Program-made: the position numbers and the translations under genes
Notes under the pieces: model-generated
Told to the model about the DNA's origin: nothing
Seen by the model: only the letters and a program-made list of their open reading frames with translations
Database searches by the model: none
In this document: positions 1 through 64,000 of the stretch, one piece after another
Numbering within the stretch: position 1 is the stretch's first letter
Layout of the letters: each line of letters opens with the position of its first letter
Origin: Chloroflexota bacterium
Lineage (GTDB): Bacteria > Chloroflexota > UBA11872 > UBA12225
NCBI GenBank assembly: GCA_034437795.1
Contig: DAOTTI010000189.1
Coordinates: 16,479-80,478 of the forward strand
DNA: 64,000 nucleotides
Reading direction: 5' to 3'

Positions 1-126
1 CCGCTTATTGTCGCTCGGAGGATACGCTCCGCTACTAGTACCTGGCCACGGTGTTTCTGCTGAGCTCCGCAATCTGGCCCGCATCCAGCAGGATCACCGT
101 GGCGGAGTACTAGGCATGAACGCGCT

Positions 127-160
127 GGTCAGAGGTGCGGGCAGTGCCGCACCTCTGACC
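127..160 (-). terminator. Perfect 14-bp stem / 6-nt loop hairpin (ggtcagaggtgcgg-gcagtg-ccgcacctctgacc) just 3' of the SBP gene on the minus strand. Candidate intrinsic terminator with no U-tract.
   Basis: Inverted repeat read directly from the sequence. It lies 26 nt after the stop of the 186..1559 gene. Confidence 0.35.
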
Positions 161-185
161 ACTTCTGGCCGCCGACTCCCACCTG

Positions 186-1559
186 CTATTGCGCAAGGAT
201 CTGGCTCCCGATCTGAACGGCCTTGGCTGTAGCATCCGCCAGGCTGGTCTGGTTACGGAAATAAGCCTCCAGTTCCTTGTTCACCGCGCTCACCAGTTCC
301 GCGTACCGGAAGTTTGCGGAATAGCGCAGCGAACCGGCTCCTTGCGGGAAGGCCTTGACGATCGTTGAGTAAATCGGGTCAAAGGCCAGTAGCTTGGGAT
401 CCTGCCAGACGTCCACACGCCCGCCCGGGCTCCCCGCGCCGCCGAAGACCTGCTCAACCCCGTTCTCCTTGTTGGTGACGAACTTGAGCCACTCCCAGGT
501 GGCCTCCACCTTGTCCAGCTTGGTGATGCCCATGCCCGAGCCGGAGGCCTGGGTGCCCCGCCGGCCCCCCGGTCCCTTCGGGAAGAGAGCGATGCCCAAT
601 TCAAACTTCCCGTTAGCGGGGGAGATTTGGTTCGGGCCGGGGCTCTTCCACTCGGCGACAAAGCCAGGCGTCCAGTTGACGAACCCGAGCTTGCCCTCCA
701 CGAACAGGACGTTCGCTCCCTTGCCGTCGTCGCGGTAGTGCTTATCGATGGTCTGGAACTTTGCCTGGGCGTTGTAGATCCACTCTAGCCCGGCGCGGGC
801 CTCGCTTGAATCGAGCAAGACCTTCCGGCCCGCCTCGTCCAGAAACTCGCCGCCGAACTGGCGTACGTAGAAGACCCCGAACTCGCTGAACCCCCACGGG
901 GAGAAGTAACCCCAGATATCCTGGTCCCGCTTGACGAGCTTCTGCGCAGCAGGGATGAGATCGTCGATGGTCCAGCTGCCATCGTCAGGCACGTTGATCC
1001 CCGCCGCCCGGGTCATCGTCTTGTTGTAGTACAGGACGTTGGTGCCATAGTGGCCGTGTGTCGGCAAGGCGTAAAGCTTGCCGCCGATGCTAAACACGTC
1101 GAGCAGCGCTTTGAAGTACGGTGACTTGTCGAACCTCTGGTCCTTCTTGATCAGATCATCCAGCGCCTTGAAGATGCCCTTGGTCGCCTGCTCGCGACCG
1201 GCGTTCCCGTCAGCGACCACGCCAAACCAGGCGGCATCCGGCAACGTGCCGCCGGCGGCCATGACCGTGAGTTTCTCGCCCACGTGCGGCTGCGCATCGA
1301 TGAAGGTAACCGTGATGTTGGTCTCCGGCGTAAATATGGCCCTGGCCCGCTTGTCATAGAACTGGCTATGCCCCGTGGGGCTCGCCACGCCCGCGCGCGT
1401 GACGACCTCGATGGTTACCGGCCCCCTGGCTCTCGTCGGCTGCGCCGCCGGCGTGCCTGCTGCCGGCCCGCAAGCGGCGATGGCTGCTCCCGATACGCCA
1501 GCCACTCCGGCGGTGAGCGCCCGCCTCCTGGTCATCGTCGCTGCTGCGTCTGTGCTCAT
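186..1559 (-). CDS. ABC transporter substrate-binding protein (family 1, sugar-type). Tat/lipoprotein-like N-terminus MSTDAAATMTRRRALTAGVAGVSGAAIAAC.
   Basis: Six-frame ORF 186..1685. MalE-like SBP features along the whole length. Start placed at the internal ATG (1559) that precedes the RRxAL signal peptide. Confidence 0.85.
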   Translation of the reverse strand: MSTDAAATMTRRRALTAGVAGVSGAAIAACGPAAGTPAAQPTRARGPVTIEVVTRAGVASPTGHSQFYDKRARAIFTPETNITVTFIDAQPHVGEKLTVMAAGGTLPDAAWFGVVADGNAGREQATKGIFKALDDLIKKDQRFDKSPYFKALLDVFSIGGKLYALPTHGHYGTNVLYYNKTMTRAAGINVPDDGSWTIDDLIPAAQKLVKRDQDIWGYFSPWGFSEFGVFYVRQFGGEFLDEAGRKVLLDSSEARAGLEWIYNAQAKFQTIDKHYRDDGKGANVLFVEGKLGFVNWTPGFVAEWKSPGPNQISPANGKFELGIALFPKGPGGRRGTQASGSGMGITKLDKVEATWEWLKFVTNKENGVEQVFGGAGSPGGRVDVWQDPKLLAFDPIYSTIVKAFPQGAGSLRYSANFRYAELVSAVNKELEAYFRNQTSLADATAKAVQIGSQILAQ

Positions 1560-1671
1560 CCCTCGCATCGGTGTTCCTCCCTTTCCCGCGGTTAGCGCCG
1601 ACCATTGCCTCCAGGGCTGCACCATTCCAACGCCACACCACGCTCCATGCGCCCGACCTGGTGCGCCAGCC

Positions 1672-2952
1672 TTACTGTATGGCACCTGTAAAGGAAGCGC
1701 AAGAGCGGGCCGTGCCGGCTACCAGCCGCCCCGACTGGTACACCGCCTGGACGCGGTGCACCGCACGAATGTCCGCGGCCGGATTACCCTGCACCACCAG
1801 CAGGTCGGCCAGCCGGCCGGGGGCAATCGTGCCCACCAGATCCGCCAGGCCCAGCGCCTCGGCCGGAATGGCCGTGACCATGCGCAGCGCGTCCAGCGGG
1901 GGAATGCCGGCCCGCTCGGCCATCAGCGTCAGCAGCCAGGGCAGGTCGGTGCACTGATCGTCCCACTGGCCGTAGATGGCGTCGGTGGAGAAGAAGCTGG
2001 GCACGCCGAGCTCAATGCCGCGCCGGAACCAGCGCCAGCGCTCCTGGAGCGTCTCCAGCTGGCGTCGCTCAGCCGCGGAGAGAGGCTGGTCGAGCGGTTT
2101 TTCGGCCAGGACTCGGCTAGGCTGGCTGGCCATGTTGCAATAGATACCGCGCTCGGCCATGCGCCCCGCCACCCCTTCGTCGAAGGCATGGCGCTCGCCA
2201 CGCTCGTCGAGCCACAGGCAGTGCTCGATCGTATCGACGCCGGCCTCCACGGCGCGGGCGATCCCCTCCGTCCCCAGGCAGTGCGCGGCGACGTGGCGGC
2301 CGAGCCGGTGGGCGTCGTCCACGATGGCGCGCAGCTCCTCGACGGAGAACTGGGCGCGCCCCACGTTGCTGCCGGGGGTCATCCGGCCGCCGGTCGCCAT
2401 CACCTTGATGAAGTCTACGCCCTCCTTGACCAGACGGCGGACCAGGGTGCGGGCCTGCGAGGCCGAATCGACTTCGCCCCCGCAGACCCAGAGGTGGCCG
2501 GTCGTGGTGGTCACCGGCGGGCCGCTGACCAGGATGCGGGGGCCCGGAAGCAGGCCGCCGGCAATGCCGTCTCGCAGGGCCTGCAGGAACGTGCCACGGC
2601 TGCCGCAATCGCGGACGGTGGTGACGCCCGCCGCCAGGAGCAGCCGCGCGTGGCAGGCGGAGCGAACCAGCAGCTGGTGGTCATTGAAGCGGGCGGCGTG
2701 CTCGTAGATCGTCTCGCCGTGGCGGTACATCAGGTGGACGTGGGCGTCGATCAGGCCGGGCAGGACGGCGCAGCCGCGGAACTCCCTGACCTCCGCATCC
2801 GGCGGCACCGGTACCGCATCGTGGGGGCCGGCGGCGACGATACGGCCGTCCTGGATCAGGATCGTGGCCGGCTGGATCGGCGGCGTGCCGGTGCAGGGGA
2901 TGGCCGTATCGGCGCGGATCACGAGGCGGTGGGGAGACGGAAGCATGGCCAC
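1672..2952 (-). CDS. Amidohydrolase-family metal-dependent hydrolase.
   Basis: 426 aa ORF. LPGLIDAHVHL metal-binding motif near the N-terminus, plus HxH/D amidohydrolase signatures. Start is GTG at 2952 or ATG at 2946. Confidence 0.8.
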   Translation of the reverse strand: MAMLPSPHRLVIRADTAIPCTGTPPIQPATILIQDGRIVAAGPHDAVPVPPDAEVREFRGCAVLPGLIDAHVHLMYRHGETIYEHAARFNDHQLLVRSACHARLLLAAGVTTVRDCGSRGTFLQALRDGIAGGLLPGPRILVSGPPVTTTTGHLWVCGGEVDSASQARTLVRRLVKEGVDFIKVMATGGRMTPGSNVGRAQFSVEELRAIVDDAHRLGRHVAAHCLGTEGIARAVEAGVDTIEHCLWLDERGERHAFDEGVAGRMAERGIYCNMASQPSRVLAEKPLDQPLSAAERRQLETLQERWRWFRRGIELGVPSFFSTDAIYGQWDDQCTDLPWLLTLMAERAGIPPLDALRMVTAIPAEALGLADLVGTIAPGRLADLLVVQGNPAADIRAVHRVQAVYQSGRLVAGTARSCASFTGAIQ

Positions 2953-3185
2953 ATTCTAAGCGAAGTGGCCAGACTGCACCGCCATGCCCCCGACCATCGC
3001 GCGGGCACCGGCTGGCGCCAATGGCGGCACCGCTTTCCGCGTCAGCGTGACGTAGGGCTCCTGCAGTACCTGAACGCTCAGGACCCCAGTCTCACTCTCC
3101 CATAGCCGTTCGACGAGCGCCTTGGCTTTCGGGCGGCCATTCCCGTGTTGCGCAGCAAGAGTTCCACAGGAGTGGCGGGGACAGA

Positions 3186-3989
3186 TTACTTCTGTCGCGC
3201 CTCACCCGTCTCCCACATGCCCAGCACGTTGTAGCCGGCGTCAACATGGAGGATCTCACCCGTGATATTGCGACCCCAGTCGCTGCACAGGAAGACGGCG
3301 GCGTTGCCCGCATCTTCCATGTCGATGTTGCGGCGCAGCGGGGCGCGTTCACCGGCGGCGTGCAGCATGGTCATGAAGCCGGGGATCCCGCGCGCCGACA
3401 TGGTGCGCAGCGGGCCCAGCGAGAGCAGGTTCACGCGCACGTTGTCCGGTCCGAGGTCGACGGCCAGGTAGCGGCCAATGCTGTCCAGCGCTGCCTTGGC
3501 CACCCCCATGATCTTATATCCCAGCACCACCTTCTCCCCGCCGTAGTAGGTCATGGCCACGACGCTCCCGCCGCCGCGGCGCCGGAACAGGGGCAAGGCG
3601 CCGCGGGCCAGAGCCAGCAGCGAGTAGGCGCTGCTCTCCATGGCGATACGAAAGTCGTCCAGGCTGGCCTCTACGAAACGACGCTCGAAGACCGACGGCG
3701 GGGCGAAGGCGATGGCATGGATGAGGAAGTCCAGCCCGCCGAACTCACGGTCGATCTGGGCATAGGCCTGCGAGACCTGGTCGTCCTCGGCGGCGTTATC
3801 CAGTTGAACGAGTAGCGCCCGCGGGATCTCCGCCGTGAGCTCCTGCGCCTGGCGCGCATAACGGGCCTGGTGCGTAAAAGCGAGGCGGGCGCCCTCGCGC
3901 AGACAGGCTTGCGTGATCCCCCAGGCCACGCCGTACTTATTGGAGAGCCCGGCGATCAGGCCGAGCTTGCCTTCCAGCAGACCGGACAT
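3186..3989 (-). CDS. fabI: Enoyl-[acyl-carrier-protein] reductase (NADH), FabI-type SDR.
   Basis: 267 aa. N-terminus GKLGLIAGLSNKYGVAWGI with the FabI glycine motif, and a YxxxxxxK region. Confidence 0.85.
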   Translation of the reverse strand: MSGLLEGKLGLIAGLSNKYGVAWGITQACLREGARLAFTHQARYARQAQELTAEIPRALLVQLDNAAEDDQVSQAYAQIDREFGGLDFLIHAIAFAPPSVFERRFVEASLDDFRIAMESSAYSLLALARGALPLFRRRGGGSVVAMTYYGGEKVVLGYKIMGVAKAALDSIGRYLAVDLGPDNVRVNLLSLGPLRTMSARGIPGFMTMLHAAGERAPLRRNIDMEDAGNAAVFLCSDWGRNITGEILHVDAGYNVLGMWETGEARQK

Positions 3990-4052
3990 CGCGTGTGTCC
4001 TCCCCTTTGAACCGTCTCGCGTCCCGCCCGTGAGAGCCTGGCGCCAAGGGCG

Positions 4053-4526
4053 TCACTGCCGCAGCGTGGCCACCAGGCGGCGCGGATGAAGGAGCAGCTC
4101 GAGCGCGTCGATGATGGACCGCGCGACGAGGTCGGCGTTCTGTAGCGCCTCCAGGCTGGTCCCTTCCGGGCCGAGCACGGCGATACTGAGGGCCGCCTCC
4201 TTGAGCATCTGGGCGTCGTTGGCGCCGTTGCCAATGGCCACGACCCCCGCCGCCCCCAGCTTACGAACCAGCTCCGCTTTCTGGGGCGCCTCCGGCTGGC
4301 CGTGCCCCAGGCGGACGGCCTCCATGCCGAGCTCCCCATCGATCGCGCTCTGCCGCCCATAGGTGTCGGCCGTGACCATCACCACCTCCAAGCTGCGGGC
4401 CAGCCGGCTGATCCGCTCGCGCACCCCGGGGATGAGGTGGCCGTCCTCAGCGATGGTCCCGTTGACGTCGAGGACCAGACGCTCCAGCGCCAGGGTGCCG
4501 CGGCCGGGGATGTCGATGGAGAGCAT
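4053..4526 (-). CDS. HAD-superfamily hydrolase domain protein (soluble P-type-ATPase-like HAD module).
   Basis: 157 aa. VMVTAD...AIGNGANDAQML motifs typical of the HAD motif III and the ATPase hinge. Confidence 0.6.
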   Translation of the reverse strand: MLSIDIPGRGTLALERLVLDVNGTIAEDGHLIPGVRERISRLARSLEVVMVTADTYGRQSAIDGELGMEAVRLGHGQPEAPQKAELVRKLGAAGVVAIGNGANDAQMLKEAALSIAVLGPEGTSLEALQNADLVARSIIDALELLLHPRRLVATLRQ

Positions 4527-4980
4527 ATTCGCTAGCGCTCACCGCGTTACGGGGTGGCCCGCACGATACATTGTAAGGGTGCATCACCCAGGCAGGCCTC
4601 TTACCGCGACGCCGGCGACCGTGGCCGTGCTGGCTGCGATGGCGCTGGTGGCGCTGATGGCTGGGCTCGCCTGCCGACCGGCCGAGCGGGGTACCCCCGG
4701 CGGGAGCTCGCCTGCGGGGACGCCGGTGCCGCCGGAGGCCCAGGCGGGGGCTGACGCCGCCCTGCGCGAAGCCTCTGGCAGGCTCGGCCTACCCCGCGAC
4801 CAGTTGGCCGTGATACGGATCGAGCCCAGGGAGTGGAGCGATACGTCCCTGGGCTGCCCGCAGCCGGGGCAGATGTACGCCCAGGTGATCACGCCCGGCT
4901 ACCTGATCATCGTCTCGGGGCGCGGCCGGCAGTTGGAGTACCACACCGATACCCGCGGCCGCGTGGTGCTGTGCCGCTGA
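4516..4980 (+). CDS. Small secreted or lipoprotein-like protein. Its C-terminal ~60 aa domain (SLGCPQPGQMYAQVITPGYLIIVSG...LEYHT...VLC) is shared with the 5228..6100 gene.
   Basis: ORF 4363..4980. The start is after the overlapping HAD gene; MESIF at 4516, or MALVAL at 4639, gives a signal-peptide-like N-terminus. The paralog is on the opposite strand. Confidence 0.55.
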   Translation: MESIFASAHRVTGWPARYIVRVHHPGRPLTATPATVAVLAAMALVALMAGLACRPAERGTPGGSSPAGTPVPPEAQAGADAALREASGRLGLPRDQLAVIRIEPREWSDTSLGCPQPGQMYAQVITPGYLIIVSGRGRQLEYHTDTRGRVVLCR

Positions 4981-5142
4981 GCCCTCTTTCTGTGCTTTTC
5001 TCGTCATCTCCCTCAAGTAGGGTCGGCGACGTTCCACAGGAAGTCGCGACGCCGCAGAACCATCAACTTGAGAGAGCACAGCCCTGAAGCCAGGCTAGAA
5101 CAGCACACGCCGGCGTCGTTGAACCTTGAACCTTGAACTTGG

Positions 5143-5233
5143 CCTAGTGCACCATCAGGCCAGCGATTTGGCATTGCCTTCCCTGGTGCGCGGGCTCGCA
5201 TTCCCAAAGAGGTCGTCTGAAACAGCACTAGGG
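5143..5233 (+). repeat. Copy A of a ~90-nt repeat bounded by an 8-bp terminal inverted repeat (cctagtgc...gcactagg). Other copies at 29138..29222 and 29654..29743.
   Basis: Read directly. ~85% identity to copy C after reverse-complementing. Lies between two convergent genes. Confidence 0.6.
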
Positions 5234-6100
5234 GCACAGTACGAGCTGACCGCCGGTGGCGTTGGTGTGGTATTCCAGGCGCTGGCCGGCGCCGGAAACG
5301 ATGATCAGGTAGCCGGGCGTGATCACCTGGGCGTACATCTGCCCCGGCTGCGGACAGCCCAGGGAGGTGTCCGGCCACTCCCGTTCCTCCACCCGCTCCA
5401 CCACGAGCTGCTCGCGCGGCACGCCGAGGCGCGCGGCCGCGTCCCGCAGCACGGCCTCGACCGCAACTCCGGCGGCGGGATCCCCTACCATTGGCGTCGG
5501 CCTCGGCGCAGGCGTCGGCGTTGGCGCAGCCGCCGGCGCACGCTCCCACTCGAACGGCGGATCGGTATTGAGCCGCTGCTGCAGGCCGCGGGGCCCGAGG
5601 AGCCACGTGCGATAGCCATCGGTGAACGCCGTGAGGTTATCGGCCTTGCGCCAGACGAGCAAGCCCCCGGTGGTACGCTGCTCCGCGTTGCCGTTGATCG
5701 GGTTGAAGCGCTCTGGCTCCAGGCAGTCCCCCACCACCTCGGCGCCGATCAGGTGGCGCAGATTGGCGAACCCGAGCACGAACCCGCAGGGCGCCTGCGC
5801 CCCCGCCGGCCAGGGCACGCCGGCAACGAGGATGGCACCGACGATGGCAGCGAGGCCCCACGCGGCCGCCCGCAGCACACGCGCCGGCCGGACCCCCGCG
5901 AGCGGGACGCGCGACGTCGCACAGAGGCTACTCCCGAGCACGACGTGCCTGGCGCGGCCGTCGGCCAGGGGGGCGCACAGCGCCGCGCAGAGGCCGCCGC
6001 GTGGGGCCTGCAGGGCCGAGGCGAACGCGCGCAGACGACGCAGGATGGCATGCGGGCGCGGCGCTCGTTGCGCCGGTCCGACCTGACGGTAGACAGCCAT
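5228..6100 (-). CDS. Secreted or membrane-anchored protein of unknown function. Its C-terminal domain is paralogous to the 4516..4980 gene.
   Basis: 290 aa with an N-terminal hydrophobic segment (AAAWGLAAIVGAILVAGV). The C-terminal 70 aa are near-identical in motif. A 70-nt stretch is near-identical at the nucleotide level to 4848..4918 in inverted orientation. Confidence 0.65.
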   Translation of the reverse strand: MAVYRQVGPAQRAPRPHAILRRLRAFASALQAPRGGLCAALCAPLADGRARHVVLGSSLCATSRVPLAGVRPARVLRAAAWGLAAIVGAILVAGVPWPAGAQAPCGFVLGFANLRHLIGAEVVGDCLEPERFNPINGNAEQRTTGGLLVWRKADNLTAFTDGYRTWLLGPRGLQQRLNTDPPFEWERAPAAAPTPTPAPRPTPMVGDPAAGVAVEAVLRDAAARLGVPREQLVVERVEEREWPDTSLGCPQPGQMYAQVITPGYLIIVSGAGQRLEYHTNATGGQLVLCP

Positions 6101-6208
6101 AGTCCGGTACGGGTATGCCGTTAGGCAAAGAGTACACTGGAACTCGCCTCAGGACGAGCGCCGGCATGGGGCACCAACACCGGGGACACCAGCAGAGGAG
6201 GGCACGCC

Positions 6209-7069
6209 GTGGTGGAACCAGAGCTGATCGCAGACTACGCCTGCCATACGGGAGAAGGGCCATTGTGGCACCCCATGGAGCGGTGCGTGTACTGGTGCGA
6301 CATCCCGCGCGGACGGATCTTCCGTTACCACCCCGCGACGGGCCAGCACGAGCAGGTATTCGCCGGAGAGCCGGTCGGCGGGTTCACCATCCAGGACGAC
6401 GGCTCGCTCCTGCTCTTCATGGCCAGGGGCGCTGTGCGCCGCTGGCGGCAGGGGGAGCTCACGACCCTGATCGACGAGATCCCGGAAGCGCGCCACTCGC
6501 GGTTTAACGACGTGATTGCCGACCCCGCGGGGCGGGTCTTCGGCGGCACCATGGCCACAAAGGATGCGCCCGGCAAGCAGTACCGCCTGGACCCCGATCG
6601 CAGCCTGCACGTCGTGATCGACCGCGTCCGCACGCCCAACGGCATGGGGTTCACGCCCGATCGGAGGCAGATGTACTTCACCGACTCGCCGGACCTGGCC
6701 ATCTACAAGTTCGATTACGACGAGCGGACCGGTGAGATCAGCAACCGGCGGGTGTTCGTCCAGACGGAGCCGGGCCAGGGCGTGCCGGACGGCATGACCG
6801 TGGACGCGGAAGGCTTCGTCTGGTCCGCACGCTGGGATGGGAGCTGCCTGGTTCGGTACGACCCCGAGGGAAGGGAAGAGCGCCGCGTCTACTTTCCGGC
6901 CAAGAAGGTGTCGAGCGTGACGTTCGGCGGCGACGACTACACCGACATCTACGTCACCACCGCCGGCGGGCACATCAAGGAGCAGGACGGGCCCCTGGCC
7001 GGCGCCCTCTTCCGGATCAATCTGGGGATCAAGGGCGTGCCTGAGTTCCTCTCCCGGATCAGGGTGTAA
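6209..7069 (+). CDS. SMP-30/gluconolactonase/LRE-family lactonase.
   Basis: 286 aa. Beta-propeller lactonase pattern (HTGEGPLWHP...RFNDV...PNGMGF...DGM). Confidence 0.8.
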   Translation: MVEPELIADYACHTGEGPLWHPMERCVYWCDIPRGRIFRYHPATGQHEQVFAGEPVGGFTIQDDGSLLLFMARGAVRRWRQGELTTLIDEIPEARHSRFNDVIADPAGRVFGGTMATKDAPGKQYRLDPDRSLHVVIDRVRTPNGMGFTPDRRQMYFTDSPDLAIYKFDYDERTGEISNRRVFVQTEPGQGVPDGMTVDAEGFVWSARWDGSCLVRYDPEGREERRVYFPAKKVSSVTFGGDDYTDIYVTTAGGHIKEQDGPLAGALFRINLGIKGVPEFLSRIRV

Positions 7070-7110
7070 GGGGCGCGCGCCACCGCTCCGTGGGGGGCGG
7101 CGAGAGGACC

Positions 7111-8271
7111 ATGAGCGATCGCGTACGGATCGGCGTCATCGGGACCGGTCTGTTCACAGACCTGATGCACCTGCCCAATCTCAAGAGCCACCCCCGCGCC
7201 GACCTCGCCGCCATCTGCGGACGCAACCAGGAACGGGCCGGCCTGCTGGCGGCCAGGTACGCGATCCCCCAGGTCTATCACGACTACCGCCGGCTGATCG
7301 ATCGCGGGCAGCTTGACGCAGTGGTCGTCGCCACGCCCGACGACCTGCATTACCCGATGGTCATGCACGCGCTTGAGGCGGGGCTCCACGTGCTGTGCGA
7401 GAAGCCCCTGACCTTGACCGTCGCGCAGGCGCAGGAGATGCTCGAGCGGGCCGAGGCGCGGGGCGTCAAGCATATGACCTACTTCACCTTCCGGTGGCTC
7501 CCGCCATACCGGTATCTCCACCACCTGATTGGCCAGGGATACCTCGGGCGTTGTTACCACGCCGAGTTCCGCTTCCTGGCCGGCTTTGGGCGCGTCCTGG
7601 CCTATAGCTGGCGGTTCGATGCGCGGCGCTCGCTCGGCGCGCTGGGCGACCTGGGGGCGCACCTGGTCGATCTGGCCCGCTGGCTGATCGGCGAGATCCA
7701 GCCGGTCGCGGCCACGCTGGATCGCTACGTTACGCGTCCGCGGCCCGAGAACGGGCGGCGGACGCGGTTCAAGCCGGCCAACGAGGCAGCGCACCTGCTG
7801 GTCCGCTTCACCAACGGCGCCCAGGGCAGCCTGCTGGCCAGCACCGTGGCGCACACCGCCGATCGTGGCCAGGAGCAGCAGCTTGTGTTCCACGGCCAGG
7901 GCGGGGCGCTGGAGGCCCGCCTGACGGGGCTCTGGGCCGAGCTCCAGGGCGCGCGCGCCACTGAGACGGCGTACAGGCCCCTAGCGGTACCGGACGAGTT
8001 CTGGGCCGGCGTGGATCGCAGCCGGCCTCCCGAGGAGCAGGTCCGCCAGGTCTTCACTCGCCAGCCGGTGGCCGACCGGCAGTTCGTAGACGCCATCCTG
8101 CACGACCGGCCCATCACCCCGAGCTTCTATGATGGCCTGAAGGCGCAGGAGGTCCTCGCCGCCGCGCTGGCGGCCGCGGCGCCATTCCCTGCGACCCGCG
8201 GGCCGGCTCGTTCTGCACCACGAACGAGACCGCCATCGCGCACAAACAAAAACAAGCCGCTCAACCGCTAG
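7111..8271 (+). CDS. Gfo/Idh/MocA-family NAD(P)-dependent oxidoreductase.
   Basis: N-terminal Rossmann motif VRIGVIGTGLF, and EKPL catalytic region. Confidence 0.85.
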   Translation: MSDRVRIGVIGTGLFTDLMHLPNLKSHPRADLAAICGRNQERAGLLAARYAIPQVYHDYRRLIDRGQLDAVVVATPDDLHYPMVMHALEAGLHVLCEKPLTLTVAQAQEMLERAEARGVKHMTYFTFRWLPPYRYLHHLIGQGYLGRCYHAEFRFLAGFGRVLAYSWRFDARRSLGALGDLGAHLVDLARWLIGEIQPVAATLDRYVTRPRPENGRRTRFKPANEAAHLLVRFTNGAQGSLLASTVAHTADRGQEQQLVFHGQGGALEARLTGLWAELQGARATETAYRPLAVPDEFWAGVDRSRPPEEQVRQVFTRQPVADRQFVDAILHDRPITPSFYDGLKAQEVLAAALAAAAPFPATRGPARSAPRTRPPSRTNKNKPLNR

Positions 8272-8404
8272 ACGCGGGAGCAGCTTCGAGGAAGAAGGTA
8301 GGTTGGAAGCATCTTCACCATACGCCCGCCGTATAAGAACGGCATAGGAGCGGATAAGAACGCCAATAGAACCCCGTCAGAATTCGGTTGGTGCGCCCCG
8401 CCAC

Positions 8405-8570
8405 GCGCGGGCCAGGGTGAGGGCTCCTCCAGTCCCCTCTCCCTGTCAGAGACGGTCCGGGGACACGCGGCACGCCGCCGAGGCGGCCTTGAGCCCCCTC
8501 TCCCTCTGGGAGAGGATCAGGGTGAGGGCTCCTTCAGTCCCTTCTCCCTGCGGCAAAGAGCCAGGGTGAG
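8405..8570. repeat. Cluster of REP-like intergenic hairpin repeats (CCCTCTCCC-loop-GGGAGAGG followed by GGGTGAGGGCTCC), about three units.
   Basis: Direct reading. The same unit recurs at 16345, 23885, 41385, 44738 and 52713-52872. Confidence 0.7.
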
Positions 8571-8594
8571 GGTCCCGCTGGCCAACAAGCTAGC

Positions 8595-9614
8595 CTACGC
8601 CGCCCTACCCAGGTAGCGGTCGCGGCCATCCACCAGCGCCCGCAGCTTGGCGTCCGCGACCGACCGCGGGAGCATCCACAGGCCACAGTCGGGGTTGGCG
8701 TATTGCACGCGCCCGGGGCCCAGCACATGCTCGGCGTGCTCCAGGCGGCGCGCCACCTCATCCGGATGCTCGATCTGCAGGTCCTTCACGTCGATGACCC
8801 CGACACCGATGCCGATCTTCGGGTCCAGGTCCTTGAGGTACTCCAGCTCCGCGTAACCGCGGCGGGCGAACTCCAGCAGGACGTGATCGGCGCCCAGGCG
8901 ATTGAGAAAGCCGACCAGCTGCTGATAGTGCCCCTTCTGGATCGACTGGCCGCCGTAGTTGCCAAAGCACAGGTGCAGGGCCCGCTCCCTGGACGCCGGA
9001 ACGCCCTCCAGCACGCGATTGATCGCCTCCGCTGCCAGTGACGCATCCTCGGGGTGGCCGGTGAGGTTGGCTTCGTCCACCTGGATCACGTCCGCGTCGA
9101 CGTCTTTGACCTGCTCGTGCAGCACCTCGGCCAGCGCCAGGCACAGCGCCTGCCGGTCGCGATAGTGCCGGTCCAGCAGCACCTTGGCCAGCATGTAGGG
9201 GCTGGTCACGGTGAACTTGATCCGCCGGCTGGTCAGGGCTCGCAGCGGGGCCGCGGCGGCGGCCAGGTTCAGGGCGCCTGCCCCCAGGGGGCCCGTCACC
9301 ACGCCCGCCGGCGCCACGCGATACGCCATCCCTTCCTGGCGAGCGAAGTCGGCAGCGTCGACGGCCATGATCCGCGTGCTGACCCCGTCCATCCGCCCGA
9401 CGAAGTAGTCGATCATCCCGTTCGTCTCAGGATGATTGACGTCAAAGCGAGACAGCTCCCCGTCCGAGAGGACGTCGATCCCCGCCAGCTCCTGCGTGCG
9501 GACGACGACGATGGTCGCGTCCCGCAGAGTGTCCCGCGTAGGATAGACCCGCAACCACTCGGGAGTGGGGTAGCTGCCAATGACGGTGGTCTGTATCGTG
9601 GCTGCTGCGGACAT
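8595..9614 (-). CDS. Cobalamin-independent methionine synthase family protein (MetE C-terminal-domain-like, short form).
   Basis: 339 aa. IGSYPTPEW...DGE and CGLW motifs typical of the MetE/UROD-like family. Confidence 0.75.
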   Translation of the reverse strand: MSAAATIQTTVIGSYPTPEWLRVYPTRDTLRDATIVVVRTQELAGIDVLSDGELSRFDVNHPETNGMIDYFVGRMDGVSTRIMAVDAADFARQEGMAYRVAPAGVVTGPLGAGALNLAAAAAPLRALTSRRIKFTVTSPYMLAKVLLDRHYRDRQALCLALAEVLHEQVKDVDADVIQVDEANLTGHPEDASLAAEAINRVLEGVPASRERALHLCFGNYGGQSIQKGHYQQLVGFLNRLGADHVLLEFARRGYAELEYLKDLDPKIGIGVGVIDVKDLQIEHPDEVARRLEHAEHVLGPGRVQYANPDCGLWMLPRSVADAKLRALVDGRDRYLGRAA

Positions 9615-9819
9615 GGCCTGCTCGTCCTACGTCATGTACGTGCTGGTCCAACGTGGCATCCATGGTGCATCCGCCGGGTTCCTACCGATGGCCCCAACCT
9701 GGGAGAAGGTGACGTGCCTTGCCGCGCGTACCTCTAGCGCACAATTCCTCACGAGCGGTGTGCTCATTGCATCGCGTCCACCGCGGTCCAGGACGCGGCC
9801 CGGCATTCTCCACGAGCGG

Positions 9820-9960
9820 AGCCCTTACCCTAACCCTCTCCCACAGGGAGCGGGAATACACAGTGCTCTGCCAACGGGAGGGGAATACACAGTGCTCTGC
9901 CAACGGGAGCGGGAAGGCATCGCCGATGGTGCATCACGGAGGGTAAGGGTAGCGCGCACA
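9820..9960. repeat. Long imperfect hairpin element (ccttaccctaaccctctccc ... ggagggtaagggtagcg) containing a 29-nt direct tandem duplication (gggaatacacagtgctctgccaacgggag x2).
   Basis: Direct reading of the inverted flanks and the tandem unit at 9852-9909. Confidence 0.6.
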
Positions 9961-9990
9961 GGGGGCGAGCGGCGCGGCTGCCGGAGACGT

Positions 9991-10205
9991 ACGCAAGGGT
10001 CCAGATGACGCCCCGCCACGGCCCGCGTTCCCCCTCTCCGTGTCGGCACTGGAGCGGCGTGGGCCCCGCGGATCACACCCTCATGCCATTGCCCTCGTTC
10101 CCCTCTCCGTGTTGGAGCGGGGGTGGCGGGGCGAAGCCGCACGGTGGGGCCGGGTGGGGCAGGGGTGCGGCGCGGCCCCGGCCGAAGGGGGTGAGGTCGC
10201 TCCTC
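9991..10205 (-). repeat. Composite ~200-nt dispersed repeat, copy 1 (contains CCCTTCGGCCGGGGCCGCGCCGC). Second copy at 23986..24160.
   Basis: Shared blocks of 20-30 nt with the 23986-24160 region in inverted orientation. Overlaps the 3' end of the endonuclease V ORF. Confidence 0.6.
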
Positions 10206-10888
10206 TCTCCCAGCGCGGCCCCGAACGGCAGCGGGAGCCGGCCGCCGGCGGCGTTGTGGGCCTGGCGCTGGGGCTCGGGCAGGCGGTAGCGAGTGGCGCA
10301 GCTCAATACGAGCCGCACGGCAGTCGGCAGGTCGACGCGATGCCCGATAGAGACATAGAGGGGCTTCACTCCCGGCCGCGTGCGCACCGCCGCACCGACG
10401 ACCTCACCGCGGTCGAGGATCGGCGCGGTGGCGCCTCGCTCGTCCCCGAGGGGACCGTGGCGGCCGACCAGCAGGGACTTCGCCGAGCCAATAGTGGGGA
10501 TATCTAGCCACAGTCCCAGGTGCGAGGCGATGCCGAGGCGCCTTTGGTGGGCGATGCCCTGCCCGTCCACGATCAGCAGGTCCGGCTTCAGGCGCAGCTT
10601 CGCGAACGCCTCCAGGATGGCCGGCGCCTCGCGGAACGAGAGCAGGCCAGGAACGTATGGGAAGCGGGTCGGCTGCTCCACCACGGCCACGTCGAGGAGC
10701 TCCAGGTCCGGGTAGCTCAGCACGGCGATCGCGGCGCGGGTCACGTCGGGCGCGGGGAAGCCGGCGTCCACCCCGGCCACGCGCCGCACCTCGCCAAACG
10801 CGTTCTCACGGATGACGCGGGGCGCCAGGCGGCGCTGGATGGCCATTGCCTCCTCCGGCGTCACGTCCCAGCGATGTAGTTCAGACAT
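10073..10888 (-). CDS. nfi: Endonuclease V (deoxyinosine 3' endonuclease) with a ~45 aa C-terminal extension encoded by the adjacent repeat.
   Basis: DGQGIAHQRRLGIASHLGLWLDIPTIGSAKSLL core. The ORF is ~45 aa longer than typical because the stop lies inside the dispersed repeat. Confidence 0.8.
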   Translation of the reverse strand: MSELHRWDVTPEEAMAIQRRLAPRVIRENAFGEVRRVAGVDAGFPAPDVTRAAIAVLSYPDLELLDVAVVEQPTRFPYVPGLLSFREAPAILEAFAKLRLKPDLLIVDGQGIAHQRRLGIASHLGLWLDIPTIGSAKSLLVGRHGPLGDERGATAPILDRGEVVGAAVRTRPGVKPLYVSIGHRVDLPTAVRLVLSCATRYRLPEPQRQAHNAAGGRLPLPFGAALGERSDLTPFGRGRAAPLPHPAPPCGFAPPPPLQHGEGNEGNGMRV

Positions 10889-11045
10889 GGCTCGAGCCAG
10901 GCTCTTTCACACGGGCCGGCGCGACGGCGGGCGCCCGTAGTGGCGCTGCCCCGCCGCCGCAGGCCGGCCGCTACCGGCGGACCGCGCCTGCCTTGACGTA
11001 CGCGGCGCGATCCGGCTCGCCATCGCCGTCTCGCTGGTGGCGCCG

Positions 11046-12188
11046 TTAGCGGCGGATCTCATTCGCCCTGATGTACTCCCAGTTAATGTCCTGGCCCAGG
11101 CCGGGGCGGGGCGACACGTGGACGTAGCCCTGCTCGTCCATCGGATCGTCGAGGGCGTTGAGCCACGGCGCCGGCTGCTCGTAATCGAGGAAGGGGTGCA
11201 GCAGGCCGCGCTCGTAATACTCACCGGGGATCCCCATGGCGCACAGGCAGTGGAGGTTCCCCGCGCCGCCGCCGTGGATCTCCAGGCGAACGCCGTGCGA
11301 TTCGCACAGGTGGGCGATCTTCATCACGGGGGTGATGCCGCCCACGTCGCCCACGCCGGCACGGCTGATATCCGACGCGCCCCGCACGATCCACTCGGCG
11401 CGGGTGAACATCTTGCCTTCGGCCGTCTCCGGCCCGACCACGGGGATGGACAGCTGCTGGGCCAGCCAGACGTACGACGAGATGCTGTGCTCGGCCATCG
11501 GCTCTTCGAACCAGTAGTAGTTGAGCTTCTCGAGCTCCTTCCCGATGTAGAGCGCCTCCTCGCGGCTGTAGTAGTGGTAGGAGTCGAGCATCAGCACCAT
11601 GTCGTCGCCGACCGCCTCGCGGACAGCGCGGCACACGGCCACGTCCAGCTTGGGATTGGGCGCGCCGGGGATGGGGGGCATGATGGGGTGGATCTTGAAA
11701 GCGGTGTAGCCCCGGCTCCGGCAGGCCACGGCAAAGCTGGCGTAGGCCTCCGGCGAGTTCAGGCCGCCTTCCATGTCGTCACCGCACATCGTGCTGGCGT
11801 ACGCCTTCACTCGGTCTCGATAGGCGCCCAGGAGCTTGTAGACCGGCTGGTTGAAGTAGCGTCCGGCCAGGTCCCACAGGGCCATATCCACCACGCCAAT
11901 GACGCGGTCGGACAGCATCCCCAGGTTCAAGCGCTGCCATTCCCGTAGGCGCTGCCAGAGCTTCTCGCGGTAAAACGGATCCTCCCCCAGGAGAGCCGGC
12001 TTGACCACACGCTGGATCACCTCTGGACTGGCGCCGAAGGCGTAGCCCTCGTGGCCATCGTCGGTGACGATCGTCACCAGGCACTGCCTGGCGTCATGCT
12101 CAGGGCCGGGGTGAGCGTGGCCCTCCTCATCCCGAACAATCCTGGACTGGTAGTGGAACAGGGTGGTGCGGACGTCGGCGATCTTCAT
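11046..12188 (-). CDS. Enolase-superfamily enzyme (mandelate racemase / muconate lactonizing family; sugar-acid dehydratase-like).
   Basis: ATG at 12188 (MKIADVRTT). MR/MLE N-terminal capping and TIM-barrel motifs. The upstream 390 aa of ORF 11046..13364 is antisense to the HD gene and was rejected. Confidence 0.8.
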   Translation of the reverse strand: MKIADVRTTLFHYQSRIVRDEEGHAHPGPEHDARQCLVTIVTDDGHEGYAFGASPEVIQRVVKPALLGEDPFYREKLWQRLREWQRLNLGMLSDRVIGVVDMALWDLAGRYFNQPVYKLLGAYRDRVKAYASTMCGDDMEGGLNSPEAYASFAVACRSRGYTAFKIHPIMPPIPGAPNPKLDVAVCRAVREAVGDDMVLMLDSYHYYSREEALYIGKELEKLNYYWFEEPMAEHSISSYVWLAQQLSIPVVGPETAEGKMFTRAEWIVRGASDISRAGVGDVGGITPVMKIAHLCESHGVRLEIHGGGAGNLHCLCAMGIPGEYYERGLLHPFLDYEQPAPWLNALDDPMDEQGYVHVSPRPGLGQDINWEYIRANEIRR

Positions 12189-12329
12189 GACGTGACTGTA
12201 CCCAGTCGTGCGGCTGGCACGGCGCGCGCCGGCGCGTGACGTCGTGATCGACCGCCCGCGCGTGCCTTCGGGAGGCCTCCCCCGGCGTAGCGCGCGCTGC
12301 GCCCCCGCCTGCGCGTTATCATCCGCCAC

Positions 12330-12896
12330 ATGGCACGCACGTTGACGCGCGATGAGGCATGGCAGATCCTGACCGAGTTCACCCAGGCGCCGGCGCTGAT
12401 CCGCCACGCCCTGGCCGTCGAGGCGGCGATGCGGGCCCAGGCGCAGCGCTTCGGCGAAGATCCAGAGTACTGGGGCATCGTCGGCCTGCTCCACGACTTC
12501 GACTTCGAGCGCCATCCGACGGCAGACGAGCACCCCTTCGCCGGCGCGCAGATCCTGCGCGAGCGGGGGTACCCTGAGCTGGCTGAGGACATCCTCTCGC
12601 ACGCCACCTACAGCGGGGTCCCTCGCGATACCGCCCTGCGCAAGGCGCTCTACGCCGTAGACGAGCTGACGGGGTTCATCACCGCCGTGGCGCTCGTCCG
12701 CCCCACCAAGAGCCTCTCTGATGTCGAGCCGTCGTCGGTGCGCAGGAAGATGAAGGATAAGGCCTTTGCCCGCGCCGTGAACCGCGAGGACATCATCAAG
12801 GGGGCGGAGGAGCTGGGCGTGGACCTGGACGAGCACATCCGCTTCGTCACCGAGTCGCTCAAGCCGGTGGCGAAGGAGCTCGGCCTCAATCCCTGA
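12330..12896 (+). CDS. HD-domain metal-dependent phosphohydrolase.
   Basis: 188 aa. H...HD...D motif (ALAVEAAM...GLLHDFDFERH). Confidence 0.7.
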   Translation: MARTLTRDEAWQILTEFTQAPALIRHALAVEAAMRAQAQRFGEDPEYWGIVGLLHDFDFERHPTADEHPFAGAQILRERGYPELAEDILSHATYSGVPRDTALRKALYAVDELTGFITAVALVRPTKSLSDVEPSSVRRKMKDKAFARAVNREDIIKGAEELGVDLDEHIRFVTESLKPVAKELGLNP

Positions 12897-12916
12897 TGCA
12901 CGCGGATGGTCGTGCA

Positions 12917-12990
12917 CAAGCTGGGGCGACACCAAGCTGGGGCGACACCAAGCTGGGGCGACACCAAACTGGGGCGACACCAAGCTGGGG
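12917..12990 (+). repeat. 16-nt tandem repeat (caagctggggcgacac) x about 4.5, ending 8 nt before the start codon of the next gene.
   Basis: Direct reading. Lies between the HD gene stop (12896) and the dehydratase ATG (12999). Confidence 0.8.
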
Positions 12991-12998
12991 AGGCACAC

Positions 12999-14135
12999 AT
13001 GAAGATCACCGAGATCAAGACGTACGTCATGGAAAGCCCGGGCCGCGAGTACGTGTTCGTCAAGGTCATGACGGACGAGGGGATCCACGGCTGGGGCGAG
13101 GGCACGCTGGAGATGAAGCAAGGCACGGTGGTCGCGGCCGTGCGGGACCTGCAGGGCTTCGTCATCGGCGAAGACCCGACGCGGATCGATTACCTGTGGC
13201 AGCGGATGTACCGCCACGGGTTCTGGCGCGGGGGCGTGGCGATCCTTTCGGCCATCTCCGCCATCGAGCAGGCCCTGTGGGACATCACGGGGAAGGCCTA
13301 CGGCCAGCCCGTCTACAAGCTCCTGGGCGGCGCGGTGCGGGATTACATTCCCTGCTACACCCACTGCGGCGATCCCGAGCGGGCGCTACAGCTGATGGAG
13401 GACGGATGGCGGGCCTTCAAGTTCGGACCCCGCGGCCGGCGTGGCGGCAGCAACGTGGTGGACGAGCGGGAGCTGGTGCGCGAGACGGCGAAGGCGTATG
13501 AGCGGATGCGCCAGGCCTGCGGCGACGACGTGGAGCTGATGTGCGACGTCCACGGCCGCCTGCGCCCAGCGGCCGCGATCCGCCTGGGTAAGGCGCTCGA
13601 GCCATACGACCTGCTCTTCCTGGAGGAGCCGGTGCCGCCGGACAACATCCAGAGCCTGCGCCTGGTGCGCGAGGCGGGATTGTCCATGGACCTGGCGACC
13701 GGCGAGCGGGCGTTCACCAAGTGGGGCTTTCGCGAGCTGATCGAGCAGCAGCTGGTCGACGTGATCCAGCCGGACCTCTGCCATGACGGGGGCATCAAGG
13801 AGACCCTCAAGATCGGGGCCATGGCCGAGACCTACCACATCCTGGTGGCGCCCCATAACCCGAATGGCCCCGTGGGGACGGCGGCGTCGGTGCACGTCGC
13901 GGCCGTGATGCCCAACTTTCGCATCCTGGAGTACGCGCTCTCCCCAACGCGGGACGCCTGCCAGGCGGCGAGCGAGGCCGAGTGCTTCAAGGCCCGTAAC
14001 GGCCGCATCGAGCTGCCGCGCCGGCCTGGGCTGGGCATCGAACTGGACGAGGAATACCTGGAGGCGCACCCTTACCAGGGCGTGAAGCTGTGGCCGGGCT
14101 TGCGCTACGCCGACGGGGGCATCGCCGATGTGTAA
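12999..14135 (+). CDS. Enolase-superfamily dehydratase (mannonate / galactonate dehydratase-like subgroup).
   Basis: MKITEIKTYV start, ManD-like N-terminal domain, KxK and DxExD-type barrel residues. 379 aa. Confidence 0.8.
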   Translation: MKITEIKTYVMESPGREYVFVKVMTDEGIHGWGEGTLEMKQGTVVAAVRDLQGFVIGEDPTRIDYLWQRMYRHGFWRGGVAILSAISAIEQALWDITGKAYGQPVYKLLGGAVRDYIPCYTHCGDPERALQLMEDGWRAFKFGPRGRRGGSNVVDERELVRETAKAYERMRQACGDDVELMCDVHGRLRPAAAIRLGKALEPYDLLFLEEPVPPDNIQSLRLVREAGLSMDLATGERAFTKWGFRELIEQQLVDVIQPDLCHDGGIKETLKIGAMAETYHILVAPHNPNGPVGTAASVHVAAVMPNFRILEYALSPTRDACQAASEAECFKARNGRIELPRRPGLGIELDEEYLEAHPYQGVKLWPGLRYADGGIADV

Positions 14136-14315
14136 GGACGCGGCGAGAGTGGAGGCGGCCGGCGCTCCCTATGCGGGGCGTATCCAGCGCGCTCCTTCCG
14201 GCCGGCCGGCGCGGGGGGGAGCAGCGCCGGCACCCCGGAGGCATCCCGCCGCGCCACCATGGAAGCGGTTCGCCTCCACCCAAGCCTGCCGGTCCTCCGG
14301 GGCCGATGAGTAGTC

Positions 14316-14834
14316 ATGGCCAGACCACGGTTCCACCTGCTGGCCACGGCGCCCCTGGCCTGGGCGCTGTACCGGCGGCTGGGGATGGCCGCGGCCGCCG
14401 GCGCGGTCGCCAGCGGCGTGCTGATCGACGGCGACCACCTCGTCGATTACCTGTGGACCAGGTGGCGTAAGCAGAAGAGCCACTACTTTGCGCCCCTGCA
14501 CGCCTGGGAGCTTGCCACGGCGGCCCTGGTTCTGGCAGCGCTGGTCTGGCAGGCCGGTACAGACGGCAAGCCCCGCCCCCGATCCGTTCGGGGCCGGCAG
14601 AGCCGGCCGGCGCGCTCCCTACCGGTGGGGCGCGCGCGGGCGCTGCTCACGGGGCTGGCGGCGGGCTGGTGGCTGCACCTGGTGCAGGACGTGCTCACAA
14701 ACCGCCCCGAGCACTGGGGCACCTATACCCTCTTCTTCCGCGCCTCACGCGGCTTTGCGCGCCACGCCACCGGCTGGGCGAACCACCGGTCCTTCCACGA
14801 CTGGAGCCATCGCCCGTGGTACGAGTGGTTCTGA
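14316..14834 (+). CDS. Putative membrane-bound metal-dependent hydrolase (YdjM/DUF457-like).
   Basis: 172 aa with hydrophobic segments and an IDGDHLVDYLW motif. Weak family assignment. Confidence 0.45.
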   Translation: MARPRFHLLATAPLAWALYRRLGMAAAAGAVASGVLIDGDHLVDYLWTRWRKQKSHYFAPLHAWELATAALVLAALVWQAGTDGKPRPRSVRGRQSRPARSLPVGRARALLTGLAAGWWLHLVQDVLTNRPEHWGTYTLFFRASRGFARHATGWANHRSFHDWSHRPWYEWF

Positions 14835-15069
14835 CCGGAGCACTGCTCCGGCTGCCGTACGGCGGTCGCCCAGGCAGGCTGCCGGCTGCAAGGAGGACTG
14901 GGACACAGGGCGGGCACGGTGGCCTCCCGGCCCCGGCGTACGGCCACGCTGGCTGCCGCGTGCCGTAGGGGGCCCCATTCACGACGCGACAGGTCCTATA
15001 ATGGCCGGCAGCGCGACACAGCCGGCCGGAGGACGGTGGCCGGGCGAGGACGCTAGAGGAGAGGTGACA

Positions 15070-15819
15070 ATGGTTACGGCAGACGTGAGGGTGCTGAAGG
15101 CGCGGGCCGTCTTTCGCGGCCCTGGCCCGCAGGTGAACGGCCTGGAGGCCGTGCCCGAGGGACTGTGGGTATCTGACCAGATCGACAACCGGACGTATCT
15201 GGTCGATTACGAGGGCAGGATCCTGACCAGCTTTCCCAGCCCGGCGCGTAACGCCAGCGGGACCAGCTTCGGCGCGGGCTCGGTGTGGGTCGCATCCAAC
15301 ACGCGGCCAGCGATGATCTTCCGCCACGATCCGCAGACCGGCCACTGCACCGCCTGCGTGATCCTGCCGGACGCGGATCGCGGGGGCGTGCACGGTATCC
15401 AGTGGCGGCCGTATGAGCTGGGGATCCAGCCTCCCGCGCCGCCGGCGCCCAGGGGAGAGCTGCACCCGACCGCCCCCGCGGGGAAGTTGCACGCGGGGCC
15501 GGGCGTGAGCGGGACCCTGTGGGTCACCCGCCCGGGCACGCTGATCATCCAGCACATCGACGCCGAGACGGGAGAGCTGCTCGGCCAGATCCCATTCCCT
15601 GCCGCGCGCTCGCACGGCATGTACTGGGACGAGCAGGACCAGACCCTCAACGTGGCGGAGACGAACCACGGCCACGTCTACAAGCTGCACCCGTTGACCG
15701 GCGAGGTGCTGGATGAGTGGCGCATCGAAGGGGCAGAGGTGCACGGCATGACGCGCAGCGCCGACGGCCGGATCTGGATCGGAGACGCTTCCAGCAAGAT
15801 GATCTACGTGGTGGATTAG
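15070..15819 (+). CDS. Beta-propeller protein (NHL/SMP-30/Vgb-like repeat fold), function unknown.
   Basis: The ATG at 15070 is preceded by GGAGAGG. Repeated WV/WI...D blades. The upstream part of ORF 14488..15819 is low-complexity and was rejected. Confidence 0.55.
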   Translation: MVTADVRVLKARAVFRGPGPQVNGLEAVPEGLWVSDQIDNRTYLVDYEGRILTSFPSPARNASGTSFGAGSVWVASNTRPAMIFRHDPQTGHCTACVILPDADRGGVHGIQWRPYELGIQPPAPPAPRGELHPTAPAGKLHAGPGVSGTLWVTRPGTLIIQHIDAETGELLGQIPFPAARSHGMYWDEQDQTLNVAETNHGHVYKLHPLTGEVLDEWRIEGAEVHGMTRSADGRIWIGDASSKMIYVVD

Positions 15820-15832
15820 GAGGCGAGGAAGC

Positions 15833-16294
15833 ATGGACCTGACGAAGCAACCCCCGCGCAGCCCCTACGATGAGCTGGGCGGGATCACGTTTCTGCCACG
15901 CTCGATCGACAAGATGCGTGCCTACATCGCCGGTACGGTGGGAGCCTACAACGCTAAAAGCGGCTACAGCGTTGAGCTCTTCAAGCTCTTCGGCGTCACC
16001 GCCGACGAGTTCGAGCAGATCGTGCGCGAGCACCCAACGGACGAAGGGGTGCTCAACGCGCTGCTAACGCGCAAGCGCCTCAGCCAGGAAGAGATCGAGG
16101 AGTGGAACCGGCGCTCCATCAACCGCATGCCGGCAGACGAGGCAGGATGGGCCCGCCACTGGCGGATGCTGGAGGATGCCGGCTACGGCCACCGGCGGGA
16201 CATCGTCACCATGTACGACCGCCTGGACCTGGACGATGGCCGCGAGGTGCCCGTCGGCGGACGGCCACATCCGCTCAAAGCGGCGCGTGCCTGA
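15833..16294 (+). CDS. DUF5069-family protein (paralog of the 21746..22150 gene).
   Basis: 153 aa. Shares LPRSIDKMRA...GAY...GV..DE motifs with the 21746 gene. AGGAGG RBS upstream. Confidence 0.7.
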   Translation: MDLTKQPPRSPYDELGGITFLPRSIDKMRAYIAGTVGAYNAKSGYSVELFKLFGVTADEFEQIVREHPTDEGVLNALLTRKRLSQEEIEEWNRRSINRMPADEAGWARHWRMLEDAGYGHRRDIVTMYDRLDLDDGREVPVGGRPHPLKAARA

Positions 16295-16501
16295 ATGCCT
16301 CTACACTCTGGAGCCACAGCCTGGGTTCTTCCTGGCCGACGATCAGTTCCCTCTCCCACAGCGAGAGGGGTAGGGCGATGGCTCCGCTCATGATTAGGCC
16401 AGGATAGTCCCTCGTAGCCCACCGTTTCCCCTCTCCGCGTCTCCGCGTCTCCGCGTGGGAGCAGGGGGCGAAGGGGGGCGGCGTTTTCCGCGGAACTCAC
16501 G

Positions 16502-17398
16502 TCAGGCGCCGATGGACGCCAGCAGATGCTCGATGAAGGCGGGGGCGTCCAGGTCGACGCTGACTTCCGCCGTAGGGGGCGCGCGCTCGTCCACGCGTAG
16601 GTGCACCAGGCGATCGGCGTACGAGGGGCGCAGGGCCACCGGCCGCATCACGAGATACCGGCCGGTGTAGGCCAGCGTCAGCGAGAGCGGATCGTACATG
16701 GCGGTGTCGGCGCGGGGCTTGAGCGTCATGTAGCGCTCAAGCTGCTCCGCGGCGGCACGGCAGGCCGGTGAGCCGGCGCGAAGGCGGGGCAGGTGGGCAT
16801 AGCCGATGCGCGCGCGGCTGGTGACGTCGTACGTGCCGATCTTGAGCGGCGCGCCGCTCTCCAGCACCAGGCGGGTGGCCGGCGGATCCGAGTTGAAGTT
16901 GAACTCGCCCTTCTCGGCGTCCGTCCCCAAGCGGCCGCCCATCAGGATCAGGCTGCGCAGCCGGCGCGGGAGGTCCGGCGCGCGTCGGAAGGCGTCACCC
17001 ACGTTGGTCAGTGGACCGATGGCCACCAGCACCGGTGGTTCGGGGCAGGCGCGGACGGTCTCGATCAGCACGTCCACGGCGCCGGCGCGGGCGATCCCGC
17101 CGCCGAGCGTCTCCCATTCGTCAGAGCCAGGCGGCCCCACGAAGCCGAGGGCAGAGCTGAGGCGCTCTCCGGGATCCCGCCCGCCCAGCGTCGTCCGGTG
17201 GCCGGCGGCGACCGGCACGGCATCCTTGCCAATCATGGCCAGGAACTTGCGGGCCACGCGCGCCTTGTATTCGGTATCGCCGTGCACGGTGGTGACGCCG
17301 AGCAGGTGAAGCTCTGGCCGCAGGGCGGCCAGCAGCAGGGCGAACACGTCGTCGACGTCATCGCCGATATCGGTATCAAGGATGAGCGGTATAGGCAT
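16502..17398 (-). CDS. Nucleoside hydrolase (inosine-uridine preferring family).
   Basis: N-terminal LILDTDIGDDVDDVFAL aspartate cluster, diagnostic for the IU-NH family. Confidence 0.85.
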   Translation of the reverse strand: MPIPLILDTDIGDDVDDVFALLLAALRPELHLLGVTTVHGDTEYKARVARKFLAMIGKDAVPVAAGHRTTLGGRDPGERLSSALGFVGPPGSDEWETLGGGIARAGAVDVLIETVRACPEPPVLVAIGPLTNVGDAFRRAPDLPRRLRSLILMGGRLGTDAEKGEFNFNSDPPATRLVLESGAPLKIGTYDVTSRARIGYAHLPRLRAGSPACRAAAEQLERYMTLKPRADTAMYDPLSLTLAYTGRYLVMRPVALRPSYADRLVHLRVDERAPPTAEVSVDLDAPAFIEHLLASIGA

Positions 17399-17541
17399 AG
17401 CCGACCTTCAGCGTATGGTGAGGGACAGGGGCTCGACGGCCAGCGCCGCCGATTGTAGAGGAGCGGGGCACGGCCGGGTACCATCAGCCAGGACGGCGGC
17501 GCCGGCGGCGTGCGGCGGCCGCGGAACCGCGCGAGGAGCAC

Positions 17542-18321
17542 GTGAAGGCAGAAGCTGGTGAGTTCAGGGCGCAGGTAGCGGTCGTGACCGGCGGCAGCCG
17601 CGGCATTGGCCGCGCCATCGCGCTGGCGTTCGCCCGCCACGGCGCACGCGGCGTCGTGATCGGCTATCAGGGGAACGCCCCCGCCGCCGACGAGACGGTG
17701 GACCACCTGCGGGCGCTGGGGTGCGAGGGCGAGGCCCTGGCCGGCGACATCGCCAGGCCCGAGACCGCCAAGGCCCTGGCCAGGCTGGCCGTGGCCCGCT
17801 GGGGGCGCCTGGACGCCTGGGTAAACAATGCGGGGGTGACAGCCGACGGCCCGTTCCTGCGCATGCCAGAGCCTCGCTGGCGGCGCGTGCTGGACACGAA
17901 CCTGGAGGGCACCCGCCACGGCTGCAGCGCCGCCCTCTCGGTCATGTTCCGCCAGCGCGCCGGCGCCATCGTGAACGTGACCAGCGTGGTGGGCCTGGTT
18001 GGGAACAGCGGCCAGGCCAACTACGCCGCCGCGAAGGCGGCCGTGACCGGTCTGACCCGCGCCCTGGCCGTTGACTTCGGGCGACGCGGGGTGCGGATCA
18101 ACGCCGTCGCCCCCGGCTACATTGAGACCGACCTGACGCAAGACCTGTCCGCTCCGGCCAGACAGGCGCTGCTCGAACGCGTACCCCTGGGCCGGCTCGG
18201 GCGGGTCGAGGACGTGGCCGAGCTAGTGGTCTTCCTGTGCAGCGAGCGGGCATCATACATCACCGGCTGCACCTTTGTGGTTGATGGGGGGCTGACCGCG
18301 GGCCTGCGCCTGGGGCCCTGA
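17542..18321 (+). CDS. fabG: 3-oxoacyl-[ACP] reductase (FabG-type SDR).
   Basis: VAVVTGGSRGIG, NNAG, and YxxxK with a PG motif. GTG start. Confidence 0.8.
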   Translation: MKAEAGEFRAQVAVVTGGSRGIGRAIALAFARHGARGVVIGYQGNAPAADETVDHLRALGCEGEALAGDIARPETAKALARLAVARWGRLDAWVNNAGVTADGPFLRMPEPRWRRVLDTNLEGTRHGCSAALSVMFRQRAGAIVNVTSVVGLVGNSGQANYAAAKAAVTGLTRALAVDFGRRGVRINAVAPGYIETDLTQDLSAPARQALLERVPLGRLGRVEDVAELVVFLCSERASYITGCTFVVDGGLTAGLRLGP

Positions 18322-18519
18322 CCAGCCGCAGGCGGGGCCCGGGCGCCCCTCATCGGCTCCTGGAGCGGCTCAGGACCGCCCTGTCTCGCAGCCAGCGGAG
18401 GCCAGCCCGGATGATGGGCAAGCGGCGCCCACACCCTCGCCCAGGGTTCCCACCGGAGGCGGGACGACCAAAGAGAGACGACGCGTCGCTCGACGTGCAT
18501 AATCCAGGCTAAGTATCCG

Positions 18520-18586
18520 CTGGTATGTTCGCGTCGCCCTGTCCATCGATGCCCGGCCATCCTATCCCGCACGAACATACCAGCGC
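18520..18586 (+). other. Strong stem-loop (14-bp perfect arms cgctggtatgttcg / cgaacataccagcg, 39-nt loop) inside the 485-nt fabG-fabF intergenic region.
   Basis: Direct reading. The region is locally AT-richer than the surroundings, and no acpP ORF is present where one is expected. Confidence 0.5.
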
Positions 18587-18806
18587 CGACTTAGCGCGAG
18601 GTCCGGGCAGCGCGGCTGCGATCGCGGTAGGGCGAATGGGACCTGCTTCGGGGCGTCGCCGTGAGGCACCAGAGAGGAAGCGGTATCCTATGGGGCTGAG
18701 CACGCGAGCTTGTAAGCGAGCCGGCGCGGCGGGAAGCGACCGTGCGCGCGTGGGGTTTCCACGCGGGGCAGCGGGGCACCTCCTCGCGCCGGACAGGTAG
18801 ATCGGG

Positions 18807-20084
18807 ATGACCATGGCGGCGACAGAACGACCACACCGGCGGCGGGTGGTGATTACCGGAATGGGCTCAGTGAACCCGCTGGCCCACACCATGGACGAGA
18901 CGTGGCGCCGCCTCATTGCGGGGGCGTCGGGGATCACGCGGATCACCCACTTCGATCCGGTAGAGTTGGGCCTGGCCACGCACATCGCCGGCGAGGTCAG
19001 GGACTTTGACCCGACGAACTACTTCGACGCGCGGGCGGCGCGCCGGATGGACCGCTTCTGTCAGCTAGCGGTGGCGGCGACACTGGAAGCCGTCCGCAAC
19101 GCGCGCCTAGAGATCAACGATCACAATCGCGACGACATCGCGGTGCTGTTTGCGACCGGCGCCGGCGGCCTGCACACGATTGTGGAGCAGGAGAACGTGC
19201 GTCTGACCAAGGGGGCGCGCCGGCTGAGCCCGCTCGCCGTTCCCGCGCTGATGCCCAACGCCGTCGCCGGCCAGATCGGGCTGCTCCTGGGTATTCGCGG
19301 GCGCGGCATCTCCGTCGCCTCCGCCTGCGCGTCCAGCAACGACGCCATCGGCATGGCGGCGGCCATTATCCAGATGGGATGGGCGTCGACGGTGATCACG
19401 GGCGGCACGGAAGCGGCCATCTTGCCCCTGGCCATCGCCAGCTTCAACCAGGCGGGGGCGCTCTCCACGGCCTTCAACGACGAGCCGCACCGCGCCAGCC
19501 GGCCCTTCGATCGCGATCGTGACGGGTTCGTGCTGAGCGAGATGGGCACGGCCCTGGTGCTGGAGGACTACGAGCAGGCCAGGCGCCGCGACGCGCCAAT
19601 CTGGGCGGAGGTGGCAGGCTACGGCGCCTCAATGGACGCGTTCCACCTGGTGGCCCCGCCGCCGGATGGAAACGGCGCCGTGCGCGCGATGCAGGCGGCG
19701 CTGGCCGACGCAGGGCTCCGGCCGGATGAGATCGACTACATTAGCGCCCATGGCACGAGCACCCCGCTCAATGATCGGGTGGAGACGGTGGCGATCAAGA
19801 CGGTCTTTGGGGAGCACGCCTACCGTATCCCCGTGAGCTCGATCAAGAGCATGGTCGGCCACTCGGCGGGGGGCTGCGGGGCGTTGGAGGCGGCGGCCTG
19901 CGCCTATGCACTGCAGGAGGGTGTGGTCCCACCCACGATCAACTACGAGTACCCCGACCCTGAGTGCGACCTGGACTACGTCCCCAACCAGGCGCGCAAG
20001 GTGGAGGTTCGGGCCGCCCTCTCCAACAACTTCGGGTTCGGCGGACACAATTCGTGCATCATCCTGCGAAAGGTAGACGGCTAG
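18807..20084 (+). CDS. fabF: 3-oxoacyl-[ACP] synthase II (KAS II).
   Basis: 425 aa. Active-site Cys context (SVASACASSNDAIG), and HGTST/GHSAG His motifs. Confidence 0.9.
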   Translation: MTMAATERPHRRRVVITGMGSVNPLAHTMDETWRRLIAGASGITRITHFDPVELGLATHIAGEVRDFDPTNYFDARAARRMDRFCQLAVAATLEAVRNARLEINDHNRDDIAVLFATGAGGLHTIVEQENVRLTKGARRLSPLAVPALMPNAVAGQIGLLLGIRGRGISVASACASSNDAIGMAAAIIQMGWASTVITGGTEAAILPLAIASFNQAGALSTAFNDEPHRASRPFDRDRDGFVLSEMGTALVLEDYEQARRRDAPIWAEVAGYGASMDAFHLVAPPPDGNGAVRAMQAALADAGLRPDEIDYISAHGTSTPLNDRVETVAIKTVFGEHAYRIPVSSIKSMVGHSAGGCGALEAAACAYALQEGVVPPTINYEYPDPECDLDYVPNQARKVEVRAALSNNFGFGGHNSCIILRKVDG

Positions 20085-20178
20085 CGGCGGCCGGTAGGCG
20101 CCCGCTTCCGCGGCCTGCCCGCCAGGGAGCGCCACCACCGGGGACGGATCTTGAGCGGTTAGGAGGACCATTCGACCG

Positions 20179-21093
20179 ATGAGCGTATCGACTGCTGCCG
20201 TGGAGGCCCAGGAAGTGTCCGTTGGGGCGCGTAGCTTTAGCTTCGAGTGGTTCTCGAGCTTGCCCCGCTACCGCGCCGCGAACCGGGCGCAGCTCGAGGC
20301 GTTCCTGGCCGACGTGCGCGTACCCTGGCCGTGGCAGGGGATCGACGTCGCCTGCGGCGTGGGCCTGATGAGCGAGCTGTGCCACGAGATCGCCGATAAG
20401 ATCGGGGCGCTGATCCAGCGCACGGTGTGTATTGACCTCGACCGCCAGGCGCTGGAGATTGCGCGGGAGAAACTCGCCCGCTATCCGGCCAATTTTCTAC
20501 AGAGCGTGGGGCAGCGCCTGCCCATTCGCGACGGCACCGCCAGCTTCGTCGTCATCGGAAACGGCATCCACAACTTTGGGGCGCAGGACAAGATTGCCCT
20601 GCTGAAGGAGGCCTTCCGCGTCCTGCGCAGCGGCGCCAGCCTCTTCTTCAACAGTGCCTTCTATGAAGGCTCGGTGGTGGAAGGCACCGAGCGCTTCTAC
20701 CATGAGAAGCTGCGCGGCGCCATCCGCAACATCATGCGGTTGAAGCCACGGCCGGCGGAGATGGAGGGCGAGAAGCCGGAGGCCATCAGACAGATCACGC
20801 CGGAGGAGTACGTGGCTCTCACGCGCCAGGCCGGCTTCACCGACGTCGACCACCATGAGACGTCGGTCAAGCTCGACCAGGAGCTGTGGGAAGCCATCTG
20901 TGACTACAGCGAATACGCGCAGGGGGCGCTGCATTACAAGTACCCGGCAGAGGTCGCCTGTCCGGCGCTGCGCCAGGCCGTGCGCGACATCTTCGCCGAC
21001 CCGAACTGGGAGCAGAAGTTCCCGGGCATGGAAGAGAGCGGGCGGCGGTTCATCCCGCGCCGCTGGCTGTGGGTCACCGCCCGCAAGCCATAG
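20179..21093 (+). CDS. Class I SAM-dependent methyltransferase.
   Basis: Motif I VDVACGVGLMS, and a post-I acidic residue. Confidence 0.75.
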   Translation: MSVSTAAVEAQEVSVGARSFSFEWFSSLPRYRAANRAQLEAFLADVRVPWPWQGIDVACGVGLMSELCHEIADKIGALIQRTVCIDLDRQALEIAREKLARYPANFLQSVGQRLPIRDGTASFVVIGNGIHNFGAQDKIALLKEAFRVLRSGASLFFNSAFYEGSVVEGTERFYHEKLRGAIRNIMRLKPRPAEMEGEKPEAIRQITPEEYVALTRQAGFTDVDHHETSVKLDQELWEAICDYSEYAQGALHYKYPAEVACPALRQAVRDIFADPNWEQKFPGMEESGRRFIPRRWLWVTARKP

Positions 21094-21205
21094 GGCGAGC
21101 CATCGGCGAAGGGCTGGCGCCCGATCCCGCACCCGCCACGACCACGAGAGCACGAGTTGACCCATCAGCCAAAAGACCCAGGTACAGGCACAGGTACAGC
21201 AGCTC

Positions 21206-21658
21206 ATGGGCCGCTACTTCGATGAGCTGACCGAGGGCGAGTCGTTCACCAGCCCGGCGCGCGTGGTCACGGAAGCCGACCTGGACGCCTTCATCCGGCT
21301 CACAGGGGACGATAACCGGCTCCACACGGACGACGCGTTCGCACAGGCGAGCGGGTTCCAGCGCCGCATCGCGCACGGGGCGCTGGTGGTGAGCCTGGCC
21401 ACCGGCCTGGCGTGGCAGACCGGCCTGCTCACCGATACCACGATGGCCTTCCGCTCGATTGAGAGCTGGAAGTTCACTGCCCCCGTCTATCCTGGAGACG
21501 CGATCACGCTGCGCGGGCGCATCGCCGAGTGCCGCGCATTGCCGCGCCTGGGCGGCGGACTGGTGCGGTTCGATCTGGAGGTAGTCAACCAGCGTGAGCA
21601 GGTGGTGAGCAGCGGCAGCCTGCGGATGCTGATGCGCTCCCGGCCTGCGTCGCCATGA
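21206..21658 (+). CDS. MaoC-like (R)-specific enoyl-CoA hydratase / hotdog-fold dehydratase.
   Basis: 150 aa. NRLHTDDAFA...GFQRRIAHG hydratase-2 motif. Confidence 0.8.
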   Translation: MGRYFDELTEGESFTSPARVVTEADLDAFIRLTGDDNRLHTDDAFAQASGFQRRIAHGALVVSLATGLAWQTGLLTDTTMAFRSIESWKFTAPVYPGDAITLRGRIAECRALPRLGGGLVRFDLEVVNQREQVVSSGSLRMLMRSRPASP

Positions 21659-21745
21659 GCTGGCCCGGCGGGGGACGGCGGGCCTTGCACCGCCTGGCAT
21701 GCTGAATGCGAGGAACGGACCACAGGACCACGGAAGGGAGCGAGC

Positions 21746-22150
21746 ATGGCCGAGACACAGGTGGAACGCAAACTACCTAACGACCAGTGGGATGGCGGCT
21801 GGGTAGCCGAGGCGAACGAATGGAAGCCCCGCCCGCGTGATCGCGTCATCGGCGGGATCGAGTGGCTGGCGCGCATGTCCGACAAGGCCCGCGCCAAGGC
21901 GAGAGGCACCATCGGCGCGTACATCTATCCCTGCCCGGCCGACCGGCGCCTGCTGGAGGCTCTACAGATTGACGCCGAGCTCTTCCAGCAGATCGCACTG
22001 CAGGCCAGCAACGACGACGAACTGGTCGAGGCGGTACGGGAGACGAGCCCCACGATCCGCACAGGCACGTTCCACTTCACCCGCCGGCCGGCGGGCGCGC
22101 AGATGTCGCCCGGCGGCCAGCCTGGCCAGCCGCCACACCAGCCGGCATAG
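21746..22150 (+). CDS. DUF5069-family protein (paralog of the 15833 gene).
   Basis: Shared motif block with 15833..16294. Confidence 0.65.
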   Translation: MAETQVERKLPNDQWDGGWVAEANEWKPRPRDRVIGGIEWLARMSDKARAKARGTIGAYIYPCPADRRLLEALQIDAELFQQIALQASNDDELVEAVRETSPTIRTGTFHFTRRPAGAQMSPGGQPGQPPHQPA

Positions 22151-22433
22151 CGGGCCGGCATAGCCGTCATAGCGGGCCGGCAATGCCACGCGCTGCGGCT
22201 TGCACATGCCGGTAGCGTCTTGGTTCATTCCGGACTCATCCGGAGACATCGCTCCGCCCGCGCACAGGCCACGTCCTATGGCATGCAGCCGCCGGTGGCC
22301 TTGCCCGGCGCGGCGCACCGTTCCCTCTCCCTGTAATCGTCCCGCCTCCGCTAGGCACCCGCGGCGAGAGGTAAGGCTCGCTACTCGCTACTCGCCACTC
22401 ACTACTTCCGCCAGGAGCGGGCGTAGGCGAGGC

Positions 22434-23789
22434 TCACGTGTGCACCGCGTCCGCCTCGTGGGAGCGCATCATCGTCGGGTCATTGCGCCGCGGGTCCTGC
22501 GGGGCCGCCTTCATCTCATCGCCGTCGGCCATCATGGCCATCGGCATCGGCTGGCCGCCGTCGGGCCCTGAGGCGGGGCGAGGCTGGTTGGCGGCGCAGG
22601 GCGTGCCGAACCTGGGCAGGCCGAACGGCAGATGAGTCCAGCCCCGCGCGAGAATGTGCAAGTGGTTGGCTGGCTCAGTGCGGCCCTTCGAGCCCCACAT
22701 GGTGAAGGAGCGGGCGTTGGCGTAGTGGCAGACGAGCGCGCGCCGGAAGCGGTTCCTGGAGCGGTTGCTGTGCGAGCGGTGCAGGATATGGCCGCCGAAG
22801 AAGATCACGTCGCCCGGCTCGGCAATGCCCGGCACCTCGCGCCCGGGATACTTGGCGGCGATCCGCGAGAGCGTGTTCAGCTCAGTGTCCATGTGGCTGA
22901 CGTGCTCCACCACCATCAGGTCACGCAGATTGGAGTGGTTCTGCGTGATGCGATCCTCGGTGGGGTAGATGGGCTCGTGCTGCGAGCCCACGGTGAACCA
23001 GACGCACCCGTTCTCCTCATCCGCGCGGTCCACGGCGATCCAGGCCCCGCAGAGCGTATCCGGGTAGGTGGGGATGTAGTAGGAATCCTGGTGGTAGCCC
23101 TGGCCGGCCCCGCCCGGCGCCTTGATGAAGAACATCGTCTGCATCGCCATCACGTCCGGGCCGATGAGCGCCTCCAGCACGTCCAGCACCCTGGGGTGGA
23201 GCAGATAGCGCTCCTCGATCTCCAGGTGCCGGTGGAGCATGTGGATGCGCAGGTAGCGGCGCTCGATCTCTTCGATCGACATGCCGGGGGGCGGGGGCTC
23301 CAGACCGGGGACGTTGACGCGGCCGAACATGAGGTCTTCGGAATGCCGGATCAGCTCCTCGATCTCGTCGGAGTTGAGCAGACCCTTCACGATGAGAAAG
23401 CCCTGCTCGTGGAAGCGGACGTACTCTGAGACCGAGACGTGGTAGCGCTCCCGCTGCTCCGAGAAGTCGGTCGCAATGCGTTCAGGGCGCAGCCATTGCT
23501 GCGCTACCGGCTCCGCCGGCGCCGGCCCTACCGGCGTAGCGCCGATCACCGACCTTGGGGCTGGTGCCGGCAGGGGCGGCGCCAGCACGCCGGGGGCGCC
23601 ATTCCTGCGCGCCGGCCGTGACGACGGCGGGGCGCCCATCGCGCCCATGGCCTCGCTCGCGCTCATGCTCCCCAAAGCGCCCGTGGTCTCCATCGCGCGC
23701 ATGGCCTCCATGGCGCCCATGGCAGCACCACTCGCCGGCTCACTCCCTGTCGTACCAGACATGTCCTGCCCTCCGCGTTCGTCTTTCAT
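22434..23789 (-). CDS. Phytanoyl-CoA dioxygenase (PhyH) family Fe(II)/2-oxoglutarate oxygenase with Met-rich N- and C-terminal extensions.
   Basis: HQD...H facial triad region (GQGYHQDSYY). N-terminus AMGAMEAMRAMET, and C-terminus MPMAMMADGDEM. The true start among the several Met codons is uncertain. Confidence 0.7.
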   Translation of the reverse strand: MKDERGGQDMSGTTGSEPASGAAMGAMEAMRAMETTGALGSMSASEAMGAMGAPPSSRPARRNGAPGVLAPPLPAPAPRSVIGATPVGPAPAEPVAQQWLRPERIATDFSEQRERYHVSVSEYVRFHEQGFLIVKGLLNSDEIEELIRHSEDLMFGRVNVPGLEPPPPGMSIEEIERRYLRIHMLHRHLEIEERYLLHPRVLDVLEALIGPDVMAMQTMFFIKAPGGAGQGYHQDSYYIPTYPDTLCGAWIAVDRADEENGCVWFTVGSQHEPIYPTEDRITQNHSNLRDLMVVEHVSHMDTELNTLSRIAAKYPGREVPGIAEPGDVIFFGGHILHRSHSNRSRNRFRRALVCHYANARSFTMWGSKGRTEPANHLHILARGWTHLPFGLPRFGTPCAANQPRPASGPDGGQPMPMAMMADGDEMKAAPQDPRRNDPTMMRSHEADAVHT

Positions 23790-23985
23790 ATCCGCGTTAC
23801 GGTAACACGTCTGTCGCAGGCACGCATCCTGTGGGGTGAGTAGGGGTGCAACCAGTTCTTCCCGACGCGCACTCTTGAGTCCCGTCTCCCATAGGGGGAG
23901 GGCGATGGCTCCGCCATTCGGGAAAACCGGCTGCGCGCGGTGAGCAAGGGTGCACGCAGAACTTCCGGATCAGCCGGTGCAGGGA

Positions 23986-24160
23986 ACCTTACTCCCTTCG
24001 GCCGGGGCCGCGCCGCTCCGGGATGCCAGCCCTCACCCCTGGCCCCCCTCCCGCGTGCGGGAGAGGGGGACGACGGCCACCGCCGTGCGGCTTGGCCCCG
24101 CTGCCTCCTTTCCGTGTCGGAGGGGGACACGGGCCATGGCGCGGCCCGATCCGGATCTTT
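23986..24160 (+). repeat. Composite dispersed repeat, copy 2 (see 9991..10205).
   Basis: Shared 20-30-nt blocks. Confidence 0.6.
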
Positions 24161-24275
24161 CGGGCACGCCCGGCGAGTAGACTGAGCGAAGCCGGCGCCC
24201 ACCGTGTCCCTTGGCCCCACCAGACGCCGGCCAGGGAGAGGCGCCCGAGCTGGCTCAGCCGTGGAGGCCAGTCAG

Positions 24276-24674
24276 ATGCCGCCTGCCCCGCCTGATCTCG
24301 TCATCCTGCTACGGTTGGTGGTGGCCCTGGCGCTTGGAGCGGCCATCGGCTGGGAGCGCGAGGAGGCGCGCAAGGCGGCCGGACTGCGCACGCACATGCT
24401 GGTCGCCCTCGCCGCCGCGCTGTTCGTCGCTGTGGGAGACGCGTTCGTGGACCGGTTCGCGGCGCAGGACGCCCAGTCCGTGCTCCGTGCCGACCCCGTC
24501 CGCATCATTGAGGCGATCGTCACCGGGGTGAGCTTTCTGGGCGCGGGCGTGATCTTCGTCCGCCGGGGCCGCGAACGAGTGATCGGGCTCACCACGGCCG
24601 CGTCTCTGTGGGCCACGGCTAGCCTCTGTTCTTGCGGTACTATCGCCGCATGCAGACGTACGCCGGCACTGTGA
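24276..24674 (+). CDS. MgtC/SapB-family membrane protein (short form).
   Basis: [10 protein letters not shown] and [12 protein letters not shown] motifs. About 133 aa from the MPPAPP start. The 3' end overlaps the start of the next gene. Confidence 0.65.
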
Positions 24675-26275
24675 ACGCCCCAGAGTTTCCAGCGGGCCTG
24701 GACTGGATCAACACCAGCCGGCCCATCCGTCTGGCCGACCTGCGCGGGAAGCTGGTCATCCTGGACTTCTGGACCTTCTGCTGAATTAACTGTCTGCATG
24801 TGCTCCCTGGTCTGAGGGAGATTGAGCAGCGCTACCCCGATCGCGTGGTCGTGATCGGTATTCACTCGGCCAAGTTCCCCGAGGAGCAAGCGACGGAAGC
24901 GGTGCGCCAGGCCGTGCGCCGGCACAACGTCCGGCACCCTGTAGCGAACGACCGGCACTTCCAGGTCTGGCAGCAGTACGCCTGCCGCGCCTGGCCGACG
25001 CTCATGTTCATCGACCCGCGGGGCAAAGTGATCGGCCGGCACGAGGGTGAGTTCGAGACGGATCAGCTGGTGCGCGTGGTGGACGCGATGCTGCAGGAGT
25101 TCGAGGCCGCCGGCTGGCTCCAGCCGGGCGTGATTGAGTTCGGTGTAGCAGGGGCGGCGGCCCAGCCGGCGCCGGAAGGGACCGGCCCGCTGGCCTTTCC
25201 AGGCAAGGTGGCGGTGGACGGCAGGGGGCGCGGGCACGTCCTGATCGCCGACAGCAACCACCACCGCCTGGTGATCACGGGCCTGCAGGTGATGGACGGG
25301 GCGGTCCACCACATCGTGGGCGGTCCCGAGCCAGGCCTGGCCGATGGCCCGCCGGACCAGGCCCGTTTCAACTGGCCCCAGGGTATTGCCGTCGATCCGC
25401 GCACCGGCGTGGTCTTCATTGCGGACACGGAGAACCACTGCATCCGGCGTCTTAGCCCGGATGGAGGGCGGGTGACGACAATCGCCGGCACAGGGCGCCC
25501 GGCCCGCATGCGCGGCACGGGCGGTCGCGCGCAGGAGACCGATCTCTCCAGCCCCTGGGACCTGGCCTTTCTCCCCGCTCCGGATGCGGGGCCGCCGACG
25601 GCGCCAGGCTCGCACCAGGACCCCCAAGACGACCGCGGGCTCCTGTTGATCGCCATGGCGGGCACGCATCAGATCTGGGCGCTGGACCTGGCGGCAGGCA
25701 CGATTGGCCCGTACGCGGGCACTGGGCGCGAGGCGCTGGTCGATGGCCCGCGGCGCGAGGCCTGCTTCGCGCAGCCTTCCGCGCTCTCGCTCGATAGCGA
25801 GAACTGGCGCCTCTTCGTGGCCGACAGCGAGACGAGCGCCATCCGCGTCATCGACCTCGCCTCGGGAGAGGTGTCCACCCTCATCGGCGCCGGCCTGTTT
25901 GAATTCGGTGACGTGGATGGCCCGGCGCAGGAGGCGCGTCTGCAGCACCCGCTGGGCGTTTGCTACTGGCCGGACGACCCGCGGGGCTCGTCCGTGCTCA
26001 TCGCCGACACCTATAACCACCGCATCAAGCGCCTGGACCTGGCGCGCCAGGAGGTGCGCGCCTTCGCCGGCGCCGGACCTCCGCCCGGATATGTCGATGG
26101 CCCCGCGCCCTCGGCCAGGTTCAACGAGCCGGGCGGGCTGGCGCTGGCGAGAGGCAGGCTCTTTGTGGCCGATACGAACAACCATCGGGTGCGGATGGTG
26201 GACCTGGCATCCATGGCGGTCAGCACCCTGGCGGTCGACGAGCGCCGGCGCGCGCACGATGAGAAGGAAGAATGA
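24650..26275 (+). CDS. Thioredoxin-like (redoxin) plus NHL-repeat protein (NHLRC2-like). It has an in-frame TGA at 24782-24784 at the first Cys of the CxxC motif (FC-TGA-INC). Either a selenoprotein (UxxC) or a nonsense-disrupted gene.
   Basis: The frame is continuous from ATG 24650 ([54 protein letters not shown]...) through to 26275. Thioredoxin-fold motifs lie upstream of the TGA and six NHL blades downstream. Confidence 0.7.
24803..24820 (+). promoter_or_regulatory. SECIS-like hairpin (ctccc-uggucuga-gggag) starting 19 nt 3' of the in-frame UGA. The apical loop contains GGUC.
   Basis: Direct reading. A GGUC apical loop at about +28 from the UGA resembles the E. coli fdhF bSECIS geometry, as I recall it. 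Confidence 0.45.
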
Positions 26276-26389
26276 AGAAGGCAAAAAGAAGAATGAAGAG
26301 TGAAGAAGGCGGACGGTGGGAGGGAGGCAGTGTATTAGGGGAGGCGGCGCTGGAAGGGATGACGCGGCTGGGGGAGCTGGAGTAGCGGC

Positions 26390-27145
26390 TCAGGCCACCT
26401 GGGTAGCCACCAGATCGACCTGCAGGCGGATCTCGTCGACCACTGACAGAACCACCGGCACGCGCGGGGGAACCATCCCAAAGTGGCCGAATGGGAACGA
26501 GGTGGTGGCCGTGCCGGTCAGGCTCGGCCCGTCGCGTCTGGCCCTGGCGTCCCAGGTAATCTCCCGTTGCACACCGTGGATGGTCATTAGGCCGGTCAGC
26601 GTGAAGCTGTATTCCCCTGCTTCCGGCAGGGGATTGGGCAGCCCGCCGGCATGCGTGGGCACGAACTCGGCCAGCGGGTACTGGTTCACCGCCAGGGTGT
26701 TGCGCTTGATGTACCCGTCGCGCAGGGCATCGTCGGTACGCAGGTCCCGTAGATCGACCGTGATCTTCGACTGCTCGGCGACAATACTCCCGTCGGCGCG
26801 CAGCACCAGCTGTCCGGTGACGGCGGTCGTGGTGCCGACGGCGTCGGTCGGGAATTGCAGGCGGGCCAGCTGCTCGCGAACGCGGAAGGTAGCCTTTGAC
26901 TGGCCTGGGACTACCTGGAATCGGACGCTGCCCGCAGGCGGAGGAGCGGTCTGGACCGTCGGTGAGGGCTGAGGAGATGGGGCAGGCGTCTGCGCCGGCT
27001 GGGCAGGGCCGGTGGTCTGCGCCCGGGCGGGAGTGGGCGATGCTTCTGGCACGGCCGCCCGCCCGCCGACCGTACCGCAGGCGGCCGGCAAGGGAGCGAG
27101 AAGGAGCAAGAGCGCTGGGCGGCGCCGCAACGGCTGTCCAGCCAT
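26390..27145 (-). CDS. YceI-family (polyisoprenoid-binding) lipoprotein.
   Basis: Signal peptide with LAPLPAACG lipobox-like. YceI-like beta-barrel motifs (KATFRVRE...TGQL). Confidence 0.75.
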   Translation of the reverse strand: MAGQPLRRRPALLLLLAPLPAACGTVGGRAAVPEASPTPARAQTTGPAQPAQTPAPSPQPSPTVQTAPPPAGSVRFQVVPGQSKATFRVREQLARLQFPTDAVGTTTAVTGQLVLRADGSIVAEQSKITVDLRDLRTDDALRDGYIKRNTLAVNQYPLAEFVPTHAGGLPNPLPEAGEYSFTLTGLMTIHGVQREITWDARARRDGPSLTGTATTSFPFGHFGMVPPRVPVVLSVVDEIRLQVDLVATQVA

Positions 27146-27559
27146 ACTCGCCGATACAGCGCAAGCCTAGCAGACGAAGGTGCCCCGCCTACAACCGGCG
27201 CCGCGCCGCCGGCTCTCGCACCGGTACCGGCACGCGTGCGGGCACCGGCCTCGGCTCGGAGCCGGGGAACAGGAGACGGCGCAGCAGGTCAAGCAGACGC
27301 TCCGGCCAGGTCTGCACCTGGGCCATCGCCGGCTCCAGCGACGTGCGGGCGGGCGGCGCGCCGGGCATCCAGCTAGATGAGTTGAGGTGGCCAGCAAATC
27401 GCATCATACCGCTCCCGTTGAGGTGCCCCGCCATAGCATACGGCGCGGAGGCCGGTCTGGTTGCCTGGCTAGGCCTCTTGGCAGCGACCCATGCAGAGCG
27501 CGTGCCGCCGGCGTCGGCTTAACAGTACTTTGGCGCGATGTAGGCTTTCCGGAGTTCGT

Positions 27560-28330
27560 CGGAAGAGGCTAGCCCTGCAAATCGTCGTTGGTGACCTCGA
27601 GAGCGGCGCGCTGGAAGCGTTGGTGGCGCAGGTCCGAGACGTGTTCCCGCGGTCCCAGGCAGGGGTGCGGAAGGGGACGCAGTACCTGCTGGGATTGGCC
27701 TCGGACCGGCCGCGCAAGAACGCGGCGCGGATGGCGGAGGCCCTGCCCGGCGTGACGCTGGAGCAGCTGCAGCCGTTCCTGGTGGACCGCCCCTGGGGCG
27801 CCGAGGCGCTGGACCGGCGCCGGCTCGACCTGGTGGGGCTGGGCTGGTCGGCCCCCACGACCGACGCGCTCTGGATCGACGACACGTTCGACGACACGGA
27901 GCTGCCCAAGCAGGGCAAGCAGTCGGTGGGGGGCAGCTGGGCACTCCTACGGGTTGCTGGGCACTCCTGCGGGTTGCTGGGCACTCCTACGGGTTGCTGG
28001 GCACTCCTACGGGTTGCTGGGCACGACCGCCAACGGCCGGCCCATCGTCACGGCGCACGACACCGATCCGTGGCGCGACTGGCCGGTGGGCACCCCGCTC
28101 TCCCTCCCCGAGCGGTGGGCCGACGACGGCGCGCGGCGGCGGGCGGCGCGGGTGCCAGAGGACGTCGTCTTCCAGACCAAGCCGGCGTGGGCGCTGGGGC
28201 TGCTCGACCGGGCGCAGGCGGCGGGGGTGGCGCACGTGGCGGTGACGGCCGACAGCGCCTACGGCGACATCCCCGACATCCTCGCCGGCCTGGAGGACCG
28301 TGACCCCGTGACGAGCCCTCCGTCGTGCAG
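27560..28330 (+). pseudogene. IS701-family (DDE) transposase remnant, frameshifted by a 20-nt tandem repeat expansion.
   Basis: N-terminal block [43 protein letters not shown]...[20 protein letters not shown] matches the IS701 Tnp N-terminus. The continuation ...[52 protein letters not shown] is in another frame, after the repeats at 27937-28025. Confidence 0.7.
27937..28025 (+). repeat. 20-nt tandem repeat (ctgggcactcctRcgggttg) x about 4 inside the IS701 transposase remnant.
   Basis: Direct reading. The length is not a multiple of 3. Confidence 0.8.
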
Positions 28331-28539
28331 GTCAGCAAGCCCTTTGGCGTCCGGTTGTCAGCGGCGGTGGTCGCCGTGGCGGGGCGTTCCATCCCGCCTG
28401 GCCGGCGGCCCGGTCGCTAGCGCAAGGACGGCACGGTGCCCGAGGCCCGAGGCGCCACACGGCGGCCGCGGGCGTCCCCGTACCAGGGGCCCACATCCCA
28501 CGCAGGTAGCTCCGTAGTCGACGGCTGTAGACGGCGGCG

Positions 28540-29133
28540 ATGACGGACGCGGTGCCCGACGCGCGGTGGGAGCGGGTCACCGTGCGGGAGAGCGGGGAGC
28601 AGGGGGCGCGGGGGGCGCGCGCGTCCCAGCGGCTGGTCTGCCGCGTGCGGGTCCACCGGGCGCAGGGGGATGTGGTCCTGGAGGCGAATTCCAGCACCTC
28701 TTCCAGCACGTCTTCCAGCGCGGGTCCACCGGGCGCAGGGGGATGTGGCCGGCCCCCGGACCGGCCCCCAAGGCTGGCGCCGCGCCACGCCGGCGGGCCA
28801 CCGGTGGTGTACGACGCGGCGACGCGCGAGCGCATCCTGCGCAAGTTCCGGCGCCCGCCGGATCGGGAGTGCGAGGGGACCGCCCCCTGGTCGCTGACGA
28901 CGCTGCCGCGGGCGCTGCGTCGCGCGCCGGACGGCCTGCCCATGGTCAGCACGTGGACCATCCTCCAGACGCTGTGGGAGGCGGGGTACACCTGGCAGGC
29001 GCGTCGCACCTGGTGCCACACCGGCCTCGTCCTTCGCAAGCGCCAGGCGGGCGTGGGCGCGGTGACCGCCCCCATGGCCCCCGGCGCGCTCGGCGCCCCT
29101 CCGTCGAGGAACGGCTCTGCGCATGACAAGTGA
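28540..29133 (+). mobile_element. IS630/Tc1-mariner-like transposase N-terminal (HTH) fragment. No DDE domain follows.
   Basis: [57 protein letters not shown] resembles the IS630 Tnp DNA-binding region. Confidence 0.45.
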
Positions 29134-29137
29134 CCCA

Positions 29138-29222
29138 CGAGTGCACGATCCGGCCAGCGGTTTGGCATTACCTTCCGTAGGTACGGGAGCTCACATCGTC
29201 GAAGAGGTCGTCTGAAACAGCA
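29138..29222 (+). repeat. Copy B (degenerate, lacks the terminal inverted repeat) of the ~90-nt repeat family.
   Basis: ~70% identity to copy A over 85 nt, with a shared 3' block gaagaggtcgtctgaaacagca. Confidence 0.55.
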
Positions 29223-29360
29223 AAGGCCCGACCGGGGCGGGGACGGTGTCGCTTGGACCGACGACTGGCTGGCGCAGGCGCGGGACGTGAGCCGGGCGAC
29301 CGTCGAGCGGGGTCGACGGCAGGACCGGCAGTGTGTGACCGTGGGTGGGACGCGGGGCTG

Positions 29361-29512
29361 ACGCGCGCCCGCGCCCGCTGCCACGCCCACGCATGTGCGA
29401 TCGAGCGGCACTATGCCGGCGCCTTCCCCGTCTGGCTGGCGCCACGTCTACGCACGTGCGATGGAGCGATCTCGTGCAGCACGGAGGCGTGCGTGCTCGG
29501 GCCACGCCCACG
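29361..29512 (+). repeat. Three degenerate ~28-nt direct repeats (gccacgcccacgcatgtgcgatcgagcg) at an exact 61-nt period, with unrelated ~33-nt spacers. CRISPR-like architecture, but with no cas genes and non-identical repeats.
   Basis: Repeat starts at 29361, 29422 and 29483. The spacers share no similarity. Confidence 0.5.
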
Positions 29513-29653
29513 CATGCGCGACGGGGCTGGGAAGGCTCACCTGATGGCCACCGTGGGGCGCGCGCCGCCGGCAGGGCACCCGCGGCGGACGTGGCGCCGG
29601 CTGGCCAGCACGCTCGTCGCTGTGGCGCCGCTGGCGCCGGCGGATGCCAGCTG

Positions 29654-29743
29654 ACCCTAGTGCTGTCGCAGGCAACCTCTTCGGGAATGCCAGCCCGCGC
29701 ACAAGGGAAAGCCATGCCAGGTCGCTGGCCTGATGGTGCACTA
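29654..29743 (-). repeat. Copy C of the ~90-nt repeat family (9-bp terminal inverted repeat ccctagtgc...gcactaggg), inverted relative to copy B.
   Basis: Reverse complement aligns to copy A at ~85%. Confidence 0.6.
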
Positions 29744-30296
29744 GCGCGTGCGCCAGAGGCTGAAAGCCAGTCGGAGCCAAACGCGCTCCAGCCGTGGCTG
29801 AAGCAAGGCTGAGGCATCCCGCCCAGGGTGCACGCGCTGTTCGTCTCGCCGTTCGTCCGCCATAAAGCGGACGTCCTCCACGTCTCCACCTGCCCGTACG
29901 CCCGCACGACCCCAAGCGGCCGCAGGGCGGCCTGAATGAGCAGGCATCGGCCGATATAGCCTGCGCACGGGACGCGTCGTACGACCCCAAGCGGGCGCAG
30001 GGCAGCCTGGATGAGGCCAGCAAACGGGCCCGGAGGGCCAGGAGGGAAGGTCCCTCTCTGCGTCCTCGTGTCGCCACGTCCCCCGTCTAGCCGCGTCGCG
30101 GTGTCCCCACGCCCCCGTGTGGCCGCGTCCCCGTATGGTCGCGCCTCCGTGTCTCCGAGCCGCCGCGTCTCTGCGTCTCCGCGTCCCCGCGTCCGACCGC
30201 GAGACCGAAGGCGGTGAGGTCCGCCGTAGCGGCTGATCGGGAGGTGTTGCGCGCGCCCGCCGCCGCGGGGGCCAGGAGCGCGGCGGTGCCCGGGAG

Positions 30297-32612
30297 CTAG
30301 CGGCGCTGGAGCGTCACGGCCCGTGCCCCCCAGCCGGCGTCGATGCGGTAGAGCGCGCCGTCGAGGCCAGGCGCCTCGATGGTCAGCGACGGCGCCTCAC
30401 CAGCTCTCCAGGGGCGCCAGCGGCAGGCGACCGGCGCCACCCACTCATCTCCGGCGACGTTCGCGACCAGGCGGACGCACGTCCGCTGCACGAGGCCCCC
30501 AATCGGGAACGCCCGCGGCGTAGTAAGAAGGGGCCGGCACAGGATGGCGTACCAGGCGCTCATGTCCGTCGCGTTCCGGGAGGGGAAGGTCCGCACCGTC
30601 CAGGGCTCGCCCGACTGGTCGGACTCGTCGACGAACTGCACGCCGAGCAGGTCGTCGACCACCAGCCAGGGGCTCCGATTGGCCCGTAAGCGCGCGTCCG
30701 CCGGCTGCCCGGCCACGAGCCAGGCCTCGCCGCCGGCAAAGCGCAGGCGGCGCCGGTAGCCGTTGAACAGGTCGTTGCCCAGGTTCAGGCGCAGCCCCTC
30801 CTGGTGCAGCAGGGTCAGCGCCCACCGGCAGCGCACCTCGTCGGCGTAGAGCGCGCTCCGCCCGTCGGGGAGGGCGACGTAGAGCACGTGCTGCGCCAGC
30901 GCGCCGCCGGCGTGGCGCACCGTGCCCAGGGTGGCAAAGCCGCCGTGGAACGTCGTCGTGCGCTGCCAGACGACGGCGCGCGTGGCCGGCGCATCCAGCA
31001 CGACGAACGCCGGCGCCAGGTTACCGTTCCACTCCGCCAGGTGGTCGCCGTGGCGGGGGATGAACAGCCCCTGCGCCACATCCGGGTACGCATTCCAGGA
31101 CCAGGAGACGAAGCGCCCAGGATCGCGGCGGAAGACCAGCCCCGCATCCGGCTCCTCAACGGTGCCCGTGATGGGCGGCGCCACGTCGCCAGACACTGGC
31201 GCTGGTTCCGGCGCCTCCTGCGCGACGGGTCGCGGCCCTGGGACGGCGTGAGGGGCAGCCTGGGGCCAGCGATCTCGGACCGTCCCGGCCTGGTGCAGGC
31301 GCTGTGCGAGCAGCAGGTAGAACGGCGGGTCAGCTTCAGCGCGGTAGTAGAGGACGCGCGAGCGGTCACCAGCGCGCCGTAGTGGATGGGGGGTGTCTTC
31401 TAGGAGCGCGCCCATCCGCTCGCGCACGAAGGAGCCATCGCCGTTGTGTCGCTGCTCGTACAGGAGCACGGCGGCAAGCTGCTGCTCGAAGCTCGCGGCG
31501 ATCCGGTCGCCGTCGTGCCGCTGCAGCCAGGCCAGCACCGGCAGGAGGTAGGTGAGCCCCCAGCCGTAGCGGTGGTGATCCTGGCCGGCCGGATACGCCA
31601 GGCGCCCCTGCCAGAGGAGAAGGCGCTGCAGCAGGCGCCATTCGTCTAGCAGGTGATGGGTGGTGCACTCGGGCGGGGGCAGTCCACGGCGCTCGAACGC
31701 ATCGGCCGCCAGCACCATGAACTCCATCGTCCGCGCGGCATAGCAGGGGTGAAAGAAGCCGTGGTGCTCCAGGGCAAAGTGAGGGTGCACATTGGCGCCG
31801 ACGAACCACTCCCGCACCGGCCGGCCATCGACGACGGCGTCCGATGCGGCGTCCTGTGGCACGCTGAGGGCGTTCATAAAGTGGCGCTTCATCGAGTCGT
31901 CCCAGCGCGGGGCACGGGGATGGTCCGGCAGCGTCAGGCGCGCTGCCGCCAGCAGGGCGCCGCGCCAGGCGTTGCTCTCCGGCCAGGAGGTGCCAAAGCG
32001 TCCGGTGGGGATCGGGGGCACTTGGCGGAAGTAGCCGTGGTGCTCCAGGACGGTGCAGCGCTGGTCGGCCAGGTTGGCGTCCGCCTCGTAGGCCAGCACG
32101 CGCCTTACGGCGGCCGCGTCAGGCTCGGGCAGGGCCTCTCCCAGGGCATCCGCGACCAGGAACAGAAAGAAGGCCGGCACGGGGCTCCAGCCATCGCCAC
32201 CCCATTGCCGGCGAGCATTTCCGCCCCAGGGAGGAGCCGGCCGGCCGGAATGGTTGACGGCTCCCGAGGCGCCGGGCACGCAGCCGGCCTCACCGGTGAC
32301 GTGGGTCGCGGCCAGGTAGCGCAGTCCGGCCAGCGCCCGATCGAGCAGGCCGGCACGGGTCAAGCCGCTGCCGGCGACGTTGTCGGTGTTGTCGGCGTCC
32401 GGTTCAGCATGGCAAGCCAGGGTAGCGCAGATAAAGGCGTGCTCGGCCGCGGCCTCCAGGCTCTGGATGGCAACGGTGCCTGTTCCGAAGTAGCCCAGGG
32501 CCGGCTGCTGGGGATGGCGGTGCCAGTGGCGCTCGGCATAGCCGAGCCAGGCGCCTGCTGCCTGAACGTGGGGGCTCAGTCCGTGGCTGGCCGCACTGGA
32601 CGGCGGGGACAT
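30297..32612 (-). CDS. Large (~770-820 aa) putative polysaccharide lyase / heparinase II/III-like protein (alpha/alpha-toroid plus beta-sandwich). Function tentative.
   Basis: Long ORF on the strand opposite a spurious 819 aa ORF. Internal His/Tyr/Asn-rich block NVHPHFALEHHGFFHP. Start is uncertain (ORF to 32759; MSPPSS at 32612 avoids overlap with the divergent SBP). Confidence 0.45.
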   Translation of the reverse strand: MSPPSSAASHGLSPHVQAAGAWLGYAERHWHRHPQQPALGYFGTGTVAIQSLEAAAEHAFICATLACHAEPDADNTDNVAGSGLTRAGLLDRALAGLRYLAATHVTGEAGCVPGASGAVNHSGRPAPPWGGNARRQWGGDGWSPVPAFFLFLVADALGEALPEPDAAAVRRVLAYEADANLADQRCTVLEHHGYFRQVPPIPTGRFGTSWPESNAWRGALLAAARLTLPDHPRAPRWDDSMKRHFMNALSVPQDAASDAVVDGRPVREWFVGANVHPHFALEHHGFFHPCYAARTMEFMVLAADAFERRGLPPPECTTHHLLDEWRLLQRLLLWQGRLAYPAGQDHHRYGWGLTYLLPVLAWLQRHDGDRIAASFEQQLAAVLLYEQRHNGDGSFVRERMGALLEDTPHPLRRAGDRSRVLYYRAEADPPFYLLLAQRLHQAGTVRDRWPQAAPHAVPGPRPVAQEAPEPAPVSGDVAPPITGTVEEPDAGLVFRRDPGRFVSWSWNAYPDVAQGLFIPRHGDHLAEWNGNLAPAFVVLDAPATRAVVWQRTTTFHGGFATLGTVRHAGGALAQHVLYVALPDGRSALYADEVRCRWALTLLHQEGLRLNLGNDLFNGYRRRLRFAGGEAWLVAGQPADARLRANRSPWLVVDDLLGVQFVDESDQSGEPWTVRTFPSRNATDMSAWYAILCRPLLTTPRAFPIGGLVQRTCVRLVANVAGDEWVAPVACRWRPWRAGEAPSLTIEAPGLDGALYRIDAGWGARAVTLQRR

Positions 32613-32702
32613 GGCGGGATGGATGATGCCAGGCTGCGTCTGGCCGTGGCATTGAGGATGGCGTTGAGGGGAGGCTGGTCGGTTTCGGCAAGGGAGGCCA
32701 TC

Positions 32703-34112
32703 ATGGTCGAACGCGCTTCCGCTCCTCACCGTTCCACCGTTGTCGCCGCCATCAGCCACGGCCCAGCGCCCGCCGGAGATCGTGCCGGCTCACGATCGCC
32801 GACCCGGCGCACGCTCTTGCGCCTGTTTGGCGTCACTGCGCCGCTCCAGGCGGCGTTCACCGCCTGTGGCCAGGCCACGTCGCCGGCGACCAGAGGCGGT
32901 CCTGAGGCGGCCGGCAGCGTGACGTGGGCCTACAGCGCCAATCCCCAGTCCACGGGCTTCGACCGGATCGAGGCCGCCTTCCGGCAGAAGTACCCCAAGA
33001 TCACGCTCGAGGTGCTGAACCAGGCCCAGGACTTCTACGACCAGATGCTGGCCATGTTCGCCGCGGGGAACCCGCCCGACGTCTTCCGGCTGAATGACGA
33101 CTTCGTGAAGGCCTGGTACGTCAAGCACCTCCTCGCGCCGCTGGATGGGTACATGAAGGCCAGTGGCGTGAAGAAGGACGACTACTACGATGCGATCATC
33201 AACTTCCCCGTCCAGGAGGGGAAGGTCGTTTCGTGGTTCCTGGGCGCCAACCCGCGCCTGATCTACTACAACGTAGATCTGTTCAGGCGCTTCGGCGTGT
33301 CCCTCCCGCCGAAGAAGTGGGAGAACACCGGGTGGACATTCGACGACTTCGTCGACACAGCTAGAAAGCTCACCCACCCCAACGAACAGCCACCGATCTA
33401 TGGTGCCGCGGCGTACGACGACACCGGCAACGAACAGACCTTCTCCATCAACAACGGCAGTCCGACCGGCATCTACAGCAAGGACGGGCTCAAGTTCACT
33501 CTGGCCGACCCGCCCGGCTACGAGGCCATCCAGTGGATCGCCGACCTCACCCACAAGCACCGTGTCCAGCCCACCCGCCAGGTCGCGAGCGACCACAAGG
33601 GCACTGATGACATGTTCATCAACCAGATGCTGGCGATGCGGTTCACCAGCACCGGGTTCATCAATCGCATCCGGCGCGACGCCCCCAGCATGAACTGGGA
33701 TGTAGCCCCGATCCCGATGCGAGCGGTTCGCCGGAACGAGGGGAGCATTCAGACCTATGCCCTGGTGGTGGGGGCGAAGAACCCCGACAACGGCTGGCAC
33801 CTGCTGCACTTCTTCACCGAGCAGGAGGTGGCCAGGATCTTCATCGACACCGGCTACGTCATCCCCGCCAAGAAGGCCTTCGCCAAGGACTACATCGCGG
33901 CGCAGAAGAAGGCCAGCCCGTCGCTGAACGCTGAGTTGATCGTCGACTCCTTCAATTACCAGACGCAGCCGAACCAGACGCTTGATACCCCAGCGGCGCG
34001 ACGCATCTACCGAGGGAGCAATCTCAACGAGATCTGGGATGGCCTCGTCACCGCCAAGGAGGGGTTGAATCGGGTCCGCGCCGCCGTTGAGGCGGCCATC
34101 GCGCCAAAGTAG
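32703..34112 (+). CDS. ABC transporter substrate-binding protein (family 1) with a Tat-like signal.
   Basis: ATG 32703 (MVERASAPHRS...RRTLLRLFG...AC). MalE-like motifs. The N-terminal 350 aa of ORF 31653..34112 was rejected as antisense read-through. Confidence 0.85.
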   Translation: MVERASAPHRSTVVAAISHGPAPAGDRAGSRSPTRRTLLRLFGVTAPLQAAFTACGQATSPATRGGPEAAGSVTWAYSANPQSTGFDRIEAAFRQKYPKITLEVLNQAQDFYDQMLAMFAAGNPPDVFRLNDDFVKAWYVKHLLAPLDGYMKASGVKKDDYYDAIINFPVQEGKVVSWFLGANPRLIYYNVDLFRRFGVSLPPKKWENTGWTFDDFVDTARKLTHPNEQPPIYGAAAYDDTGNEQTFSINNGSPTGIYSKDGLKFTLADPPGYEAIQWIADLTHKHRVQPTRQVASDHKGTDDMFINQMLAMRFTSTGFINRIRRDAPSMNWDVAPIPMRAVRRNEGSIQTYALVVGAKNPDNGWHLLHFFTEQEVARIFIDTGYVIPAKKAFAKDYIAAQKKASPSLNAELIVDSFNYQTQPNQTLDTPAARRIYRGSNLNEIWDGLVTAKEGLNRVRAAVEAAIAPK

Positions 34113-34439
34113 GGAGTGACACGCCTCAGGCCACGTGTGACGCGCCAGCTAGAACTGGCTACGGGCACTCATGGCAGCGCGTCGATAAGTGCCACGCCGC
34201 GGGCCACGCGGGCCGTGAGGGCGCGGCCCTGGGCGGGGAGCAAGCACCATCCGGCCAAGGACGTGAAGGCGGGCCCGCAGCATGGCCGGGCGTCGTCCCG
34301 GGCGTGGGGACCGGTGCTCCCTTTTGCGCCGGCCGCCCGCACGCGCCGGTGCGCGCCATCGCACCTGCACCCACTCGCCACGCGCAGTAATTCGGAGCAG
34401 GGAAGGCTTGCCGCCTGGCGCGGCGAGCGGGACGACGGC

Positions 34440-35460
34440 CTGTGAGCCTCTCGCGCCCTGTCACGCCGGCGGATTGGGAGCGGCTTCTCGTGGACGCGCA
34501 TTCTCAAGCCTGCGGTCTGGAACGGCACCTGCGGCACCAGTGCTTCTGTGTGAGCATGAGCGAGAGCAGCGACGTATACTGGGTCGGATGTGGTTCGGCG
34601 TACAGGAGGTGGAGACCTGGTGGCGTTGCGGCAGAGCGGCAGGACGGATGGGCCGGGCTTGGTGACCCGAGTGGATCGGGTGTGGAGGCTGGCGCCGTTC
34701 AAGAAGGCGCTGACGAAGCGAGAGCACGACCAGGAATTGCTCGGCCAGTTGGGCGGCGGACGCCCCGGACTGGGTGCCCTCCTATGGGAGGCTGCGGGAG
34801 CTGGTCCTGCCCCATCCCCAGTCGGGCCGGCCGGGGCTGCGGGTCCGGGCGTTGGTCGTCTGGAGCCCTGGTAAGGGGCCGGCTGGACGCCCCATTGCGG
34901 TCGACCCGATCACCCGCCTCGACGCCGCCTTGGGGGACCTCACGGGCAAGCTGGGGCGGCGGCCCTCCACCGTCGCAGCGGCCGAGAAGCGGGTGGCGAG
35001 CCTGCTCCGGATTGTGTCCCATCCCGTGTGTAAGAGGCGCCCTGCTCTCCTGGGGAGCAGCCGAACGTCTATCACTGATCAGGACACGATCCTGCTCTCC
35101 CCGGCGCCACCCCACTCGGGGCTCCCTGACAGTCGGCGTTGGGGAAGGGGGATCGGGGCCGACCCTCACCCGGCAGCGGGAAGCGGGACGAGGGCCAGTT
35201 GGCCGCCACGGCCGAGCGGGACGGCCGGTATGTCTTGGGCACCAACGACGCCGCACTGGGGGTCGAGGCGATGCTCGCCGCGTCCAAGCGCCGCGGTGTG
35301 CCCGAGAGAGGCTACACCACCATCATAGGGCCGCTGGCCATCCGCCCGGTCGATCGACACATGCAGCAACGGCTCCTCGGCCTTGTCTTCTGCACGATGG
35401 TGGCGCTCCTGGTTTACGCCCTCCGGGAGGTGCTGGCCTGCCGCACGGGCTTCCCATGAC
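34440..35460 (+). pseudogene. IS4/IS1634-like DDE transposase remnant, split across three frames.
   Basis: Fragments WRLAPFKKALTKREHDQELLGQLGG and RDGRYVLGTNDAALGVEAMLAASKRRGVPERGYTTI...IRPVDRHMQQRLLGLVFCTMVALLVYALRE resemble the IS4-family Tnp C-terminus. Confidence 0.45.
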
Positions 35461-35647
35461 CGGCCAGGTCCGGCTGGCGCAATTCGCGCCGCTGGCGGTC
35501 CTGGCCCCAGTCTGCCACGATGGGACGGTCCTGCGCCGACGCACCGGGCTTGTCCCGCCCCTCGCGACCATCCTCCCCGTGCTGGGCTGGGCTAACACCG
35601 ACCGCTCTCTCACCGCCCATGCCTAACCAACCACCATGGTGCGAAGG

Positions 35648-37090
35648 CTACACTGAGCGGGCGAGCGCGGGCGCCAGGCGCTTTGCCTGTGCCAGAGTCC
35701 GGTCGGCTAGGTCGGTGAAGCGGCTGTCAGTCATGCCGATGACGATCGATTCCAGCCGGTCGTGGAAGTCGCCGACCCACTTGACGGGGAGCCGGCGCGC
35801 GCCGCGCAGCGCGCCCACGAGCGAACCGGCGGTGGCGCCGGTGCAGTCGGTGTCCCAGCCCCCCATCACGGTGAGGCAGATCGCCGGCTCGAAGGGGTCC
35901 TCGCCGCGCTGCGCCGCGCGTTCGGCGTAGAGCAGCCCCATCACCACCAGGGCGGCGTTGTTGATGGTGTGGATGCGGTGGTAATGGCCGTACGCCTGGT
36001 GAATGCGGTCGGTCGTGCGCTGGAAGTCGCCGTCTTCGGCCACCCACTCCATCGTGCGGCGCACCGCCTCGGCGAAGCGGCACTCGGCGGGGATCTCCGT
36101 CAGGCCGATGCGCAGCGCTTCCTCGACCGTCGGCACGGCAAATGACGCCGCCATTGCCGCTGCGAAGAACATCTCGCCGTAGATCCCGTTCTTGACGTGC
36201 GAGAGCGCCGCGTCGCGGTGCGCCAGCTCGGCGGCGCGCTCCGGCGCCCCGGGACAGGCCCACCCCCACAGGTCGGCGCGGATCTGCGCCCCGATCCACT
36301 CGCGGTACGGGTTGCGGTAGGTCGCCGTTGCCGGCGGGCGCAGCCCATTGACCAGGTTGCGGTACGCCGCGCGCTCCGCCGTATAGACCAGCAGGTACGG
36401 CAGCTTGGACTGCCACGCCCGCCCGACGTCCGCGGTCGTGAAGTCCGGCCCGTAGTCCTCCAGCACGTGCAGCGCCAGCAGCGGATAATCCATGTCGTCG
36501 TCGCGCACCATGCGGTCGAACTCCCCGCGAAACCAGCGGCGCGGGCGCTGGGCCAGGCGCTTCACCTCCACCGGCGCATCCGCCGCCTGCGGGTCGACGC
36601 CGCGCGGGAACGGGTAGGGGATGTAGTCGGCCAGCGGATACGCGCCGACATACTGGAGCGCAGCCCGAATCGCGTCACGACTCCAGCCCTCCACAGGCTT
36701 GCCGAGCAGGCACCCGGCCGCACGGCCGAGCCACGCACCCAGGATGCGGTCGCGCAGCTCCGCTTCGGAGAGCGTGAGGGCCAGGCGCCGCGGCCCGTCC
36801 GGCCGCCGCGCCCGGATCTCGTCCAGCGCGGACGGCTCGGGCGGACCTGCCTGCGCCGGCCGTTGGCCCTCGAGGCGGTCGAGGTCGCGGTACAGCGCCT
36901 CCAGATCGGGCGCGGCGCGCTCGACCGCGGCGCGGGACGCCTCGGGGATCGGCCGGTGGGGCTCGATGGCCGGCAGGCCCAGCGCCGCCCACCGGCGCTC
37001 GAACGCCGAGACGTCGTGCCCCTCCTCGCGGCGCTGCGCGATCTCGTGCGGCAAGTACTCCACCAGCAGCTCGGCGCTCAGCATCGTCAC
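35648..37090 (-). CDS. ADP-ribosylglycohydrolase-family protein (DraG/ARH-like).
   Basis: GAWLGRAAGCLLGKPVEGW N-terminal motif and MGGWDTDCTGATAGSLVGA C-terminal metal-site motif. Confidence 0.8.
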   Translation of the reverse strand: MTMLSAELLVEYLPHEIAQRREEGHDVSAFERRWAALGLPAIEPHRPIPEASRAAVERAAPDLEALYRDLDRLEGQRPAQAGPPEPSALDEIRARRPDGPRRLALTLSEAELRDRILGAWLGRAAGCLLGKPVEGWSRDAIRAALQYVGAYPLADYIPYPFPRGVDPQAADAPVEVKRLAQRPRRWFRGEFDRMVRDDDMDYPLLALHVLEDYGPDFTTADVGRAWQSKLPYLLVYTAERAAYRNLVNGLRPPATATYRNPYREWIGAQIRADLWGWACPGAPERAAELAHRDAALSHVKNGIYGEMFFAAAMAASFAVPTVEEALRIGLTEIPAECRFAEAVRRTMEWVAEDGDFQRTTDRIHQAYGHYHRIHTINNAALVVMGLLYAERAAQRGEDPFEPAICLTVMGGWDTDCTGATAGSLVGALRGARRLPVKWVGDFHDRLESIVIGMTDSRFTDLADRTLAQAKRLAPALARSV

Positions 37091-37155
37091 TCCTTTTCTT
37101 GCCTTTTCCTCGTTCCTTCTTCGTACGACAGGTTCCCTGTTGATCTCACGACCAC

Positions 37156-38196
37156 CTATGCCGTCTCGCGCACGACCAGCTCGTACGGCAGCACGACGCG
37201 CCGCGGCGCGCGCGCGCCTGCTTCACCGGCCGTGAAGCGCTCGAGCAGCAGCTCGGTGGCGGCGTAGCCCATCTCGTACTTCGGCACCGCCACCGTCGTC
37301 AGCGCCGGCGAGGTCACCGCCGCCTCGGGGATGTCATCGTAGCCGATGATCGCCACGTCGGCTGGGACGCGCCAGCCAGCGGCGCGCGCCGCGTGCAGCG
37401 CCCCGATCGCCATCAGGTCGTTGGCGGCGAAGACCGCCGTGGGCGGCGCGTCGAGGGCCAGCAGCTGGCGCATCGCCGCCTGGCCCCCCTCGCGCGTGTA
37501 GTCGCCCTCCACCATCAGCATGGGCTCGGGTGGGATGTCCGCCTCCGCCAGCGCCTGGAGGTAGCCGCTGGCCTTGGCCGGTCGCGCGTCTGAGCCGCCA
37601 CGGGCCTCTCGTCCACCCGAGGCGGACGGCACCGGTGCCCCCGCGATCAGGCCGATCCGCCGGTGGCCAAGCGCGAGTAAGTAGCGCACCGCGTCGTAAC
37701 CGCCATGCGGCGCCACGGTCACCATGTCAAATGCCGGATCATCGACGCGGGACCCGACCAGCACCACGGGGACGGCGGCGCGATGGAGCGCCGCGAGCAG
37801 CAACTCATGAGGGCCGCCGGCGTCGAGGATCACCCCATCGACCCGGCGCTCCTCGAGCGCCGTAAGTAGGCGCACCTCGTTCTCGGGACGCCGGTCGCTA
37901 TTGCAGAGGAAGACCGAGTAGCCGGCCGCGTCGGCGGCATCCTGGACCCCACGCGCCAGCTGCGGATAGTACGGGTTGCAGACATCGGGGATGATCAGGC
38001 CCATGGCGTACGAGCGACGCGTGCGCAGGCTCCGCGCCAGGCCATTGTGCCGGTAGCCGAGGCGCTCGATAGCCTCTTGCACCCGCGCCCGGAGGGCAGG
38101 ACTGACGTAGCGCGTCCCGTTGAGCACGTGGGACACGGTGGAGATGGAGACGCCGGCGGCGCGGCTGACTTCGGTGATCGAGCAGGCGGAAGCCAT
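37156..38196 (-). CDS. LacI-family transcriptional regulator.
   Basis: ATG 38196 (MASACSITEVSRAAGVSISTVSHVLNG HTH) plus a periplasmic-binding-fold effector domain. The upper part of ORF 37156..39405 was rejected. Confidence 0.85.
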   Translation of the reverse strand: MASACSITEVSRAAGVSISTVSHVLNGTRYVSPALRARVQEAIERLGYRHNGLARSLRTRRSYAMGLIIPDVCNPYYPQLARGVQDAADAAGYSVFLCNSDRRPENEVRLLTALEERRVDGVILDAGGPHELLLAALHRAAVPVVLVGSRVDDPAFDMVTVAPHGGYDAVRYLLALGHRRIGLIAGAPVPSASGGREARGGSDARPAKASGYLQALAEADIPPEPMLMVEGDYTREGGQAAMRQLLALDAPPTAVFAANDLMAIGALHAARAAGWRVPADVAIIGYDDIPEAAVTSPALTTVAVPKYEMGYAATELLLERFTAGEAGARAPRRVVLPYELVVRETA

Positions 38197-38234
38197 TGGC
38201 GATGGGGGTGCTGAGCCGACCATCCTACCCAGTG

Positions 38235-38260
38235 GCGAAACCTTTGCGCAAACCTTTCGC
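38235..38260. promoter_or_regulatory. Candidate operator in the LacI / SBP divergent intergenic region: gcgAAACCtttgcgcAAACCtttcgc, containing the 10-bp palindrome TTTGCGCAAA.
   Basis: Direct reading. Positioned 40 nt upstream of the LacI start and 45 nt upstream of the SBP start. Confidence 0.35.
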
Positions 38261-38295
38261 TCGCCGTACCATAAGCGCCTTGAAGGAGCGACACT

Positions 38296-39699
38296 GTGGG
38301 ATCGACGCCTCGTCTCGGGTCCGCCGCTACCCGCCGGCATCTGCTGCTGGGTGCCGGTGCCGGTGCGGCCACGGCGGCCATGACCGCCTGCGCCATCGGT
38401 CGCAGCGACGCCGGCGACCTCGCGCCCAAGGCCGAGGTCAAGCGGGGCACGACGCTGCAATGGATGTACTGGTCGACGCCGGGCCCGTGGCTGGAGGCCA
38501 ACCAGCAGGAGGCCGCCGAGTTCGAGAAGAAGCACGCCGGCCTCGGCCTCAAGATCGAGCAGCTGAACGTGCCGTCCGGCCAGCCCTTCCTCGACAAGCT
38601 CACCTCGCTCGTCGCCGCGGGCACGCCACCAGACGTGGCCGAGATCATGCCCTGGGACGTTCCGCAGTTCCAGGCGAAGAAGACCTTGCTCAACCTCTCC
38701 CCATACCTCAAACGGGACAAGTACGACCTCTCCGACTTCTTCGCCGCCGGCTTCGATCAGTACCGCTGGACGGCGGACGGCAAGCCGGGCGGCGCCATCG
38801 GGGCCGATCTGTGGGGCGTCCCGCGCGACTTCCCCACACGTGCGCTGGGCTACAACACCGACCTTTTCCAGGCCGCCGGCGTCAAGCTGCCCGCCGCCGG
38901 CTGGAACGACGCCGCCTGGACCCCGCAGGCGTTCCTCGACGCCGCGCTGCGCCTCACCCGGCGCGACGGCAACGGCCCCAATGGCGTCGGCGTCTGGGGC
39001 TGGCATGGCCACGAAGGGCTGCAGGAATGGATGCCGTGGGTCTTCAACCATGGCGGCGACTTCGTCTCGCCCGACGGCCGCGAGAGCCGCTTCGACCATC
39101 CCAAGACCATCGAAGCCTTCCAGTTCCTCGCCGACCTGCAGCACAAGCACAAGGTGGCGCCCACCCCGCAGCAGCGTCCGGCGGAGGGGGCGATGGACCA
39201 GGCCTTCTTCCACGGCCGGCTCGCGATGCACCACTTCGGTCCGGCCCAACTCGGCCGGTATCGCCAGAACACCCAGGGCTTCACCTTTGACGTCGCCGTC
39301 TGGCCGCACACCGTGGTGCCCGGCACTGCCGTCGGCTCGGGGTCCGGCTGGCTGGTGCTCGCCGGCACGCGCGACCCCGAGGCCTCCTGGCTGCTGATCC
39401 AGCACCTGCTCAGCCCCGAGACGCAGCGGACCGATGCCGAGGCCGGCAGCGGCGTGCCGGTGCGCAGGTCCATCATGGAACAGGTCTTCATCCGCCAGCC
39501 CGCACCGCCCAAGAACGTGCGGGTGTTCATGGATAATGCGCAGGTGGCGCGCCTTGTGCCCCAGGTGCCCAACTGGACGCCGATGATGGAGGTGGTCACC
39601 CGCGAGTTGCCCGCGCTCTGGCGGGGCGAGAAGACCGCGCGCGAGGTCTGCAGCGAGATCAAACGCCAGGTCGATCCCATCCTGAAGCAGTCCCTCTAA
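38296..39699 (+). CDS. ABC transporter substrate-binding protein (family 1).
   Basis: 467 aa. Tat/lipoprotein N-terminus (RRHLLLGAGAGAATAAMTAC). Confidence 0.85.
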   Translation: MGSTPRLGSAATRRHLLLGAGAGAATAAMTACAIGRSDAGDLAPKAEVKRGTTLQWMYWSTPGPWLEANQQEAAEFEKKHAGLGLKIEQLNVPSGQPFLDKLTSLVAAGTPPDVAEIMPWDVPQFQAKKTLLNLSPYLKRDKYDLSDFFAAGFDQYRWTADGKPGGAIGADLWGVPRDFPTRALGYNTDLFQAAGVKLPAAGWNDAAWTPQAFLDAALRLTRRDGNGPNGVGVWGWHGHEGLQEWMPWVFNHGGDFVSPDGRESRFDHPKTIEAFQFLADLQHKHKVAPTPQQRPAEGAMDQAFFHGRLAMHHFGPAQLGRYRQNTQGFTFDVAVWPHTVVPGTAVGSGSGWLVLAGTRDPEASWLLIQHLLSPETQRTDAEAGSGVPVRRSIMEQVFIRQPAPPKNVRVFMDNAQVARLVPQVPNWTPMMEVVTRELPALWRGEKTAREVCSEIKRQVDPILKQSL

Positions 39700-39877
39700 A
39701 CCCAGTGGAAAGTGACACGTTCTACGTTCACAGCAGGGAAGCCCGCACGTTCTCCCTCGGCTTCGGTTGAGGCGCTGCCGGGCTCCTGGTTCCTCGTTCC
39801 TCGTTCTTCGTTCGTCGTTGGCAGCTGGCCTGGCGGCGACGACAAACTACTTGACGGCCTGTGTTGAGATCACCGCG

Positions 39878-41332
39878 ATGACCGCACCTCGGCCCAACAT
39901 CCTGGTCCTCATGACGGATACGCTCCGCCCGGATTACGTGCCCGGCTACCGCCGCCCCTCGGACACCGAGGGCCTGCCGGGTACACTCATCTCGCGCCTC
40001 GGACTCGGCGCCCGCACCCCTGTGATGGACGCGTTTGCCGCCGAGTCGGCCGTCTTCGAGCGCGCCTACGCCGCCTCGTTCCCCACCGTGCCTAATCGGA
40101 ACGATCTACACACCGGCCGCTTCACCTTCCCCCACCGCGGCTGGTCCCCCCTGCCCTCTGACTTGCCGTGTCTGGCCGAGGCGATGAATCGCGCCGGCTA
40201 CGCGACCCAGTTCTTTTGTGATACGCCAAACCAGGTCCCCATGGGCCTCCACCGCGGCTTCCAGGGCTGGGAGTGGCACCGCGGCCAGGAGGGCGACCGC
40301 GCACGGAACGACCCGCGCATCAAGGTCGACGATCTTGGCTGCGCCCCCGAGAAGCTGCGTGGCAACGGCGCCGCCTATCGCCAGCATCTGCGCAACCGTG
40401 CCTACTGGCAGGGTGAGGAAGACCACTACGCGCCGCGCACCATCCGCTCCGGCATCACCTGGCTCCAGCAACACTGGGAGGGCGACCGGCAGCGGCCGTT
40501 CTTCTTGTGGCTGGACACATTTGATCCGCACGAGCCGTGGGACGCGCCACCCTACTACACCGAGTGGTACGATCCGGGCTACGACGGGGAGGTGCTGGCT
40601 CACGCCAACTACGGCCGCGCCGACTACATGACCGAGCGTGAGCGCCAGCACGTCAAGGCGCTCTACGCCGCCGAGATCTCGATGGTCGACAAATGGTTCG
40701 GCCGCCTGCTCCAACAGCTCGACGACCTTGGCTACCGTGAGAACACCGCCGTCTTCCACCTCTCCGACCACGGCCACTACTTCGGTGACCACGGCCTCCA
40801 GGGCAAGCCCTTCCGCGAGCTCCTCTGGTTCTACGAGGGGCTGATCCGCATCGCCCTGACCGTCCGCCTCCCCGACGGGCGAGGCGCCGGGCGCCGGGTG
40901 CCGTCGCTGGCCCAGCCGCCCGACGTGACGGCCACCATCCTGGCCCTGGCCCAGGCAGAACTCCCTGGGGTACAGGGGCGCTCGCTGCTGCCGACGATCG
41001 ATGGTGGCGAGGCGCCCCGCGAGCTAGCCTTCACCAGTCGCTACCCCATCCTGGCTGGGGAGGTGACGCCCTGCGCCATCACCACTCTCGAATGGAGCTA
41101 CCAGTACTGGCCGGGGGCACCAGAAAAGGAGCGCCTCTATCACCTGGCCAGCGATCCGGGCCAGGAGCAAGACCTGCGCGCCACGCAGCCGGAGGTGGCC
41201 CGCGAGCTGCGCGCCGCCTACCTGGGGTGGTTGCGCGAGCAGCACGCGGCGATGGCGACATGGCTACAGGCCATCGAGCGCGACCCGTCATACCGGCCGG
41301 ACCCAGGGCAGCTATTCCGCGGCATGCTCTAG
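39878..41332 (+). CDS. Sulfatase-family (alkaline phosphatase superfamily) hydrolase with Thr in place of the formylglycine-forming Cys (TVPNR where CxPSR is expected).
   Basis: NILVLMTDTLRPDY metal-site N-terminus. The signature aligns as SFPTVPNRNDLHTGR against the canonical SPVCSPSRAALLTGR. Confidence 0.75.
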   Translation: MTAPRPNILVLMTDTLRPDYVPGYRRPSDTEGLPGTLISRLGLGARTPVMDAFAAESAVFERAYAASFPTVPNRNDLHTGRFTFPHRGWSPLPSDLPCLAEAMNRAGYATQFFCDTPNQVPMGLHRGFQGWEWHRGQEGDRARNDPRIKVDDLGCAPEKLRGNGAAYRQHLRNRAYWQGEEDHYAPRTIRSGITWLQQHWEGDRQRPFFLWLDTFDPHEPWDAPPYYTEWYDPGYDGEVLAHANYGRADYMTERERQHVKALYAAEISMVDKWFGRLLQQLDDLGYRENTAVFHLSDHGHYFGDHGLQGKPFRELLWFYEGLIRIALTVRLPDGRGAGRRVPSLAQPPDVTATILALAQAELPGVQGRSLLPTIDGGEAPRELAFTSRYPILAGEVTPCAITTLEWSYQYWPGAPEKERLYHLASDPGQEQDLRATQPEVARELRAAYLGWLREQHAAMATWLQAIERDPSYRPDPGQLFRGML

Positions 41333-41585
41333 CCGGGACCCTTCATCGTCCCTCATCGTCATTCATTCATTGGCGGCGATCAATTCCCTCTTCCACTGGG
41401 AGCGGGGAAGGGTGAGGGCTCGGTCCGTAACGGATCCAGCCATGCTCTTCCGGAGCACCGGCCTCGCAGGGAAAGAGTGACCATTGCCACAGGGATCCGG
41501 CCCAGCCCGCCGTGCACCACCAGCGCGCCTCAGCACGCCGGAGCCCACCATTGCGCTACCGGCACCCCATGCACCGGCAGGGAAA

Positions 41586-41623
41586 TCCCTCGTCGATGCC
41601 GCTTCCGGCGCGTCGACGAGGGA
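41586..41623 (+). terminator. Perfect 11-bp stem hairpin (tccctcgtcga...tcgacgaggga) downstream of the sulfatase-like gene.
   Basis: Direct reading. No U-tract. Confidence 0.3.
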
Positions 41624-41785
41624 CGTTGGCTCTAGAGCACAGTCTGCCGCGGCCCACCAGTGCGCCACCAGCACGCCCAGTCTGCCACGGCGTGCGCAGC
41701 GTGCCTGGTGCGCCAGTTCCCTTCAGTCTGCCGGATCCCGGAGGGCGCCACCGACGCGCCGCCACGGGTGGCATCCGACATGTAC

Positions 41786-41802
41786 AGATGGTATACCATC
41801 GA
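41786..41802. promoter_or_regulatory. Palindromic motif GATGGTATACCATCGAC (copy 1 of 5), upstream of the 42036 SBP gene.
   Basis: Core ATGGTATACCAT is a perfect 12-bp palindrome. Related copies at 49480-49496, 49701-49716, 55789-55805 and 61707-61723. Confidence 0.5.
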
Positions 41803-42035
41803 CGGTTCGACCGACCGCTCGCGCGGGTTCTTGCAGCGCAGTCCTCACCCTCTTCCCAGAGAGGGGATCCTGCACCCCCGGAGCATCAGCGCCACGGGAA
41901 AGTGGCTTGCCATATCAGGAACCCGGGCTGGTGGAACAGCACACTACTCCCCGCAGCTGAGGTAGGCCGGCGATGGAAGTAAGCAAGGCAATGCCGACAA
42001 TGGAAGCAATGGTCGCGACGCCATCGCAAGGCGTC

Positions 42036-43394
42036 ATGGCGCGTACTTCACGGCCGACGCGCCGTGCGGCCCTGGCCACCTTGATGGGCGCAGGCACGGC
42101 CGGCGCCGCAACCGCCATGAGCGCCTGCGCCGGGCCGGGGGCGCCCCCGCCGGGCGCCTCACGGGCCGCCAGGCCGGCGACCATCGAGGTCCTGCACGAG
42201 TTCGGGCCGAACAGCTCGGACGGGCGATGGATGGGCGAGCTACTGGAGCGCATCCGCCAGCTGGCGCCCCACCTCACAGTGAAGTCGACGGTTACCTCCG
42301 GCTCATCGTGGGACGTGCTGCAGACGATGCTGGCGGCCGGGACGGCGCCGGACGTGTCCGAGACCTATGTCGCCAACGGGGCCAGCCTAGGCGCCAAGAA
42401 GATTGCCGAACCCCTGCAGACTGCCCTCAAGTCGGCCAGGGACTGGAGCCCGAGCGACTACTTCGACGGCCCGCGCGAGGCCTTCACCTACCGCGGGGAC
42501 TTCGTCCTGGCACCGATGTTTACCGCCCCGATGGCGGTGGCGGTGAACCAGGATATGCTCAGCCGCGCTGGCCTGGCGCTGCCGTCGCCGGCCTGGACCT
42601 GGGAGACGTTCACCGATTACGCCGTGAAGCTGACCAGGCAAACCGGCGGCCAGGTGGAGGTCTACGGCGCGGCCATGCCGACCACCAACGGGTTTGGCGC
42701 GATGAACTTCTTCGGCGGCCCCCTGTGGAGCCACGGCGGCGACTGGGCCGATCGTGAGCGAGGCGTGGTCACCTTCCACCGGCCGGAAGGGGTGGCCGCG
42801 CTGGAGATGTGGGTCAGCATCGCCCTGAAGCGCCAGGCCGCTCCCACGAGCCAGCCAGCGAACTGGCAGGGCCTGTCCGGCACGCCGTTCTCGAACGGGC
42901 TGGCCGCGATGGCCTTCATCGCCAGCCCGGCCGTAAGCAATTACCTGCGGCAAGTGACGTCCTTCCCCTGGGCGACGGTACAGATGCCGCGCCAGAAGCA
43001 GCAGGGTTCCCATTTCTACGCCCATGGCTTCTTTGCCCTGCGTGCCGCCAGAGAAAAGGAGGCGGCCGTCGAGTTTGTGCGCCTGGCCAGCCTGCCCGAG
43101 CACGTCGCCCACTGGAATATCGCGTCCTTTGGCATGCCGACGCGCAAATCGGCGGCGGCGCGGAAGGAATGGCAGGACCACTTGCGCACCCAGCCCCACC
43201 TGGCTGCCTTCAACGAAAGCCTGAAATACATGCGGGGCTACCCGCCCCTGCCCGGCTGGAACGAGGCGTCCGTGGGGCCGGAAGGGATCGGCCAGGCCCT
43301 GATCGACGCCGTCCAGGGCAAGGCGGCGCCCCGCACCGCACTCGAGGAAGCGGCGCGGCGCGCCGATGCCCTTCTCGCGCAGCAGCCCAGGTAA
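42036..43394 (+). CDS. ABC transporter substrate-binding protein (family 1), Tat-like signal.
   Basis: MARTSRPTRRAALATLMGAG start, MalE-like. Confidence 0.85.
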   Translation: MARTSRPTRRAALATLMGAGTAGAATAMSACAGPGAPPPGASRAARPATIEVLHEFGPNSSDGRWMGELLERIRQLAPHLTVKSTVTSGSSWDVLQTMLAAGTAPDVSETYVANGASLGAKKIAEPLQTALKSARDWSPSDYFDGPREAFTYRGDFVLAPMFTAPMAVAVNQDMLSRAGLALPSPAWTWETFTDYAVKLTRQTGGQVEVYGAAMPTTNGFGAMNFFGGPLWSHGGDWADRERGVVTFHRPEGVAALEMWVSIALKRQAAPTSQPANWQGLSGTPFSNGLAAMAFIASPAVSNYLRQVTSFPWATVQMPRQKQQGSHFYAHGFFALRAAREKEAAVEFVRLASLPEHVAHWNIASFGMPTRKSAAARKEWQDHLRTQPHLAAFNESLKYMRGYPPLPGWNEASVGPEGIGQALIDAVQGKAAPRTALEEAARRADALLAQQPR

Positions 43395-43664
43395 GCCAGG
43401 AGAGGTGGAGCGGTGAGGGCCAGCCGACAGGCGCTGCCTGGCCGCAGCCTAATCACGGTCAACCAGATCAGCCGGGAGCAGATGAGCCAGGAGCAGCCGC
43501 TGCCGGTTCACGATCCACCAGATCTGCCAGCAGAACAGGGGGTGGCGCGGCGCCGCGACGCGAACGCCGCGGCGTTATATCCGGCGCTGCCTGGCCAGAC
43601 AACTGGCGCGGATGAACCAGCAGACGAGGACCAGCAGAAGACCAGCGGAAAGGACTGATAGAGG

Positions 43665-44705
43665 ATGCCCCGTAGTGATGGCGACCGCGTGCCCACCATT
43701 GACCAGTTCACCGGCGCGCTGCTTGGCCTGGCCATCGGCGACGCCCTGGGCCGGCCGACGGAGGGCCAGCGCCATGATGAGATCCGCGCCCAGCCCCGCG
43801 AGGCGCTGCTGACCTTCCGCGCCTATCGCGACGGCCGGCTGGGCCGGATCCTGCCGCCCGGCTCCTGGAGCGACGACACCCAGCAGGCGCTGCTCCTGGC
43901 GGACTCCCTGGTCGCCGGCCGCGGGCTGGACGCCCAGGACTTTGCCGACCGCATGTACGCCCTGTGGCGGTCCGGCGCGGCCCGTGGCTACGGGCGCGTC
44001 TACCAGCAGGCGATGGCGCGGCGCGATGCCGGCCAGCCCTGGGAGCGCGCGGCCGTCGAAGACGACGTGATGAACGGCGCCGCCATGCGCATCGCTCCCC
44101 TGGGGCTCTTCTACTGGTTCGACCCCGCCGCCCTGGCCGACGCCGCCGCCCGCTCCAGCCGCGTCACGCACCGCCACCCGTCCGCCGTCGCCGGCGCCAT
44201 CGGGGTTGCCCAGGCTTTCGCCTATGCCCTGACGCACACCGAACTCGACCCTGACGCCTTCGTCGCTGCGCTGCGCCGGCAGGTAGCGCCCGTCGATGCG
44301 GGGACGGCCGAGCACCTGGCACTGCTGCCCCGTGCGGTCCCCCTGGACCTGGATGACGCCTTCGCGCTACTCAGCCAGGTACCCGAGTTCGCCTCGCCGC
44401 CGGCTGGGGGGCGTGGCCGGGGCATCGGGGGCATGACCATCAGCCTGCTGCTGGGGGCCACTTATCTCTTCCTGCACACGGGTGGCGACTTCCGGCGGGC
44501 GGTGGAGGGGGCGATCCTGCTCGGCGGGGATACCGATGGCACGGCCGCCACCGCGGGGGCCCTGTGCGGCGCCTGGCGCGGGACGGCCACCCTGCCGGCG
44601 GAGCTGGCCGAGACGGTGGAGGAAGCGGAGCGGATCCGCGTCCTGGCGGTCTTGCTCCAGGAGCGATCGCTCTGGGCCGCGCGGTCATCGCCGGCGCTCG
44701 ACTAG
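43665..44705 (+). CDS. ADP-ribosylglycohydrolase-family protein (second copy).
   Basis: GALLGLAIGDALGRPTEG and LLGGDTDGTAATAGALCGA motifs. Confidence 0.8.
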   Translation: MPRSDGDRVPTIDQFTGALLGLAIGDALGRPTEGQRHDEIRAQPREALLTFRAYRDGRLGRILPPGSWSDDTQQALLLADSLVAGRGLDAQDFADRMYALWRSGAARGYGRVYQQAMARRDAGQPWERAAVEDDVMNGAAMRIAPLGLFYWFDPAALADAAARSSRVTHRHPSAVAGAIGVAQAFAYALTHTELDPDAFVAALRRQVAPVDAGTAEHLALLPRAVPLDLDDAFALLSQVPEFASPPAGGRGRGIGGMTISLLLGATYLFLHTGGDFRRAVEGAILLGGDTDGTAATAGALCGAWRGTATLPAELAETVEEAERIRVLAVLLQERSLWAARSSPALD

Positions 44706-44992
44706 CCTCTCCTCATTTGCAAAGCATGCGGAGCCATCACCCTGCCCTCTCCCAAAGGGAGCGGGGACCCTTCGCTGGCCCTGAAGAGTCGGTTATGCCC
44801 CTGTGGGCCACCAGCGACAGAAAGGCTGGCGATTGCCACCGGAATCAAGGCCAGCCACGGCGGTCGCTCACGGTGCCGGCCGATGACGGCGTCGATCTCC
44901 GGCTCGCACCGCGCTGGAGCGAGGGCCGTGCACAGCTTAGCCAGGAGGCCAAGCCGGGCCCGCTGATCGTCGTAGTCGGGTGTGAGGCCATC

Positions 44993-46987
44993 CTAGACCA
45001 CGCCCGCGACCACCCGCTCCAGCAGGAAGCGGCGCGTGCCGTCGTCAAGACCATAGTCGCGGTAGTTGACGCGCAGGTTATAGAGCACGTGGCGCTCGCG
45101 CCCGCGCTCGAGCTGTGCCCACAATCGCCCAGCCTCGCCTTCTGGCAATGCGCGCGCCACCGGCCGGATGTTGCAGGACGAGCCGGCGGGAACGAAGCCG
45201 CGTGGCGCGCAGAGGTGCTGGTAGAGGCGCATATATTTACCGGTCAGGCGCCAGGGCAGGTCCGACGGCTTGCTGGCCCAGGCAGCCTGCGGCTCCTCGC
45301 CGGCGATCTGGCCTCCCTGGCCAAGGGTAAAGAAGCGCATACCGGCGGCGGTCACCACCTCCGTGCTGAAGACGATCCGTGGCAGCCGGCGCCGCACGGC
45401 GGCGAAGAAACCGGCCTCGTCCCACCGCCAGAGTAGCGAGGCGTCCACGTGCACCGCGTCGATACCGAACTCCTCGACCGTTGGCGCCAGTTGGGCCAGA
45501 TAGGCGTCGTGCCACTGGGGCGAATCGACGTCCATGCCGACAATCGGCGCCGTCCATGCTCCCGTGAATTGCACCGCGTCTGCCACCGCGTACCAGCCGC
45601 CATGCAGGTCGGGTAGCGTACCCTCCTCGCCGCCGGCGTTCGCGGGGCAGCCGAAGCACTCCACCTGAACGACGTTGACCCCCTGCCGGAACAGGAATGG
45701 AAAGGGGAAGCGGTAGCGGTCGTGGTGGCGGAACCACTGCGGGAGCGTAACCAGCGTTCGGCCGTTGAGCGTCAGGCGGATGATCCCATCCCCCACCCAC
45801 GGCAGCCCGCCAAGCGTGAGCACCGCCTGGCACGTCTGCGGCAGGGGCACCGTCTCGAAGCTCCAGCCACCGGCGGCCGGCCGCACGTTGCGGAGGGGCT
45901 CACGCCCCGTGCGGAAGTCGAGCGGGCGTGCGGGAGCGCCGCCCGGCCAGCCGACGTAGGGGCCGCACAGCCGGTCGCGCGGGTGGTGCGGCTGGGCGCG
46001 CACCGCCAGATGAGCCAGCCGGTCGAAGCCGGGCCGGTACGGATCGGCCCCCCAGGCAAGCGTATGCACCATGGCCCGGTAGCCGCCGTCATGCAGCGCG
46101 TCGATCGCCTCACGGAAGCCCGCCCGGCCGCCCAGTTCCGGCGCCGGCACGTAATCCGGATAGCCGCGGTCGTACGGCGCGCACCAGCCGGGCAGGTAGA
46201 ACAGCGCGCCGGGTGGGACCCCCAGCTCCTTGAGCTCCCGCGCCAAGTCTCGGAGGTGAGTGTACGTGTGCGCCACCTCGCCGTGCGGGCGCCATAGATC
46301 GAAGGTGAAGACGATGGGGATCTCCAGCACCCAGGCCGGCACGTCCCCCGCGGCGACCTGCTCTGCCAGCGAGCGCAGGCCGTAGGTCTGGCGTAGCCAG
46401 GCGTGGTGGCTGGCCACGGCCGCATCCATGGTCGGCCAGTATTGCACCGTCAGCGGATCCTCGGCAGCCCACTCGAAGCAGAGCAGGAAGCCGTCTCCCG
46501 TGCGCCGCACGGCCGCCGACGGCCGGCGGGGCGTGACATGCTCCAGCAGCCCGCCGCCGCCACGATCCGTCCCCACAGCCTCCAGCGGCGCTCGCGCAGC
46601 GATCTCCAGCCAGCCATCCGGGCCCAGATCCACGAGTACGAGTGGATAGGCCAGCCAGAGCAGGCCGAAGAAGTTGAGGCCCGCACGGTAGCTCTCTCCC
46701 GCCGGCATGTCACGGTCGATGCGCGTGCCGGCGTTCCAGGAGCACGGCAGGTGGATCACCGCCCGCTCGGGGAGCGGCACGTCCAGGGTGGCGCGGTCAC
46801 GCCCGCGCGGGTCATCGGGCGGCGCCTCGCGCGGCGGCAGTCGCAGGGTGAGGCCGTGCGCCCCTTCCTGCCATGCCGGCGCCTGCGAGGCGCCGCCCCG
46901 CCGCACCCGTGCCCCACGGACGACCTCCCAGATCGCTGCGGACCATGAGCGAACCCCCCGTCGCTCTCCCTTGCCGGCCTCACTCAC
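44993..46987 (-). CDS. Conserved ~660 aa protein of unknown function, possibly a TIM-barrel glycoside-hydrolase-like fold. Paralog of 61883..63765.
   Basis: Collinear similarity with the 61883 gene along the whole length (GGGG box, VFTFD.W.P.GEVAH.YTHLRDLAR.LK.LGVPPG, YLPGW, HTLAWGADP, FGVDAVHVDA.LWRWDE.GFFAA.RRRLP). 27 nt downstream of the sulfatase gene on the same strand. Confidence 0.7.
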   Translation of the reverse strand: MSEAGKGERRGVRSWSAAIWEVVRGARVRRGGASQAPAWQEGAHGLTLRLPPREAPPDDPRGRDRATLDVPLPERAVIHLPCSWNAGTRIDRDMPAGESYRAGLNFFGLLWLAYPLVLVDLGPDGWLEIAARAPLEAVGTDRGGGGLLEHVTPRRPSAAVRRTGDGFLLCFEWAAEDPLTVQYWPTMDAAVASHHAWLRQTYGLRSLAEQVAAGDVPAWVLEIPIVFTFDLWRPHGEVAHTYTHLRDLARELKELGVPPGALFYLPGWCAPYDRGYPDYVPAPELGGRAGFREAIDALHDGGYRAMVHTLAWGADPYRPGFDRLAHLAVRAQPHHPRDRLCGPYVGWPGGAPARPLDFRTGREPLRNVRPAAGGWSFETVPLPQTCQAVLTLGGLPWVGDGIIRLTLNGRTLVTLPQWFRHHDRYRFPFPFLFRQGVNVVQVECFGCPANAGGEEGTLPDLHGGWYAVADAVQFTGAWTAPIVGMDVDSPQWHDAYLAQLAPTVEEFGIDAVHVDASLLWRWDEAGFFAAVRRRLPRIVFSTEVVTAAGMRFFTLGQGGQIAGEEPQAAWASKPSDLPWRLTGKYMRLYQHLCAPRGFVPAGSSCNIRPVARALPEGEAGRLWAQLERGRERHVLYNLRVNYRDYGLDDGTRRFLLERVVAGVV

Positions 46988-47013
46988 GTCTGGCCTACCT
47001 TCTCACTCCTCGC

Positions 47014-48657
47014 TCACTCGTGGCCCTCGTTCCTCGCCAGTCGCTCCTCGCTCCGCGCTCCTTCTCCTCGCCCCGGCTGCTTGGTCACGAAGGGATGGTT
47101 GGGCGTTTGCAGGTGCTCCCGTAGCCACGGCCGCTTCTCGGCGGGCAGGCCCCCGCGCGGCCCGATCAGGTAGCGGGCGGCCCCCCACATCAGCTGCGTG
47201 TATGGATCATAGTGCTCAAACATTAACGCCCACAGCGCGTCGCGCAGGTCCTGCGCCACCTCGGCGTACGCCGGCTCATCGATCACGTTGCGCACCTCGC
47301 CCGGATCGGCCTCTAGGTCGTACAGTTCATCCCAGTCGAAGCCGTTGAAGACGTACTTGTAGCGCTGGCCAATGGCGATGCGCTGGGTGTAGAGCAGCTC
47401 GCAGCCGTAGTAGCAGTTGAGCCGGTAGGCCGGCCAGTCCGCTTCGGCCGCCTCGGGGCGCATCATCAGGGGCAGCAGGTCGCGACCGTCGGCGTGGGGC
47501 AGCGCCGGCGCCCCCGCCACGGCGGTGAAGGTATGCGCCAGGTCCTGTAGCTGGACCAGCGCGTGCGTTCGGCTCCGCGCCGGGATCACGCCCGGCCAGC
47601 GCGCCACCAGCGGGATGCGGATCGTCTCCTCGTAGGGCGTCCAGCCCTTGACCATACAGCGGTGGGCGCCCACGTTGTCCCCGTGGTCGGCGGTGAAGAC
47701 GGTCAGGGTGTTGTTCACCTGGCCCACCTCCCTGAGCGCATCAAGGACGATCCCCACCGCCGCATCCACCTGCTGGCAGTAGGCGTAGAAGTGGCGCAGC
47801 ACCTCCCGCACGTCTTCGGGCGACAGTTCCTGCCACAGGCTGGCCTCGCGCGCCAGGAGCCGCGGCTTGTTCTGAAAGGTTTCCTCCAGGTAGTTCCTGG
47901 GGATTTCCACATCCTCCGGCCGGTACTGCGCCAGGAACGTCAGCAGGGGCTTATAGGGGTCGTGGGGCTCGGGGAAGTGCACCTCAATGTGCCAGGGGCG
48001 GCCGGACGCGGCGTACTCGCGGATCAGCTGCGCCGCCGTGGTGGCAATGTGGTACTCCTGCGTCGCCTCGAACTCCCCGTCGATCTCCAGCCACAGGGTG
48101 TGCGTGTCGCCCCCGGGCCAGGTGACCGACCGGCGCCGGACCACCTCGTAGCGCCGGCGGGTGTCGCGAATGGTCGGGCCATAGCCGTCCACCCGGTTGC
48201 GCCGCGCCGCCTCCGGGGTGAGCGTAACCTGGACCGGCGCGCGGTACTCGTGGTAGCCGAAGTCCAGCGGGCCCCGCAGGCGGCTGGCGTGCCACTTGCC
48301 CACATAGCCCAGGCGGTACCCCACCTGGCGCAGGCGCTGAGAGAAGGTCTCGACGTCCGGCGCCAGATCGGGATTGAGCGACATCGGTACGTGCACCTGG
48401 TGGTAGACGCCGTTGTGCCAGGGGTAGGCCCCGGTGAGCAGGGCGGCGCGGGCGGGGCAGCAGATCGGCACCGGCGTGGAGGCGCGCTCACAGCAGAGGC
48501 CCTCCGCTACCAGCGCGTGCACGTGAGGCGTGCGGCACACCGACCGACCGGCAATCGTGTCCCAACGCATGTGGTCGCCGGTGATCAGCAGGATGTTCGG
48601 TGGCCCCGGTGGGGCAGGCGGGCCGTTCAGGCCCGACCGGTCAGCGTGGGTAGTCAT
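47014..48657 (-). CDS. Sulfatase (canonical Cys-type; CCPAR FGly motif).
   Basis: NILLITGDHMRWD N-terminus, and PICCPARAALLTG signature. Confidence 0.85.
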   Translation of the reverse strand: MTTHADRSGLNGPPAPPGPPNILLITGDHMRWDTIAGRSVCRTPHVHALVAEGLCCERASTPVPICCPARAALLTGAYPWHNGVYHQVHVPMSLNPDLAPDVETFSQRLRQVGYRLGYVGKWHASRLRGPLDFGYHEYRAPVQVTLTPEAARRNRVDGYGPTIRDTRRRYEVVRRRSVTWPGGDTHTLWLEIDGEFEATQEYHIATTAAQLIREYAASGRPWHIEVHFPEPHDPYKPLLTFLAQYRPEDVEIPRNYLEETFQNKPRLLAREASLWQELSPEDVREVLRHFYAYCQQVDAAVGIVLDALREVGQVNNTLTVFTADHGDNVGAHRCMVKGWTPYEETIRIPLVARWPGVIPARSRTHALVQLQDLAHTFTAVAGAPALPHADGRDLLPLMMRPEAAEADWPAYRLNCYYGCELLYTQRIAIGQRYKYVFNGFDWDELYDLEADPGEVRNVIDEPAYAEVAQDLRDALWALMFEHYDPYTQLMWGAARYLIGPRGGLPAEKRPWLREHLQTPNHPFVTKQPGRGEGARSEERLARNEGHE

Positions 48658-48788
48658 CAGTCTCCTCTCTGCCTGTGCAGCTTGCCGTAGCCACTGGCAT
48701 GGCCAGACGTTTGGTGCCCCTTTCGCCTGCGGGTACCGGCGTCAGATGACGGCTGGCCGCGCACGCTGCTGAGCCCAGCGGCGCGGCG

Positions 48789-49460
48789 CTACGCCCGGCC
48801 ATCAGGCGGGCGTCCGTCGGTCTGACCGTGGCTCTCGACGTCGCCGTCCCAGCCCAGCCACCGGACAAACTCGGTGTGGGGGCGCCTCGGTTTCTCCGGC
48901 AGCGTCGCCTGCGGATCGGGGTACCCCACATAGATGAAGCCGACGAGCTGCGCCTCCGGCGGCAGGCCCAGGAAGCGCTTGGCGTGCTGCGACTCTGTGC
49001 CGTTGGAGCGCCAGTAGGCGGCCAGGCCCATGGCATGGGCGGCGATGAGGATGCTCTGCATCGCGGCCGCGGTAGCCGCCAGATCCTCCCAGGGTGGCAC
49101 GTGCGGGTGAGCCCCCGGGACGGCCGCCACAACGATCACGACGGGCGCCCGCGTGAAGGAGAGCGGGACATGCTTGCGGCGCTGCGCCTCGGCCTCAGGG
49201 GTGGGCGCCGGCCAGCGCCGCAAGCCCTCGTCCATGATCACCTCACCCAGGCGCAGGCGCGCCTCACCCCGCAGGACGAAGAAGCGCCACGGCTGCGTCA
49301 GGTAGTGGTTGGGGGCATGAGTGGCCGCCTCCAGTAGCGTGTCAATCACCGCCCGGGGCGGCTCCCTGTCCGGCAGCACGTGCGGCTGGCTGCGGCGGGT
49401 GCGGATGACGTGCAGGACGGTTTCGGCGACCGTGGCGGGAAGGGCAGGTAGGGTCGTCAT
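48789..49460 (-). CDS. Nitroreductase-family protein.
   Basis: TRRS...P and RSQP-like FMN-binding N-terminus, with a nitroreductase fold. ATG at 49460. Confidence 0.7.
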   Translation of the reverse strand: MTTLPALPATVAETVLHVIRTRRSQPHVLPDREPPRAVIDTLLEAATHAPNHYLTQPWRFFVLRGEARLRLGEVIMDEGLRRWPAPTPEAEAQRRKHVPLSFTRAPVVIVVAAVPGAHPHVPPWEDLAATAAAMQSILIAAHAMGLAAYWRSNGTESQHAKRFLGLPPEAQLVGFIYVGYPDPQATLPEKPRRPHTEFVRWLGWDGDVESHGQTDGRPPDGRA

Positions 49461-49479
49461 AGGCAAGAAGACACGCACG

Positions 49480-49496
49480 GATTGTATACGATCGAC
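49480..49496. promoter_or_regulatory. Palindromic motif copy 2 (gattgtatacgatcgac), ending 20 nt upstream of the nitroreductase start on the minus strand.
   Basis: Direct reading. Confidence 0.45.
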
Positions 49497-49700
49497 GTCT
49501 CGTCGGGCGCCGCACCGGTCGAGCTGCATCCCCTGCTGCCAAGTGCCGGCATGACGCCGCCCAATGGCCCTCCCTCGGCCCCGGCCGCTCCGGCACGGTC
49601 CGCTGCAGCCACTCGCCGCGGCGGACTGCCCACGCGCCCCCACCGCTCGCTGGCCCGCCGCTCCGGTACTACCCGTTGCACTCTTGTGTCGCGGCGGCGC

Positions 49701-49716
49701 ATTGTATACCATCGAC
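49701..49716. promoter_or_regulatory. Palindromic motif copy 3 (attgtataccatcgac), in the nitroreductase / SBP divergent region.
   Basis: Direct reading. Confidence 0.45.
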
Positions 49717-49855
49717 GATGTGGCTGGCCTCGCGCGCCTCCGCACCGGCCGGCATACGGCACATGTGCGATAAGCGCCAGACCGGCGGGCCAGCCGTACC
49801 CTCTACCGCTCTACTGGCAACGATGAAGAGCGATCATGGCAACGGGAGGTACACC

Positions 49856-51208
49856 ATGGGACAGCCAGTCGTACAGCGCACCAGGCGGGCGCTGCTTGGC
49901 GAGGGCGCTCTCCTTCTCGGGGCGGCCCTGGTCGCCTGCGTCCCGGGCCAGGCCGGCCCGGCCAGGAAGGAGCCGGAAGGGGCCGCCACCATCAACATCC
50001 TGTACGGGGGCGGCGGCCAGGAGGTGCAGGATCTCTACGACCGTACCGCCTTCGCCACCTTCAAGCGCCGCTTCCCCGGCTCCACCATCAATCTGGACAG
50101 CAGCGGCAACCCGCTCTCCAAGGTGCTCACCCTGCACGCCGCCGGCAGCGCGCCGGACATCATCCAGGGTGGCGATACCTGGACGATCGACGTGGCGCGC
50201 CTCGGTCTCGGCATCCCCCTCGATCCGTACGTCAAGGGCTGGGATGCGCGCGCCGACTTCGTCAAGTCGTCCTGGGACTCGGGGCAGGAGGCCGGCAAGC
50301 AGTGGGGCGTGCCCCTCTTCGTTACGGCGCGTATCGTCTATCTCCGTAAGGGCGTGCTGGCCGAAGTCGGCGTCGCCAGGACCCCGGAGACCTGGGAGGA
50401 TCTGGTGGATACGGCCAGGCGCTCCACCAAGGTGGACAACGACCGCGTGGTACGTCAGGGGCTCACGCCCCCAGGCGGGGGCGACGCCTGGTGGTGGTGG
50501 TTCTGGCTCCTGCAAACGACCGGCGCCACGCTGTTCAAGGACGGCAAGGCCGGCTTCACCGCGGGAGAAGGGGAGACCACCTTGCAATTCATGAAGGACC
50601 TGCAGTCGGCGATCCTGCCCCGAGGCGCAGAGCCGTTACCCGGCGATAGCGCGGCCAACTTCACCAGCGGTACCATCGCCCACGCCTGGCTACACCTCGC
50701 CCCCTATCAGAACATCCAGAGGTCGAACCCCAAGGATTACCAGGAGATGGTGATCAGCACGCCCCAGGTGCCGGGGAACGTCGCCTACCGGCTGCCGGGC
50801 GGGCGCAAGGTCCCGCCGCTGACCTTCGTGGACAACGCGCTGCTGTTCATTAGCGCCCAGTCCAGGTATCCGGACCACGCCTGGGAATTGACCAAGCTCC
50901 TGCTGGAGCCGGAGACGCTGCTGGAATTCGAGCGCCTGCGCGGGCGCCTGCCGCCCCGCCGGTCCATCTTCGGCCAGGGCTGGATGAAGGATGAGAAGAT
51001 CCAGCAGATCGCCAGGGTCTATGAGAAGACCGGCCGCGCGCGCTTCAACCCGCCCAACTTCGACGGCGTGACCCGTATCGTCAACGAGGTCGTCTGGAGT
51101 GTGGTGCGAGATCAGAAGGTCTCGGTGCGCGACGGGGTGCTGGCCATGGCGCGCGACCTGGAGCAGCTCGCGCGTGAGGTCGCTTATACCGGCACGACCC
51201 GATGGTGA
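49856..51208 (+). CDS. ABC transporter substrate-binding protein (family 1).
   Basis: ATG 49856, preceded by GGGAGG. MalE-like motifs. Confidence 0.85.
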   Translation: MGQPVVQRTRRALLGEGALLLGAALVACVPGQAGPARKEPEGAATINILYGGGGQEVQDLYDRTAFATFKRRFPGSTINLDSSGNPLSKVLTLHAAGSAPDIIQGGDTWTIDVARLGLGIPLDPYVKGWDARADFVKSSWDSGQEAGKQWGVPLFVTARIVYLRKGVLAEVGVARTPETWEDLVDTARRSTKVDNDRVVRQGLTPPGGGDAWWWWFWLLQTTGATLFKDGKAGFTAGEGETTLQFMKDLQSAILPRGAEPLPGDSAANFTSGTIAHAWLHLAPYQNIQRSNPKDYQEMVISTPQVPGNVAYRLPGGRKVPPLTFVDNALLFISAQSRYPDHAWELTKLLLEPETLLEFERLRGRLPPRRSIFGQGWMKDEKIQQIARVYEKTGRARFNPPNFDGVTRIVNEVVWSVVRDQKVSVRDGVLAMARDLEQLAREVAYTGTTRW

Positions 51209-51465
51209 GACGGGGCGACCGGTGCGCCGCCGCGGTGGCCGGCGCGGCTCGCACGGAGCGCTCCGGACACTCCTCCAGCGTGAGGCGCGGCGGCCCATGA
51301 ACCGGCGGGGGATCCCGGCCAGGCACGTCCGCTTTCGTGACGTGGGCGGCCAGAAGTCCTGTATCACCGTTGCTCGCGGTGAGGTGGCAAAGGACTGCGG
51401 GCCGCTGCTGTAGCACCACCCCGCGCGGCAACGTGAAACCGAACACGTCTGAGGGAAGGAGAGCC

Positions 51466-52683
51466 ATGAGCCAGCAGGACGCAGCCATGGCCGTGCCGGC
51501 GGTACCGCTGGTGGCCTTTGATCCCGCCTCGATCCCCGACGTCACCATCCGGCGCATCACGCGCATCCGCCTCACGGCCGTGCGCCCGCGGGAGGTGGGG
51601 CGCGTGCACCGCTCCACCTATAACCCCCAGGTGCGCGTCTGCTGGGAGGAGCCGTTCAACCTGGTAGAGACGGACAGCGGGTTCCACCCCATCGGCTGGT
51701 GCCGCGCGCCGGACGAGCAGATGCGCCGGCTGATCGGCAAGTCGCTGCGCACGCTGTTCGGGCCAGATGGTCTGGTGCGCCCGGCGTACCGCTTCGCTGG
51801 CATGCTGCTCTGGGAGGTGCTGGGCCAGGCCCTGGGACAGCCGGTGTACGTCTTGCTCGGCGCCCGCGGCCCGGCCGACGTGCTGACCTACGACAGCTCC
51901 ATCTACCCGTCGGACATGAACGCCGCCGACCCGGCCGCCGGCGACCGCTACCTGATCGATAGCCTCCGCTCTGGCCTGAGCCAGGGACACAAGCACTTCA
52001 AACTCAAGATCGGGCGCGGGGGCCGCTACCCCGACCTCGTCACTCGTGAAGCCGGCCTGGCGCGGGACATCCATATCACGTGGCACGCCCGCGAGTACCT
52101 TGGCCCCGACAGTGCCATTCTGGTAGACGCCAATAACGAATACACACTGGAGGAAGCCCAGCGCTACCTCACCGAGGTAGCCGGCGCGCGGATCGGCTGG
52201 ATCGAGGAGCCGTTCCCGGAGAGCATGGAGCAGACCGGCGCGCTCAAGCACTTCATTCTGGAGCGCGGGCTGGATGTGGCCATTGCCGACGGCGAAGGAG
52301 GCTGGGCGGAGCGCCCGGCTGAGAGCGCGGCGCTGCTCGAACAGCTCGTCACCGCACGGGTCCTGGACGTGGTGCAGCGTCCCCTGCGCGCCTACGGCTT
52401 CAACGAGTGGCTGGAATTGCTGCCTCTGCTGGCCCGCTCCGGCGCCAGGGCGGCACCGCACAACTGGGGCGGCTACGTCGTGCAGTTCCACGCGGCCCAC
52501 CTGGCGCGGGGCACGGGCCTGTGCACGTACCTGGAAACGGACATCATGGTCAACCCCGACGTCGACGCCACCGGCTTTGTCCGCCGCAACGGTCTCCTGA
52601 GCGTGCCCGACACCCCCGGCTTCGGCTGGCGCATCGACCCGGATCTGTTCAAATGGAAGGAGCCGGTCGGCGTGTGGGACTAG
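51466..52683 (+). CDS. Enolase-superfamily enzyme (MR/MLE family), third copy in the window.
   Basis: ATG 51466 with a GGAAGGAG RBS. Barrel KxK/D/E/D-type residues (KHFKLKIG, DANNEY, EEPFP). Confidence 0.75.
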   Translation: MSQQDAAMAVPAVPLVAFDPASIPDVTIRRITRIRLTAVRPREVGRVHRSTYNPQVRVCWEEPFNLVETDSGFHPIGWCRAPDEQMRRLIGKSLRTLFGPDGLVRPAYRFAGMLLWEVLGQALGQPVYVLLGARGPADVLTYDSSIYPSDMNAADPAAGDRYLIDSLRSGLSQGHKHFKLKIGRGGRYPDLVTREAGLARDIHITWHAREYLGPDSAILVDANNEYTLEEAQRYLTEVAGARIGWIEEPFPESMEQTGALKHFILERGLDVAIADGEGGWAERPAESAALLEQLVTARVLDVVQRPLRAYGFNEWLELLPLLARSGARAAPHNWGGYVVQFHAAHLARGTGLCTYLETDIMVNPDVDATGFVRRNGLLSVPDTPGFGWRIDPDLFKWKEPVGVWD

Positions 52684-52712
52684 CGCGGACTGTTCACAGC
52701 CGGCGAGCGGTT

Positions 52713-52872
52713 CCTTCTCCCTCTGGGAGAGGGGTAGGGTCCAGTGCAGCCGGCTCTGCTGTGCCAGCAGGCTCCCTCTTCCACAGGGAGAGGGGTAGGG
52801 GCCTCAGGGCGGGGCAGACCTGGCGCGGTCCACTTTCTCTCCCAGGGGGGAGAGGGCTCAGGTAAGGGCTCT
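52713..52872. repeat. REP-like hairpin repeat cluster (three units: ccttctccctctgggagaggggtaggg; ctccctcttccacagggagaggggtaggg; ctttctctcccaggggggagagggctcaggtaaggg).
   Basis: Direct reading. Confidence 0.7.
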
Positions 52873-52953
52873 GCTGTAAATAGTCCGGGCCGGATGGGCT
52901 GGTGGCGTGGACGGGCACGGACGGAGGTTGACGGGAGTCAAGGAGAGAGCATC

Positions 52954-54258
52954 ATGAAGCGAACCGACGGCATCCTGCGCATTGGCGTGCTCGGCTGCGG
53001 ACGGATCTTCAACAGCGCCCATCGCTTCGCCTACGTGCGCACCCTGGGGCTGGGCCATCTGGTGGCGTTCTATGACCCCAACACCGAACGAGCCGAGCGG
53101 ACGTGTGCCCAGTTCCGCACCATGCTGGAGGAGGTCCTGCAGGACGGCTCACTGGCGCCGGCGCAACGGGCGGCCGCCGAGCAAAACCTGAAGGAGCTGC
53201 ACGTCTACCCCAGCAGCGCGGCGCTCCTGGAGGCCGTGGACATCGTGGACGTGTGCACCACGCCCCTGGCGCGGCTCGGCTGCGTCGTTGAAGCAGCGCA
53301 GGCGGGAGTCCACGCCATGGTGGAGAAGCCGAGCGCGCGCACCTGGCTGGAAGCAGAGCGGATGCGCGAGGTCACCGAGCGCTACGGCGTGCTCTTCCAG
53401 CTCAACGACGACAATCTCTGGGACACGCGCTATGGCCAGGTGCGCCGCCTGCTGGAGAGCGGCGCCATCGGCGCGGTGCAGACGATCTGGCTCACCCGCG
53501 GCTCGCAGCCGAACGCCACCACGGTGCTCAAGTGGCAGGCGGACGCCCGCGTCGCCGGCGGCGGGGCGGTGATGGATTACGGCTCGCACGGGATCGCCAC
53601 AGTCTGGTATCTGCTGGGGATGGAAGCGTGCGCCCGCCCCGTGCGCGTGGAGAGCCTGGGGATGGCCGTGCGCCAGCGTCAGCGCACGCTGGAAGGCGAT
53701 CCGGTGGAGATCCAGGTGGAGGACGACGCCCACCTCAAGATCCTGTTTGAGCATCCACAGACCGGCGCCTGGACCACTGTGTTCCTGGAGGCGTCCTGGT
53801 CGGGGAACGAGCTGGGCTGCGTCGAGCACCCGTACAACCAGTGGCTCCGCATCGAAGGAAGCCAGGGCATCCTCACCAGCTTCCGAGACGCGAGCGGTAA
53901 CGAGTTCTTCCGCGTCCAGCATTGGGCCCACTCCGCCATTCCGGAGCGGGCGGTCGGGAAGCAGGAAGTCTACGCGGTTGAGAAGGACGATCGCGCCAAG
54001 GCCAACTTCGACCGCGGCATCACGGACTTCATCACCCGCGTCTTGCGGCGCCAGCCGCCGCTCGCCGGCGCCGCCTTCGCCGCCGACGTGATCGCCACGG
54101 CCGGGGCGGCCTACCTGAGCAACCTGCGGGGCGGCCGTGCCGTCACGCTGGATGAATTCAAGGCCTACGCGCTGGACCTACGGGCGCGGTGCGCCGACGA
54201 GCGCGCTGCGGAGGAGGTGCTGATCAGCGAGCTCATGGCGCCGTTCCGGACCAGCTAA
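52954..54258 (+). CDS. Gfo/Idh/MocA-family oxidoreductase (second copy).
   Basis: ATG 52954 with an AAGGAGAGAG RBS. LRIGVLGCGRI Rossmann motif, and EKP region. Confidence 0.85.
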   Translation: MKRTDGILRIGVLGCGRIFNSAHRFAYVRTLGLGHLVAFYDPNTERAERTCAQFRTMLEEVLQDGSLAPAQRAAAEQNLKELHVYPSSAALLEAVDIVDVCTTPLARLGCVVEAAQAGVHAMVEKPSARTWLEAERMREVTERYGVLFQLNDDNLWDTRYGQVRRLLESGAIGAVQTIWLTRGSQPNATTVLKWQADARVAGGGAVMDYGSHGIATVWYLLGMEACARPVRVESLGMAVRQRQRTLEGDPVEIQVEDDAHLKILFEHPQTGAWTTVFLEASWSGNELGCVEHPYNQWLRIEGSQGILTSFRDASGNEFFRVQHWAHSAIPERAVGKQEVYAVEKDDRAKANFDRGITDFITRVLRRQPPLAGAAFAADVIATAGAAYLSNLRGGRAVTLDEFKAYALDLRARCADERAAEEVLISELMAPFRTS

Positions 54259-54459
54259 GCCAGGTTCACAGCGCAACGTTCACGGCGCAACGCAAGGAAG
54301 CCAGCCGGCGCCGGCCCGGCTGCGGAAAGCGATCCGGCCTGCGTCCGCCCCTACTGCACCTGTCGCGCGGTGTCGGCACGCTGCCATCTGCCGGCCCTGA
54401 GGAGCGCCCTTGAGGAGCGCCGTAGCGCCTGAGGACGAGGAATGAACGAGGAGCAACCG

Positions 54460-55398
54460 ATGAAAGTTGGGCTGTACACCATCAGTCTTTCCGGCGGCTA
54501 CTACGATGGCCCGCCGGTGCCGCTGCTGGAGATCATCCGGCAGGCACGGGACTGGGGCTACGAGGGCATCGAGCTCGAGGCCAAACGTCCCCACGGCAAC
54601 CCGATGGACCTCGACGAGCGCCAGCGCCGCGAGATCGTCCAGGAAGCGCGGCAGGCGGGGGTCGAGCTCTGCGCCGTGGCCTCCTATAACGACTTCTCCA
54701 GCCCCATCGAAGAGCACCGCCAGAACGAGCTGCTGATGGTGCGCGAGCAGATCCGGCTGGCCGCCGACCTCGGCGCGCCGCTGCTACGCGTCTTTGCCGC
54801 CTGGTCGGGGGTGACGCGACGGGACGGCAAGATCACGTATGACCTGGCCCGTTACAACATCGATCACCGCTTCCCCGGCACGACCCAGCTGGAGCGCTGG
54901 ACCTTCGTGCGTGACACGCTGGCCGAGGCCTGCCGGATCGCCGAGGCGCACGGGATCACGCTGGCGCTGCAAAATCACGAGCCGATCATCCACAGCCACG
55001 AGGACGTGCTGGACTTCATCGACGAGATCGGTTCCCCAGCGCTCAAGGTCTGCCTCGACTTTCCCATCATGAAGGATAAGTCCGACGAAGCCGTGCGCCG
55101 CGCAGTGCGCGAGGTCGGGCCGCTGATGGTGCATTCCCACTTCGGCGGCGAGTACGACGAGAGTCCGGACGGGCCGGGTGGCGTTCCCGTGCCGCGCCGC
55201 GTGGGGCGTCGCGGGCCGCCGCCGGCCAGCTATGCCACCTTCTTAGGTGAGATCAAGGCCCAGGGCTACCGTGGGTACCTCTGCTATGAGCTATGCCACC
55301 CCTGCCTGATCGGCCACCGGCACTTCGGCCTGGATGAGGCGTTCAACCAGGTCCGACGCGCCGCCCGCTTCATGCGCCATGCCATCGACCTCCCCTAG
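54460..55398 (+). CDS. Sugar phosphate isomerase/epimerase (xylose-isomerase-like TIM barrel).
   Basis: MKVGLYT start, a WGYEGIELE motif, and metal-binding His/Glu/Asp pattern. Contains a Pro/Arg-rich insertion. Confidence 0.75.
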   Translation: MKVGLYTISLSGGYYDGPPVPLLEIIRQARDWGYEGIELEAKRPHGNPMDLDERQRREIVQEARQAGVELCAVASYNDFSSPIEEHRQNELLMVREQIRLAADLGAPLLRVFAAWSGVTRRDGKITYDLARYNIDHRFPGTTQLERWTFVRDTLAEACRIAEAHGITLALQNHEPIIHSHEDVLDFIDEIGSPALKVCLDFPIMKDKSDEAVRRAVREVGPLMVHSHFGGEYDESPDGPGGVPVPRRVGRRGPPPASYATFLGEIKAQGYRGYLCYELCHPCLIGHRHFGLDEAFNQVRRAARFMRHAIDLP

Positions 55399-55788
55399 TT
55401 GCATAGGCGCTCGCCATCTCCGTCTCCGGCGCGGCGCCACGCGGCAGCAGCTCGAAGATGTCGAAACCGTGTGCCCCCAGCGACAGCCGCAGCGTCGGGC
55501 CATCAAGCCGTCTCGTCTCGCCGGGGACGTCGCGGATGTCAATGTGCAGCTAGCTGGATGCCGTCATCCTTGAAGCGGTCATCACGCCTCGCCGTCCCTG
55601 CGCCGGCGGACGAGGGCCGGCCGATGGATCTGCTCCAGCCGCCACCGGTCGGATACGCCCTTGGAACTCCCTGCGCCGGTGGACGAGGGCCGGCCGATGG
55701 ATCCCCGCTGCTGGAGCCAGCCGGCTTTCCCATCCTCAGGCGCCGCCGTTGCCGCTGCGCATCGCGGATCCCTTGACACTCATGTGCA

Positions 55789-55805
55789 GATGATATACCG
55801 TAGAC
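55789..55805. promoter_or_regulatory. Palindromic motif copy 4 (gatgatataccgtagac), 70 nt upstream of the SBP gene.
   Basis: Direct reading. Confidence 0.4.
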
Positions 55806-55873
55806 GACAGGCAACGATGCCATGGCGGCCAGGTGGCCGCGTCACCACAGCAAGCGTGAGGAGGGGAAGTGCC

Positions 55874-57241
55874 ATGACCCGTACCCCGACCACCAGGCGC
55901 GCCCTGATCAGCGGCGCCGTACTCCTGAGTAGCGGGCTGGCCGCCGCCTGTGGCCAGTTCGGCCAGCGGGAAGTGACCCCGCCGACCGCCCGGCGGACAC
56001 CTACCCCGCTCCTGGCCTGGGTGGGGCCGCCGGTGGACACGATCGGCCCCGGCGCAGACTTCTGGAAGACCACGGAGGCCCTGCTCAGGACCGAGCACCC
56101 CGAGATCCTGCTGGATCGTAACCGGCCGGCGATCCCCGAAAACCAGACCTTCGACGACATGCTGATCGCCAACTTTGCCGCCGGCAGTGGCCCCGACGTC
56201 TGGGAGGGGGACGTCACGCCCTGGCGCCAGGAAGTGAAGGTCAAGCTGGGCATCCCTCTCGCCCTGGAGAGCTACTACGCGCGCCTGCCTAACCTCAAGA
56301 GGATCTTCGGCTGGATGAAGGAGCAGGCCCGCATCCAGGGCAAGCTCTACGGCGTGCCCCACGAGGTGGAGTTCATTGCCGTCTTCTACAACAAGCGCGT
56401 GTTCGCCGCGGCCAACGTCAAGCCGGGCAGGACCTGGGAGGAGTTCCTCAAGACGGGCGAGACCCTCAAGGCCCAAGGTATCCAACCGCTCAACCAGCGG
56501 GCAGCGCCGAACATGGGGCACCTCTGGAGCCTGACCCTGGCAGCCATCGCCGGCCGGCAAGGGGTCGACGACATTGTGGCTGGCAAGGCGCGGTGGGACG
56601 GCACCGCCCCGGTGCTGGCCGGCGAAACGCTGGTCGATCTGCAACGGCGGGGGATCCTGCCCCGCTATGCAAGCATCGTGGGCAACCAGCCGTTCGCCGA
56701 GTTCCCGATGGGCGATTCGTTCTTCGAGGGCAAGGTCGCCCAGTGGGTTACCGGCACCTGGAGCATCGCCGGTTTCGAGAAGCAGAAAGTGGACAGAGGG
56801 GGGCTCTTCGACTACGATTTTTATGCCTTGCCCTCGCCCAACAATAGCCGCAAGCCCGAACTCGCGGGCAGCGCTGGCGGTGGCTTCTCGATCTGGGCCA
56901 AGAGTAAGGTCCCCGACGTGGCAGCCACGTTCATCGACTGGCTCTACAGCCCGCCGGTGCAGCGGGCCTGGATCGAGATCCTGTTCCAGGTGCCCCCGGT
57001 CCCCTTCAAGATTGAGGACTACAAGCTCTCTGACGGTGAACGGCGGGCGCTGGCACTGATCCACGACTACGAGAAGCTGGGGTTCGGCTGGAACGTGGAC
57101 GTGATCATGCCGGTGGAGATGCACCGCGAGTTCTGGCCCCTGCTGAGCGAGGTAATGCTCGGGAAGAAGACGCCGCGGGAGATGATGACGCGCCTCCAGC
57201 AGCTCTGGGAGACGGAGCAGGCCAAGCTCAAGGCGCGCTAA
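55874..57241 (+). CDS. ABC transporter substrate-binding protein (family 1), lipoprotein signal.
   Basis: ATG 55874 (MTRTPTTRRALISGAVLLSSGLAAAC). Confidence 0.85.
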   Translation: MTRTPTTRRALISGAVLLSSGLAAACGQFGQREVTPPTARRTPTPLLAWVGPPVDTIGPGADFWKTTEALLRTEHPEILLDRNRPAIPENQTFDDMLIANFAAGSGPDVWEGDVTPWRQEVKVKLGIPLALESYYARLPNLKRIFGWMKEQARIQGKLYGVPHEVEFIAVFYNKRVFAAANVKPGRTWEEFLKTGETLKAQGIQPLNQRAAPNMGHLWSLTLAAIAGRQGVDDIVAGKARWDGTAPVLAGETLVDLQRRGILPRYASIVGNQPFAEFPMGDSFFEGKVAQWVTGTWSIAGFEKQKVDRGGLFDYDFYALPSPNNSRKPELAGSAGGGFSIWAKSKVPDVAATFIDWLYSPPVQRAWIEILFQVPPVPFKIEDYKLSDGERRALALIHDYEKLGFGWNVDVIMPVEMHREFWPLLSEVMLGKKTPREMMTRLQQLWETEQAKLKAR

Positions 57242-57681
57242 CCGGGCGGCTGGAGCAGCTCGATCGTGATGCCGTCGGGGTCACGGAGATAGACGGCGTA
57301 GCCGCCTTTGTTCACGCCCTGCGTGATGGCTATCGGCGCGGAGACGAAGCGCACGCCCCGCTGGCGCAGGCGGGCGTGAACGGCCGGCAGGTCGTCGACC
57401 AGAAAGCAGACGTGAGCGCAGCCGGGCCGGTTGGTGGCCAGCGGCAGGGGGTCTCCCGCCTGCGTCTGGTACTGGATCAGCTCCAGGATGTGGCCATTCC
57501 CAGGGAGCGTCAGGAAGACGATACGGAAGCGCTCGCCAGGGAAGCCGGTCACCTGCGCCGGATAGTCCGCCTCCGGCTGCATGTCGGCCAGTACCGTCAG
57601 ACCGAGCAGGTCGCGGTAAAAGGCCAGCGAGCGCTCCATGTCGCCCACGGTGAAGCTGCTGTGGTGGAAGCCTCGCAGCAT
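57238..57681 (-). CDS. VOC (glyoxalase / bleomycin-resistance / dioxygenase) family protein.
   Basis: ATG at 57681 (MLRGFHHSSFTVGDMERSLAFYRDLLG). The upstream low-complexity part of ORF 57238..58101 was rejected. Confidence 0.7.
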   Translation of the reverse strand: MLRGFHHSSFTVGDMERSLAFYRDLLGLTVLADMQPEADYPAQVTGFPGERFRIVFLTLPGNGHILELIQYQTQAGDPLPLATNRPGCAHVCFLVDDLPAVHARLRQRGVRFVSAPIAITQGVNKGGYAVYLRDPDGITIELLQPPG

Positions 57682-57886
57682 GCTCCCGGTGCCCTCCCCC
57701 TCGGGGCGCGTTCGCAGCACGCTGCTGGTGCCCCCTCCCCGCAGGCGACCTCGGGGCACGGCCCCAGTGCGTCCTCGCGGGCGAGTGCGCGGCCTGGTCC
57801 CCGTGCCTCCGTCTCGTAGGTGAGCGCGCGCCACCCCTGTGGCGTCTCCTCCCTGCTGATCCGCGCGCGCCATGGTGCTGGTCCCC

Positions 57887-59956
57887 TTACCCGCTGACAA
57901 GCTGGCGTACGGCCTCGGCGATCTTCTCAGCGCTGACCAGCACCTGCTCCTCCAGGTTTGCAGCGCAGGGGATGGGCACGTCGTCGCAGGTGACGCGCAC
58001 GACCGGCGCGTCGAGATAGTCAAAGGCCTGCTCCAGGATCGTGGCCACCAGCTCCGCGGCAAAGCCACAGGTGCGGTAGCCATCGTTGGCCACCACCGCA
58101 CGATGGGTCTTCTTCACCGAGGCAGTGATGGTGTCCACGTCCAGGGGCACGAGCGTGCGCAGGTCGATCACCTCGGCGTCGATGCCCTCCCCGGCCAGCG
58201 CCGCGGCGGCCTCGACGGCGTAGTGCGCCGCCAGCCCGCTGCCGATGATGGTGACTTGGCTGCCCGGCCGCCGGATGGCTGCCTTGCCCAGGGGGATGAG
58301 GTACTCTCCTTCCGGCACCACGCCGGTGGTGGCATAGAGCAGGCGCTTCTCGAAGCAGAGCACCGGATTGCCGTCGCGGATGGCGCTCTTGATCAGCCCC
58401 TTGGCGTCGTACGGCGTGGACGGCATGATCACCTTCAGCCCCGGGATGTGCGCCACCCAGGCCTCCAGGCTCTGCGAGTGCTGCGCCGCCAGGCCGATGC
58501 CGGTGGGGACCGCGCCCCGCACCAGCATCGGCACCGCCACCTGCCCGCCGGTCATGTAGCGCAGCTTGGCGGCGTGGTTCGCCAGCTGATCCATGGCCAG
58601 GGACAGGAAGTCCATCACCTGGATCTCCACCACCGGCCGCGCGCCAGCGATGGCGGCGCCGACGCCCATCCCCGTGAAGGCCTGCTCGGAGATGGGCGTG
58701 TCGATCACCCGCGCTGGACCGAACGCCTCCAGCAGGCCCTTGGTGCAGCCGAAGAGGCCGCCGGAGGCTGCCACGTCCTCACCCAGGACAAAGACGCGCG
58801 GGTCGCGCCCCATCTCTTCCCAGAGCGCTTCGTTGATGGCCTCAGCCAGGCTCAGCGTCCGCCCTCCCGTCTGGCCTGAACCGGCGGCGGGAACGCCCGG
58901 CTCCACCGCGCGGGCCACCTCGTCGGGCGCCGGCGCGAAGACGTCGGTATGGGCCTCCTCGGGGGCGGGTCGGGGGCTGGCCAGGGCAAAGGCCACGGCC
59001 TCGCGGATCAGCGCCTCCTCCTGGGCGCGGATGGCCTGGATCTGGTCGTCGGAGAGCACGCCGGCGGCCACCAGCCGGCGGCCTAGGACGTCAATCGGAT
59101 CGCGCGCCTTCCAGGCCGCGATCTCCTCCGCCGGCCGCACCTCGCGCGTGGCGAAGGCAGAGTGGCTGTGGAAGCGGTACGTCTTGCATTCCAGGAGCGT
59201 CGGCCCTGCGCCAGCGCGAGCCCGCTCCACGGCGGCACGGGTCGCCTCATAGACCGCCAGGACGTCCTGGCCATCAACGATCGCCCCTGGCAGGCCGAAC
59301 CCTTGCGCGCGGGTGGCCACGTCCGGCACCGAGAGGGTCTGGCTGGCCGGCGTGGTCAGGGCCCACAGGTTGTTCTCGCAGATGAACACCACCGGCAGCT
59401 TGAGCACCGTAGCCAGGTTGAGCGTCTCCAGCAGCACGCCCTGGTTGGCCGCGCCGTCGCCGAAGAAGCAGAGCACGACGCGGTCCTCGCCCAGCAGCCG
59501 CGCGGCGAGGGCCGCCCCGGCCGCGATCGGGGCGTTGGCGCCGACCACGGCGTCCGCGCCGAGCAGGCCGAAGGAGGGGCAGGCGACATGCATCGAGCCG
59601 CCCTTCCCGCGGCAGTAGCCGGTGGCGCGGCCCAGGATCTCGGCCATCATGCGCCTGGGGTCGAGCCCCATGGCCAGGCCGTGCCCGTGCCCGCGATGGG
59701 GGCTGGGGACGTAATCACGGGACGTGATGGCGGCGCAGGCGCCGGCGGCGACCGCCTCCATGCCGATGTAGAGGTGGGCCGTGCCCCGGATCTCGCCCTG
59801 CTTGAACAGGTCCAGTACGCTCTGCTCAAACAGCCGGATGCGCCACAGCAAGGCGTACAGGTGGCGCAGCCGGTCGGGAGCGAGCTCCGCGGGGAGGGAG
59901 GCGGTCGGCGCCGCAGAAGTCACGGCCATGGTCAGCGTTCCTCGTCCCAGGTCCAC
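57887..59956 (-). CDS. Fused 2-oxo-acid dehydrogenase E1 component, alpha plus beta subunits (TPP-dependent, acetoin/pyruvate dehydrogenase E1-like).
   Basis: N-terminal alpha part with the GDGAANQG TPP motif. C-terminal beta / transketolase-like part (DTPISEQAFTGMGVGAA). 689 aa in a single ORF. Confidence 0.8.
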   Translation of the reverse strand: MDLGRGTLTMAVTSAAPTASLPAELAPDRLRHLYALLWRIRLFEQSVLDLFKQGEIRGTAHLYIGMEAVAAGACAAITSRDYVPSPHRGHGHGLAMGLDPRRMMAEILGRATGYCRGKGGSMHVACPSFGLLGADAVVGANAPIAAGAALAARLLGEDRVVLCFFGDGAANQGVLLETLNLATVLKLPVVFICENNLWALTTPASQTLSVPDVATRAQGFGLPGAIVDGQDVLAVYEATRAAVERARAGAGPTLLECKTYRFHSHSAFATREVRPAEEIAAWKARDPIDVLGRRLVAAGVLSDDQIQAIRAQEEALIREAVAFALASPRPAPEEAHTDVFAPAPDEVARAVEPGVPAAGSGQTGGRTLSLAEAINEALWEEMGRDPRVFVLGEDVAASGGLFGCTKGLLEAFGPARVIDTPISEQAFTGMGVGAAIAGARPVVEIQVMDFLSLAMDQLANHAAKLRYMTGGQVAVPMLVRGAVPTGIGLAAQHSQSLEAWVAHIPGLKVIMPSTPYDAKGLIKSAIRDGNPVLCFEKRLLYATTGVVPEGEYLIPLGKAAIRRPGSQVTIIGSGLAAHYAVEAAAALAGEGIDAEVIDLRTLVPLDVDTITASVKKTHRAVVANDGYRTCGFAAELVATILEQAFDYLDAPVVRVTCDDVPIPCAANLEEQVLVSAEKIAEAVRQLVSG

Positions 59957-60699
59957 CAGGCCCCCGGCGGCAGGACGACCGGCTTCACCGTGGCGCGGCC
60001 GTCGGCCTGCATCTGCGCCAGGAGCGACGTAAACTGGCGCACCTCGTCACAGTGCACGTCCAGGAAATGGCAGGGGATGGCCACGTCCAGCCCGAGCCAC
60101 TGGCAGGCCAGGGCCGCTTCGTAGGGGGTCAGTTCACCGGTGACCACCCGCGCGTCGCCGGCGGCGATGACATCGGGCAGCGCCACATGCACCAGGCCGA
60201 TGTTCGGCCGGTAGAGCTCGCCGATCAGGCGTAGGTCGCTGAACAGGGCCGTGTCGCCCAGGTGGTAGATGCGTGTGCGCTCGTCGACGGAGACGATAAA
60301 GCCCATCGGCAAGCCGGTGGCCCAGCGCCCGTCGGGCAGGCGCACGCGAGACGTGTGGCGCGTCTCCACCGGCCGCACCCGCAGGCCGCGGAACTCCACC
60401 ACCATCCCCCAGGCCAGCTGGAGCACCTGCTCGGGCGGGAGGCCGCCCAGGGTCAGCGCCTCCTTCACTTCCGGTCCGCACACCACCGGCGCCCCGTCGC
60501 GGGCGGCGATCGTTGCCGCATCGCCCAGGTGGTCCCACGCCCCGTGGGTGACCAGCACCAGGTCGGCGCGCTCCAGGTCGCGGACCTTCACCGGGCTGGC
60601 CGGGTTCTCGTCGAGAAACGGGTCGATCAGCACACGCAGCCCCTGCGGTGTGACGATCTCGAACGCGGCGGCGCCAAAGAACCTCAGGTGAGTCGCCAT
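59932..60699 (-). CDS. MBL-fold metallo-hydrolase (UlaG / lactonase-like).
   Basis: VTHGAWDHLGD HxHxDH-type motif. 25-nt overlap with the downstream E1 gene. Confidence 0.75.
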   Translation of the reverse strand: MATHLRFFGAAAFEIVTPQGLRVLIDPFLDENPASPVKVRDLERADLVLVTHGAWDHLGDAATIAARDGAPVVCGPEVKEALTLGGLPPEQVLQLAWGMVVEFRGLRVRPVETRHTSRVRLPDGRWATGLPMGFIVSVDERTRIYHLGDTALFSDLRLIGELYRPNIGLVHVALPDVIAAGDARVVTGELTPYEAALACQWLGLDVAIPCHFLDVHCDEVRQFTSLLAQMQADGRATVKPVVLPPGAWWTWDEER

Positions 60700-60790
60700 C
60701 TTGCTCCCTCGCCGTCCTCATCTGGTGCCCGCGTGGTGCAGACCCCGCCATTGCCCTCTCGGGCCAGCCCCTCTCTCACTCCCTCACCGG

Positions 60791-61690
60791 CTACTGCGCC
60801 ACATGCCCGCCATCGACGTTGAGCGTGACCCCGGTGACCATGCTGGCGGCGTCCGAGGCCAGAAAGACGACGGGGCCGACGATCTCGTGCGGCTCACCCA
60901 GCCGGCCCAGCGGGATATTGCGCAGGAAATAGGCGCGGATCTCCGCATGCTGCAGGCTGCGCTCGATCAGGGGTGTCCGGAAGTGGGTGGGGGCGATGGC
61001 GTTCACCAGGATGCCGTGCCTGGCCCACTCAACGGCCAGTGTCCGTGTCAGGGCAACGAGGCCGCCCTTGGCCGCGGCATAGTTGGCGTTGCCGGTAGTG
61101 ACCCCGACCTGCGCCGCGATGGAGGCGATGTTGATGATCCGCCCGCCGCCCTGGCGGATCATGGCCCGCCCCGCCGCCTGCGCGCACAGGAAGGCGCCCT
61201 TGAGATCGACGGCCAGGACCTCGTCCCACTGCGCTTCGGTCATCTCCTCCGCCGGCGCGCGCCGGCCGATACCGGCATTGTTCACCAGGATGTCGATCCG
61301 CCCGAAGGTCTCCACCGCCCGCTGGACCATCGCCGCCACCTGGTCGGCGCGGCTGACGTCGCAGCGGACGGCCAGGGCGCGCCGCCCCACCTGGTGCACG
61401 TAGGCCGCCACCGGCTGCAGGCCGGCCTCATTGATGTCTACCAGCACGACATCGGCGCCAAACGTGGCCAGCCCGCAGGCGATGGCCTCACCCAGGCCGG
61501 ACGCCGCGCCGGTGACGATGGCCACGCGGTCCGTCAGGTCAAACAGGGCGCGCGTAATCCGCCGCGTGTCACAGCGGAGGCCGGTACCGGCCTCCGGCGC
61601 AATGCTGCGGCTGGGCGCCGTCGCCGGGGTCGCCGCCGGTCCAGCCACGGCCGCCGGTGCCGCCGGTGCAGTGTGAGAGTCGGTCGCCAT
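60791..61690 (-). CDS. SDR-family oxidoreductase (KduD / gluconate 5-dehydrogenase-like) with a ~40 aa Ala/Pro-rich N-terminal extension.
   Basis: VAIVTGAASGLG, NNAG, and YAAAKGG motifs. Confidence 0.8.
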   Translation of the reverse strand: MATDSHTAPAAPAAVAGPAATPATAPSRSIAPEAGTGLRCDTRRITRALFDLTDRVAIVTGAASGLGEAIACGLATFGADVVLVDINEAGLQPVAAYVHQVGRRALAVRCDVSRADQVAAMVQRAVETFGRIDILVNNAGIGRRAPAEEMTEAQWDEVLAVDLKGAFLCAQAAGRAMIRQGGGRIINIASIAAQVGVTTGNANYAAAKGGLVALTRTLAVEWARHGILVNAIAPTHFRTPLIERSLQHAEIRAYFLRNIPLGRLGEPHEIVGPVVFLASDAASMVTGVTLNVDGGHVAQ

Positions 61691-61706
61691 CAGGCCCTTG
61701 TCCTCT

Positions 61707-61723
61707 GATTGTATACCATCGAC
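61707..61723. promoter_or_regulatory. Palindromic motif copy 5 (gattgtataccatcgac), ending 17 nt upstream of the SDR start codon on the minus strand.
   Basis: Direct reading. On the coding strand the context is GTCGATGGTATACAATCAGAGGACAAGGGCCTG-ATG. Confidence 0.45.
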
Positions 61724-61882
61724 CGCTTACATTCCACCCCTCGCGGCCTCTGCCGGAGCCAGGCTGGAACCCGCAGGCTTCCTCCCTTTGAACCTTGAAC
61801 TTCAAGCGGCGCAGGCGCTGCAGTTCGCCCGCCTCTATGCGCTTCCAATAGGCGCTGCTGATGCGCGGATCTCTTGCTGCCC

Positions 61883-63765
61883 TCAGCTCACCACCTGCTC
61901 CAGTAGAAAGTCGCGCGTGCCGGGATCAAGGCCGTAATCACGGTAATTGACACGGAGATTACGCAGGACGTGGTGCCGGCGTGACCAGGCCAGCCGGCGC
62001 CGCGTGGCCTCCACTTCCTCCGTCGAGAGCCTGCTGGGAACAGGATCGATGTTGCAGACTGAGCCGACCGGGACGAAGCCTCGCGGCGCGCACAGGTGCT
62101 GGTAGAAATGCTGGTACTGACCTGTGATCTGCCACGGGAGGTCGGAAGGTTCAGGCTGCCACGCCTCGTCCTCCAGCGGCGGACGTGTCTGGCTAAGCAA
62201 GAAGAAAGCTAGCCCCGCGGTGGTGGCCACCTCCGTACCGAAGACGGTCGGCGGCGGTAGCCGTCGGCGGAGCGCGGCAAAGAAACCGTCCTCGTCCCAG
62301 CGCCAGAGCGCAGTTGCGTCGACGTGCACGGCATCGACGCCGAATTCCTGTACCGTGGGGATGAGGTGCTCCATGAAGGCCGCGCGCCAGAGGGGAGCAT
62401 CGGGGTCCATGCCCACGGCAGGCACCGTCCACGTCGGCCCAGGATGGTCGTACGCCTGGTGGATACGGAACCAGGCGCCGCGCAGGTCCGGCGGTGGGCC
62501 GCCCGCGCCGCCGGCGTTCCGCGGCCAGCCGAAGCAGGCCAGCTCCACTGTGTTCACACCCTGCAGGAAGACGAAGGTGAACGGGAAGGTATAGGCGTGG
62601 TGGCGCAGAAACCAGCCCGCCGGGCCGGTGAAGGTGCGGCCGTTGATCGTCACCTGCACCGTGCCGTGCCCGGCGTCGCCCAACCCGCCGAGGGTGAAGA
62701 CGGCCTCACAGCGCTGGGGCAGCGGCGCCGTGTCGAACGCCCAGCCCCGTGGTGTAGGGCGCACGGCGCTGGCCGGCACGCGCCCGCTGTCGTACTCCAG
62801 GGCCGTGCGCGGGCCGCCGCCGGGCCAGCCGACGTAGGGGCCGCGCAGGGGATCGTCCGGCGGCGCCGCGGGGATCGACTGGCCCGGCGGCGGGCTCTGC
62901 GCCTGGTGGGGATGCACGATCGGTGGCGGCGCGGTGCTGGGGTCGGTCCCCAGCCAGTTGCGCACGGCGGCCGGCGCCAGCCGCTCGAAGTCCGGGCGGG
63001 AGGGATCGGCGCCCCAGGCCAGCGTATGGATCATGATGCGATAGCCGCCTTCGTGGACCGCGGCCACCGCCTCCCGGAAGGCCGCACGCCCACCCAGCTC
63101 CGGCGCCGTCCGGTAGTACGGGTAGCCACCGTCGTAGGGGCCCGACCACCCGGGAAGGTAGAACACCACGCCGGGCGGGACGCCGAGCGCCTTGAGGTCG
63201 CGCGCGAGGTCGCGCAGGTGAGTGTAGGCGTGCGCCACCTCACCGTTGGGCCACCACATGTCGAACGTAAAGACTACCGGTATCCGTGCCGCCCACGCCG
63301 GCACTTCGCCAGTGGCGATGCGCTCGGCCAGCGGCCGGACACCGTACGCCTGGCGCAACCAGGCGACGTGGTCGGCGACCACCGTCTCCGCGGACCTGAC
63401 GGCGCGGCTGGCTGGCCGCTCATCCGTCCCTGATTCGAACGTCAGGCGAAAGCCGTCGCGGGTGCGCTCGACGCTCGCCACTGCCCACCGGCGCCGTACG
63501 GTAGTCGGGAACCCACCACCACCTTTGTCTGTCCCGCTCAGCTCATGCGTGGACCGGGCAGCGACTTCCAGGCAGTCGTCCTGCCCGTCCGCGTGCTCAA
63601 CCAGCACGAAGGGGAAGGTGAGCGGCGCCGGACGGCCATCCGGTCCAGGGCGCGGATAACGCGCGCCGACCGGCATCGAGCGATCCAGCACGACGCCATA
63701 CGTCCAGTGCACCGGCAGGTGGATGCGGGCGCGGTCCGGCAAGGAAAGCTGGACGGCAGACTGCA
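61883..63765 (-). CDS. Conserved ~630 aa protein of unknown function (paralog of 44993..46987).
   Basis: Collinear motifs with 44993..46987. ATG at 63765 (MQSAVQLSLPD), 11 nt after the stop of the upstream SBP gene. Confidence 0.7.
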
Positions 63766-63776
63766 TCGGACCACTC

Positions 63777-64000
63777 GTTACCGTCGGCTGAGGAGCTGAT
63801 TTTGCTCCCGTGCGATCTCGGCTGCCGCGACCCTGGCTGTTTGCTCGTTGCGCCATAGAGGCTGCAGGCCGCGGTCAAACGCCGCCTTGATGTTGCCCAG
63901 CTCAGGGTGAAGGGACGAATCCTGCGAGTACTCCAGCGCCGCCAGGCCGGCCCGGGTAATCCGCTCGGCGAACTCACTGGCCAGCGATTTGCGCGCCGGC
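63777..64000 (-). CDS. ABC transporter substrate-binding protein, C-terminal fragment (the gene continues beyond the window).
   Basis: Minus-strand translation ...ELGNIKAAFDRGLQPLWRNEQTARVAAAEIAREQNQLLSRR* resembles an SBP C-terminus. Confidence 0.5.

Follow-up and report, generated by a model that had tools for sequence, protein, structure and literature searches.

Within a 64 kb stretch of DNA from a contig of an uncultured soil Chloroflexota bacterium (the window, 64,000 nucleotides), six complete genes and one partial gene for family-1 solute-binding proteins (SBPs; SBP_bac_1) were identified, and no gene for an ABC permease or ABC ATPase was detected there. It is probable that these SBPs belong to substrate-specific cassettes, composed of an SBP, catabolic enzymes and sometimes a regulator, which use a shared translocator encoded elsewhere.

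Solute-binding protein genes and the search for permeases

The SBP genes of the window are located as follows:

186..1559, minus strand: SBP1, Tat-lipoprotein family-1 solute-binding protein (Pfam SBP_bac_1, 1.8e-22; signal TRRRALTAGVAGVSGAAIAAC)
32703..34112, plus strand: SBP2, Tat-lipoprotein family-1 solute-binding protein (Pfam SBP_bac_1, 8.7e-28; signal PTRRTLLRLFGVTAPLQAAFTAC)
38296..39699, plus strand: SBP3, Tat-lipoprotein family-1 solute-binding protein (Pfam, 4.9e-28)
42036..43394, plus strand: SBP4, Tat-lipoprotein family-1 solute-binding protein (Pfam, 9.4e-26; signal PTRRAALATLMGAGTAGAATAMSAC)
49856..51208, plus strand: SBP5, Tat-lipoprotein family-1 solute-binding protein (Pfam, 1.5e-26; signal RTRRALLGEGALLLGAALVAC)
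55874..57241, plus strand: SBP6, Tat-lipoprotein family-1 solute-binding protein (Pfam, 9.9e-20)
63778..64000, minus strand: SBP7, C-terminal 73 codons and stop (minus-strand translation); the gene runs past the end of the window

The initial annotation had listed seven family-1 SBP genes with a Tat or lipoprotein signal, and both statements held. All six full-length proteins matched Pfam SBP_bac_1/SBP_bac_8 with 72-99 bits, well above the gathering score of 26, and inspection of the motifs revealed twin arginines and a lipobox cysteine in each of them. The seventh gene had been listed as 63777-end. It is indeed an SBP gene, complete on the twin contigs L011/L012 (430 aa, SBP_bac_1), but the plus-strand frame is interrupted by stop codons and was rejected; the real frame lies on the minus strand with its stop at approximately 63778. 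For SBP1, the JGI gene call begins at 1535. SBP1 is 100% identical to P0052 from a 38 kb JGI contig, SBP3 is 100% identical to P0001, and SBP6 is identical to P0051, which is present on contigs of 38.7, 78 and 85 kb. By including the flanks on twin contigs, one further SBP gene was found at each edge, raising the total to nine in approximately 77 kb. The eighth gene is located 380 nt beyond the left edge and is followed by ApbA, PurH and glycogen synthase genes (L010), while the ninth, along with a GH36 gene, lies beyond the right edge and precedes SBP7 (L011/L012).

Among the full-length SBP frames of all retrieved loci, 34 of 38 revealed a Tat and lipobox signal, a count that takes in L006, the control locus, as well as contigs present in duplicate, and in which SBP2 is a false miss. 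A comparison with solved sugar-transport SBPs in the PDB, covering SBP1 and SBP3, yielded MalE3 (6dtq, 5.7e-19) as the closest relative of SBP1, and AbnE (6rjy, 1.1e-33) followed by TMBP (1eu8, 1.3e-21) for SBP3. In NCBIfam, neither an SBP nor a protein of unknown function reached a curated cut-off. The SBPs are under purifying selection, as determined with SBP3 and its orthologs (dN/dS approximately 0.15-0.19). The paralogs of the window are only 23-29% identical to each other, and SBP3 gave 120 bits both with its best paralog in the window and with AbnE of Geobacillus. Judged by these values, the window SBPs appear as distant from one another as from SBPs of other phyla. They are thus not closer to each other than to proteins of other taxa, which would be the mark of a recent duplication.

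The absence of ABC permease and ATPase genes, likewise claimed by the initial annotation, was confirmed, and a search for overlooked permease ORFs by three methods was negative. A Pfam scan of approximately 60 ORFs of the window detected neither a BPD_transp_1 nor an ABC_tran domain. In a six-frame scan, MgtC and a single antisense artefact were the only ORFs with at least three hydrophobic segments, and neither a Walker A nor an LSGGQ motif was present; phmmer searches of the window with two control CUT1 permeases remained without a match. Permease genes are also lacking in the flanks beyond both edges (L010, L011/L012). On the other hand, both permeases of the control locus L006 from Brachybacterium, which has the layout SBP, permease, permease, were recovered by the same methods. 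Adjacency to two MalF/MalG-type permease genes was therefore recorded for L006, but for none of the nine SBPs of the window and its flanks and for none of approximately 35 in the lineage. In a survey of the Parageobacillus lipoproteome, two of 45 SBPs were orphans, among them none of the five PF01547 SBPs. At such a rate, nine orphans out of nine are vanishingly unlikely, so that chance is not a plausible explanation. Rfam and tRNA scans of the window gave no match.

Neighbouring enzymes and their regulation

According to the initial annotation, every neighbour of an SBP gene encodes an enzyme. This is mostly correct, the exception being a LacI-family regulator next to SBP3. The neighbouring genes are:

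1672-2952, minus strand: amidohydrolase (Pfam), upstream of SBP1 in the same orientation, no signal peptide
3186-3989, minus strand: SDR (Pfam), upstream of SBP1 in the same orientation, no signal peptide
4053-4526, minus strand: HAD hydrolase (Pfam), upstream of SBP1 in the same orientation, no signal peptide
30297..32612, minus strand: protein of approximately 770 aa, divergent from SBP2, predicted to be cytoplasmic
35648..37090, minus strand: ADP-ribosylglycohydrolase-family protein (Pfam PF03747, 3.6e-51), convergent with SBP2
37156..38223 (start approximate), minus strand: LacI-family regulator (Pfam LacI and Peripla_BP_1/3), divergent from SBP3
39767..41332, plus strand: sulfatase-family hydrolase (Pfam Sulfatase, 4.1e-26), downstream of SBP3, predicted to be cytoplasmic
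43665..44705, plus strand: ADP-ribosylglycohydrolase-family protein (Pfam, 1.4e-65), downstream of SBP4, no signal peptide
44993..46987, minus strand: DUF6259 paralog a (Pfam DUF6259, 1.8e-8), directly downstream of the Cys-type sulfatase
47014..48657, minus strand: Cys-type sulfatase (sulfatase_b) with canonical C-C-P-A-R (Pfam Sulfatase, 8.4e-37, and SGSH_C), no signal peptide
51466-52683, plus strand: enolase-superfamily MR_MLE dehydratase (Pfam; L011 gene calls), between SBP5 and SBP6
52954-54258, plus strand: GFO_IDH_MocA oxidoreductase (Pfam; L011 gene calls), between SBP5 and SBP6
54442-55398, plus strand: xylose-isomerase-like TIM barrel (Pfam; L011 gene calls), between SBP5 and SBP6
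61883..63766, minus strand: DUF6259 paralog b, directly downstream of SBP7

Two groups of these proteins were analyzed by structure prediction. The protein of approximately 770 aa has 742 representative homologs but no Pfam or NCBIfam match. Its AF2 model (pLDDT 84.7) gave PL8 hyaluronate lyase, dermatan-sulfate epimerase, PL17 Alg17c and heparinase III as best Foldseek matches (E 5e-10 to 3e-6, TM approximately 0.4-0.5), and a polysaccharide-lyase-like fold comprising an (alpha/alpha)-toroid and a beta-sandwich is predicted. The two DUF6259 paralogs, previously described as unknown paralogs of approximately 650 aa, are 53% identical. While paralog a had no match among PDB sequences, the model of paralog b (pLDDT 81.2) resembled most closely the 3,6-anhydro-D-galactosidase ZgGH129 and NagBb (E approximately 1e-10, TM 0.42-0.46), followed by GH31 and GH36 enzymes. 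Both paralogs are probably GH129-like glycosidases, the fold of paralog a being deduced from the model of paralog b. The sulfatase-family hydrolase next to SBP3 possesses a threonine (T-V-P-N-R) at the formylglycine position. This type of motif is kept in the sulfatase orthologs beside the SBP3 orthologs of L001, L003 and L004, and the adjacency of the SBP3 and sulfatase genes is conserved among relatives.

The neighbouring enzymes, including the MR_MLE, GFO_IDH_MocA and TIM-barrel proteins, start without a signal peptide, and the models of DUF6259 paralog b and of the 770 aa protein fold from the first residues. Hence, the enzymes appear to be cytoplasmic. SBP and enzyme genes may, but need not, be co-transcribed: the intergenic gaps range from 70 to 480 nt, and a promoter and terminator scan of the region from 37.5 to 57.4 kb gave counts equal to the shuffled background, which does not support tight operons. 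The intergenic region shared by the LacI gene and SBP3 contains the palindrome TTTGCGCAAA. No regulator gene was found beside SBP1, SBP2, SBP4, SBP5, SBP6 or SBP7; LacI or LysR genes are situated near some SBPs of relatives. Apart from GC-rich k-mers and Shine-Dalgarno sequences, the upstream regions of the nine SBP genes share no motif, so that nothing points to a joint regulon.

Related loci and known systems

A search of genome contigs with SBP3 yielded three MAG loci, a search of metagenomes with SBP1 one locus of 2.5 kb, and an exact look-up of an ADP-ribosylglycohydrolase-family protein of the window gave no record. Related Chloroflexota contigs contain approximately 35 SBP genes in approximately 269 kb, none of them with a permease or ABC ATPase gene nearby. 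The resulting ratio of SBPs to membrane components, approximately 35 to 0, is a local and not a genome-wide value; as these loci were centred on SBP genes and are no random genome sample, the absence of permeases there says nothing on the remaining genome. SBP3 orthologs with 82, 60 and 51% identity adjoin sulfatase genes, again without permeases. The loci L004, L005, L007, L013, L014, L015 and L016 harbor two to five SBPs each, with UxuA, MR_MLE, GFO, TIM, SDR and LysR genes as neighbours, and L016 repeats the interleaving of SBP, GFO and TIM genes seen between SBP5 and SBP6. In some relatives, frameshifted SBP fragments were observed. None of the membrane proteins encountered (MgtC, cytochrome bd, CrcB, AI-2E, a Na/H antiporter fragment) recurs beside the SBPs at any locus, nor did any of the retrieved SBP-centred sequences contain a translocator gene of this lineage. 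The orphan-SBP pattern is thus lineage-wide in these Chloroflexota. A literature search for orphan or expanded SBPs in Chloroflexi/Chloroflexota returned no paper.

A close, experimentally proven parallel is the Cbc system of Pseudomonas, in which the core translocator CbcWV recruits the orphan SBPs CaiX and BetX from catabolic operons, with cdhR followed by the divergent caiX-cdhCAB-hocS (PMC8938411, PMC5806209; the former cites Thomas 2010, 'Homes for the orphans'). In both cases an SBP gene devoid of permease and ATPase genes heads or sits inside a substrate-specific catabolic cluster, and in the case of SBP3 the divergent dedicated regulator is matched exactly by LacI beside SBP3 and its hydrolase. 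By analogy, the translocator may here too be encoded elsewhere. However, the three SBPs of Cbc belong to another class, that for quaternary amines, the host is a proteobacterium, and the core operon is known, whereas a single region, the window with its flanks, contains at least nine SBPs of the family-1 sugar type, an arrangement that apparently prevails in the whole Chloroflexota lineage, and the core translocator is postulated. SBP genes far outnumbering linked membrane components, counted here at SBP-centred loci, are also typical of TTT (TctC/Bug) orphans, of which Bordetella has 79-181 genes versus at most four membrane components and Rhodoplanes 434 genes (PMC5994714). Like the SBPs studied here, they are scattered or in tandem beside metabolic and regulatory genes, and the same two explanations, a shared translocator or a sensing role, are debated. 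By contrast, TTT systems are secondary carriers with a TctC fold rather than ABC systems with SBP_bac_1 proteins, and their paralogs are closely related as a result of recent lineage-specific expansion, unlike the divergent SBPs of the window. With classical CUT1 importers (MalEFGK2, and the actinobacterial SBP-TMD-TMD systems with a shared MsiK), the window proteins share the SBP family, a homologous fold and a lipoprotein anchor as is typical in monoderms, but the two permease genes directly following the SBP gene, as in L006, never occur. Sharing of the ATPase is routine in sugar importers of this class (see also PMC7658222). Finally, orphan LT-SBP paralogs of Bifidobacterium, which are family-1 sugar SBPs without adjacent membrane components in some strains, were proposed to use membrane components from other loci (PMC8110962). 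Those orphans are occasional, strain-specific and located beside otherwise complete operons, whereas here the arrangement is systematic and lineage-wide.

Possible roles of the orphan binding proteins

The window probably belongs to a region of carbohydrate catabolism where the layer of ABC import that confers specificity has been split from the translocation layer. Each cassette would provide one substrate-specific, Tat-exported and lipid-anchored CUT1-type binding protein and, alongside it, cytoplasmic enzymes degrading the imported compound (sulfatases, GH129-like and GH36 glycosidases, a lyase-like protein, sugar-acid dehydratases, oxidoreductases and isomerases), sometimes with a dedicated regulator such as LacI for SBP3. 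The two MalF/MalG-type membrane subunits and an MsiK-like ATPase would be encoded elsewhere instead of being duplicated in each cassette, and many SBPs would dock on the same translocator. Since the enzymes are seemingly cytoplasmic and include oligosaccharide-active folds, their substrates must be imported. This need, the exported CUT1-type SBPs under selection and the CaiX/CbcWV-like layout favour the shared translocator. The suggestion of the initial annotation that the permeases are shared and encoded elsewhere is thus the best-supported reading, and from the above we infer that such a translocator exists and receives ligands from the SBPs. The low identity of the SBPs counts against it because one or few TMD pairs would require an unusually promiscuous docking, and so does the lack of a translocator gene in the SBP-centred sequences retrieved.

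It is unlikely that the orphan SBPs are sensors which, loaded with ligand, contact a histidine kinase or chemoreceptor at its extracytoplasmic domain and thereby induce the catabolic genes next to them. Ligand-loaded SBPs act in sensing in the case of ChvE-VirA and BctC, and kinase genes were detected at three related loci: a HisKA_7TM kinase gene immediately preceding that of the SBP3 ortholog in L001, a HisKA kinase gene divergent from an SBP in L016, and genes for a dCache kinase and a response regulator approximately 2 kb upstream in L007. This adjacency is sporadic, though, and not kept among orthologs, and no kinase or chemoreceptor gene is present in the window or its flanks. Moreover, the regulator of SBP3 is of the cytoplasmic LacI type that senses an internal ligand, and the cytoplasmic enzymes would need an importer anyway, even if sensing is one published explanation of the TTT orphans (PMC5994714).

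Quite unlikely is also a lineage truly devoid of CUT1 membrane components, in which the SBPs cooperate with a non-classical membrane partner or capture glycans at the surface without a dedicated translocator. The lack of permeases around all SBP genes in 269 kb would fit, and a docking surface common to such divergent paralogs is harder to imagine. Yet a recurrent membrane-protein gene is missing at the SBP loci, which, centred as they are, do not represent the genome remainder, and family-1 SBPs are not known to serve non-ABC carriers.

The initial annotation had also considered that the SBPs might act together with the enzymes beside them, either by binding ligands or as sensors. The regular adjacency of the genes is compatible with a physical partnership, but SBPs carrying Tat and lipobox signals and enzymes without signal should reside on opposite sides of the membrane, and the enzymes belong to many unrelated folds, making this explanation highly improbable. 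That ordinary permease genes lie nearby and were missed through frameshifts, divergence or assembly artefacts can practically be dismissed despite the many spurious ORFs caused by the high GC content and the frameshifted SBP fragments of some relatives, since three independent methods were negative while detecting the control permeases, and the gene order is the same in independent JGI, ENA and NCBI assemblies.

Sugar ABC importers are usually annotated, and their substrates predicted, from operon context, a rule that fails here for the entire repertoire. In MAGs of soil Chloroflexota, SBP counts would give too high a number of complete transporters. The cassettes tie uncharacterised enzyme families, namely DUF6259 (GH129-like), the lyase-like 770 aa family and the Thr-type sulfatase-family hydrolases, to specific SBPs whose ligands could reveal the substrates of the enzymes. 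If a shared translocator is indeed fed by SBPs of approximately 25% identity, the lineage would offer a natural system for studying how one or few sets of MalF/MalG-type subunits recognise binding proteins, and would show how competing SBPs divide the uptake capacity. It is conceivable, albeit doubtful, that the lineage lacks one-to-one sugar ABC systems altogether and that dozens to hundreds of ancient, highly divergent SBPs serve one or a few universally promiscuous translocators, a non-ABC membrane partner, or surface capture and sensing. In that event, a whole lineage could dispense with the textbook pairing of a CUT1 SBP with a MalF/MalG pair of its own.

SBP genes of the window and its flanks

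Due to the high GC content of the window (69%), raw ORF lists were full of shadow frames; coding frames were chosen by codon-position GC. When approximately 60 window ORFs were run against Pfam, six complete proteins scored well over the gathering threshold for SBP_bac_1 or SBP_bac_8. These family-1 (CUT1-type) ABC solute-binding protein (SBP) genes, numbered from left to right, and a seventh, partial one are the following:

186-1559, minus strand: SBP1, Pfam SBP_bac_1/SBP_bac_8
32703-34112, plus strand: SBP2, Pfam SBP_bac_1/SBP_bac_8
38296-39699, plus strand: SBP3, Pfam SBP_bac_1/SBP_bac_8
42036-43394, plus strand: SBP4, Pfam SBP_bac_1/SBP_bac_8
49856-51208, plus strand: SBP5, Pfam SBP_bac_1/SBP_bac_8
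55874-57241, plus strand: SBP6, Pfam SBP_bac_1/SBP_bac_8
stop at ~63778, gene leaves the window, minus strand: last 73 residues of SBP7, from translation; complete (430 aa) on twin contigs

The initial annotation had listed seven SBP genes. Six of them are complete and were confirmed by Pfam, while the seventh is partial and lies on the minus strand. Its reading as 63777-end on the plus strand was ruled out by many stops; the minus strand reads as an SBP C-terminus. Exact-sequence look-ups recovered the same organism from JGI, ENA and NCBI, on contigs that range from 38 to 85 kb; the twin contigs include ENA ERZ23499679 scaffold_99 and JGI 3300039521 Ga0400900_000200 and _000203. To the left of the window (twin contig L010), an eighth SBP gene is located 380 nt after SBP1 and is followed by genes for ApbA, a dehydrogenase, PurH and glycogen synthase. 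To the right (L011/L012), the genes preceding SBP7 encode a ninth SBP and a GH36 alpha-galactosidase. Window and flanks together span ~77 kb, with nine SBP genes but not one permease gene.

Pfam revealed no match to the ABC permease domain BPD_transp_1, to other permease families or to the ATPase domain ABC_tran in the ~60 window ORFs. A six-frame scan of the window for stop-free segments with at least three hydrophobic stretches or a Walker A/LSGGQ motif yielded only MgtC and one antisense artefact. As a positive control, a Brachybacterium locus (L006) was used, in which a 28% identical homolog belongs to a classical SBP, permease, permease operon. Both permeases of this locus were recovered by the hydropathy scan and by phmmer, while neither method found any in the window. 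The absence of ABC permease and ATPase genes from the 64 kb, as initially annotated, thus withstood Pfam, the six-frame scan and phmmer, and the recovery of the controls, together with the agreement of three independent assemblies, excludes that permeases were overlooked. In the surveyed Parageobacillus lipoproteome, orphans account for two of 45 SBPs and for none of the five PF01547 SBPs. Compared with this rate, nine orphans cannot credibly be put down to chance.

Motif inspection of the full-length SBPs revealed an N-terminal twin-arginine motif followed by a lipobox cysteine, e.g., TRRRALTAGVAGVSGAAIAAC. Judged by these motifs, the SBPs are exported, membrane-anchored lipoproteins; monoderm bacteria are expected to anchor their binding proteins in this way. 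Sequence searches with SBP1 and SBP3 detected homologs among solved sugar-transport SBPs, namely AbnE (1e-33), TMBP and MalE3. An NCBIfam equivalog for the SBPs was not found. Since identity among the window SBPs is only 23-29% and SBP3 is equally close to Geobacillus AbnE and to its best window paralog, their sequences indicate ancient distinct subfamilies, not a recent duplication burst. In SBP3 orthologs on four further MAG contigs the RR motif is kept, and dN/dS values of 0.15-0.19 argue that the SBP genes are functional. The SBP upstream regions share no common motif except Shine-Dalgarno sequences. Hence, each cassette, i.e., an SBP gene with its neighbouring catabolic enzyme genes and sometimes a regulator, looks independently regulated. 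The intergenic region shared by the LacI gene and SBP3 contains a candidate LacI operator at ~38210-38240. It is a perfect 10-bp palindrome, TTTGCGCAAA, which forms part of GAAACCTTTGCGCAAACCTTTCGC and precedes the SBP3 start by ~60 nt.

Neighbouring enzymes and other features

The SBP genes are accompanied by the following genes:

SBP1: amidohydrolase, SDR, HAD hydrolase
SBP2 and SBP4: ADP-ribosylglycohydrolase-family proteins
SBP3: LacI regulator, sulfatase-family hydrolase
Between SBP5 and SBP6: MR_MLE dehydratase, GFO_IDH_MocA oxidoreductase, xylose-isomerase-like TIM barrel
Further SBP neighbours: canonical Cys-type sulfatase; two DUF6259 proteins (44993-46987 and 61883-63766, both minus strand); a ~770 aa protein (30297-32612, minus strand)

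The paralogs of ~650 aa that the initial annotation left as unknown are DUF6259 proteins in Pfam. They are 53% identical and have no sequence match in the PDB; one adjoins the canonical sulfatase, the other SBP7. An AF2 model of the paralog beside SBP7 (61883-63766), based on an alignment of 14 homologs (pLDDT 81), gave GH129 enzymes as best structural matches, the Zobellia 3,6-anhydro-D-galactosidase and Bifidobacterium NagBb (E ~1e-10, TM 0.42-0.46), followed by GH31 and GH36 enzymes. The model suggests that DUF6259 is a GH129-like glycosidase family. For the ~770 aa protein, which has 742 representative homologs, Pfam and NCBIfam gave no match. Its model (pLDDT 85) combines an (alpha/alpha)-toroid with a beta-sandwich, like polysaccharide lyases of PL8, PL17 and PL12 and DS-epimerase. 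Because the TM scores are moderate, both predicted assignments denote a fold class, not a family.

None of the neighbouring enzymes showed a signal peptide, and the structural models fold from the first residues. Taken together, the sequences outline putative cytoplasmic pathways that would act on oligosaccharides, perhaps sulfated or uronic ones, as well as on sugar acids; the substrates of these pathways must be imported. SBP genes are interleaved with GFO_IDH_MocA and xylose-isomerase-like TIM-barrel (AP_endonuc_2) genes in the window (49856-57241) and on the JGI 3300054965 contig (L016, 8649-18007). As enzymes of these two kinds characteristically occur together in pathways that cleave glycosides oxidatively (via 3-keto intermediates), the pair suggests a clue to the ligand class of SBP5 and SBP6.

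The SBP3-adjacent "sulfatase" (39767-41332, plus strand) contains P-T-V-P-N-R-N-D-L-H-T-G, with Thr at the formylglycine Cys/Ser position, and the same Thr motif occurs in all three orthologs beside SBP3 orthologs (L001 10179-11672, L003 2345-3814, L004 7264-8814). The second window sulfatase (47014-48657) has the canonical C-C-P-A-R. From its motif, the SBP3-adjacent protein may be a Thr-nucleophile hydrolase, e.g., a phosphoesterase, rather than a sulfatase.

Transposase remnants were detected as a DDE_5 fragment (27491-28303) and a weak HTH_32 match (28540-29133); the ~1.2 kb downstream of them (29.1-30.3 kb) gave no Pfam match, and the 28-32 kb block has the highest GC content of the window (73%). 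A decayed insertion element may lie directly upstream of the lyase-like gene and SBP2. Without bearing on the SBP question, two DUF5069 genes (15833-16294 and 21659-22150) bracket a nucleoside hydrolase gene and a small fatty-acid/polyketide-like cluster, after which a PhyH dioxygenase gene is found:

16502-17398, minus strand: IU-nucleoside hydrolase
17542-18321: SDR of the cluster
18807-20084: beta-ketoacyl synthase of the cluster
20179-21093: methyltransferase of the cluster
21206-21658: MaoC dehydratase of the cluster

Orphan SBP genes in related Chloroflexota

All named relatives are uncultured Chloroflexota from soil-type metagenomes. SBP3 orthologs at 82, 60 and 51% identity each lie beside a sulfatase-family gene and no permease. 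At a locus from the same ENA sample (L007), a 31% identical paralog has SDR, amidohydrolase and ROK genes around it, with a second orphan SBP 8 kb away. SBP1 relatives at 57, 42 and 41% identity belong to loci with three to five SBP genes each (L013, L014 and L015, of which L013 is part of a 490 kb contig), where SBPs adjoin UxuA, MR_MLE, LysR, GH and phosphodiesterase genes; in L016, three SBPs alternate with GFO and TIM-barrel genes. Altogether, ~269 kb of non-redundant sequence contained ~35 SBP genes but neither ABC permease nor ABC ATPase genes; this sample is SBP-centred and silent on translocator genes elsewhere in the genome. If 10% of the lineage's SBPs sat in classical operons, the probability of finding none among 35 would be ~2%. 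In L002, L014 and L015 (ENA ERZ250394xx/ERZ250395xx), several SBP and other genes are split into two or three adjacent fragments, which could be assembly frameshift errors or real pseudogenes; they were counted once each.

A probable translocator encoded in trans

Of the two readings offered by the initial annotation, shared permeases encoded elsewhere are the better supported, given a similar layout in Pseudomonas. It is rather likely, by analogy, that the cassettes are served by one or a few trans-encoded translocators of the MalF/MalG/MsiK type (membrane subunits and shared ATPase). Substrate-specific modules of SBP and enzymes would plug into such sets, whose genes would lie outside the cassettes. 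In Pseudomonas, where such a design is proven, the orphan SBP gene caiX heads the carnitine catabolic operon caiX-cdhCAB-hocS, with the regulator gene cdhR divergent from it (PMC8938411, PMC5806209); according to Thomas 2010, as cited in PMC8938411, CbcWV, a core translocator encoded elsewhere, receives the ligand from CaiX. The LacI gene divergent from SBP3 and its hydrolase conforms to this layout. Sugar ABC importers routinely share their ATPase, and it has been proposed that orphan sugar SBPs of Bifidobacterium rely on membrane components from other loci (PMC8110962). The SBP and enzyme genes, which may or may not be co-transcribed, are separated by gaps of 70-480 nt, and in a promoter and terminator scan (37.5-57.4 kb) the counts equalled the shuffled background.

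Some of the SBPs may act in signalling, as kinases adjoin SBPs in L001, L007 and L016, but the window lends it no support and an importer would still be needed. That the SBPs use a non-ABC partner, or no translocator whatever, is improbable; no membrane-protein gene recurs beside them. The other initial reading, which pairs the SBPs with the enzymes encoded next to them, is topologically implausible because the SBPs are outside and the enzymes inside the membrane.

In scale, the closest analogue of the arrangement is the expansion of TTT/Bug orphans, in which Bordetella has 79-181 SBPs for at most four membrane components and Rhodoplanes has 434 SBPs (PMC5994714), although this concerns another transporter class and recent duplications. 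The literature on orphan or expanded SBPs yielded no report for the CUT1 family in Chloroflexota. The arrangement is a systematic, lineage-wide form of the known orphan-SBP phenomenon.

Follow-up and report, generated by a model that had tools for sequence, protein, structure and literature searches.

In the 64,000-nucleotide stretch of DNA that was analysed (the window), a pair of paralogous genes, 4363-4980 (+) and 5228-6100 (-), converge and share 87.5% identity over their last ~120 bp. Copy A of a short repeat sits between their stop codons and directly follows a tandem of TTGAACC heptamers (Table 1). Two further copies, B (+) and C (-), lie in inverted orientation with 438 nt between their bodies (29223-29660) and flank a three-unit array with a period of 61/60 nt (29380-29521), the geometry of which is CRISPR-like (a repeat of ~21-27 nt and unique spacers of ~34 nt). 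Transposase remnants are found close by. A decayed IS701-like gene with the Pfam domain DDE_5 (27491-28517) is located 0.6 kb from copy B, and 5 bp before B, at 29133, is the end of a truncated IS630-like ORF, whose similarity to HTH_32 is weak (E=0.003) and does not reach the Pfam cut-off.

The original prediction, made from the letters of the window, had described three ~90-nt copies at these sites, with A and C ~85% identical, B and C inverted ~430 bp apart around the array, and A between the paralogues behind the heptamer tandem. Our data agree with each of these points. A family profile searched with nhmmer recovered exactly 3 copies in the 64-kb window (E 1e-25 to 1e-29; next match E = 0.18), BLASTN gave 87.8% identity over 90 nt for A-C and 83% for A-B, and the setting of copy A was confirmed by gene coordinates and TRF. 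The peptide by which the repeat had been noticed is indeed present in the conceptual translations of all three copies (GKAMPNRWPDGAL in A, GKAMPGRWPDGAL in C and RKVMPNRWPDRAL in B).

Table 1 Coordinates of the repeat copies and their flanking features (window positions unless a contig is named)
Feature	Position	Strand	Remarks
Copy A, whole with duplications	5144-5231	+	A/B subfamily
Copy A body, 80 bp, TGCACCATCAGG...CTGAAACAGCA	5148..5227	+	nhmmer E=2e-29; absent from the orthologous L020 junction
Copy A left target-site duplication, CTAG	5144..5147	+	Read from sequence; L020 has a single CTAG, 3028-3031
Copy A right target-site duplication, CTAG	5228..5231	+	Read from sequence
TTGAACC heptamer tandem	5117..5142	+	Target flank outside the element; TRF 5119-5138
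Copy B, whole with flanks	29138-29226	+	
Copy B degenerate body, 81 bp	29142..29222	+	83% to A; duplication no longer recognisable
Copy B flanks	CGAG 29138-29141, AAGG 29223-29226		
Copy C, whole with duplications	29657-29744	-	
Copy C body, 80 bp	29661..29740	-	C/D subfamily; 96% to D, 86% to A
Copy C inner target-site duplication, CTAG, side facing B	29657..29660		Read from sequence
Copy C outer target-site duplication, CTAG	29741..29744		Read from sequence
Copy D	contig L017, 10564-10485	-	Another contig, same organism; flanks TTAG/TTAG

A fourth copy, D, was reached through a spurious ORF (P0001) using the concatenated six-frame translations of the element as the query, which brings the copies to n=4 at 3 unrelated intergenic loci in ~98 kb of the organism's DNA. 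Identities over the 80-bp body are 86% for A-C, 83% for A-B and 96% for C-D. The copies form two subfamilies, A/B and C/D and, judging from the identity of C and D, one subfamily has recently amplified. The same protein-style search with all four copies (E<=10) returned nothing further. No additional copies were found in ~6.7 kb of extension beyond each end of the window, the fetched loci yielded none beyond A and D, and the contigs of the more distant homologues P0004 and P0005 lack a copy. An ENA contig (L010) breaks off inside copy A, as assemblies typically end at repeats.

Pattern scans with GGCCAGCGNNNTGGCATN{28,38}AAGAGGT in the genome_contigs and metagenome_contigs collections returned only chance matches (nhmmer <=15 bits). 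The window's own copies were also not returned, so these collections appear not to contain this organism; the pattern was in any case too strict, as copy D reads GGCCAGCA. Three scans of viral contigs gave nothing real, and a BLAST search for distant plasmid matches gave a single chance match. Small hairpin repeats of another family, CCCTCTCCC-N-GGGAGAGGG, also occur in this organism.

The body of the element begins with TGCACCATCAGGC... and finishes with ...GCCTG(C/A)(G/A)ACAGCA. Together with their flanks, copies A and C start with (C)CTAGTGC and finish with GCACTAG(G); B reads CGAGTGC...GCA-AAGG and lacks the matching ends. The ends of A and C and their loss in B agree with the original prediction. 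An imperfect terminal inverted repeat extends inwards, matching at 10-11 of the 20 terminal positions, and the body as a whole is a loose palindrome. Copy A is self-complementary at 46/80 positions, a score that 0/500 shuffles matched or beat; the corresponding shuffle counts are 4/500 for B, 11/500 for D and 40/500 for C. Dyad symmetry over the whole body reaches significance in A, B and D but is weak in C. The G + C content of the element is 57-64% as compared to 69% for the window. At 80-81 bp it is too short for any transposase and has no coding capacity, and its several open frames result only from high G + C. That the element is a piece of a protein-coding gene was considered and rejected, as its peptides match only P0001.

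The decisive result is provided by a metagenome contig from a relative (L020), which matches the window at ~91% DNA identity across the flanking genes. The L020 junction reads ...TTGAACCTGCC-CTAG-GGGCACAA, with a single CTAG and the element absent, while the window junction reads ...TTGAACTTGGC-CTAG-[80 bp]-CTAG-GGGCACAG; minus 84 bp, the window is colinear with L020 through the junction. These data show a filled-versus-empty polymorphism with exact boundaries at site A. The empty L020 site could formally represent a precise deletion between two CTAGs in the relative's lineage. The TTGAACC tandem, with more units in L020, adjoins the empty CTAG there. In the window, the minus-strand gene has its TAG stop (5228-5230) inside the right duplication, and the duplication restores this codon such that the protein end (…LVLCP*) is unchanged.

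Direct repeats flank the three intact copies, CTAG/CTAG in A and in C and TTAG/TTAG in D; the flanks of B are degenerate. The D flanks form a direct repeat (TTAG...TTAG) rather than an inverted one (TTAG...CTAA) and, co-varying in this manner, behave as a target duplication should. The duplication is most simply 4 bp, YTAG, the length being set by one informative copy, D, as A and C fit a TA or YTA duplication equally. CTAG is also ~four-fold under-represented in the window (46 seen versus 180 expected from base composition); thus, chance does not account for two copies having CTAG on either side. As the direct flanks of copy D reveal, the 8-9-bp terminal inverted repeat originally described can be partitioned into the true ends TGC/GCA, which at 3 bp constitute the only perfect inverted repeat, the palindromic target duplication CTAG, and target context. 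In all three intact copies GGNCA lies directly 3' of the right duplication, an extended and asymmetric target context.

Prokaryotic MITEs are defined as short elements (<500 bp) that have no transposase gene, carry target-duplication direct repeats and terminal inverted repeats of ~4-30 bp, are scattered in several copies through a genome and have a cognate autonomous IS whose matching ends allow it to act in trans (PMC10969869). The family described here is below 500 bp, has no transposase gene, is flanked by direct repeats and is present in dispersed copies. Based on four copies and one empty site, we consider it likely that the family is a MITE on which an IS5- or IS701-like DDE transposase, one that duplicates 4-bp targets of the YTAR type, acts in trans. 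The suggestion in the original prediction of a MITE-like non-autonomous element is upheld by the filled/empty polymorphism, the target duplications, the dispersed intergenic copies and the lack of coding capacity. The shortness of the perfect inverted repeat (3 bp) and the asymmetric GGNCA context weigh against this reading. In the proposed mechanism, a transposase whose gene lies elsewhere in the genome would bind both ends and cut the element out, the element would enter a YTAG tetranucleotide via a 4-bp staggered cut, and repair of this cut would leave the tetranucleotide duplicated on either side. The DDE transposase that we infer to mobilise the element would belong to the IS5 group or to IS701. 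An autonomous IS with the ends of the element was found neither in the window nor in any fetched locus, neither end occurs elsewhere in the window at <=3 mismatches, and the decayed IS701-like gene and the truncated IS630-like ORF yielded no ends resembling those of the element. A function for the host is improbable.

The closest precedent is MITEPsy1, which derives from ISPsy2 and is found in Pseudomonas syringae pv. phaseolicola. It is a 100-nt MITE from an IS5-family element that transposes in vivo and duplicates 4 nt, CTAG or YTAA (PMC3189936), and the two families are alike in size (100 nt versus 80 nt here), in being non-coding and in the CTAG target with its 4-nt duplication. The location of MITEPsy1 in intergenic DNA, within other mobile elements and at gene 3' ends (PMC3189936) we count as a further likeness. 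However, inspection of the MITEPsy1/ISPsy2 ends, GGAAGGTCTGAAAAAGCC (PMC3189936), against TGCACCATCAGGCCAGCG and TGCTGTYKCAGRCRACCT here revealed no resemblance. The inverted repeat of MITEPsy1 is also longer, 18 nt compared to a 3-bp perfect repeat here, its parent IS is known, and its host is a pseudomonad as opposed to an uncultured high-G + C Chloroflexota-like bacterium. IS701-family elements make duplications of exactly 4 bp (PMC2266710), the length favoured here, and the DDE_5 pseudogene near B belongs with this comparison, but the IS701 end consensus, ---YACT-Y--YR (PMC2266710), has no clear match to TGCACCATCAGG.

If the repeat were instead an IS630/Tc1-mariner-type MITE, with a target like that of RUP/Correia, only TA would be duplicated and the element would read GTGCACC...CAGCAC with a 4-bp GTGC/GCAC inverted repeat. 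CTAG, with TA duplicated, is the target classically used by IS630, and TA within NTAG does flank every intact copy, with the truncated IS630-like ORF ending just before copy B. We nevertheless regard this explanation as unlikely because T precedes TA on both sides of copy D, so that a TA duplication needs an independent C-to-T change in the last base of the element that by coincidence matches the left flank, whereas the 4-bp reading needs zero mutations and leaves symmetric ends; moreover, the upstream sequence of the IS630-like ORF contains nothing resembling the element's ends. MITEs mobilised by IS630 and elements of the Correia type are ~100-150 bp, extragenic and hairpin-forming, and they occupy TA-containing sites with duplication of TA, as opposed to what is most simply 4 bp (YTAG) here. 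An extragenic palindrome of the REP/REPIN kind, dispersed by a RAYT (an IS200-like single-strand Y1 enzyme), in which a hairpin and flanking tetranucleotide are recognised and no true target duplication arises, is very unlikely. The body of A does fold as one long hairpin (-37 kcal/mol, z=-2.6), the element is extragenic at gene 3' ends, another small hairpin family is present in the organism, and ERIC and REPIN elements are likewise imperfect palindromes of ~80-130 nt at gene ends that fold into long hairpins. Yet here the flanking tetranucleotide is duplicated and co-varies (CTAG/CTAG, TTAG/TTAG), and the empty site retains exactly one. The element also has no conserved GTAG-type head, its halves are only ~55% alike, unlike two well-conserved REP units, nothing points to conservation of its structure, and the genes called in the fetched loci include neither a RAYT nor a Y1 transposase.

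The original prediction had also proposed a small structured RNA, and RNA genes or cis-acting 3'-UTR hairpins with CCTAGTGC/GCACTAGG as the closing stem would be in keeping with the stable fold of copy A on either strand (z about -2.5). MITE transcripts are themselves known to form hairpins, some of which yield sRNAs (PMC10969869). The four copies speak against an RNA, which we view as extremely improbable: compensatory changes number 0 among 23-27 predicted pairs, the paired-cell fraction (84.8%) equals that of the shuffled control (84.9%), and C, D and B fold no better than shuffles (z -0.4 to +0.5). In addition, the subfamily substitutions TT-to-CC and AA-to-CG disrupt the TTTGG/CCAAA helix, copy A showed neither a promoter-like nor a terminator-like site, and the supposed closing stem takes in DNA that is present at the empty site. 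Rfam gave no gathering-score match in the whole window and, near the copies at E<=10, only a chance match to AS1890 of 19 bits next to B. The two C-to-T end changes of copy D would become G-U wobbles on the A(+) strand; their interpretation as RNA wobble covariation was rejected because a direct TTAG duplication accounts for both as one event. Lastly, there is a slight chance, again very small, that inverted B and C form a composite transposon with a 438-bp cargo, a MITE-borne mobile mini-array, or that some copies were co-opted as 3'-UTR RNA hairpins. It is simpler to assume that B and C inserted independently in a junk region, given that a separate CTAG/CTAG duplication flanks C and the outer flank of B is CGAG.

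As a probable MITE, the family is an ordinary kind of selfish DNA and opens no new biological question. Its main value is for annotation: it accounts for places where contigs break and for spurious ORFs of this lineage, for example the 241-aa "hypothetical protein" P0001. It is also a marker for insertion polymorphism between strains. Bacterial MITEs for which an empty site is documented and the 4-bp YTAG duplication is defined are few, and the family adds to them a case from a high-G + C, Chloroflexota-like bacterium.

Copy A sits in the gap separating the stop codons of two convergent paralogous genes and immediately follows a TTGAACC tandem, in agreement with the original prediction. A 90%-identical orthologue of gene 5228-6100 (P0002) led to L020, a contig from another metagenome that is syntenic with the window and whose flanking genes are about 91% identical. 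In L020, the point where the TTGAAC tandem meets the gene end reads TTGAACCTGCC-CTAG-GGGCACAA, and the corresponding window junction is TTGAACTTGGC-CTAG-[TGCACC...80 bp...CAGCA]-CTAG-GGGCACAG. Removal of 84 bp from the window results in a colinear alignment with L020 through the insertion point, and no trace of the element was found in L020. Therefore, A is an 84-bp insertion composed of an 80-bp body and a duplicated CTAG. In gene 5228-6100 the insertion struck the TA of the stop codon TAG; the encoded protein is unchanged because the CTAG duplication restores the TAG.

This locus shows further variation. The ~160-bp stretch separating the convergent paralogues (4981-5142; L020 2830-2989) has opposite orientations in the window and L020, presumably through recombination between the 3' ends of the genes, which are inverted and 87.5% identical, and the TTGAAC(C/T) heptamer tandem contains ~3.5 units in the window (5117-5142) and ~7 in L020 (~2975-3021). 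The paralogues (4363-4980 and 5228-6100) share a ~90-residue C-terminal module (…EWxDTSLGCPQPGQMYAQVITPGYLIIVSG…LC[PR]*), for which a Pfam search gave no match; other Chloroflexota-type proteins carry it behind many different N-terminal domains (among them peptidase, glucose dehydrogenase and LRR).

A profile built from A, B and C, the three copies originally proposed, recovered only these three in the window (E values of 1e-25 to 1e-29), with the best further match at E = 0.18. The expected ~85% identity between A and C proved to be 86–88%, and B, described as degenerate, shares 83% identity with A, its ends having decayed. Six-frame translation of the element followed by a protein search returned one spurious 241-residue ORF (P0001), and contigs carrying it revealed a fourth copy, D, in a 1-kb intergenic region with an ABC-transporter ATPase gene on one side and a methyltransferase-like gene on the other. 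C and D form one subfamily (96% identity), A and B another. Pattern scans of two sequence collections, with a pattern that was too strict, gave chance matches only; as even the window's own copies were not recovered, neither collection appears to hold this organism.

Features of the repeat family and its surroundings. Locations are in the window unless a contig is named.
Feature	Location	Strand	Remarks
Copy A	5144-5231	+	body 5148-5227
Copy B	29138-29226	+
Copy C	29657-29744	-
Copy D	L017 10564-10485		contig of the same organism
IS701-like transposase pseudogene	27491-28517		Pfam DDE_5, E=1e-18; decayed, adjoins IS630-like ORF and copy B
Truncated IS630-like N-terminal ORF	28540-29133		after IS701-like pseudogene
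Three-unit array	29380-29521		period 61/60 nt, between inverted B and C
Second-family hairpins	L017 4563-4586, 10089-10112, 10784-10804; L020 183-203; L006 5540-5702

The 8-9-bp terminal inverted repeat proposed for the family holds only in part. The real ends are TGC/GCA (3 bp), and the remainder is the YTAG duplication plus target context (C...G). The duplicated CTAG in A and C resembles an inverted repeat because it is its own reverse complement. D, by contrast, is flanked by TTAG and TTAG, a direct repeat, and not by the TTAG...CTAA expected of an inverted repeat or stem; the proposed repeat is therefore mostly duplicated target. CTAG is four-fold rarer in the window than expected (46 seen, 180 expected), so its presence on both sides of two copies is specific. 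Past TGC/GCA, 10-11 of 20 terminal positions match, and a loose dyad symmetry extends over the whole body, covering 46 of 80 positions in A (a score that none of 500 shuffles attained) and being weaker in C (40 of 500 shuffles). GGNCA, found immediately 3' of the right duplication in all three intact copies, is target context, since the empty site has it too and at A it belongs to the coding sequence; with n = 3, it may point to a longer preferred target.

The original prediction offered two readings, a small structured RNA or a MITE-like element. Folding beyond its own shuffles was seen for A only. RNAalifold of the four copies gave a covariation term of +0.12 with no compensatory pair, and A's minimum-free-energy hairpin, counted over the alignment, had 84.8% paired cells compared to 84.9% in the shuffled control, with no double-sided changes among its pairs, a weak test with four sequences. 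The subfamily substitutions TT to CC (body 20-21) and AA to CG (73-74) disrupt TTTGG/CCAAA and neighbouring pairs. Rfam gave no match at gathering score and, at E<=10, no overlap with A or with C and a single 19-bit chance match at the edge of B; neither a promoter-like nor a terminator-like site was seen at A. Thus, as far as four sequences can test it, covariation, whose absence the original prediction named as refuting, is lacking, and an RNA gene is unlikely. The MITE-like reading, by contrast, was supported by the precise empty site, and the anatomy matches the MITE definition of PMC10969869: the element is small, does not code for protein, has short, imperfect inverted ends and a duplicated target, and is present in several copies.

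The 4-bp YTAG duplication agrees with the YTAR rule of the IS5 group, of which MITEPsy1, a 100-nt IS5-family MITE that transposes in vivo, duplicates CTAG or YTAA (PMC3189936); IS701-family elements produce target duplications of exactly 4 bp (PMC2266710). We infer that a DDE transposase of IS5-group or IS701-like kind would move the element in trans. No ends like those of the element were found at the local IS701-like or IS630-like remnants, and neither end recurs elsewhere in the window. An IS630-type element with a TA duplication is improbable. A RAYT/REPIN-type element, to which the dyad symmetry might point, is also unlikely given the 4-bp duplication and precise empty site. REP-like hairpins form a second small repeat family (CCCTCTCCC-N3-9-GGGAGAGGG), present on other contigs of the same organism, its relative and an unrelated Planctomycetaceae MAG and absent from the window.

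B and C lie within IS debris, and the segment 27491-29133 is a graveyard of mobile elements. The IS701-like pseudogene is divided between two frames and contains an interrupting tandem repeat of 20 nt x 4.4 (27936-28024), and the IS630-like ORF contains a perfect 29-nt direct repeat (28647-28675 / 28720-28748). As predicted, B and C are inverted and flank the array, in which a conserved part of ~21-27 nt (GCCACGYCYACGCAYGYGCGA), 86-95% identical, alternates with unrelated ~34-nt spacers. This geometry is CRISPR-like, though there are only three decayed units, with no Rfam CRISPR-DR match, no further window copies and no viral-contig match. Just upstream of an 820-residue ORF, at 30060-30194, is a G+C-rich repeat with 8/16-nt periodicity (GCGTCCCC-like; ~17 units, 61-68% matches).

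The window has a G+C content of 69%, and the nearest named homologues of A's neighbouring gene are from Chloroflexi/Chloroflexota MAGs. Exact-protein look-ups located the same strain, at >=99.98% identity, in JGI 3300039521 and ENA ERZ23499679. One ENA contig terminates within A, suggesting that the assembly broke at a repeat. At 12917-12990 is a 16-nt tandem repeat (CAAGCTGGGGCGACAC x 4.6), a strain-level VNTR: the JGI contig, otherwise identical to the window, carries a different number of units. Extrapolation from three unselected copies in about 77 kb gives a very uncertain estimate of tens to low hundreds of copies per genome. Nothing suggests a host function. The element constitutes a new MITE family, of a well-known kind, in an uncultured Chloroflexota-like bacterium.

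What the first reader, a model, noticed from the sequence alone, without database searches (positions are those of the whole stretch)
24650..24820. In-frame UGA on the first Cys of the CxxC motif of a thioredoxin/NHL protein, with a GGUC-loop hairpin 19 nt downstream: candidate selenoprotein with a bacterial SECIS
The translation from ATG 24650 is [65 protein letters not shown]. It continues in the same frame into a 491 aa NHL-repeat ORF.

The TGA (24782-24784) sits where thioredoxin-like NHLRC2-type proteins have the first cysteine of the CxxC redox motif (usually FCCINC). That would give a UxxC centre, the classic way Sec replaces the nucleophilic Cys.

The hairpin ctccc-UGGUCUGA-gggag lies immediately 3' (24803-24820). 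It has GGUC in its apical loop at about +28 from the UGA, which resembles E. coli fdhF-type bSECIS elements as I recall them. The upstream Cys codon is TGC, so a single C>A change could equally be a nonsense mutation. The two readings make different predictions.
Basis: partly seen in the sequence, partly recalled or inferred. Interest (0 to 1): 0.8.

Follow-up and report, generated by a model that had tools for sequence, protein, structure and literature searches.

The report
Unannotated selenocysteine gene, NHLRC2-like thioredoxin protein
The in-frame TGA is almost certainly a real selenocysteine codon with its own recoding hairpin, in a bacterial relative of human NHLRC2 and plant SOQ1; databases annotate this gene only as a truncated protein, and current lists of selenoprotein families do not name the family.

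Summary
ATG 24650 reads in frame through TGA 24782-24784 into the 491-aa ORF that ends at 26275. The TGA replaces the first Cys of the CxxC in F-C-U-I-N-C. The hairpin lies at 24803-24820.

The selenocysteine reading is strongly supported by comparison:
- Of 156 related loci, 46 carry TGA at exactly this codon. They come from Chloroflexota, Dormiibacterota, Fervidibacter and NC10. The other loci carry TGC or TGT, except one with TAA.
- The 38 codons upstream are under purifying selection.
- A hairpin at +22 to +39 accompanies the TGA forms. 39 of 42 meet the published bacterial SECIS model, against 1 of 108 Cys forms. The hairpin shows compensatory changes, including synonymous CCG>CCT with CGG>AGG in the window.
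- TGA is also the ordinary stop of this gene and its neighbours.

The protein is a close homologue of human NHLRC2 (E 2e-113) and plant SOQ1.

Gene callers and RefSeq annotate only the truncated downstream ORF. A 2026 list of 119 prokaryotic selenoprotein families has no NHL/NHLRC2 entry.

Not tested: selA, selB, selC and selD in the source genome.

Verdict: a genuine selenoprotein gene, mechanistically conventional, probably a previously unlisted Sec family.

The parts
24650..26275 (+). Full-length selenoprotein CDS. It encodes 541 aa with Sec at residue 45, and its stop is TGA 26273-26275. It is an NHLRC2/SOQ1-type protein with a thioredoxin-like domain and an NHL beta-propeller.
   Evidence: Translation. 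Pfam. PDB phmmer: NHLRC2 6gc1 E 2e-113 and SOQ1 7djj E 4e-108. The N-terminus M-x-x-YAG-x-V-x-APEFP matches full-length Cys homologues.
24782..24784 (+). In-frame TGA read as selenocysteine (U45). It is the first, nucleophilic position of the UxxC redox motif.
   Evidence: The same codon is TGA in 46 related loci, TGC or TGT in 109, and TAA in 1. It aligns with the second Cys of CCINC in NHLRC2.
24779..24793 (+). Redox motif C-U-I-N-C: TGC TGA ATT AAC TGT.
24803..24820 (+). bSECIS upper hairpin. The 5' arm is CUCCCU (24803-24808), the loop is GGUCUG (24809-24814), and the 3' arm is AGGGAG (24815-24820).
   Evidence: Energy -9.3 kcal/mol, 24-nt spacing from the UGA, G in the first two loop positions. 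The register (+22 to +39) is the same as the hairpin in 33 of 41 distinct TGA homologues. Covariation is shown.
24794..24829 (+). Possible lower stem, CUGC 24794-24797 paired with GCAG 24826-24829, enclosing the hairpin. It is predicted in the window only.
   Evidence: MFE fold. It is not conserved across relatives, so it is unsupported by comparison.
24650..24781 (+). The 44 codons upstream of the Sec codon, encoding the N-terminal part of the Trx-like domain. Gene callers output this as a separate 44-aa mini-ORF.
   Evidence: 58-76% aa identity to 10 of 11 TGA-bearing homologues compared and pN/pS 0.19-0.46, similar to the downstream region (the 11th, L051, is thrown out of register by an indel). 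Mini-ORFs of 44-45 aa are called in L001, L165, L166 and L168.
24800..26275 (+). The truncated ORF as it stands in public databases (P0001, 491 aa, starting at GTG). It lacks the redox motif.
25184..26233 (+). NHL-repeat beta-propeller domain, about residues 179-528.
   Evidence: Aligned to the NHLRC2 propeller 6g7w residues 9-358, E 1.2e-67. Pfam NHL E 2.7e-31.

Best explanation
The gene 24650-26275 encodes one 541-residue selenoprotein. UGA 24782-24784 is decoded as selenocysteine by the standard bacterial route. In that route the hairpin at +22 to +39 (24803-24820) acts as a SECIS element that SelB·GTP·Sec-tRNASec binds while the ribosome is at the UGA. That step is inferred from the known mechanism, not shown here.

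Sec45 is the N-terminal, nucleophilic residue of a U-x-x-C centre in a TlpA/DipZ-type thioredoxin-like domain. By homology with the NHLRC2 structure, this centre sits in the cleft facing a six-bladed NHL propeller, which is the presumed substrate-binding platform.

The likely chemistry is thiol/disulfide exchange. Sec45 would attack a substrate disulfide or an oxidised sulfur species, and Cys48 would resolve the intermediate as a selenenylsulfide. This is inferred.

The protein has no N-terminal signal or membrane segment and no C-terminal domain of the SOQ1/NHLRC2 type, so it is probably a cytoplasmic two-domain reductase. This too is inferred.
For: 1. Sec/Cys pair at the same codon. TGA occurs in 46 loci, including 17 of 80 GTDB species representatives, from Chloroflexota (UBA2235, Dehalococcoidia, Thermomicrobiales), Dormiibacterota, Ca. 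Fervidibacter sacchari and NC10. TGC or TGT occurs in 109 loci. Three further TGA loci from close relatives were fetched later, two of them the same gene on two contigs.
2. About 40 of the nearest database homologues (58-78% identity) are N-terminally truncated at the same place, while Cys forms are full length.
3. The upstream 38 codons are conserved as protein, with pN/pS 0.19-0.46 in 10 of 11 comparisons.
4. The hairpin is tied to TGA. MFE averages -12.1 kcal/mol in Sec loci against -4.9 in Cys loci (Mann-Whitney p = 3e-18). 33 of 41 Sec loci have 7 of 7 pairs in register, against 0 of 108 Cys loci. 39 of 42 Sec against 1 of 108 Cys pass the published bSECIS constraints (model).
5. Covariation. 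90% of cells are paired, against 69% or less when partners are slid. 4 of 7 pairs change on both sides, and 0 of 500 shuffles reach the observed score. The window itself keeps pair 27:34 through two synonymous changes, CCG>CCT (Pro) and CGG>AGG (Arg).
6. The closest Cys orthologue lies in the same PhyH/YceI synteny and has lost the hairpin, although it encodes the same L-P-Q-L-R peptide as the canonical TGA forms (the window has G for Q).
7. TGA is the normal stop of this gene, MgtC, PhyH and YceI, so the genetic code is not globally reassigned.
8. The same TGA is present in three assemblies.
9. Dehalococcoidia, the class of eight of the TGA loci, are reported to hold 46-49 selenoprotein genes (BSepDB paper).
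Against: No selA, selB, selD or tRNA-Sec was found in the 64-kb window or in the flanks of any TGA locus. The rest of the source genome could not be examined, so the decoding machinery is assumed.

The window's hairpin differs from the family consensus: a 6-bp stem with a 6-nt loop instead of 7 bp with AGUU. Its fold alone is not significant against shuffles (z = -1.67).

There is no experimental evidence of Se incorporation for any member. Rfam has no matching model.
Confidence: 0.9

Rival explanations
1. The TGA is a nonsense mutation (TGC>TGA) and the gene is a recent pseudogene.
For: A single C>A change from the common TGC codon would produce it. One relative (L044) carries TAA at this codon, so inactivation at this site can occur or be mis-sequenced. 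No Sec machinery was seen in the window.
Against: TGA is at the same codon in 45 other sequences across several phyla. Both flanks are under purifying selection. The structured element co-occurs with TGA and not with Cys codons. The window keeps that element through compensatory synonymous changes. The frame is intact over 541 codons.
Confidence: 0.03
2. The functional product is only the downstream ORF, started at GTG 24800 or nearby. This would be an NHL-propeller protein without the redox centre, as databases annotate it, and the upstream 44 codons would be a separate or non-functional mini-ORF.
For: Gene callers and RefSeq annotate it this way: P0001, and WP_326522700.1 in Fervidibacter.
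Against: The called starts differ between orthologues (MLPQ.., MHILPQ.., MRELE..), and they fall on ordinary internal codons of the L-H-V-L-P segment that is also present in Cys forms. A start there would cut the Trx-like domain after its active-site helix. The upstream 44 codons are conserved as the N-terminal part of that domain.
Confidence: 0.04
3. The UGA is read through by another route, either near-cognate Cys or Trp insertion or a lineage-specific code change, not as Sec.
For: The Sec machinery is not demonstrated for this genome.
Against: TGA terminates this gene and its three neighbours. The position is Cys in all non-TGA homologues apart from the single TAA locus L044, which is the hallmark of Sec. 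The hairpin fits the SelB-type bSECIS model, with a G[G/U] loop motif and 24-25 nt spacing.
Confidence: 0.02

Closest known systems
Human NHLRC2 (PDB 6GC1/6G7W) and Arabidopsis SOQ1 lumenal region (PDB 7DJJ)
   Same: [quoted passage not shown] The window protein aligns over residues 8-528 with E 2e-113 to NHLRC2 and E 4e-108 to SOQ1, and the motif is aligned residue for residue. The motif lies in the cleft next to the propeller (PMC6107167).
   Different: The second Cys of the motif is Sec here. The C-terminal beta-stranded domain, which carries the Cys pair and Msr activity proposed for SOQ1 (bioRxiv 10.1101/2024.11.01.621559), is absent, because the protein ends 13 residues after the propeller. 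There is no HAD domain or transmembrane helix.
[quoted passage not shown]
   Same: It has a UxxC centre in a TlpA/AhpC-TSA-type thioredoxin fold, Cys-containing homologues are widespread, and a bSECIS lies immediately downstream.
   Different: The listed families are defined by the Trx-type domain alone, and no entry mentions an NHL propeller or NHLRC2. Whether large-scale searches have silently binned these genes under one of those names could not be checked, because the representative accessions are not retrievable here.
E. coli fdhF-type bSECIS / published bSECIS consensus model
   Same: A hairpin starts 19 nt after the UGA, the loop starts with GGU, and the spacing is 24 nt, within the 16-37 nt range. 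It meets all four model constraints.
   Different: The family's usual element is a 7-bp stem with the tetraloop AGUU. No conserved bulged U was found, except in L011. NC10-type members and two metagenome contigs (L143, L154) use unrelated hairpin sequences at a slightly shifted register.

Membership tests
Bacterial selenoprotein gene (Sec-UGA with bSECIS) | In-frame UGA aligned with Cys in homologues (Sec/Cys pair) | tested here: met
   109 loci have TGC or TGT and 46 have TGA at the same codon.
Bacterial selenoprotein gene (Sec-UGA with bSECIS) | TGA-containing homologues in other organisms, with conserved coding sequence on both sides of the TGA | tested here: met
   17 of 80 GTDB species loci from at least four phyla. 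Upstream pN/pS is 0.19-0.46 in 10 of 11 comparisons.
Bacterial selenoprotein gene (Sec-UGA with bSECIS) | bSECIS model: 3-9 nt apical loop, 4-16 bp stem, G in the first two loop positions, 16-37 nt spacing, MFE <= -7.5 kcal/mol (PMC13188914 Fig. 2) | tested here: met
   The window has a 6-nt loop GGUCUG, a 6-bp stem, 24-nt spacing and -9.3 kcal/mol. 39 of 42 Sec forms pass against 1 of 108 Cys forms.
Bacterial selenoprotein gene (Sec-UGA with bSECIS) | Structure supported by compensatory substitutions | tested here: met
   4 of 7 pairs have double changes, 90% of cells are paired against 69% or less in slid controls, and 0 of 500 shuffles reach the score.
Bacterial selenoprotein gene (Sec-UGA with bSECIS) | selA, selB, selC (tRNA-Sec) and selD present in the same genome | not testable with these tools
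   None is in the 64-kb window or the locus flanks.
Bacterial selenoprotein gene (Sec-UGA with bSECIS) | Selenium incorporated into the protein (75Se labelling or mass spectrometry) | not testable with these tools
   This needs an experiment.
NHLRC2/SOQ1 family | Trx-like domain with a CC(I/V)NC motif | tested here: met
   The motif is C-U-I-N-C, aligned to CCINC of 6gc1. Sec replaces the second Cys.
NHLRC2/SOQ1 family | Six-bladed NHL beta-propeller directly after the Trx-like domain | tested here: met
   Residues 179-528 align to the 6g7w propeller, E 1.2e-67. Pfam NHL E 2.7e-31.
NHLRC2/SOQ1 family | C-terminal beta-stranded domain with a conserved Cys pair | tested here: not met
   The protein ends at residue 541, 13 residues after the propeller. 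The match to the SOQ1 chain stops at residue 500 of 667.
Selenoprotein families with NCBIfam models (for example ResA-like WAxxUGC NF041054) | Score above the curated cut-off | tested here: not met
   NF041054 scores 24 bits against a cut-off of 300. No NCBIfam model reaches its cut-off.
Listed Trx-fold UxxC selenoprotein families (PF00578, cd02966, PF08534 entries of PMC13188914) | Sequence-level relationship to the families' representative proteins | not testable with these tools
   Only accession numbers are given and the sequences cannot be fetched. At the domain level, AhpC-TSA E 2.3e-10 and Thioredoxin_8 E 1e-13 are met.

The most novel reading that the evidence does not exclude
Sec-containing NHLRC2/SOQ1-type proteins form a widespread prokaryotic selenoprotein family, found in Chloroflexota, Dormiibacterota, Armatimonadota and NC10. 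The family has not been recognised as such: it is absent by name from the 2026 list of 119 families, has no NCBIfam model, and is annotated as truncated in RefSeq. Because natural Sec/Cys exchange marks catalytic redox residues, it would identify the second Cys of CCINC (Cys90 of human NHLRC2) as a true catalytic nucleophile. The biochemical function of human NHLRC2, the gene mutated in FINCA disease, is still undetermined. Ca. Fervidibacter sacchari PD1 is cultured and would be a system in which to test this.
Probability: 0.55. Interest if true: 0.6.

Novelty: new member of a known kind. Interest (0 to 1): 0.55.

Why it matters
Three things follow in practice.

1. Annotation. At least 42 of the 121 nearest database proteins are truncated artefacts that lack their active site. 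This includes a RefSeq protein from a cultured organism with a complete genome. A simple rule would repair them: FWT[FY]C-TGA-[IV]NC followed by a hairpin at +22 to +39.

2. Enzymology. Replacement of Cys by Sec at one position, repeated across lineages (at least 6 state changes on a rough tree), is classical evidence that the residue is a catalytic redox nucleophile. NHLRC2 showed no activity in insulin-reduction assays and its biochemical function is called undetermined. The Sec forms argue that the CCINC centre is a working redox site, and they offer natural hyper-reactive variants for substrate trapping.

3. SECIS evolution. The family gives a clean example. One hairpin sequence is shared across phyla. 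A lineage-specific remodelling in the window is kept paired by synonymous compensatory changes. Three sets of members (NC10 L037/L042, L143 and L154) carry unrelated hairpins.

The mechanism itself is textbook bacterial Sec recoding, so this is not a conceptual surprise.

Tried and rejected
- Rfam, at gathering threshold on the whole window and at E <= 10 around the site, gave no relevant family.
- ARAGORN found no tRNA in the window and no tRNA-Sec in 46 loci. A 90-nt 'tRNA-Pro(ggg)' just after the gene in L003 has no Rfam support and is taken as a false positive.
- tblastn with E. coli SelA, SelB and SelD against the window and all loci hit only L036 (a Cys-form locus) and weakly L005. Nothing was found near any TGA form.
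- A GC3-based scan of the window for further in-frame TGAs flanked by coding-like sequence found no other convincing candidate. The few other flagged sites had the composition of antisense frames and were not followed up.
- Attempts to extend beyond the window by looking up the proteins at its ends failed, because there was no exact gene-call match.
The truncated form was found instead.
- The DNA for Cys orthologue P0002 was unavailable, so P0004 (L164) was used.
- The first MAFFT/NJ run timed out and was repeated with faster settings. The resulting tree is rough.
- Literature searches for NHL/NHLRC2 together with selenocysteine or SECIS returned nothing relevant, and nothing for Fervidibacter with selenocysteine.

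Full report
**1. The observation**

- ATG 24650 opens a frame giving [44 protein letters not shown], then TGA at 24782-24784. The frame then continues as [18 protein letters not shown]... to a TGA stop at 26273-26275.
- The downstream part is the 491-aa ORF 24800..26275.
- The hairpin is at 24803-24820. It is best drawn as CUCCCU / GGUCUG / AGGGAG.
- With U replaced by C, Pfam finds a Thioredoxin_8/AhpC-TSA domain (residues 33-127) and NHL repeats.
- Folded on its own, the 54 nt after the TGA are not exceptional against shuffles (z = -1.67). The window alone could therefore not decide between Sec and a nonsense mutation.

**2. Relatives decide it**

A protein search returned the window's own gene call as a 491-aa protein (P0001). 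About 40 of the nearest homologues (58-78% identity) all cover only about 89% of the query. They start at assorted internal codons just after the CxxC (MLPQLRE.., MHILPQLRE.., MRELE..). More distant homologues, and two at 68-69% identity, are full length with FWTFCCINC. This is the signature of a stop codon at a conserved place.

I fetched 80 loci from GTDB species genomes and 80 from metagenomes and read the codon aligned with 24782-24784:

| Codon | Count |
|---|---|
| TGC | 88 |
| TGT | 21 |
| TGA | 46 (including the window and the identical L001) |
| TAA | 1 |

The TGA forms include:
- Chloroflexi bacterium UBA2235;
- eight Dehalococcoidia;
- a Thermomicrobiales MAG;
- Ca. Dormiibacterota;
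- the cultured Ca. Fervidibacter sacchari PD1 (complete genome);
- NC10 bacterium CSP1-5.

Three more loci from close relatives, fetched later (L166, L167, L168; L166 and L167 carry the same gene on two contigs), also have TGA.

The 38 codons upstream of the TGA are 58-76% identical at the protein level between the window and 10 of the 11 TGA homologues compared, with pN/pS 0.19-0.46, similar to the downstream region. The 11th, L051, gave 34% identity and pN/pS 1.11 because a one-codon indel puts the ungapped comparison out of register. The upstream segment is therefore translated as part of the same protein.

TGA is also the ordinary stop codon of this gene and of the neighbouring MgtC, PhyH and YceI genes. 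A global reassignment of UGA is excluded.

The identical TGA and hairpin occur in ENA and JGI assemblies, which argues against an assembly error.

**3. The hairpin is a SECIS element**

In nearly all TGA forms, nucleotides +22 to +39 (T of TGA = 1) read yUUCCGC-AGUU-GCGGrAr, a 7-bp stem with a tetraloop. The window's hairpin occupies exactly the same 18 positions.

Sec and Cys forms compare as follows.

| Measure | Sec forms | Cys forms |
|---|---|---|
| Mean MFE of nt 13-51 | -12.1 kcal/mol | -4.9 kcal/mol (Mann-Whitney p = 3e-18) |
| All seven pairs in this register | 33 of 41 distinct | 0 of 108 |
| Pass the published bSECIS constraints | 39 of 42 | 1 of 108 |

The published constraints are a 3-9 nt loop, a 4-16 bp stem, G in the first two loop positions, 16-37 nt spacing, and MFE <= -7.5 kcal/mol (PMC13188914). 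The window passes with a 6-nt loop GGUCUG, a 6-bp stem, 24-nt spacing and -9.3 kcal/mol.

On an ungapped alignment of 39 distinct sequences, 90% of cells are paired, against 69% or less when the partners are slid. Four of seven pairs show changes on both sides, and no shuffle out of 500 reaches the observed covariation.

Examples of compensatory change:
- Pair 24:37 is U-A in most members, C-G in the window and others, and G-C in Fervidibacter.
- Pair 27:34 is G-C everywhere but U-A in the window. That pair is produced by two synonymous changes, CCG>CCT (Pro) and CGG>AGG (Arg).

The closest Cys orthologue (L164, 68% identity, same PhyH/YceI synteny) encodes the L-P-Q-L-R peptide of the canonical TGA forms with other codons (the window itself has L-P-G-L-R), and it keeps only 3 of 7 pairs.

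NC10 members (CCAGAGC-UGGAC-GCUCUGG), L143 and L154 carry different hairpins. On a rough NJ tree these sit in separate Sec clades, with at least 6 Sec/Cys state changes overall.

The G[G/U] at loop positions 2-3 is present in most members (AGUU, the window's GGUCUG, NC10's UGGAC) but not in L143.

**4. What the protein is**

Against the PDB, the protein matches:
- human NHLRC2 (6gc1) over residues 8-528 with E 2e-113;
- the lumenal region of Arabidopsis SOQ1 (7djj) with E 4e-108.

The CUINC aligns with CCINC. In NHLRC2 this motif lies in the cleft between the Trx-like domain and the propeller (PMC6107167).

For SOQ1, a preprint reports that the Trx-like domain passes reducing power to a C-terminal domain with methionine-sulfoxide reductase activity. 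The same preprint says that NHLRC2's biochemical function is undetermined (10.1101/2024.11.01.621559).

The window protein lacks that C-terminal domain, and it lacks any signal or membrane segment. I infer a cytoplasmic Trx-NHL reductase in which Sec45 is the attacking nucleophile and Cys48 the resolving residue. The Fervidibacter homologue has a hydrophobic N-terminal segment, so localisation differs between lineages.

**5. What could not be shown**

No selA, selB, selD or tRNA-Sec lies in the window or in any fetched flank. The remainder of the source genome was out of reach. The decoding machinery is therefore assumed.

The only indirect support is that Dehalococcoidia are reported among the richest selenoproteomes. 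No member has experimental evidence of Se incorporation.

**6. Novelty**

- The 2026 inventory of 119 prokaryotic selenoprotein families has no NHL/NHLRC2 entry. The nearest are generic Trx-fold UxxC families.
- Full-text searches for NHL or NHLRC2 together with selenocysteine or SECIS found nothing relevant.
- The NHLRC2 structure paper surveyed prokaryotic homologues and does not mention Sec.
- No NCBIfam model reaches its cut-off.
- None of the 121 database homologues contains U, and 42 lack the motif altogether.
- RefSeq annotates the Fervidibacter gene as a 442-aa protein starting after the TGA (WP_326522700.1).

It remains possible that large homology-based surveys have counted these genes under a generic name.

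Mechanistically this is standard bacterial Sec recoding. I class it as a new member (family) of a known kind, of moderate interest.

Noticed in passing
L044:1486-1488 (Thermomicrobiales MAG JBPCRG010000234.1): This locus carries TAA instead of TGA at the Sec codon, yet the downstream hairpin CUUCCGC-AGUU-GCGGAGG is fully intact. It is either a very recent inactivation (a G>A transition) or a sequencing error.
   Followed up: partly
L007:9881-11461 (Ca. Fervidibacter sacchari PD1, NZ_CP130454.1): RefSeq annotates only a 442-aa 'thioredoxin-like domain-containing protein' (WP_326522700.1) that starts after the TGA. The full-length reading adds the redox motif and a hydrophobic N-terminal segment (MWRILTATAIITMILISVGMML), so this homologue is probably exported or membrane-anchored, unlike the window's.
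   Followed up: partly
window 24204-24674 (+) versus 24650: The MgtC-family gene overlaps the start of the selenoprotein gene by 25 nt, which suggests co-transcription or translational coupling. MgtC is absent from this position in the Cys orthologues (L164 and the P0002 contig), where PhyH lies directly upstream.
   Followed up: partly
window 22434-23789 (-) and 26390-27145 (-); L002, L083, L084, L164: A PhyH-family dioxygenase lies upstream and divergent in the window and in both Cys orthologues (L164 and the P0002 contig). A YceI-like gene lies downstream and convergent in those loci and also in the TGA relatives L002, L083 and L084, where PhyH was not detected within 4 kb. Further upstream, a DUF5069 / ketoacyl synthase / MaoC dehydratase / DUF5069 cluster recurs in L165 and L166.
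   Followed up: partly
L168:6857-9698: In a relative on a 553-kb contig, the selenoprotein gene directly follows a CsoR-type metal repressor (PF02583) and a copper-type P-type ATPase (HMA plus E1-E2 ATPase) on the same strand. This hints at a link to copper or oxidative stress in that lineage.
   Followed up: no
window 27491-28303 (+): A DDE_5-family transposase ORF lies about 1.2 kb downstream of the selenoprotein gene. It is also present in L001 and L165.
   Followed up: no
L036:10575-12476: A clear SelB homologue (31% identity to E. coli SelB over 647 aa, E 5e-81) lies about 8 kb from a Cys-form (GCINC) member in a Pyrinomonadaceae MAG. Some Sec-using organisms therefore keep the Cys form of this protein.
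   Followed up: no
L003:10632-10721: ARAGORN calls a 90-nt 'tRNA-Pro(ggg)' immediately after the gene. Rfam finds no tRNA there, so it is probably a false positive.
   Followed up: yes
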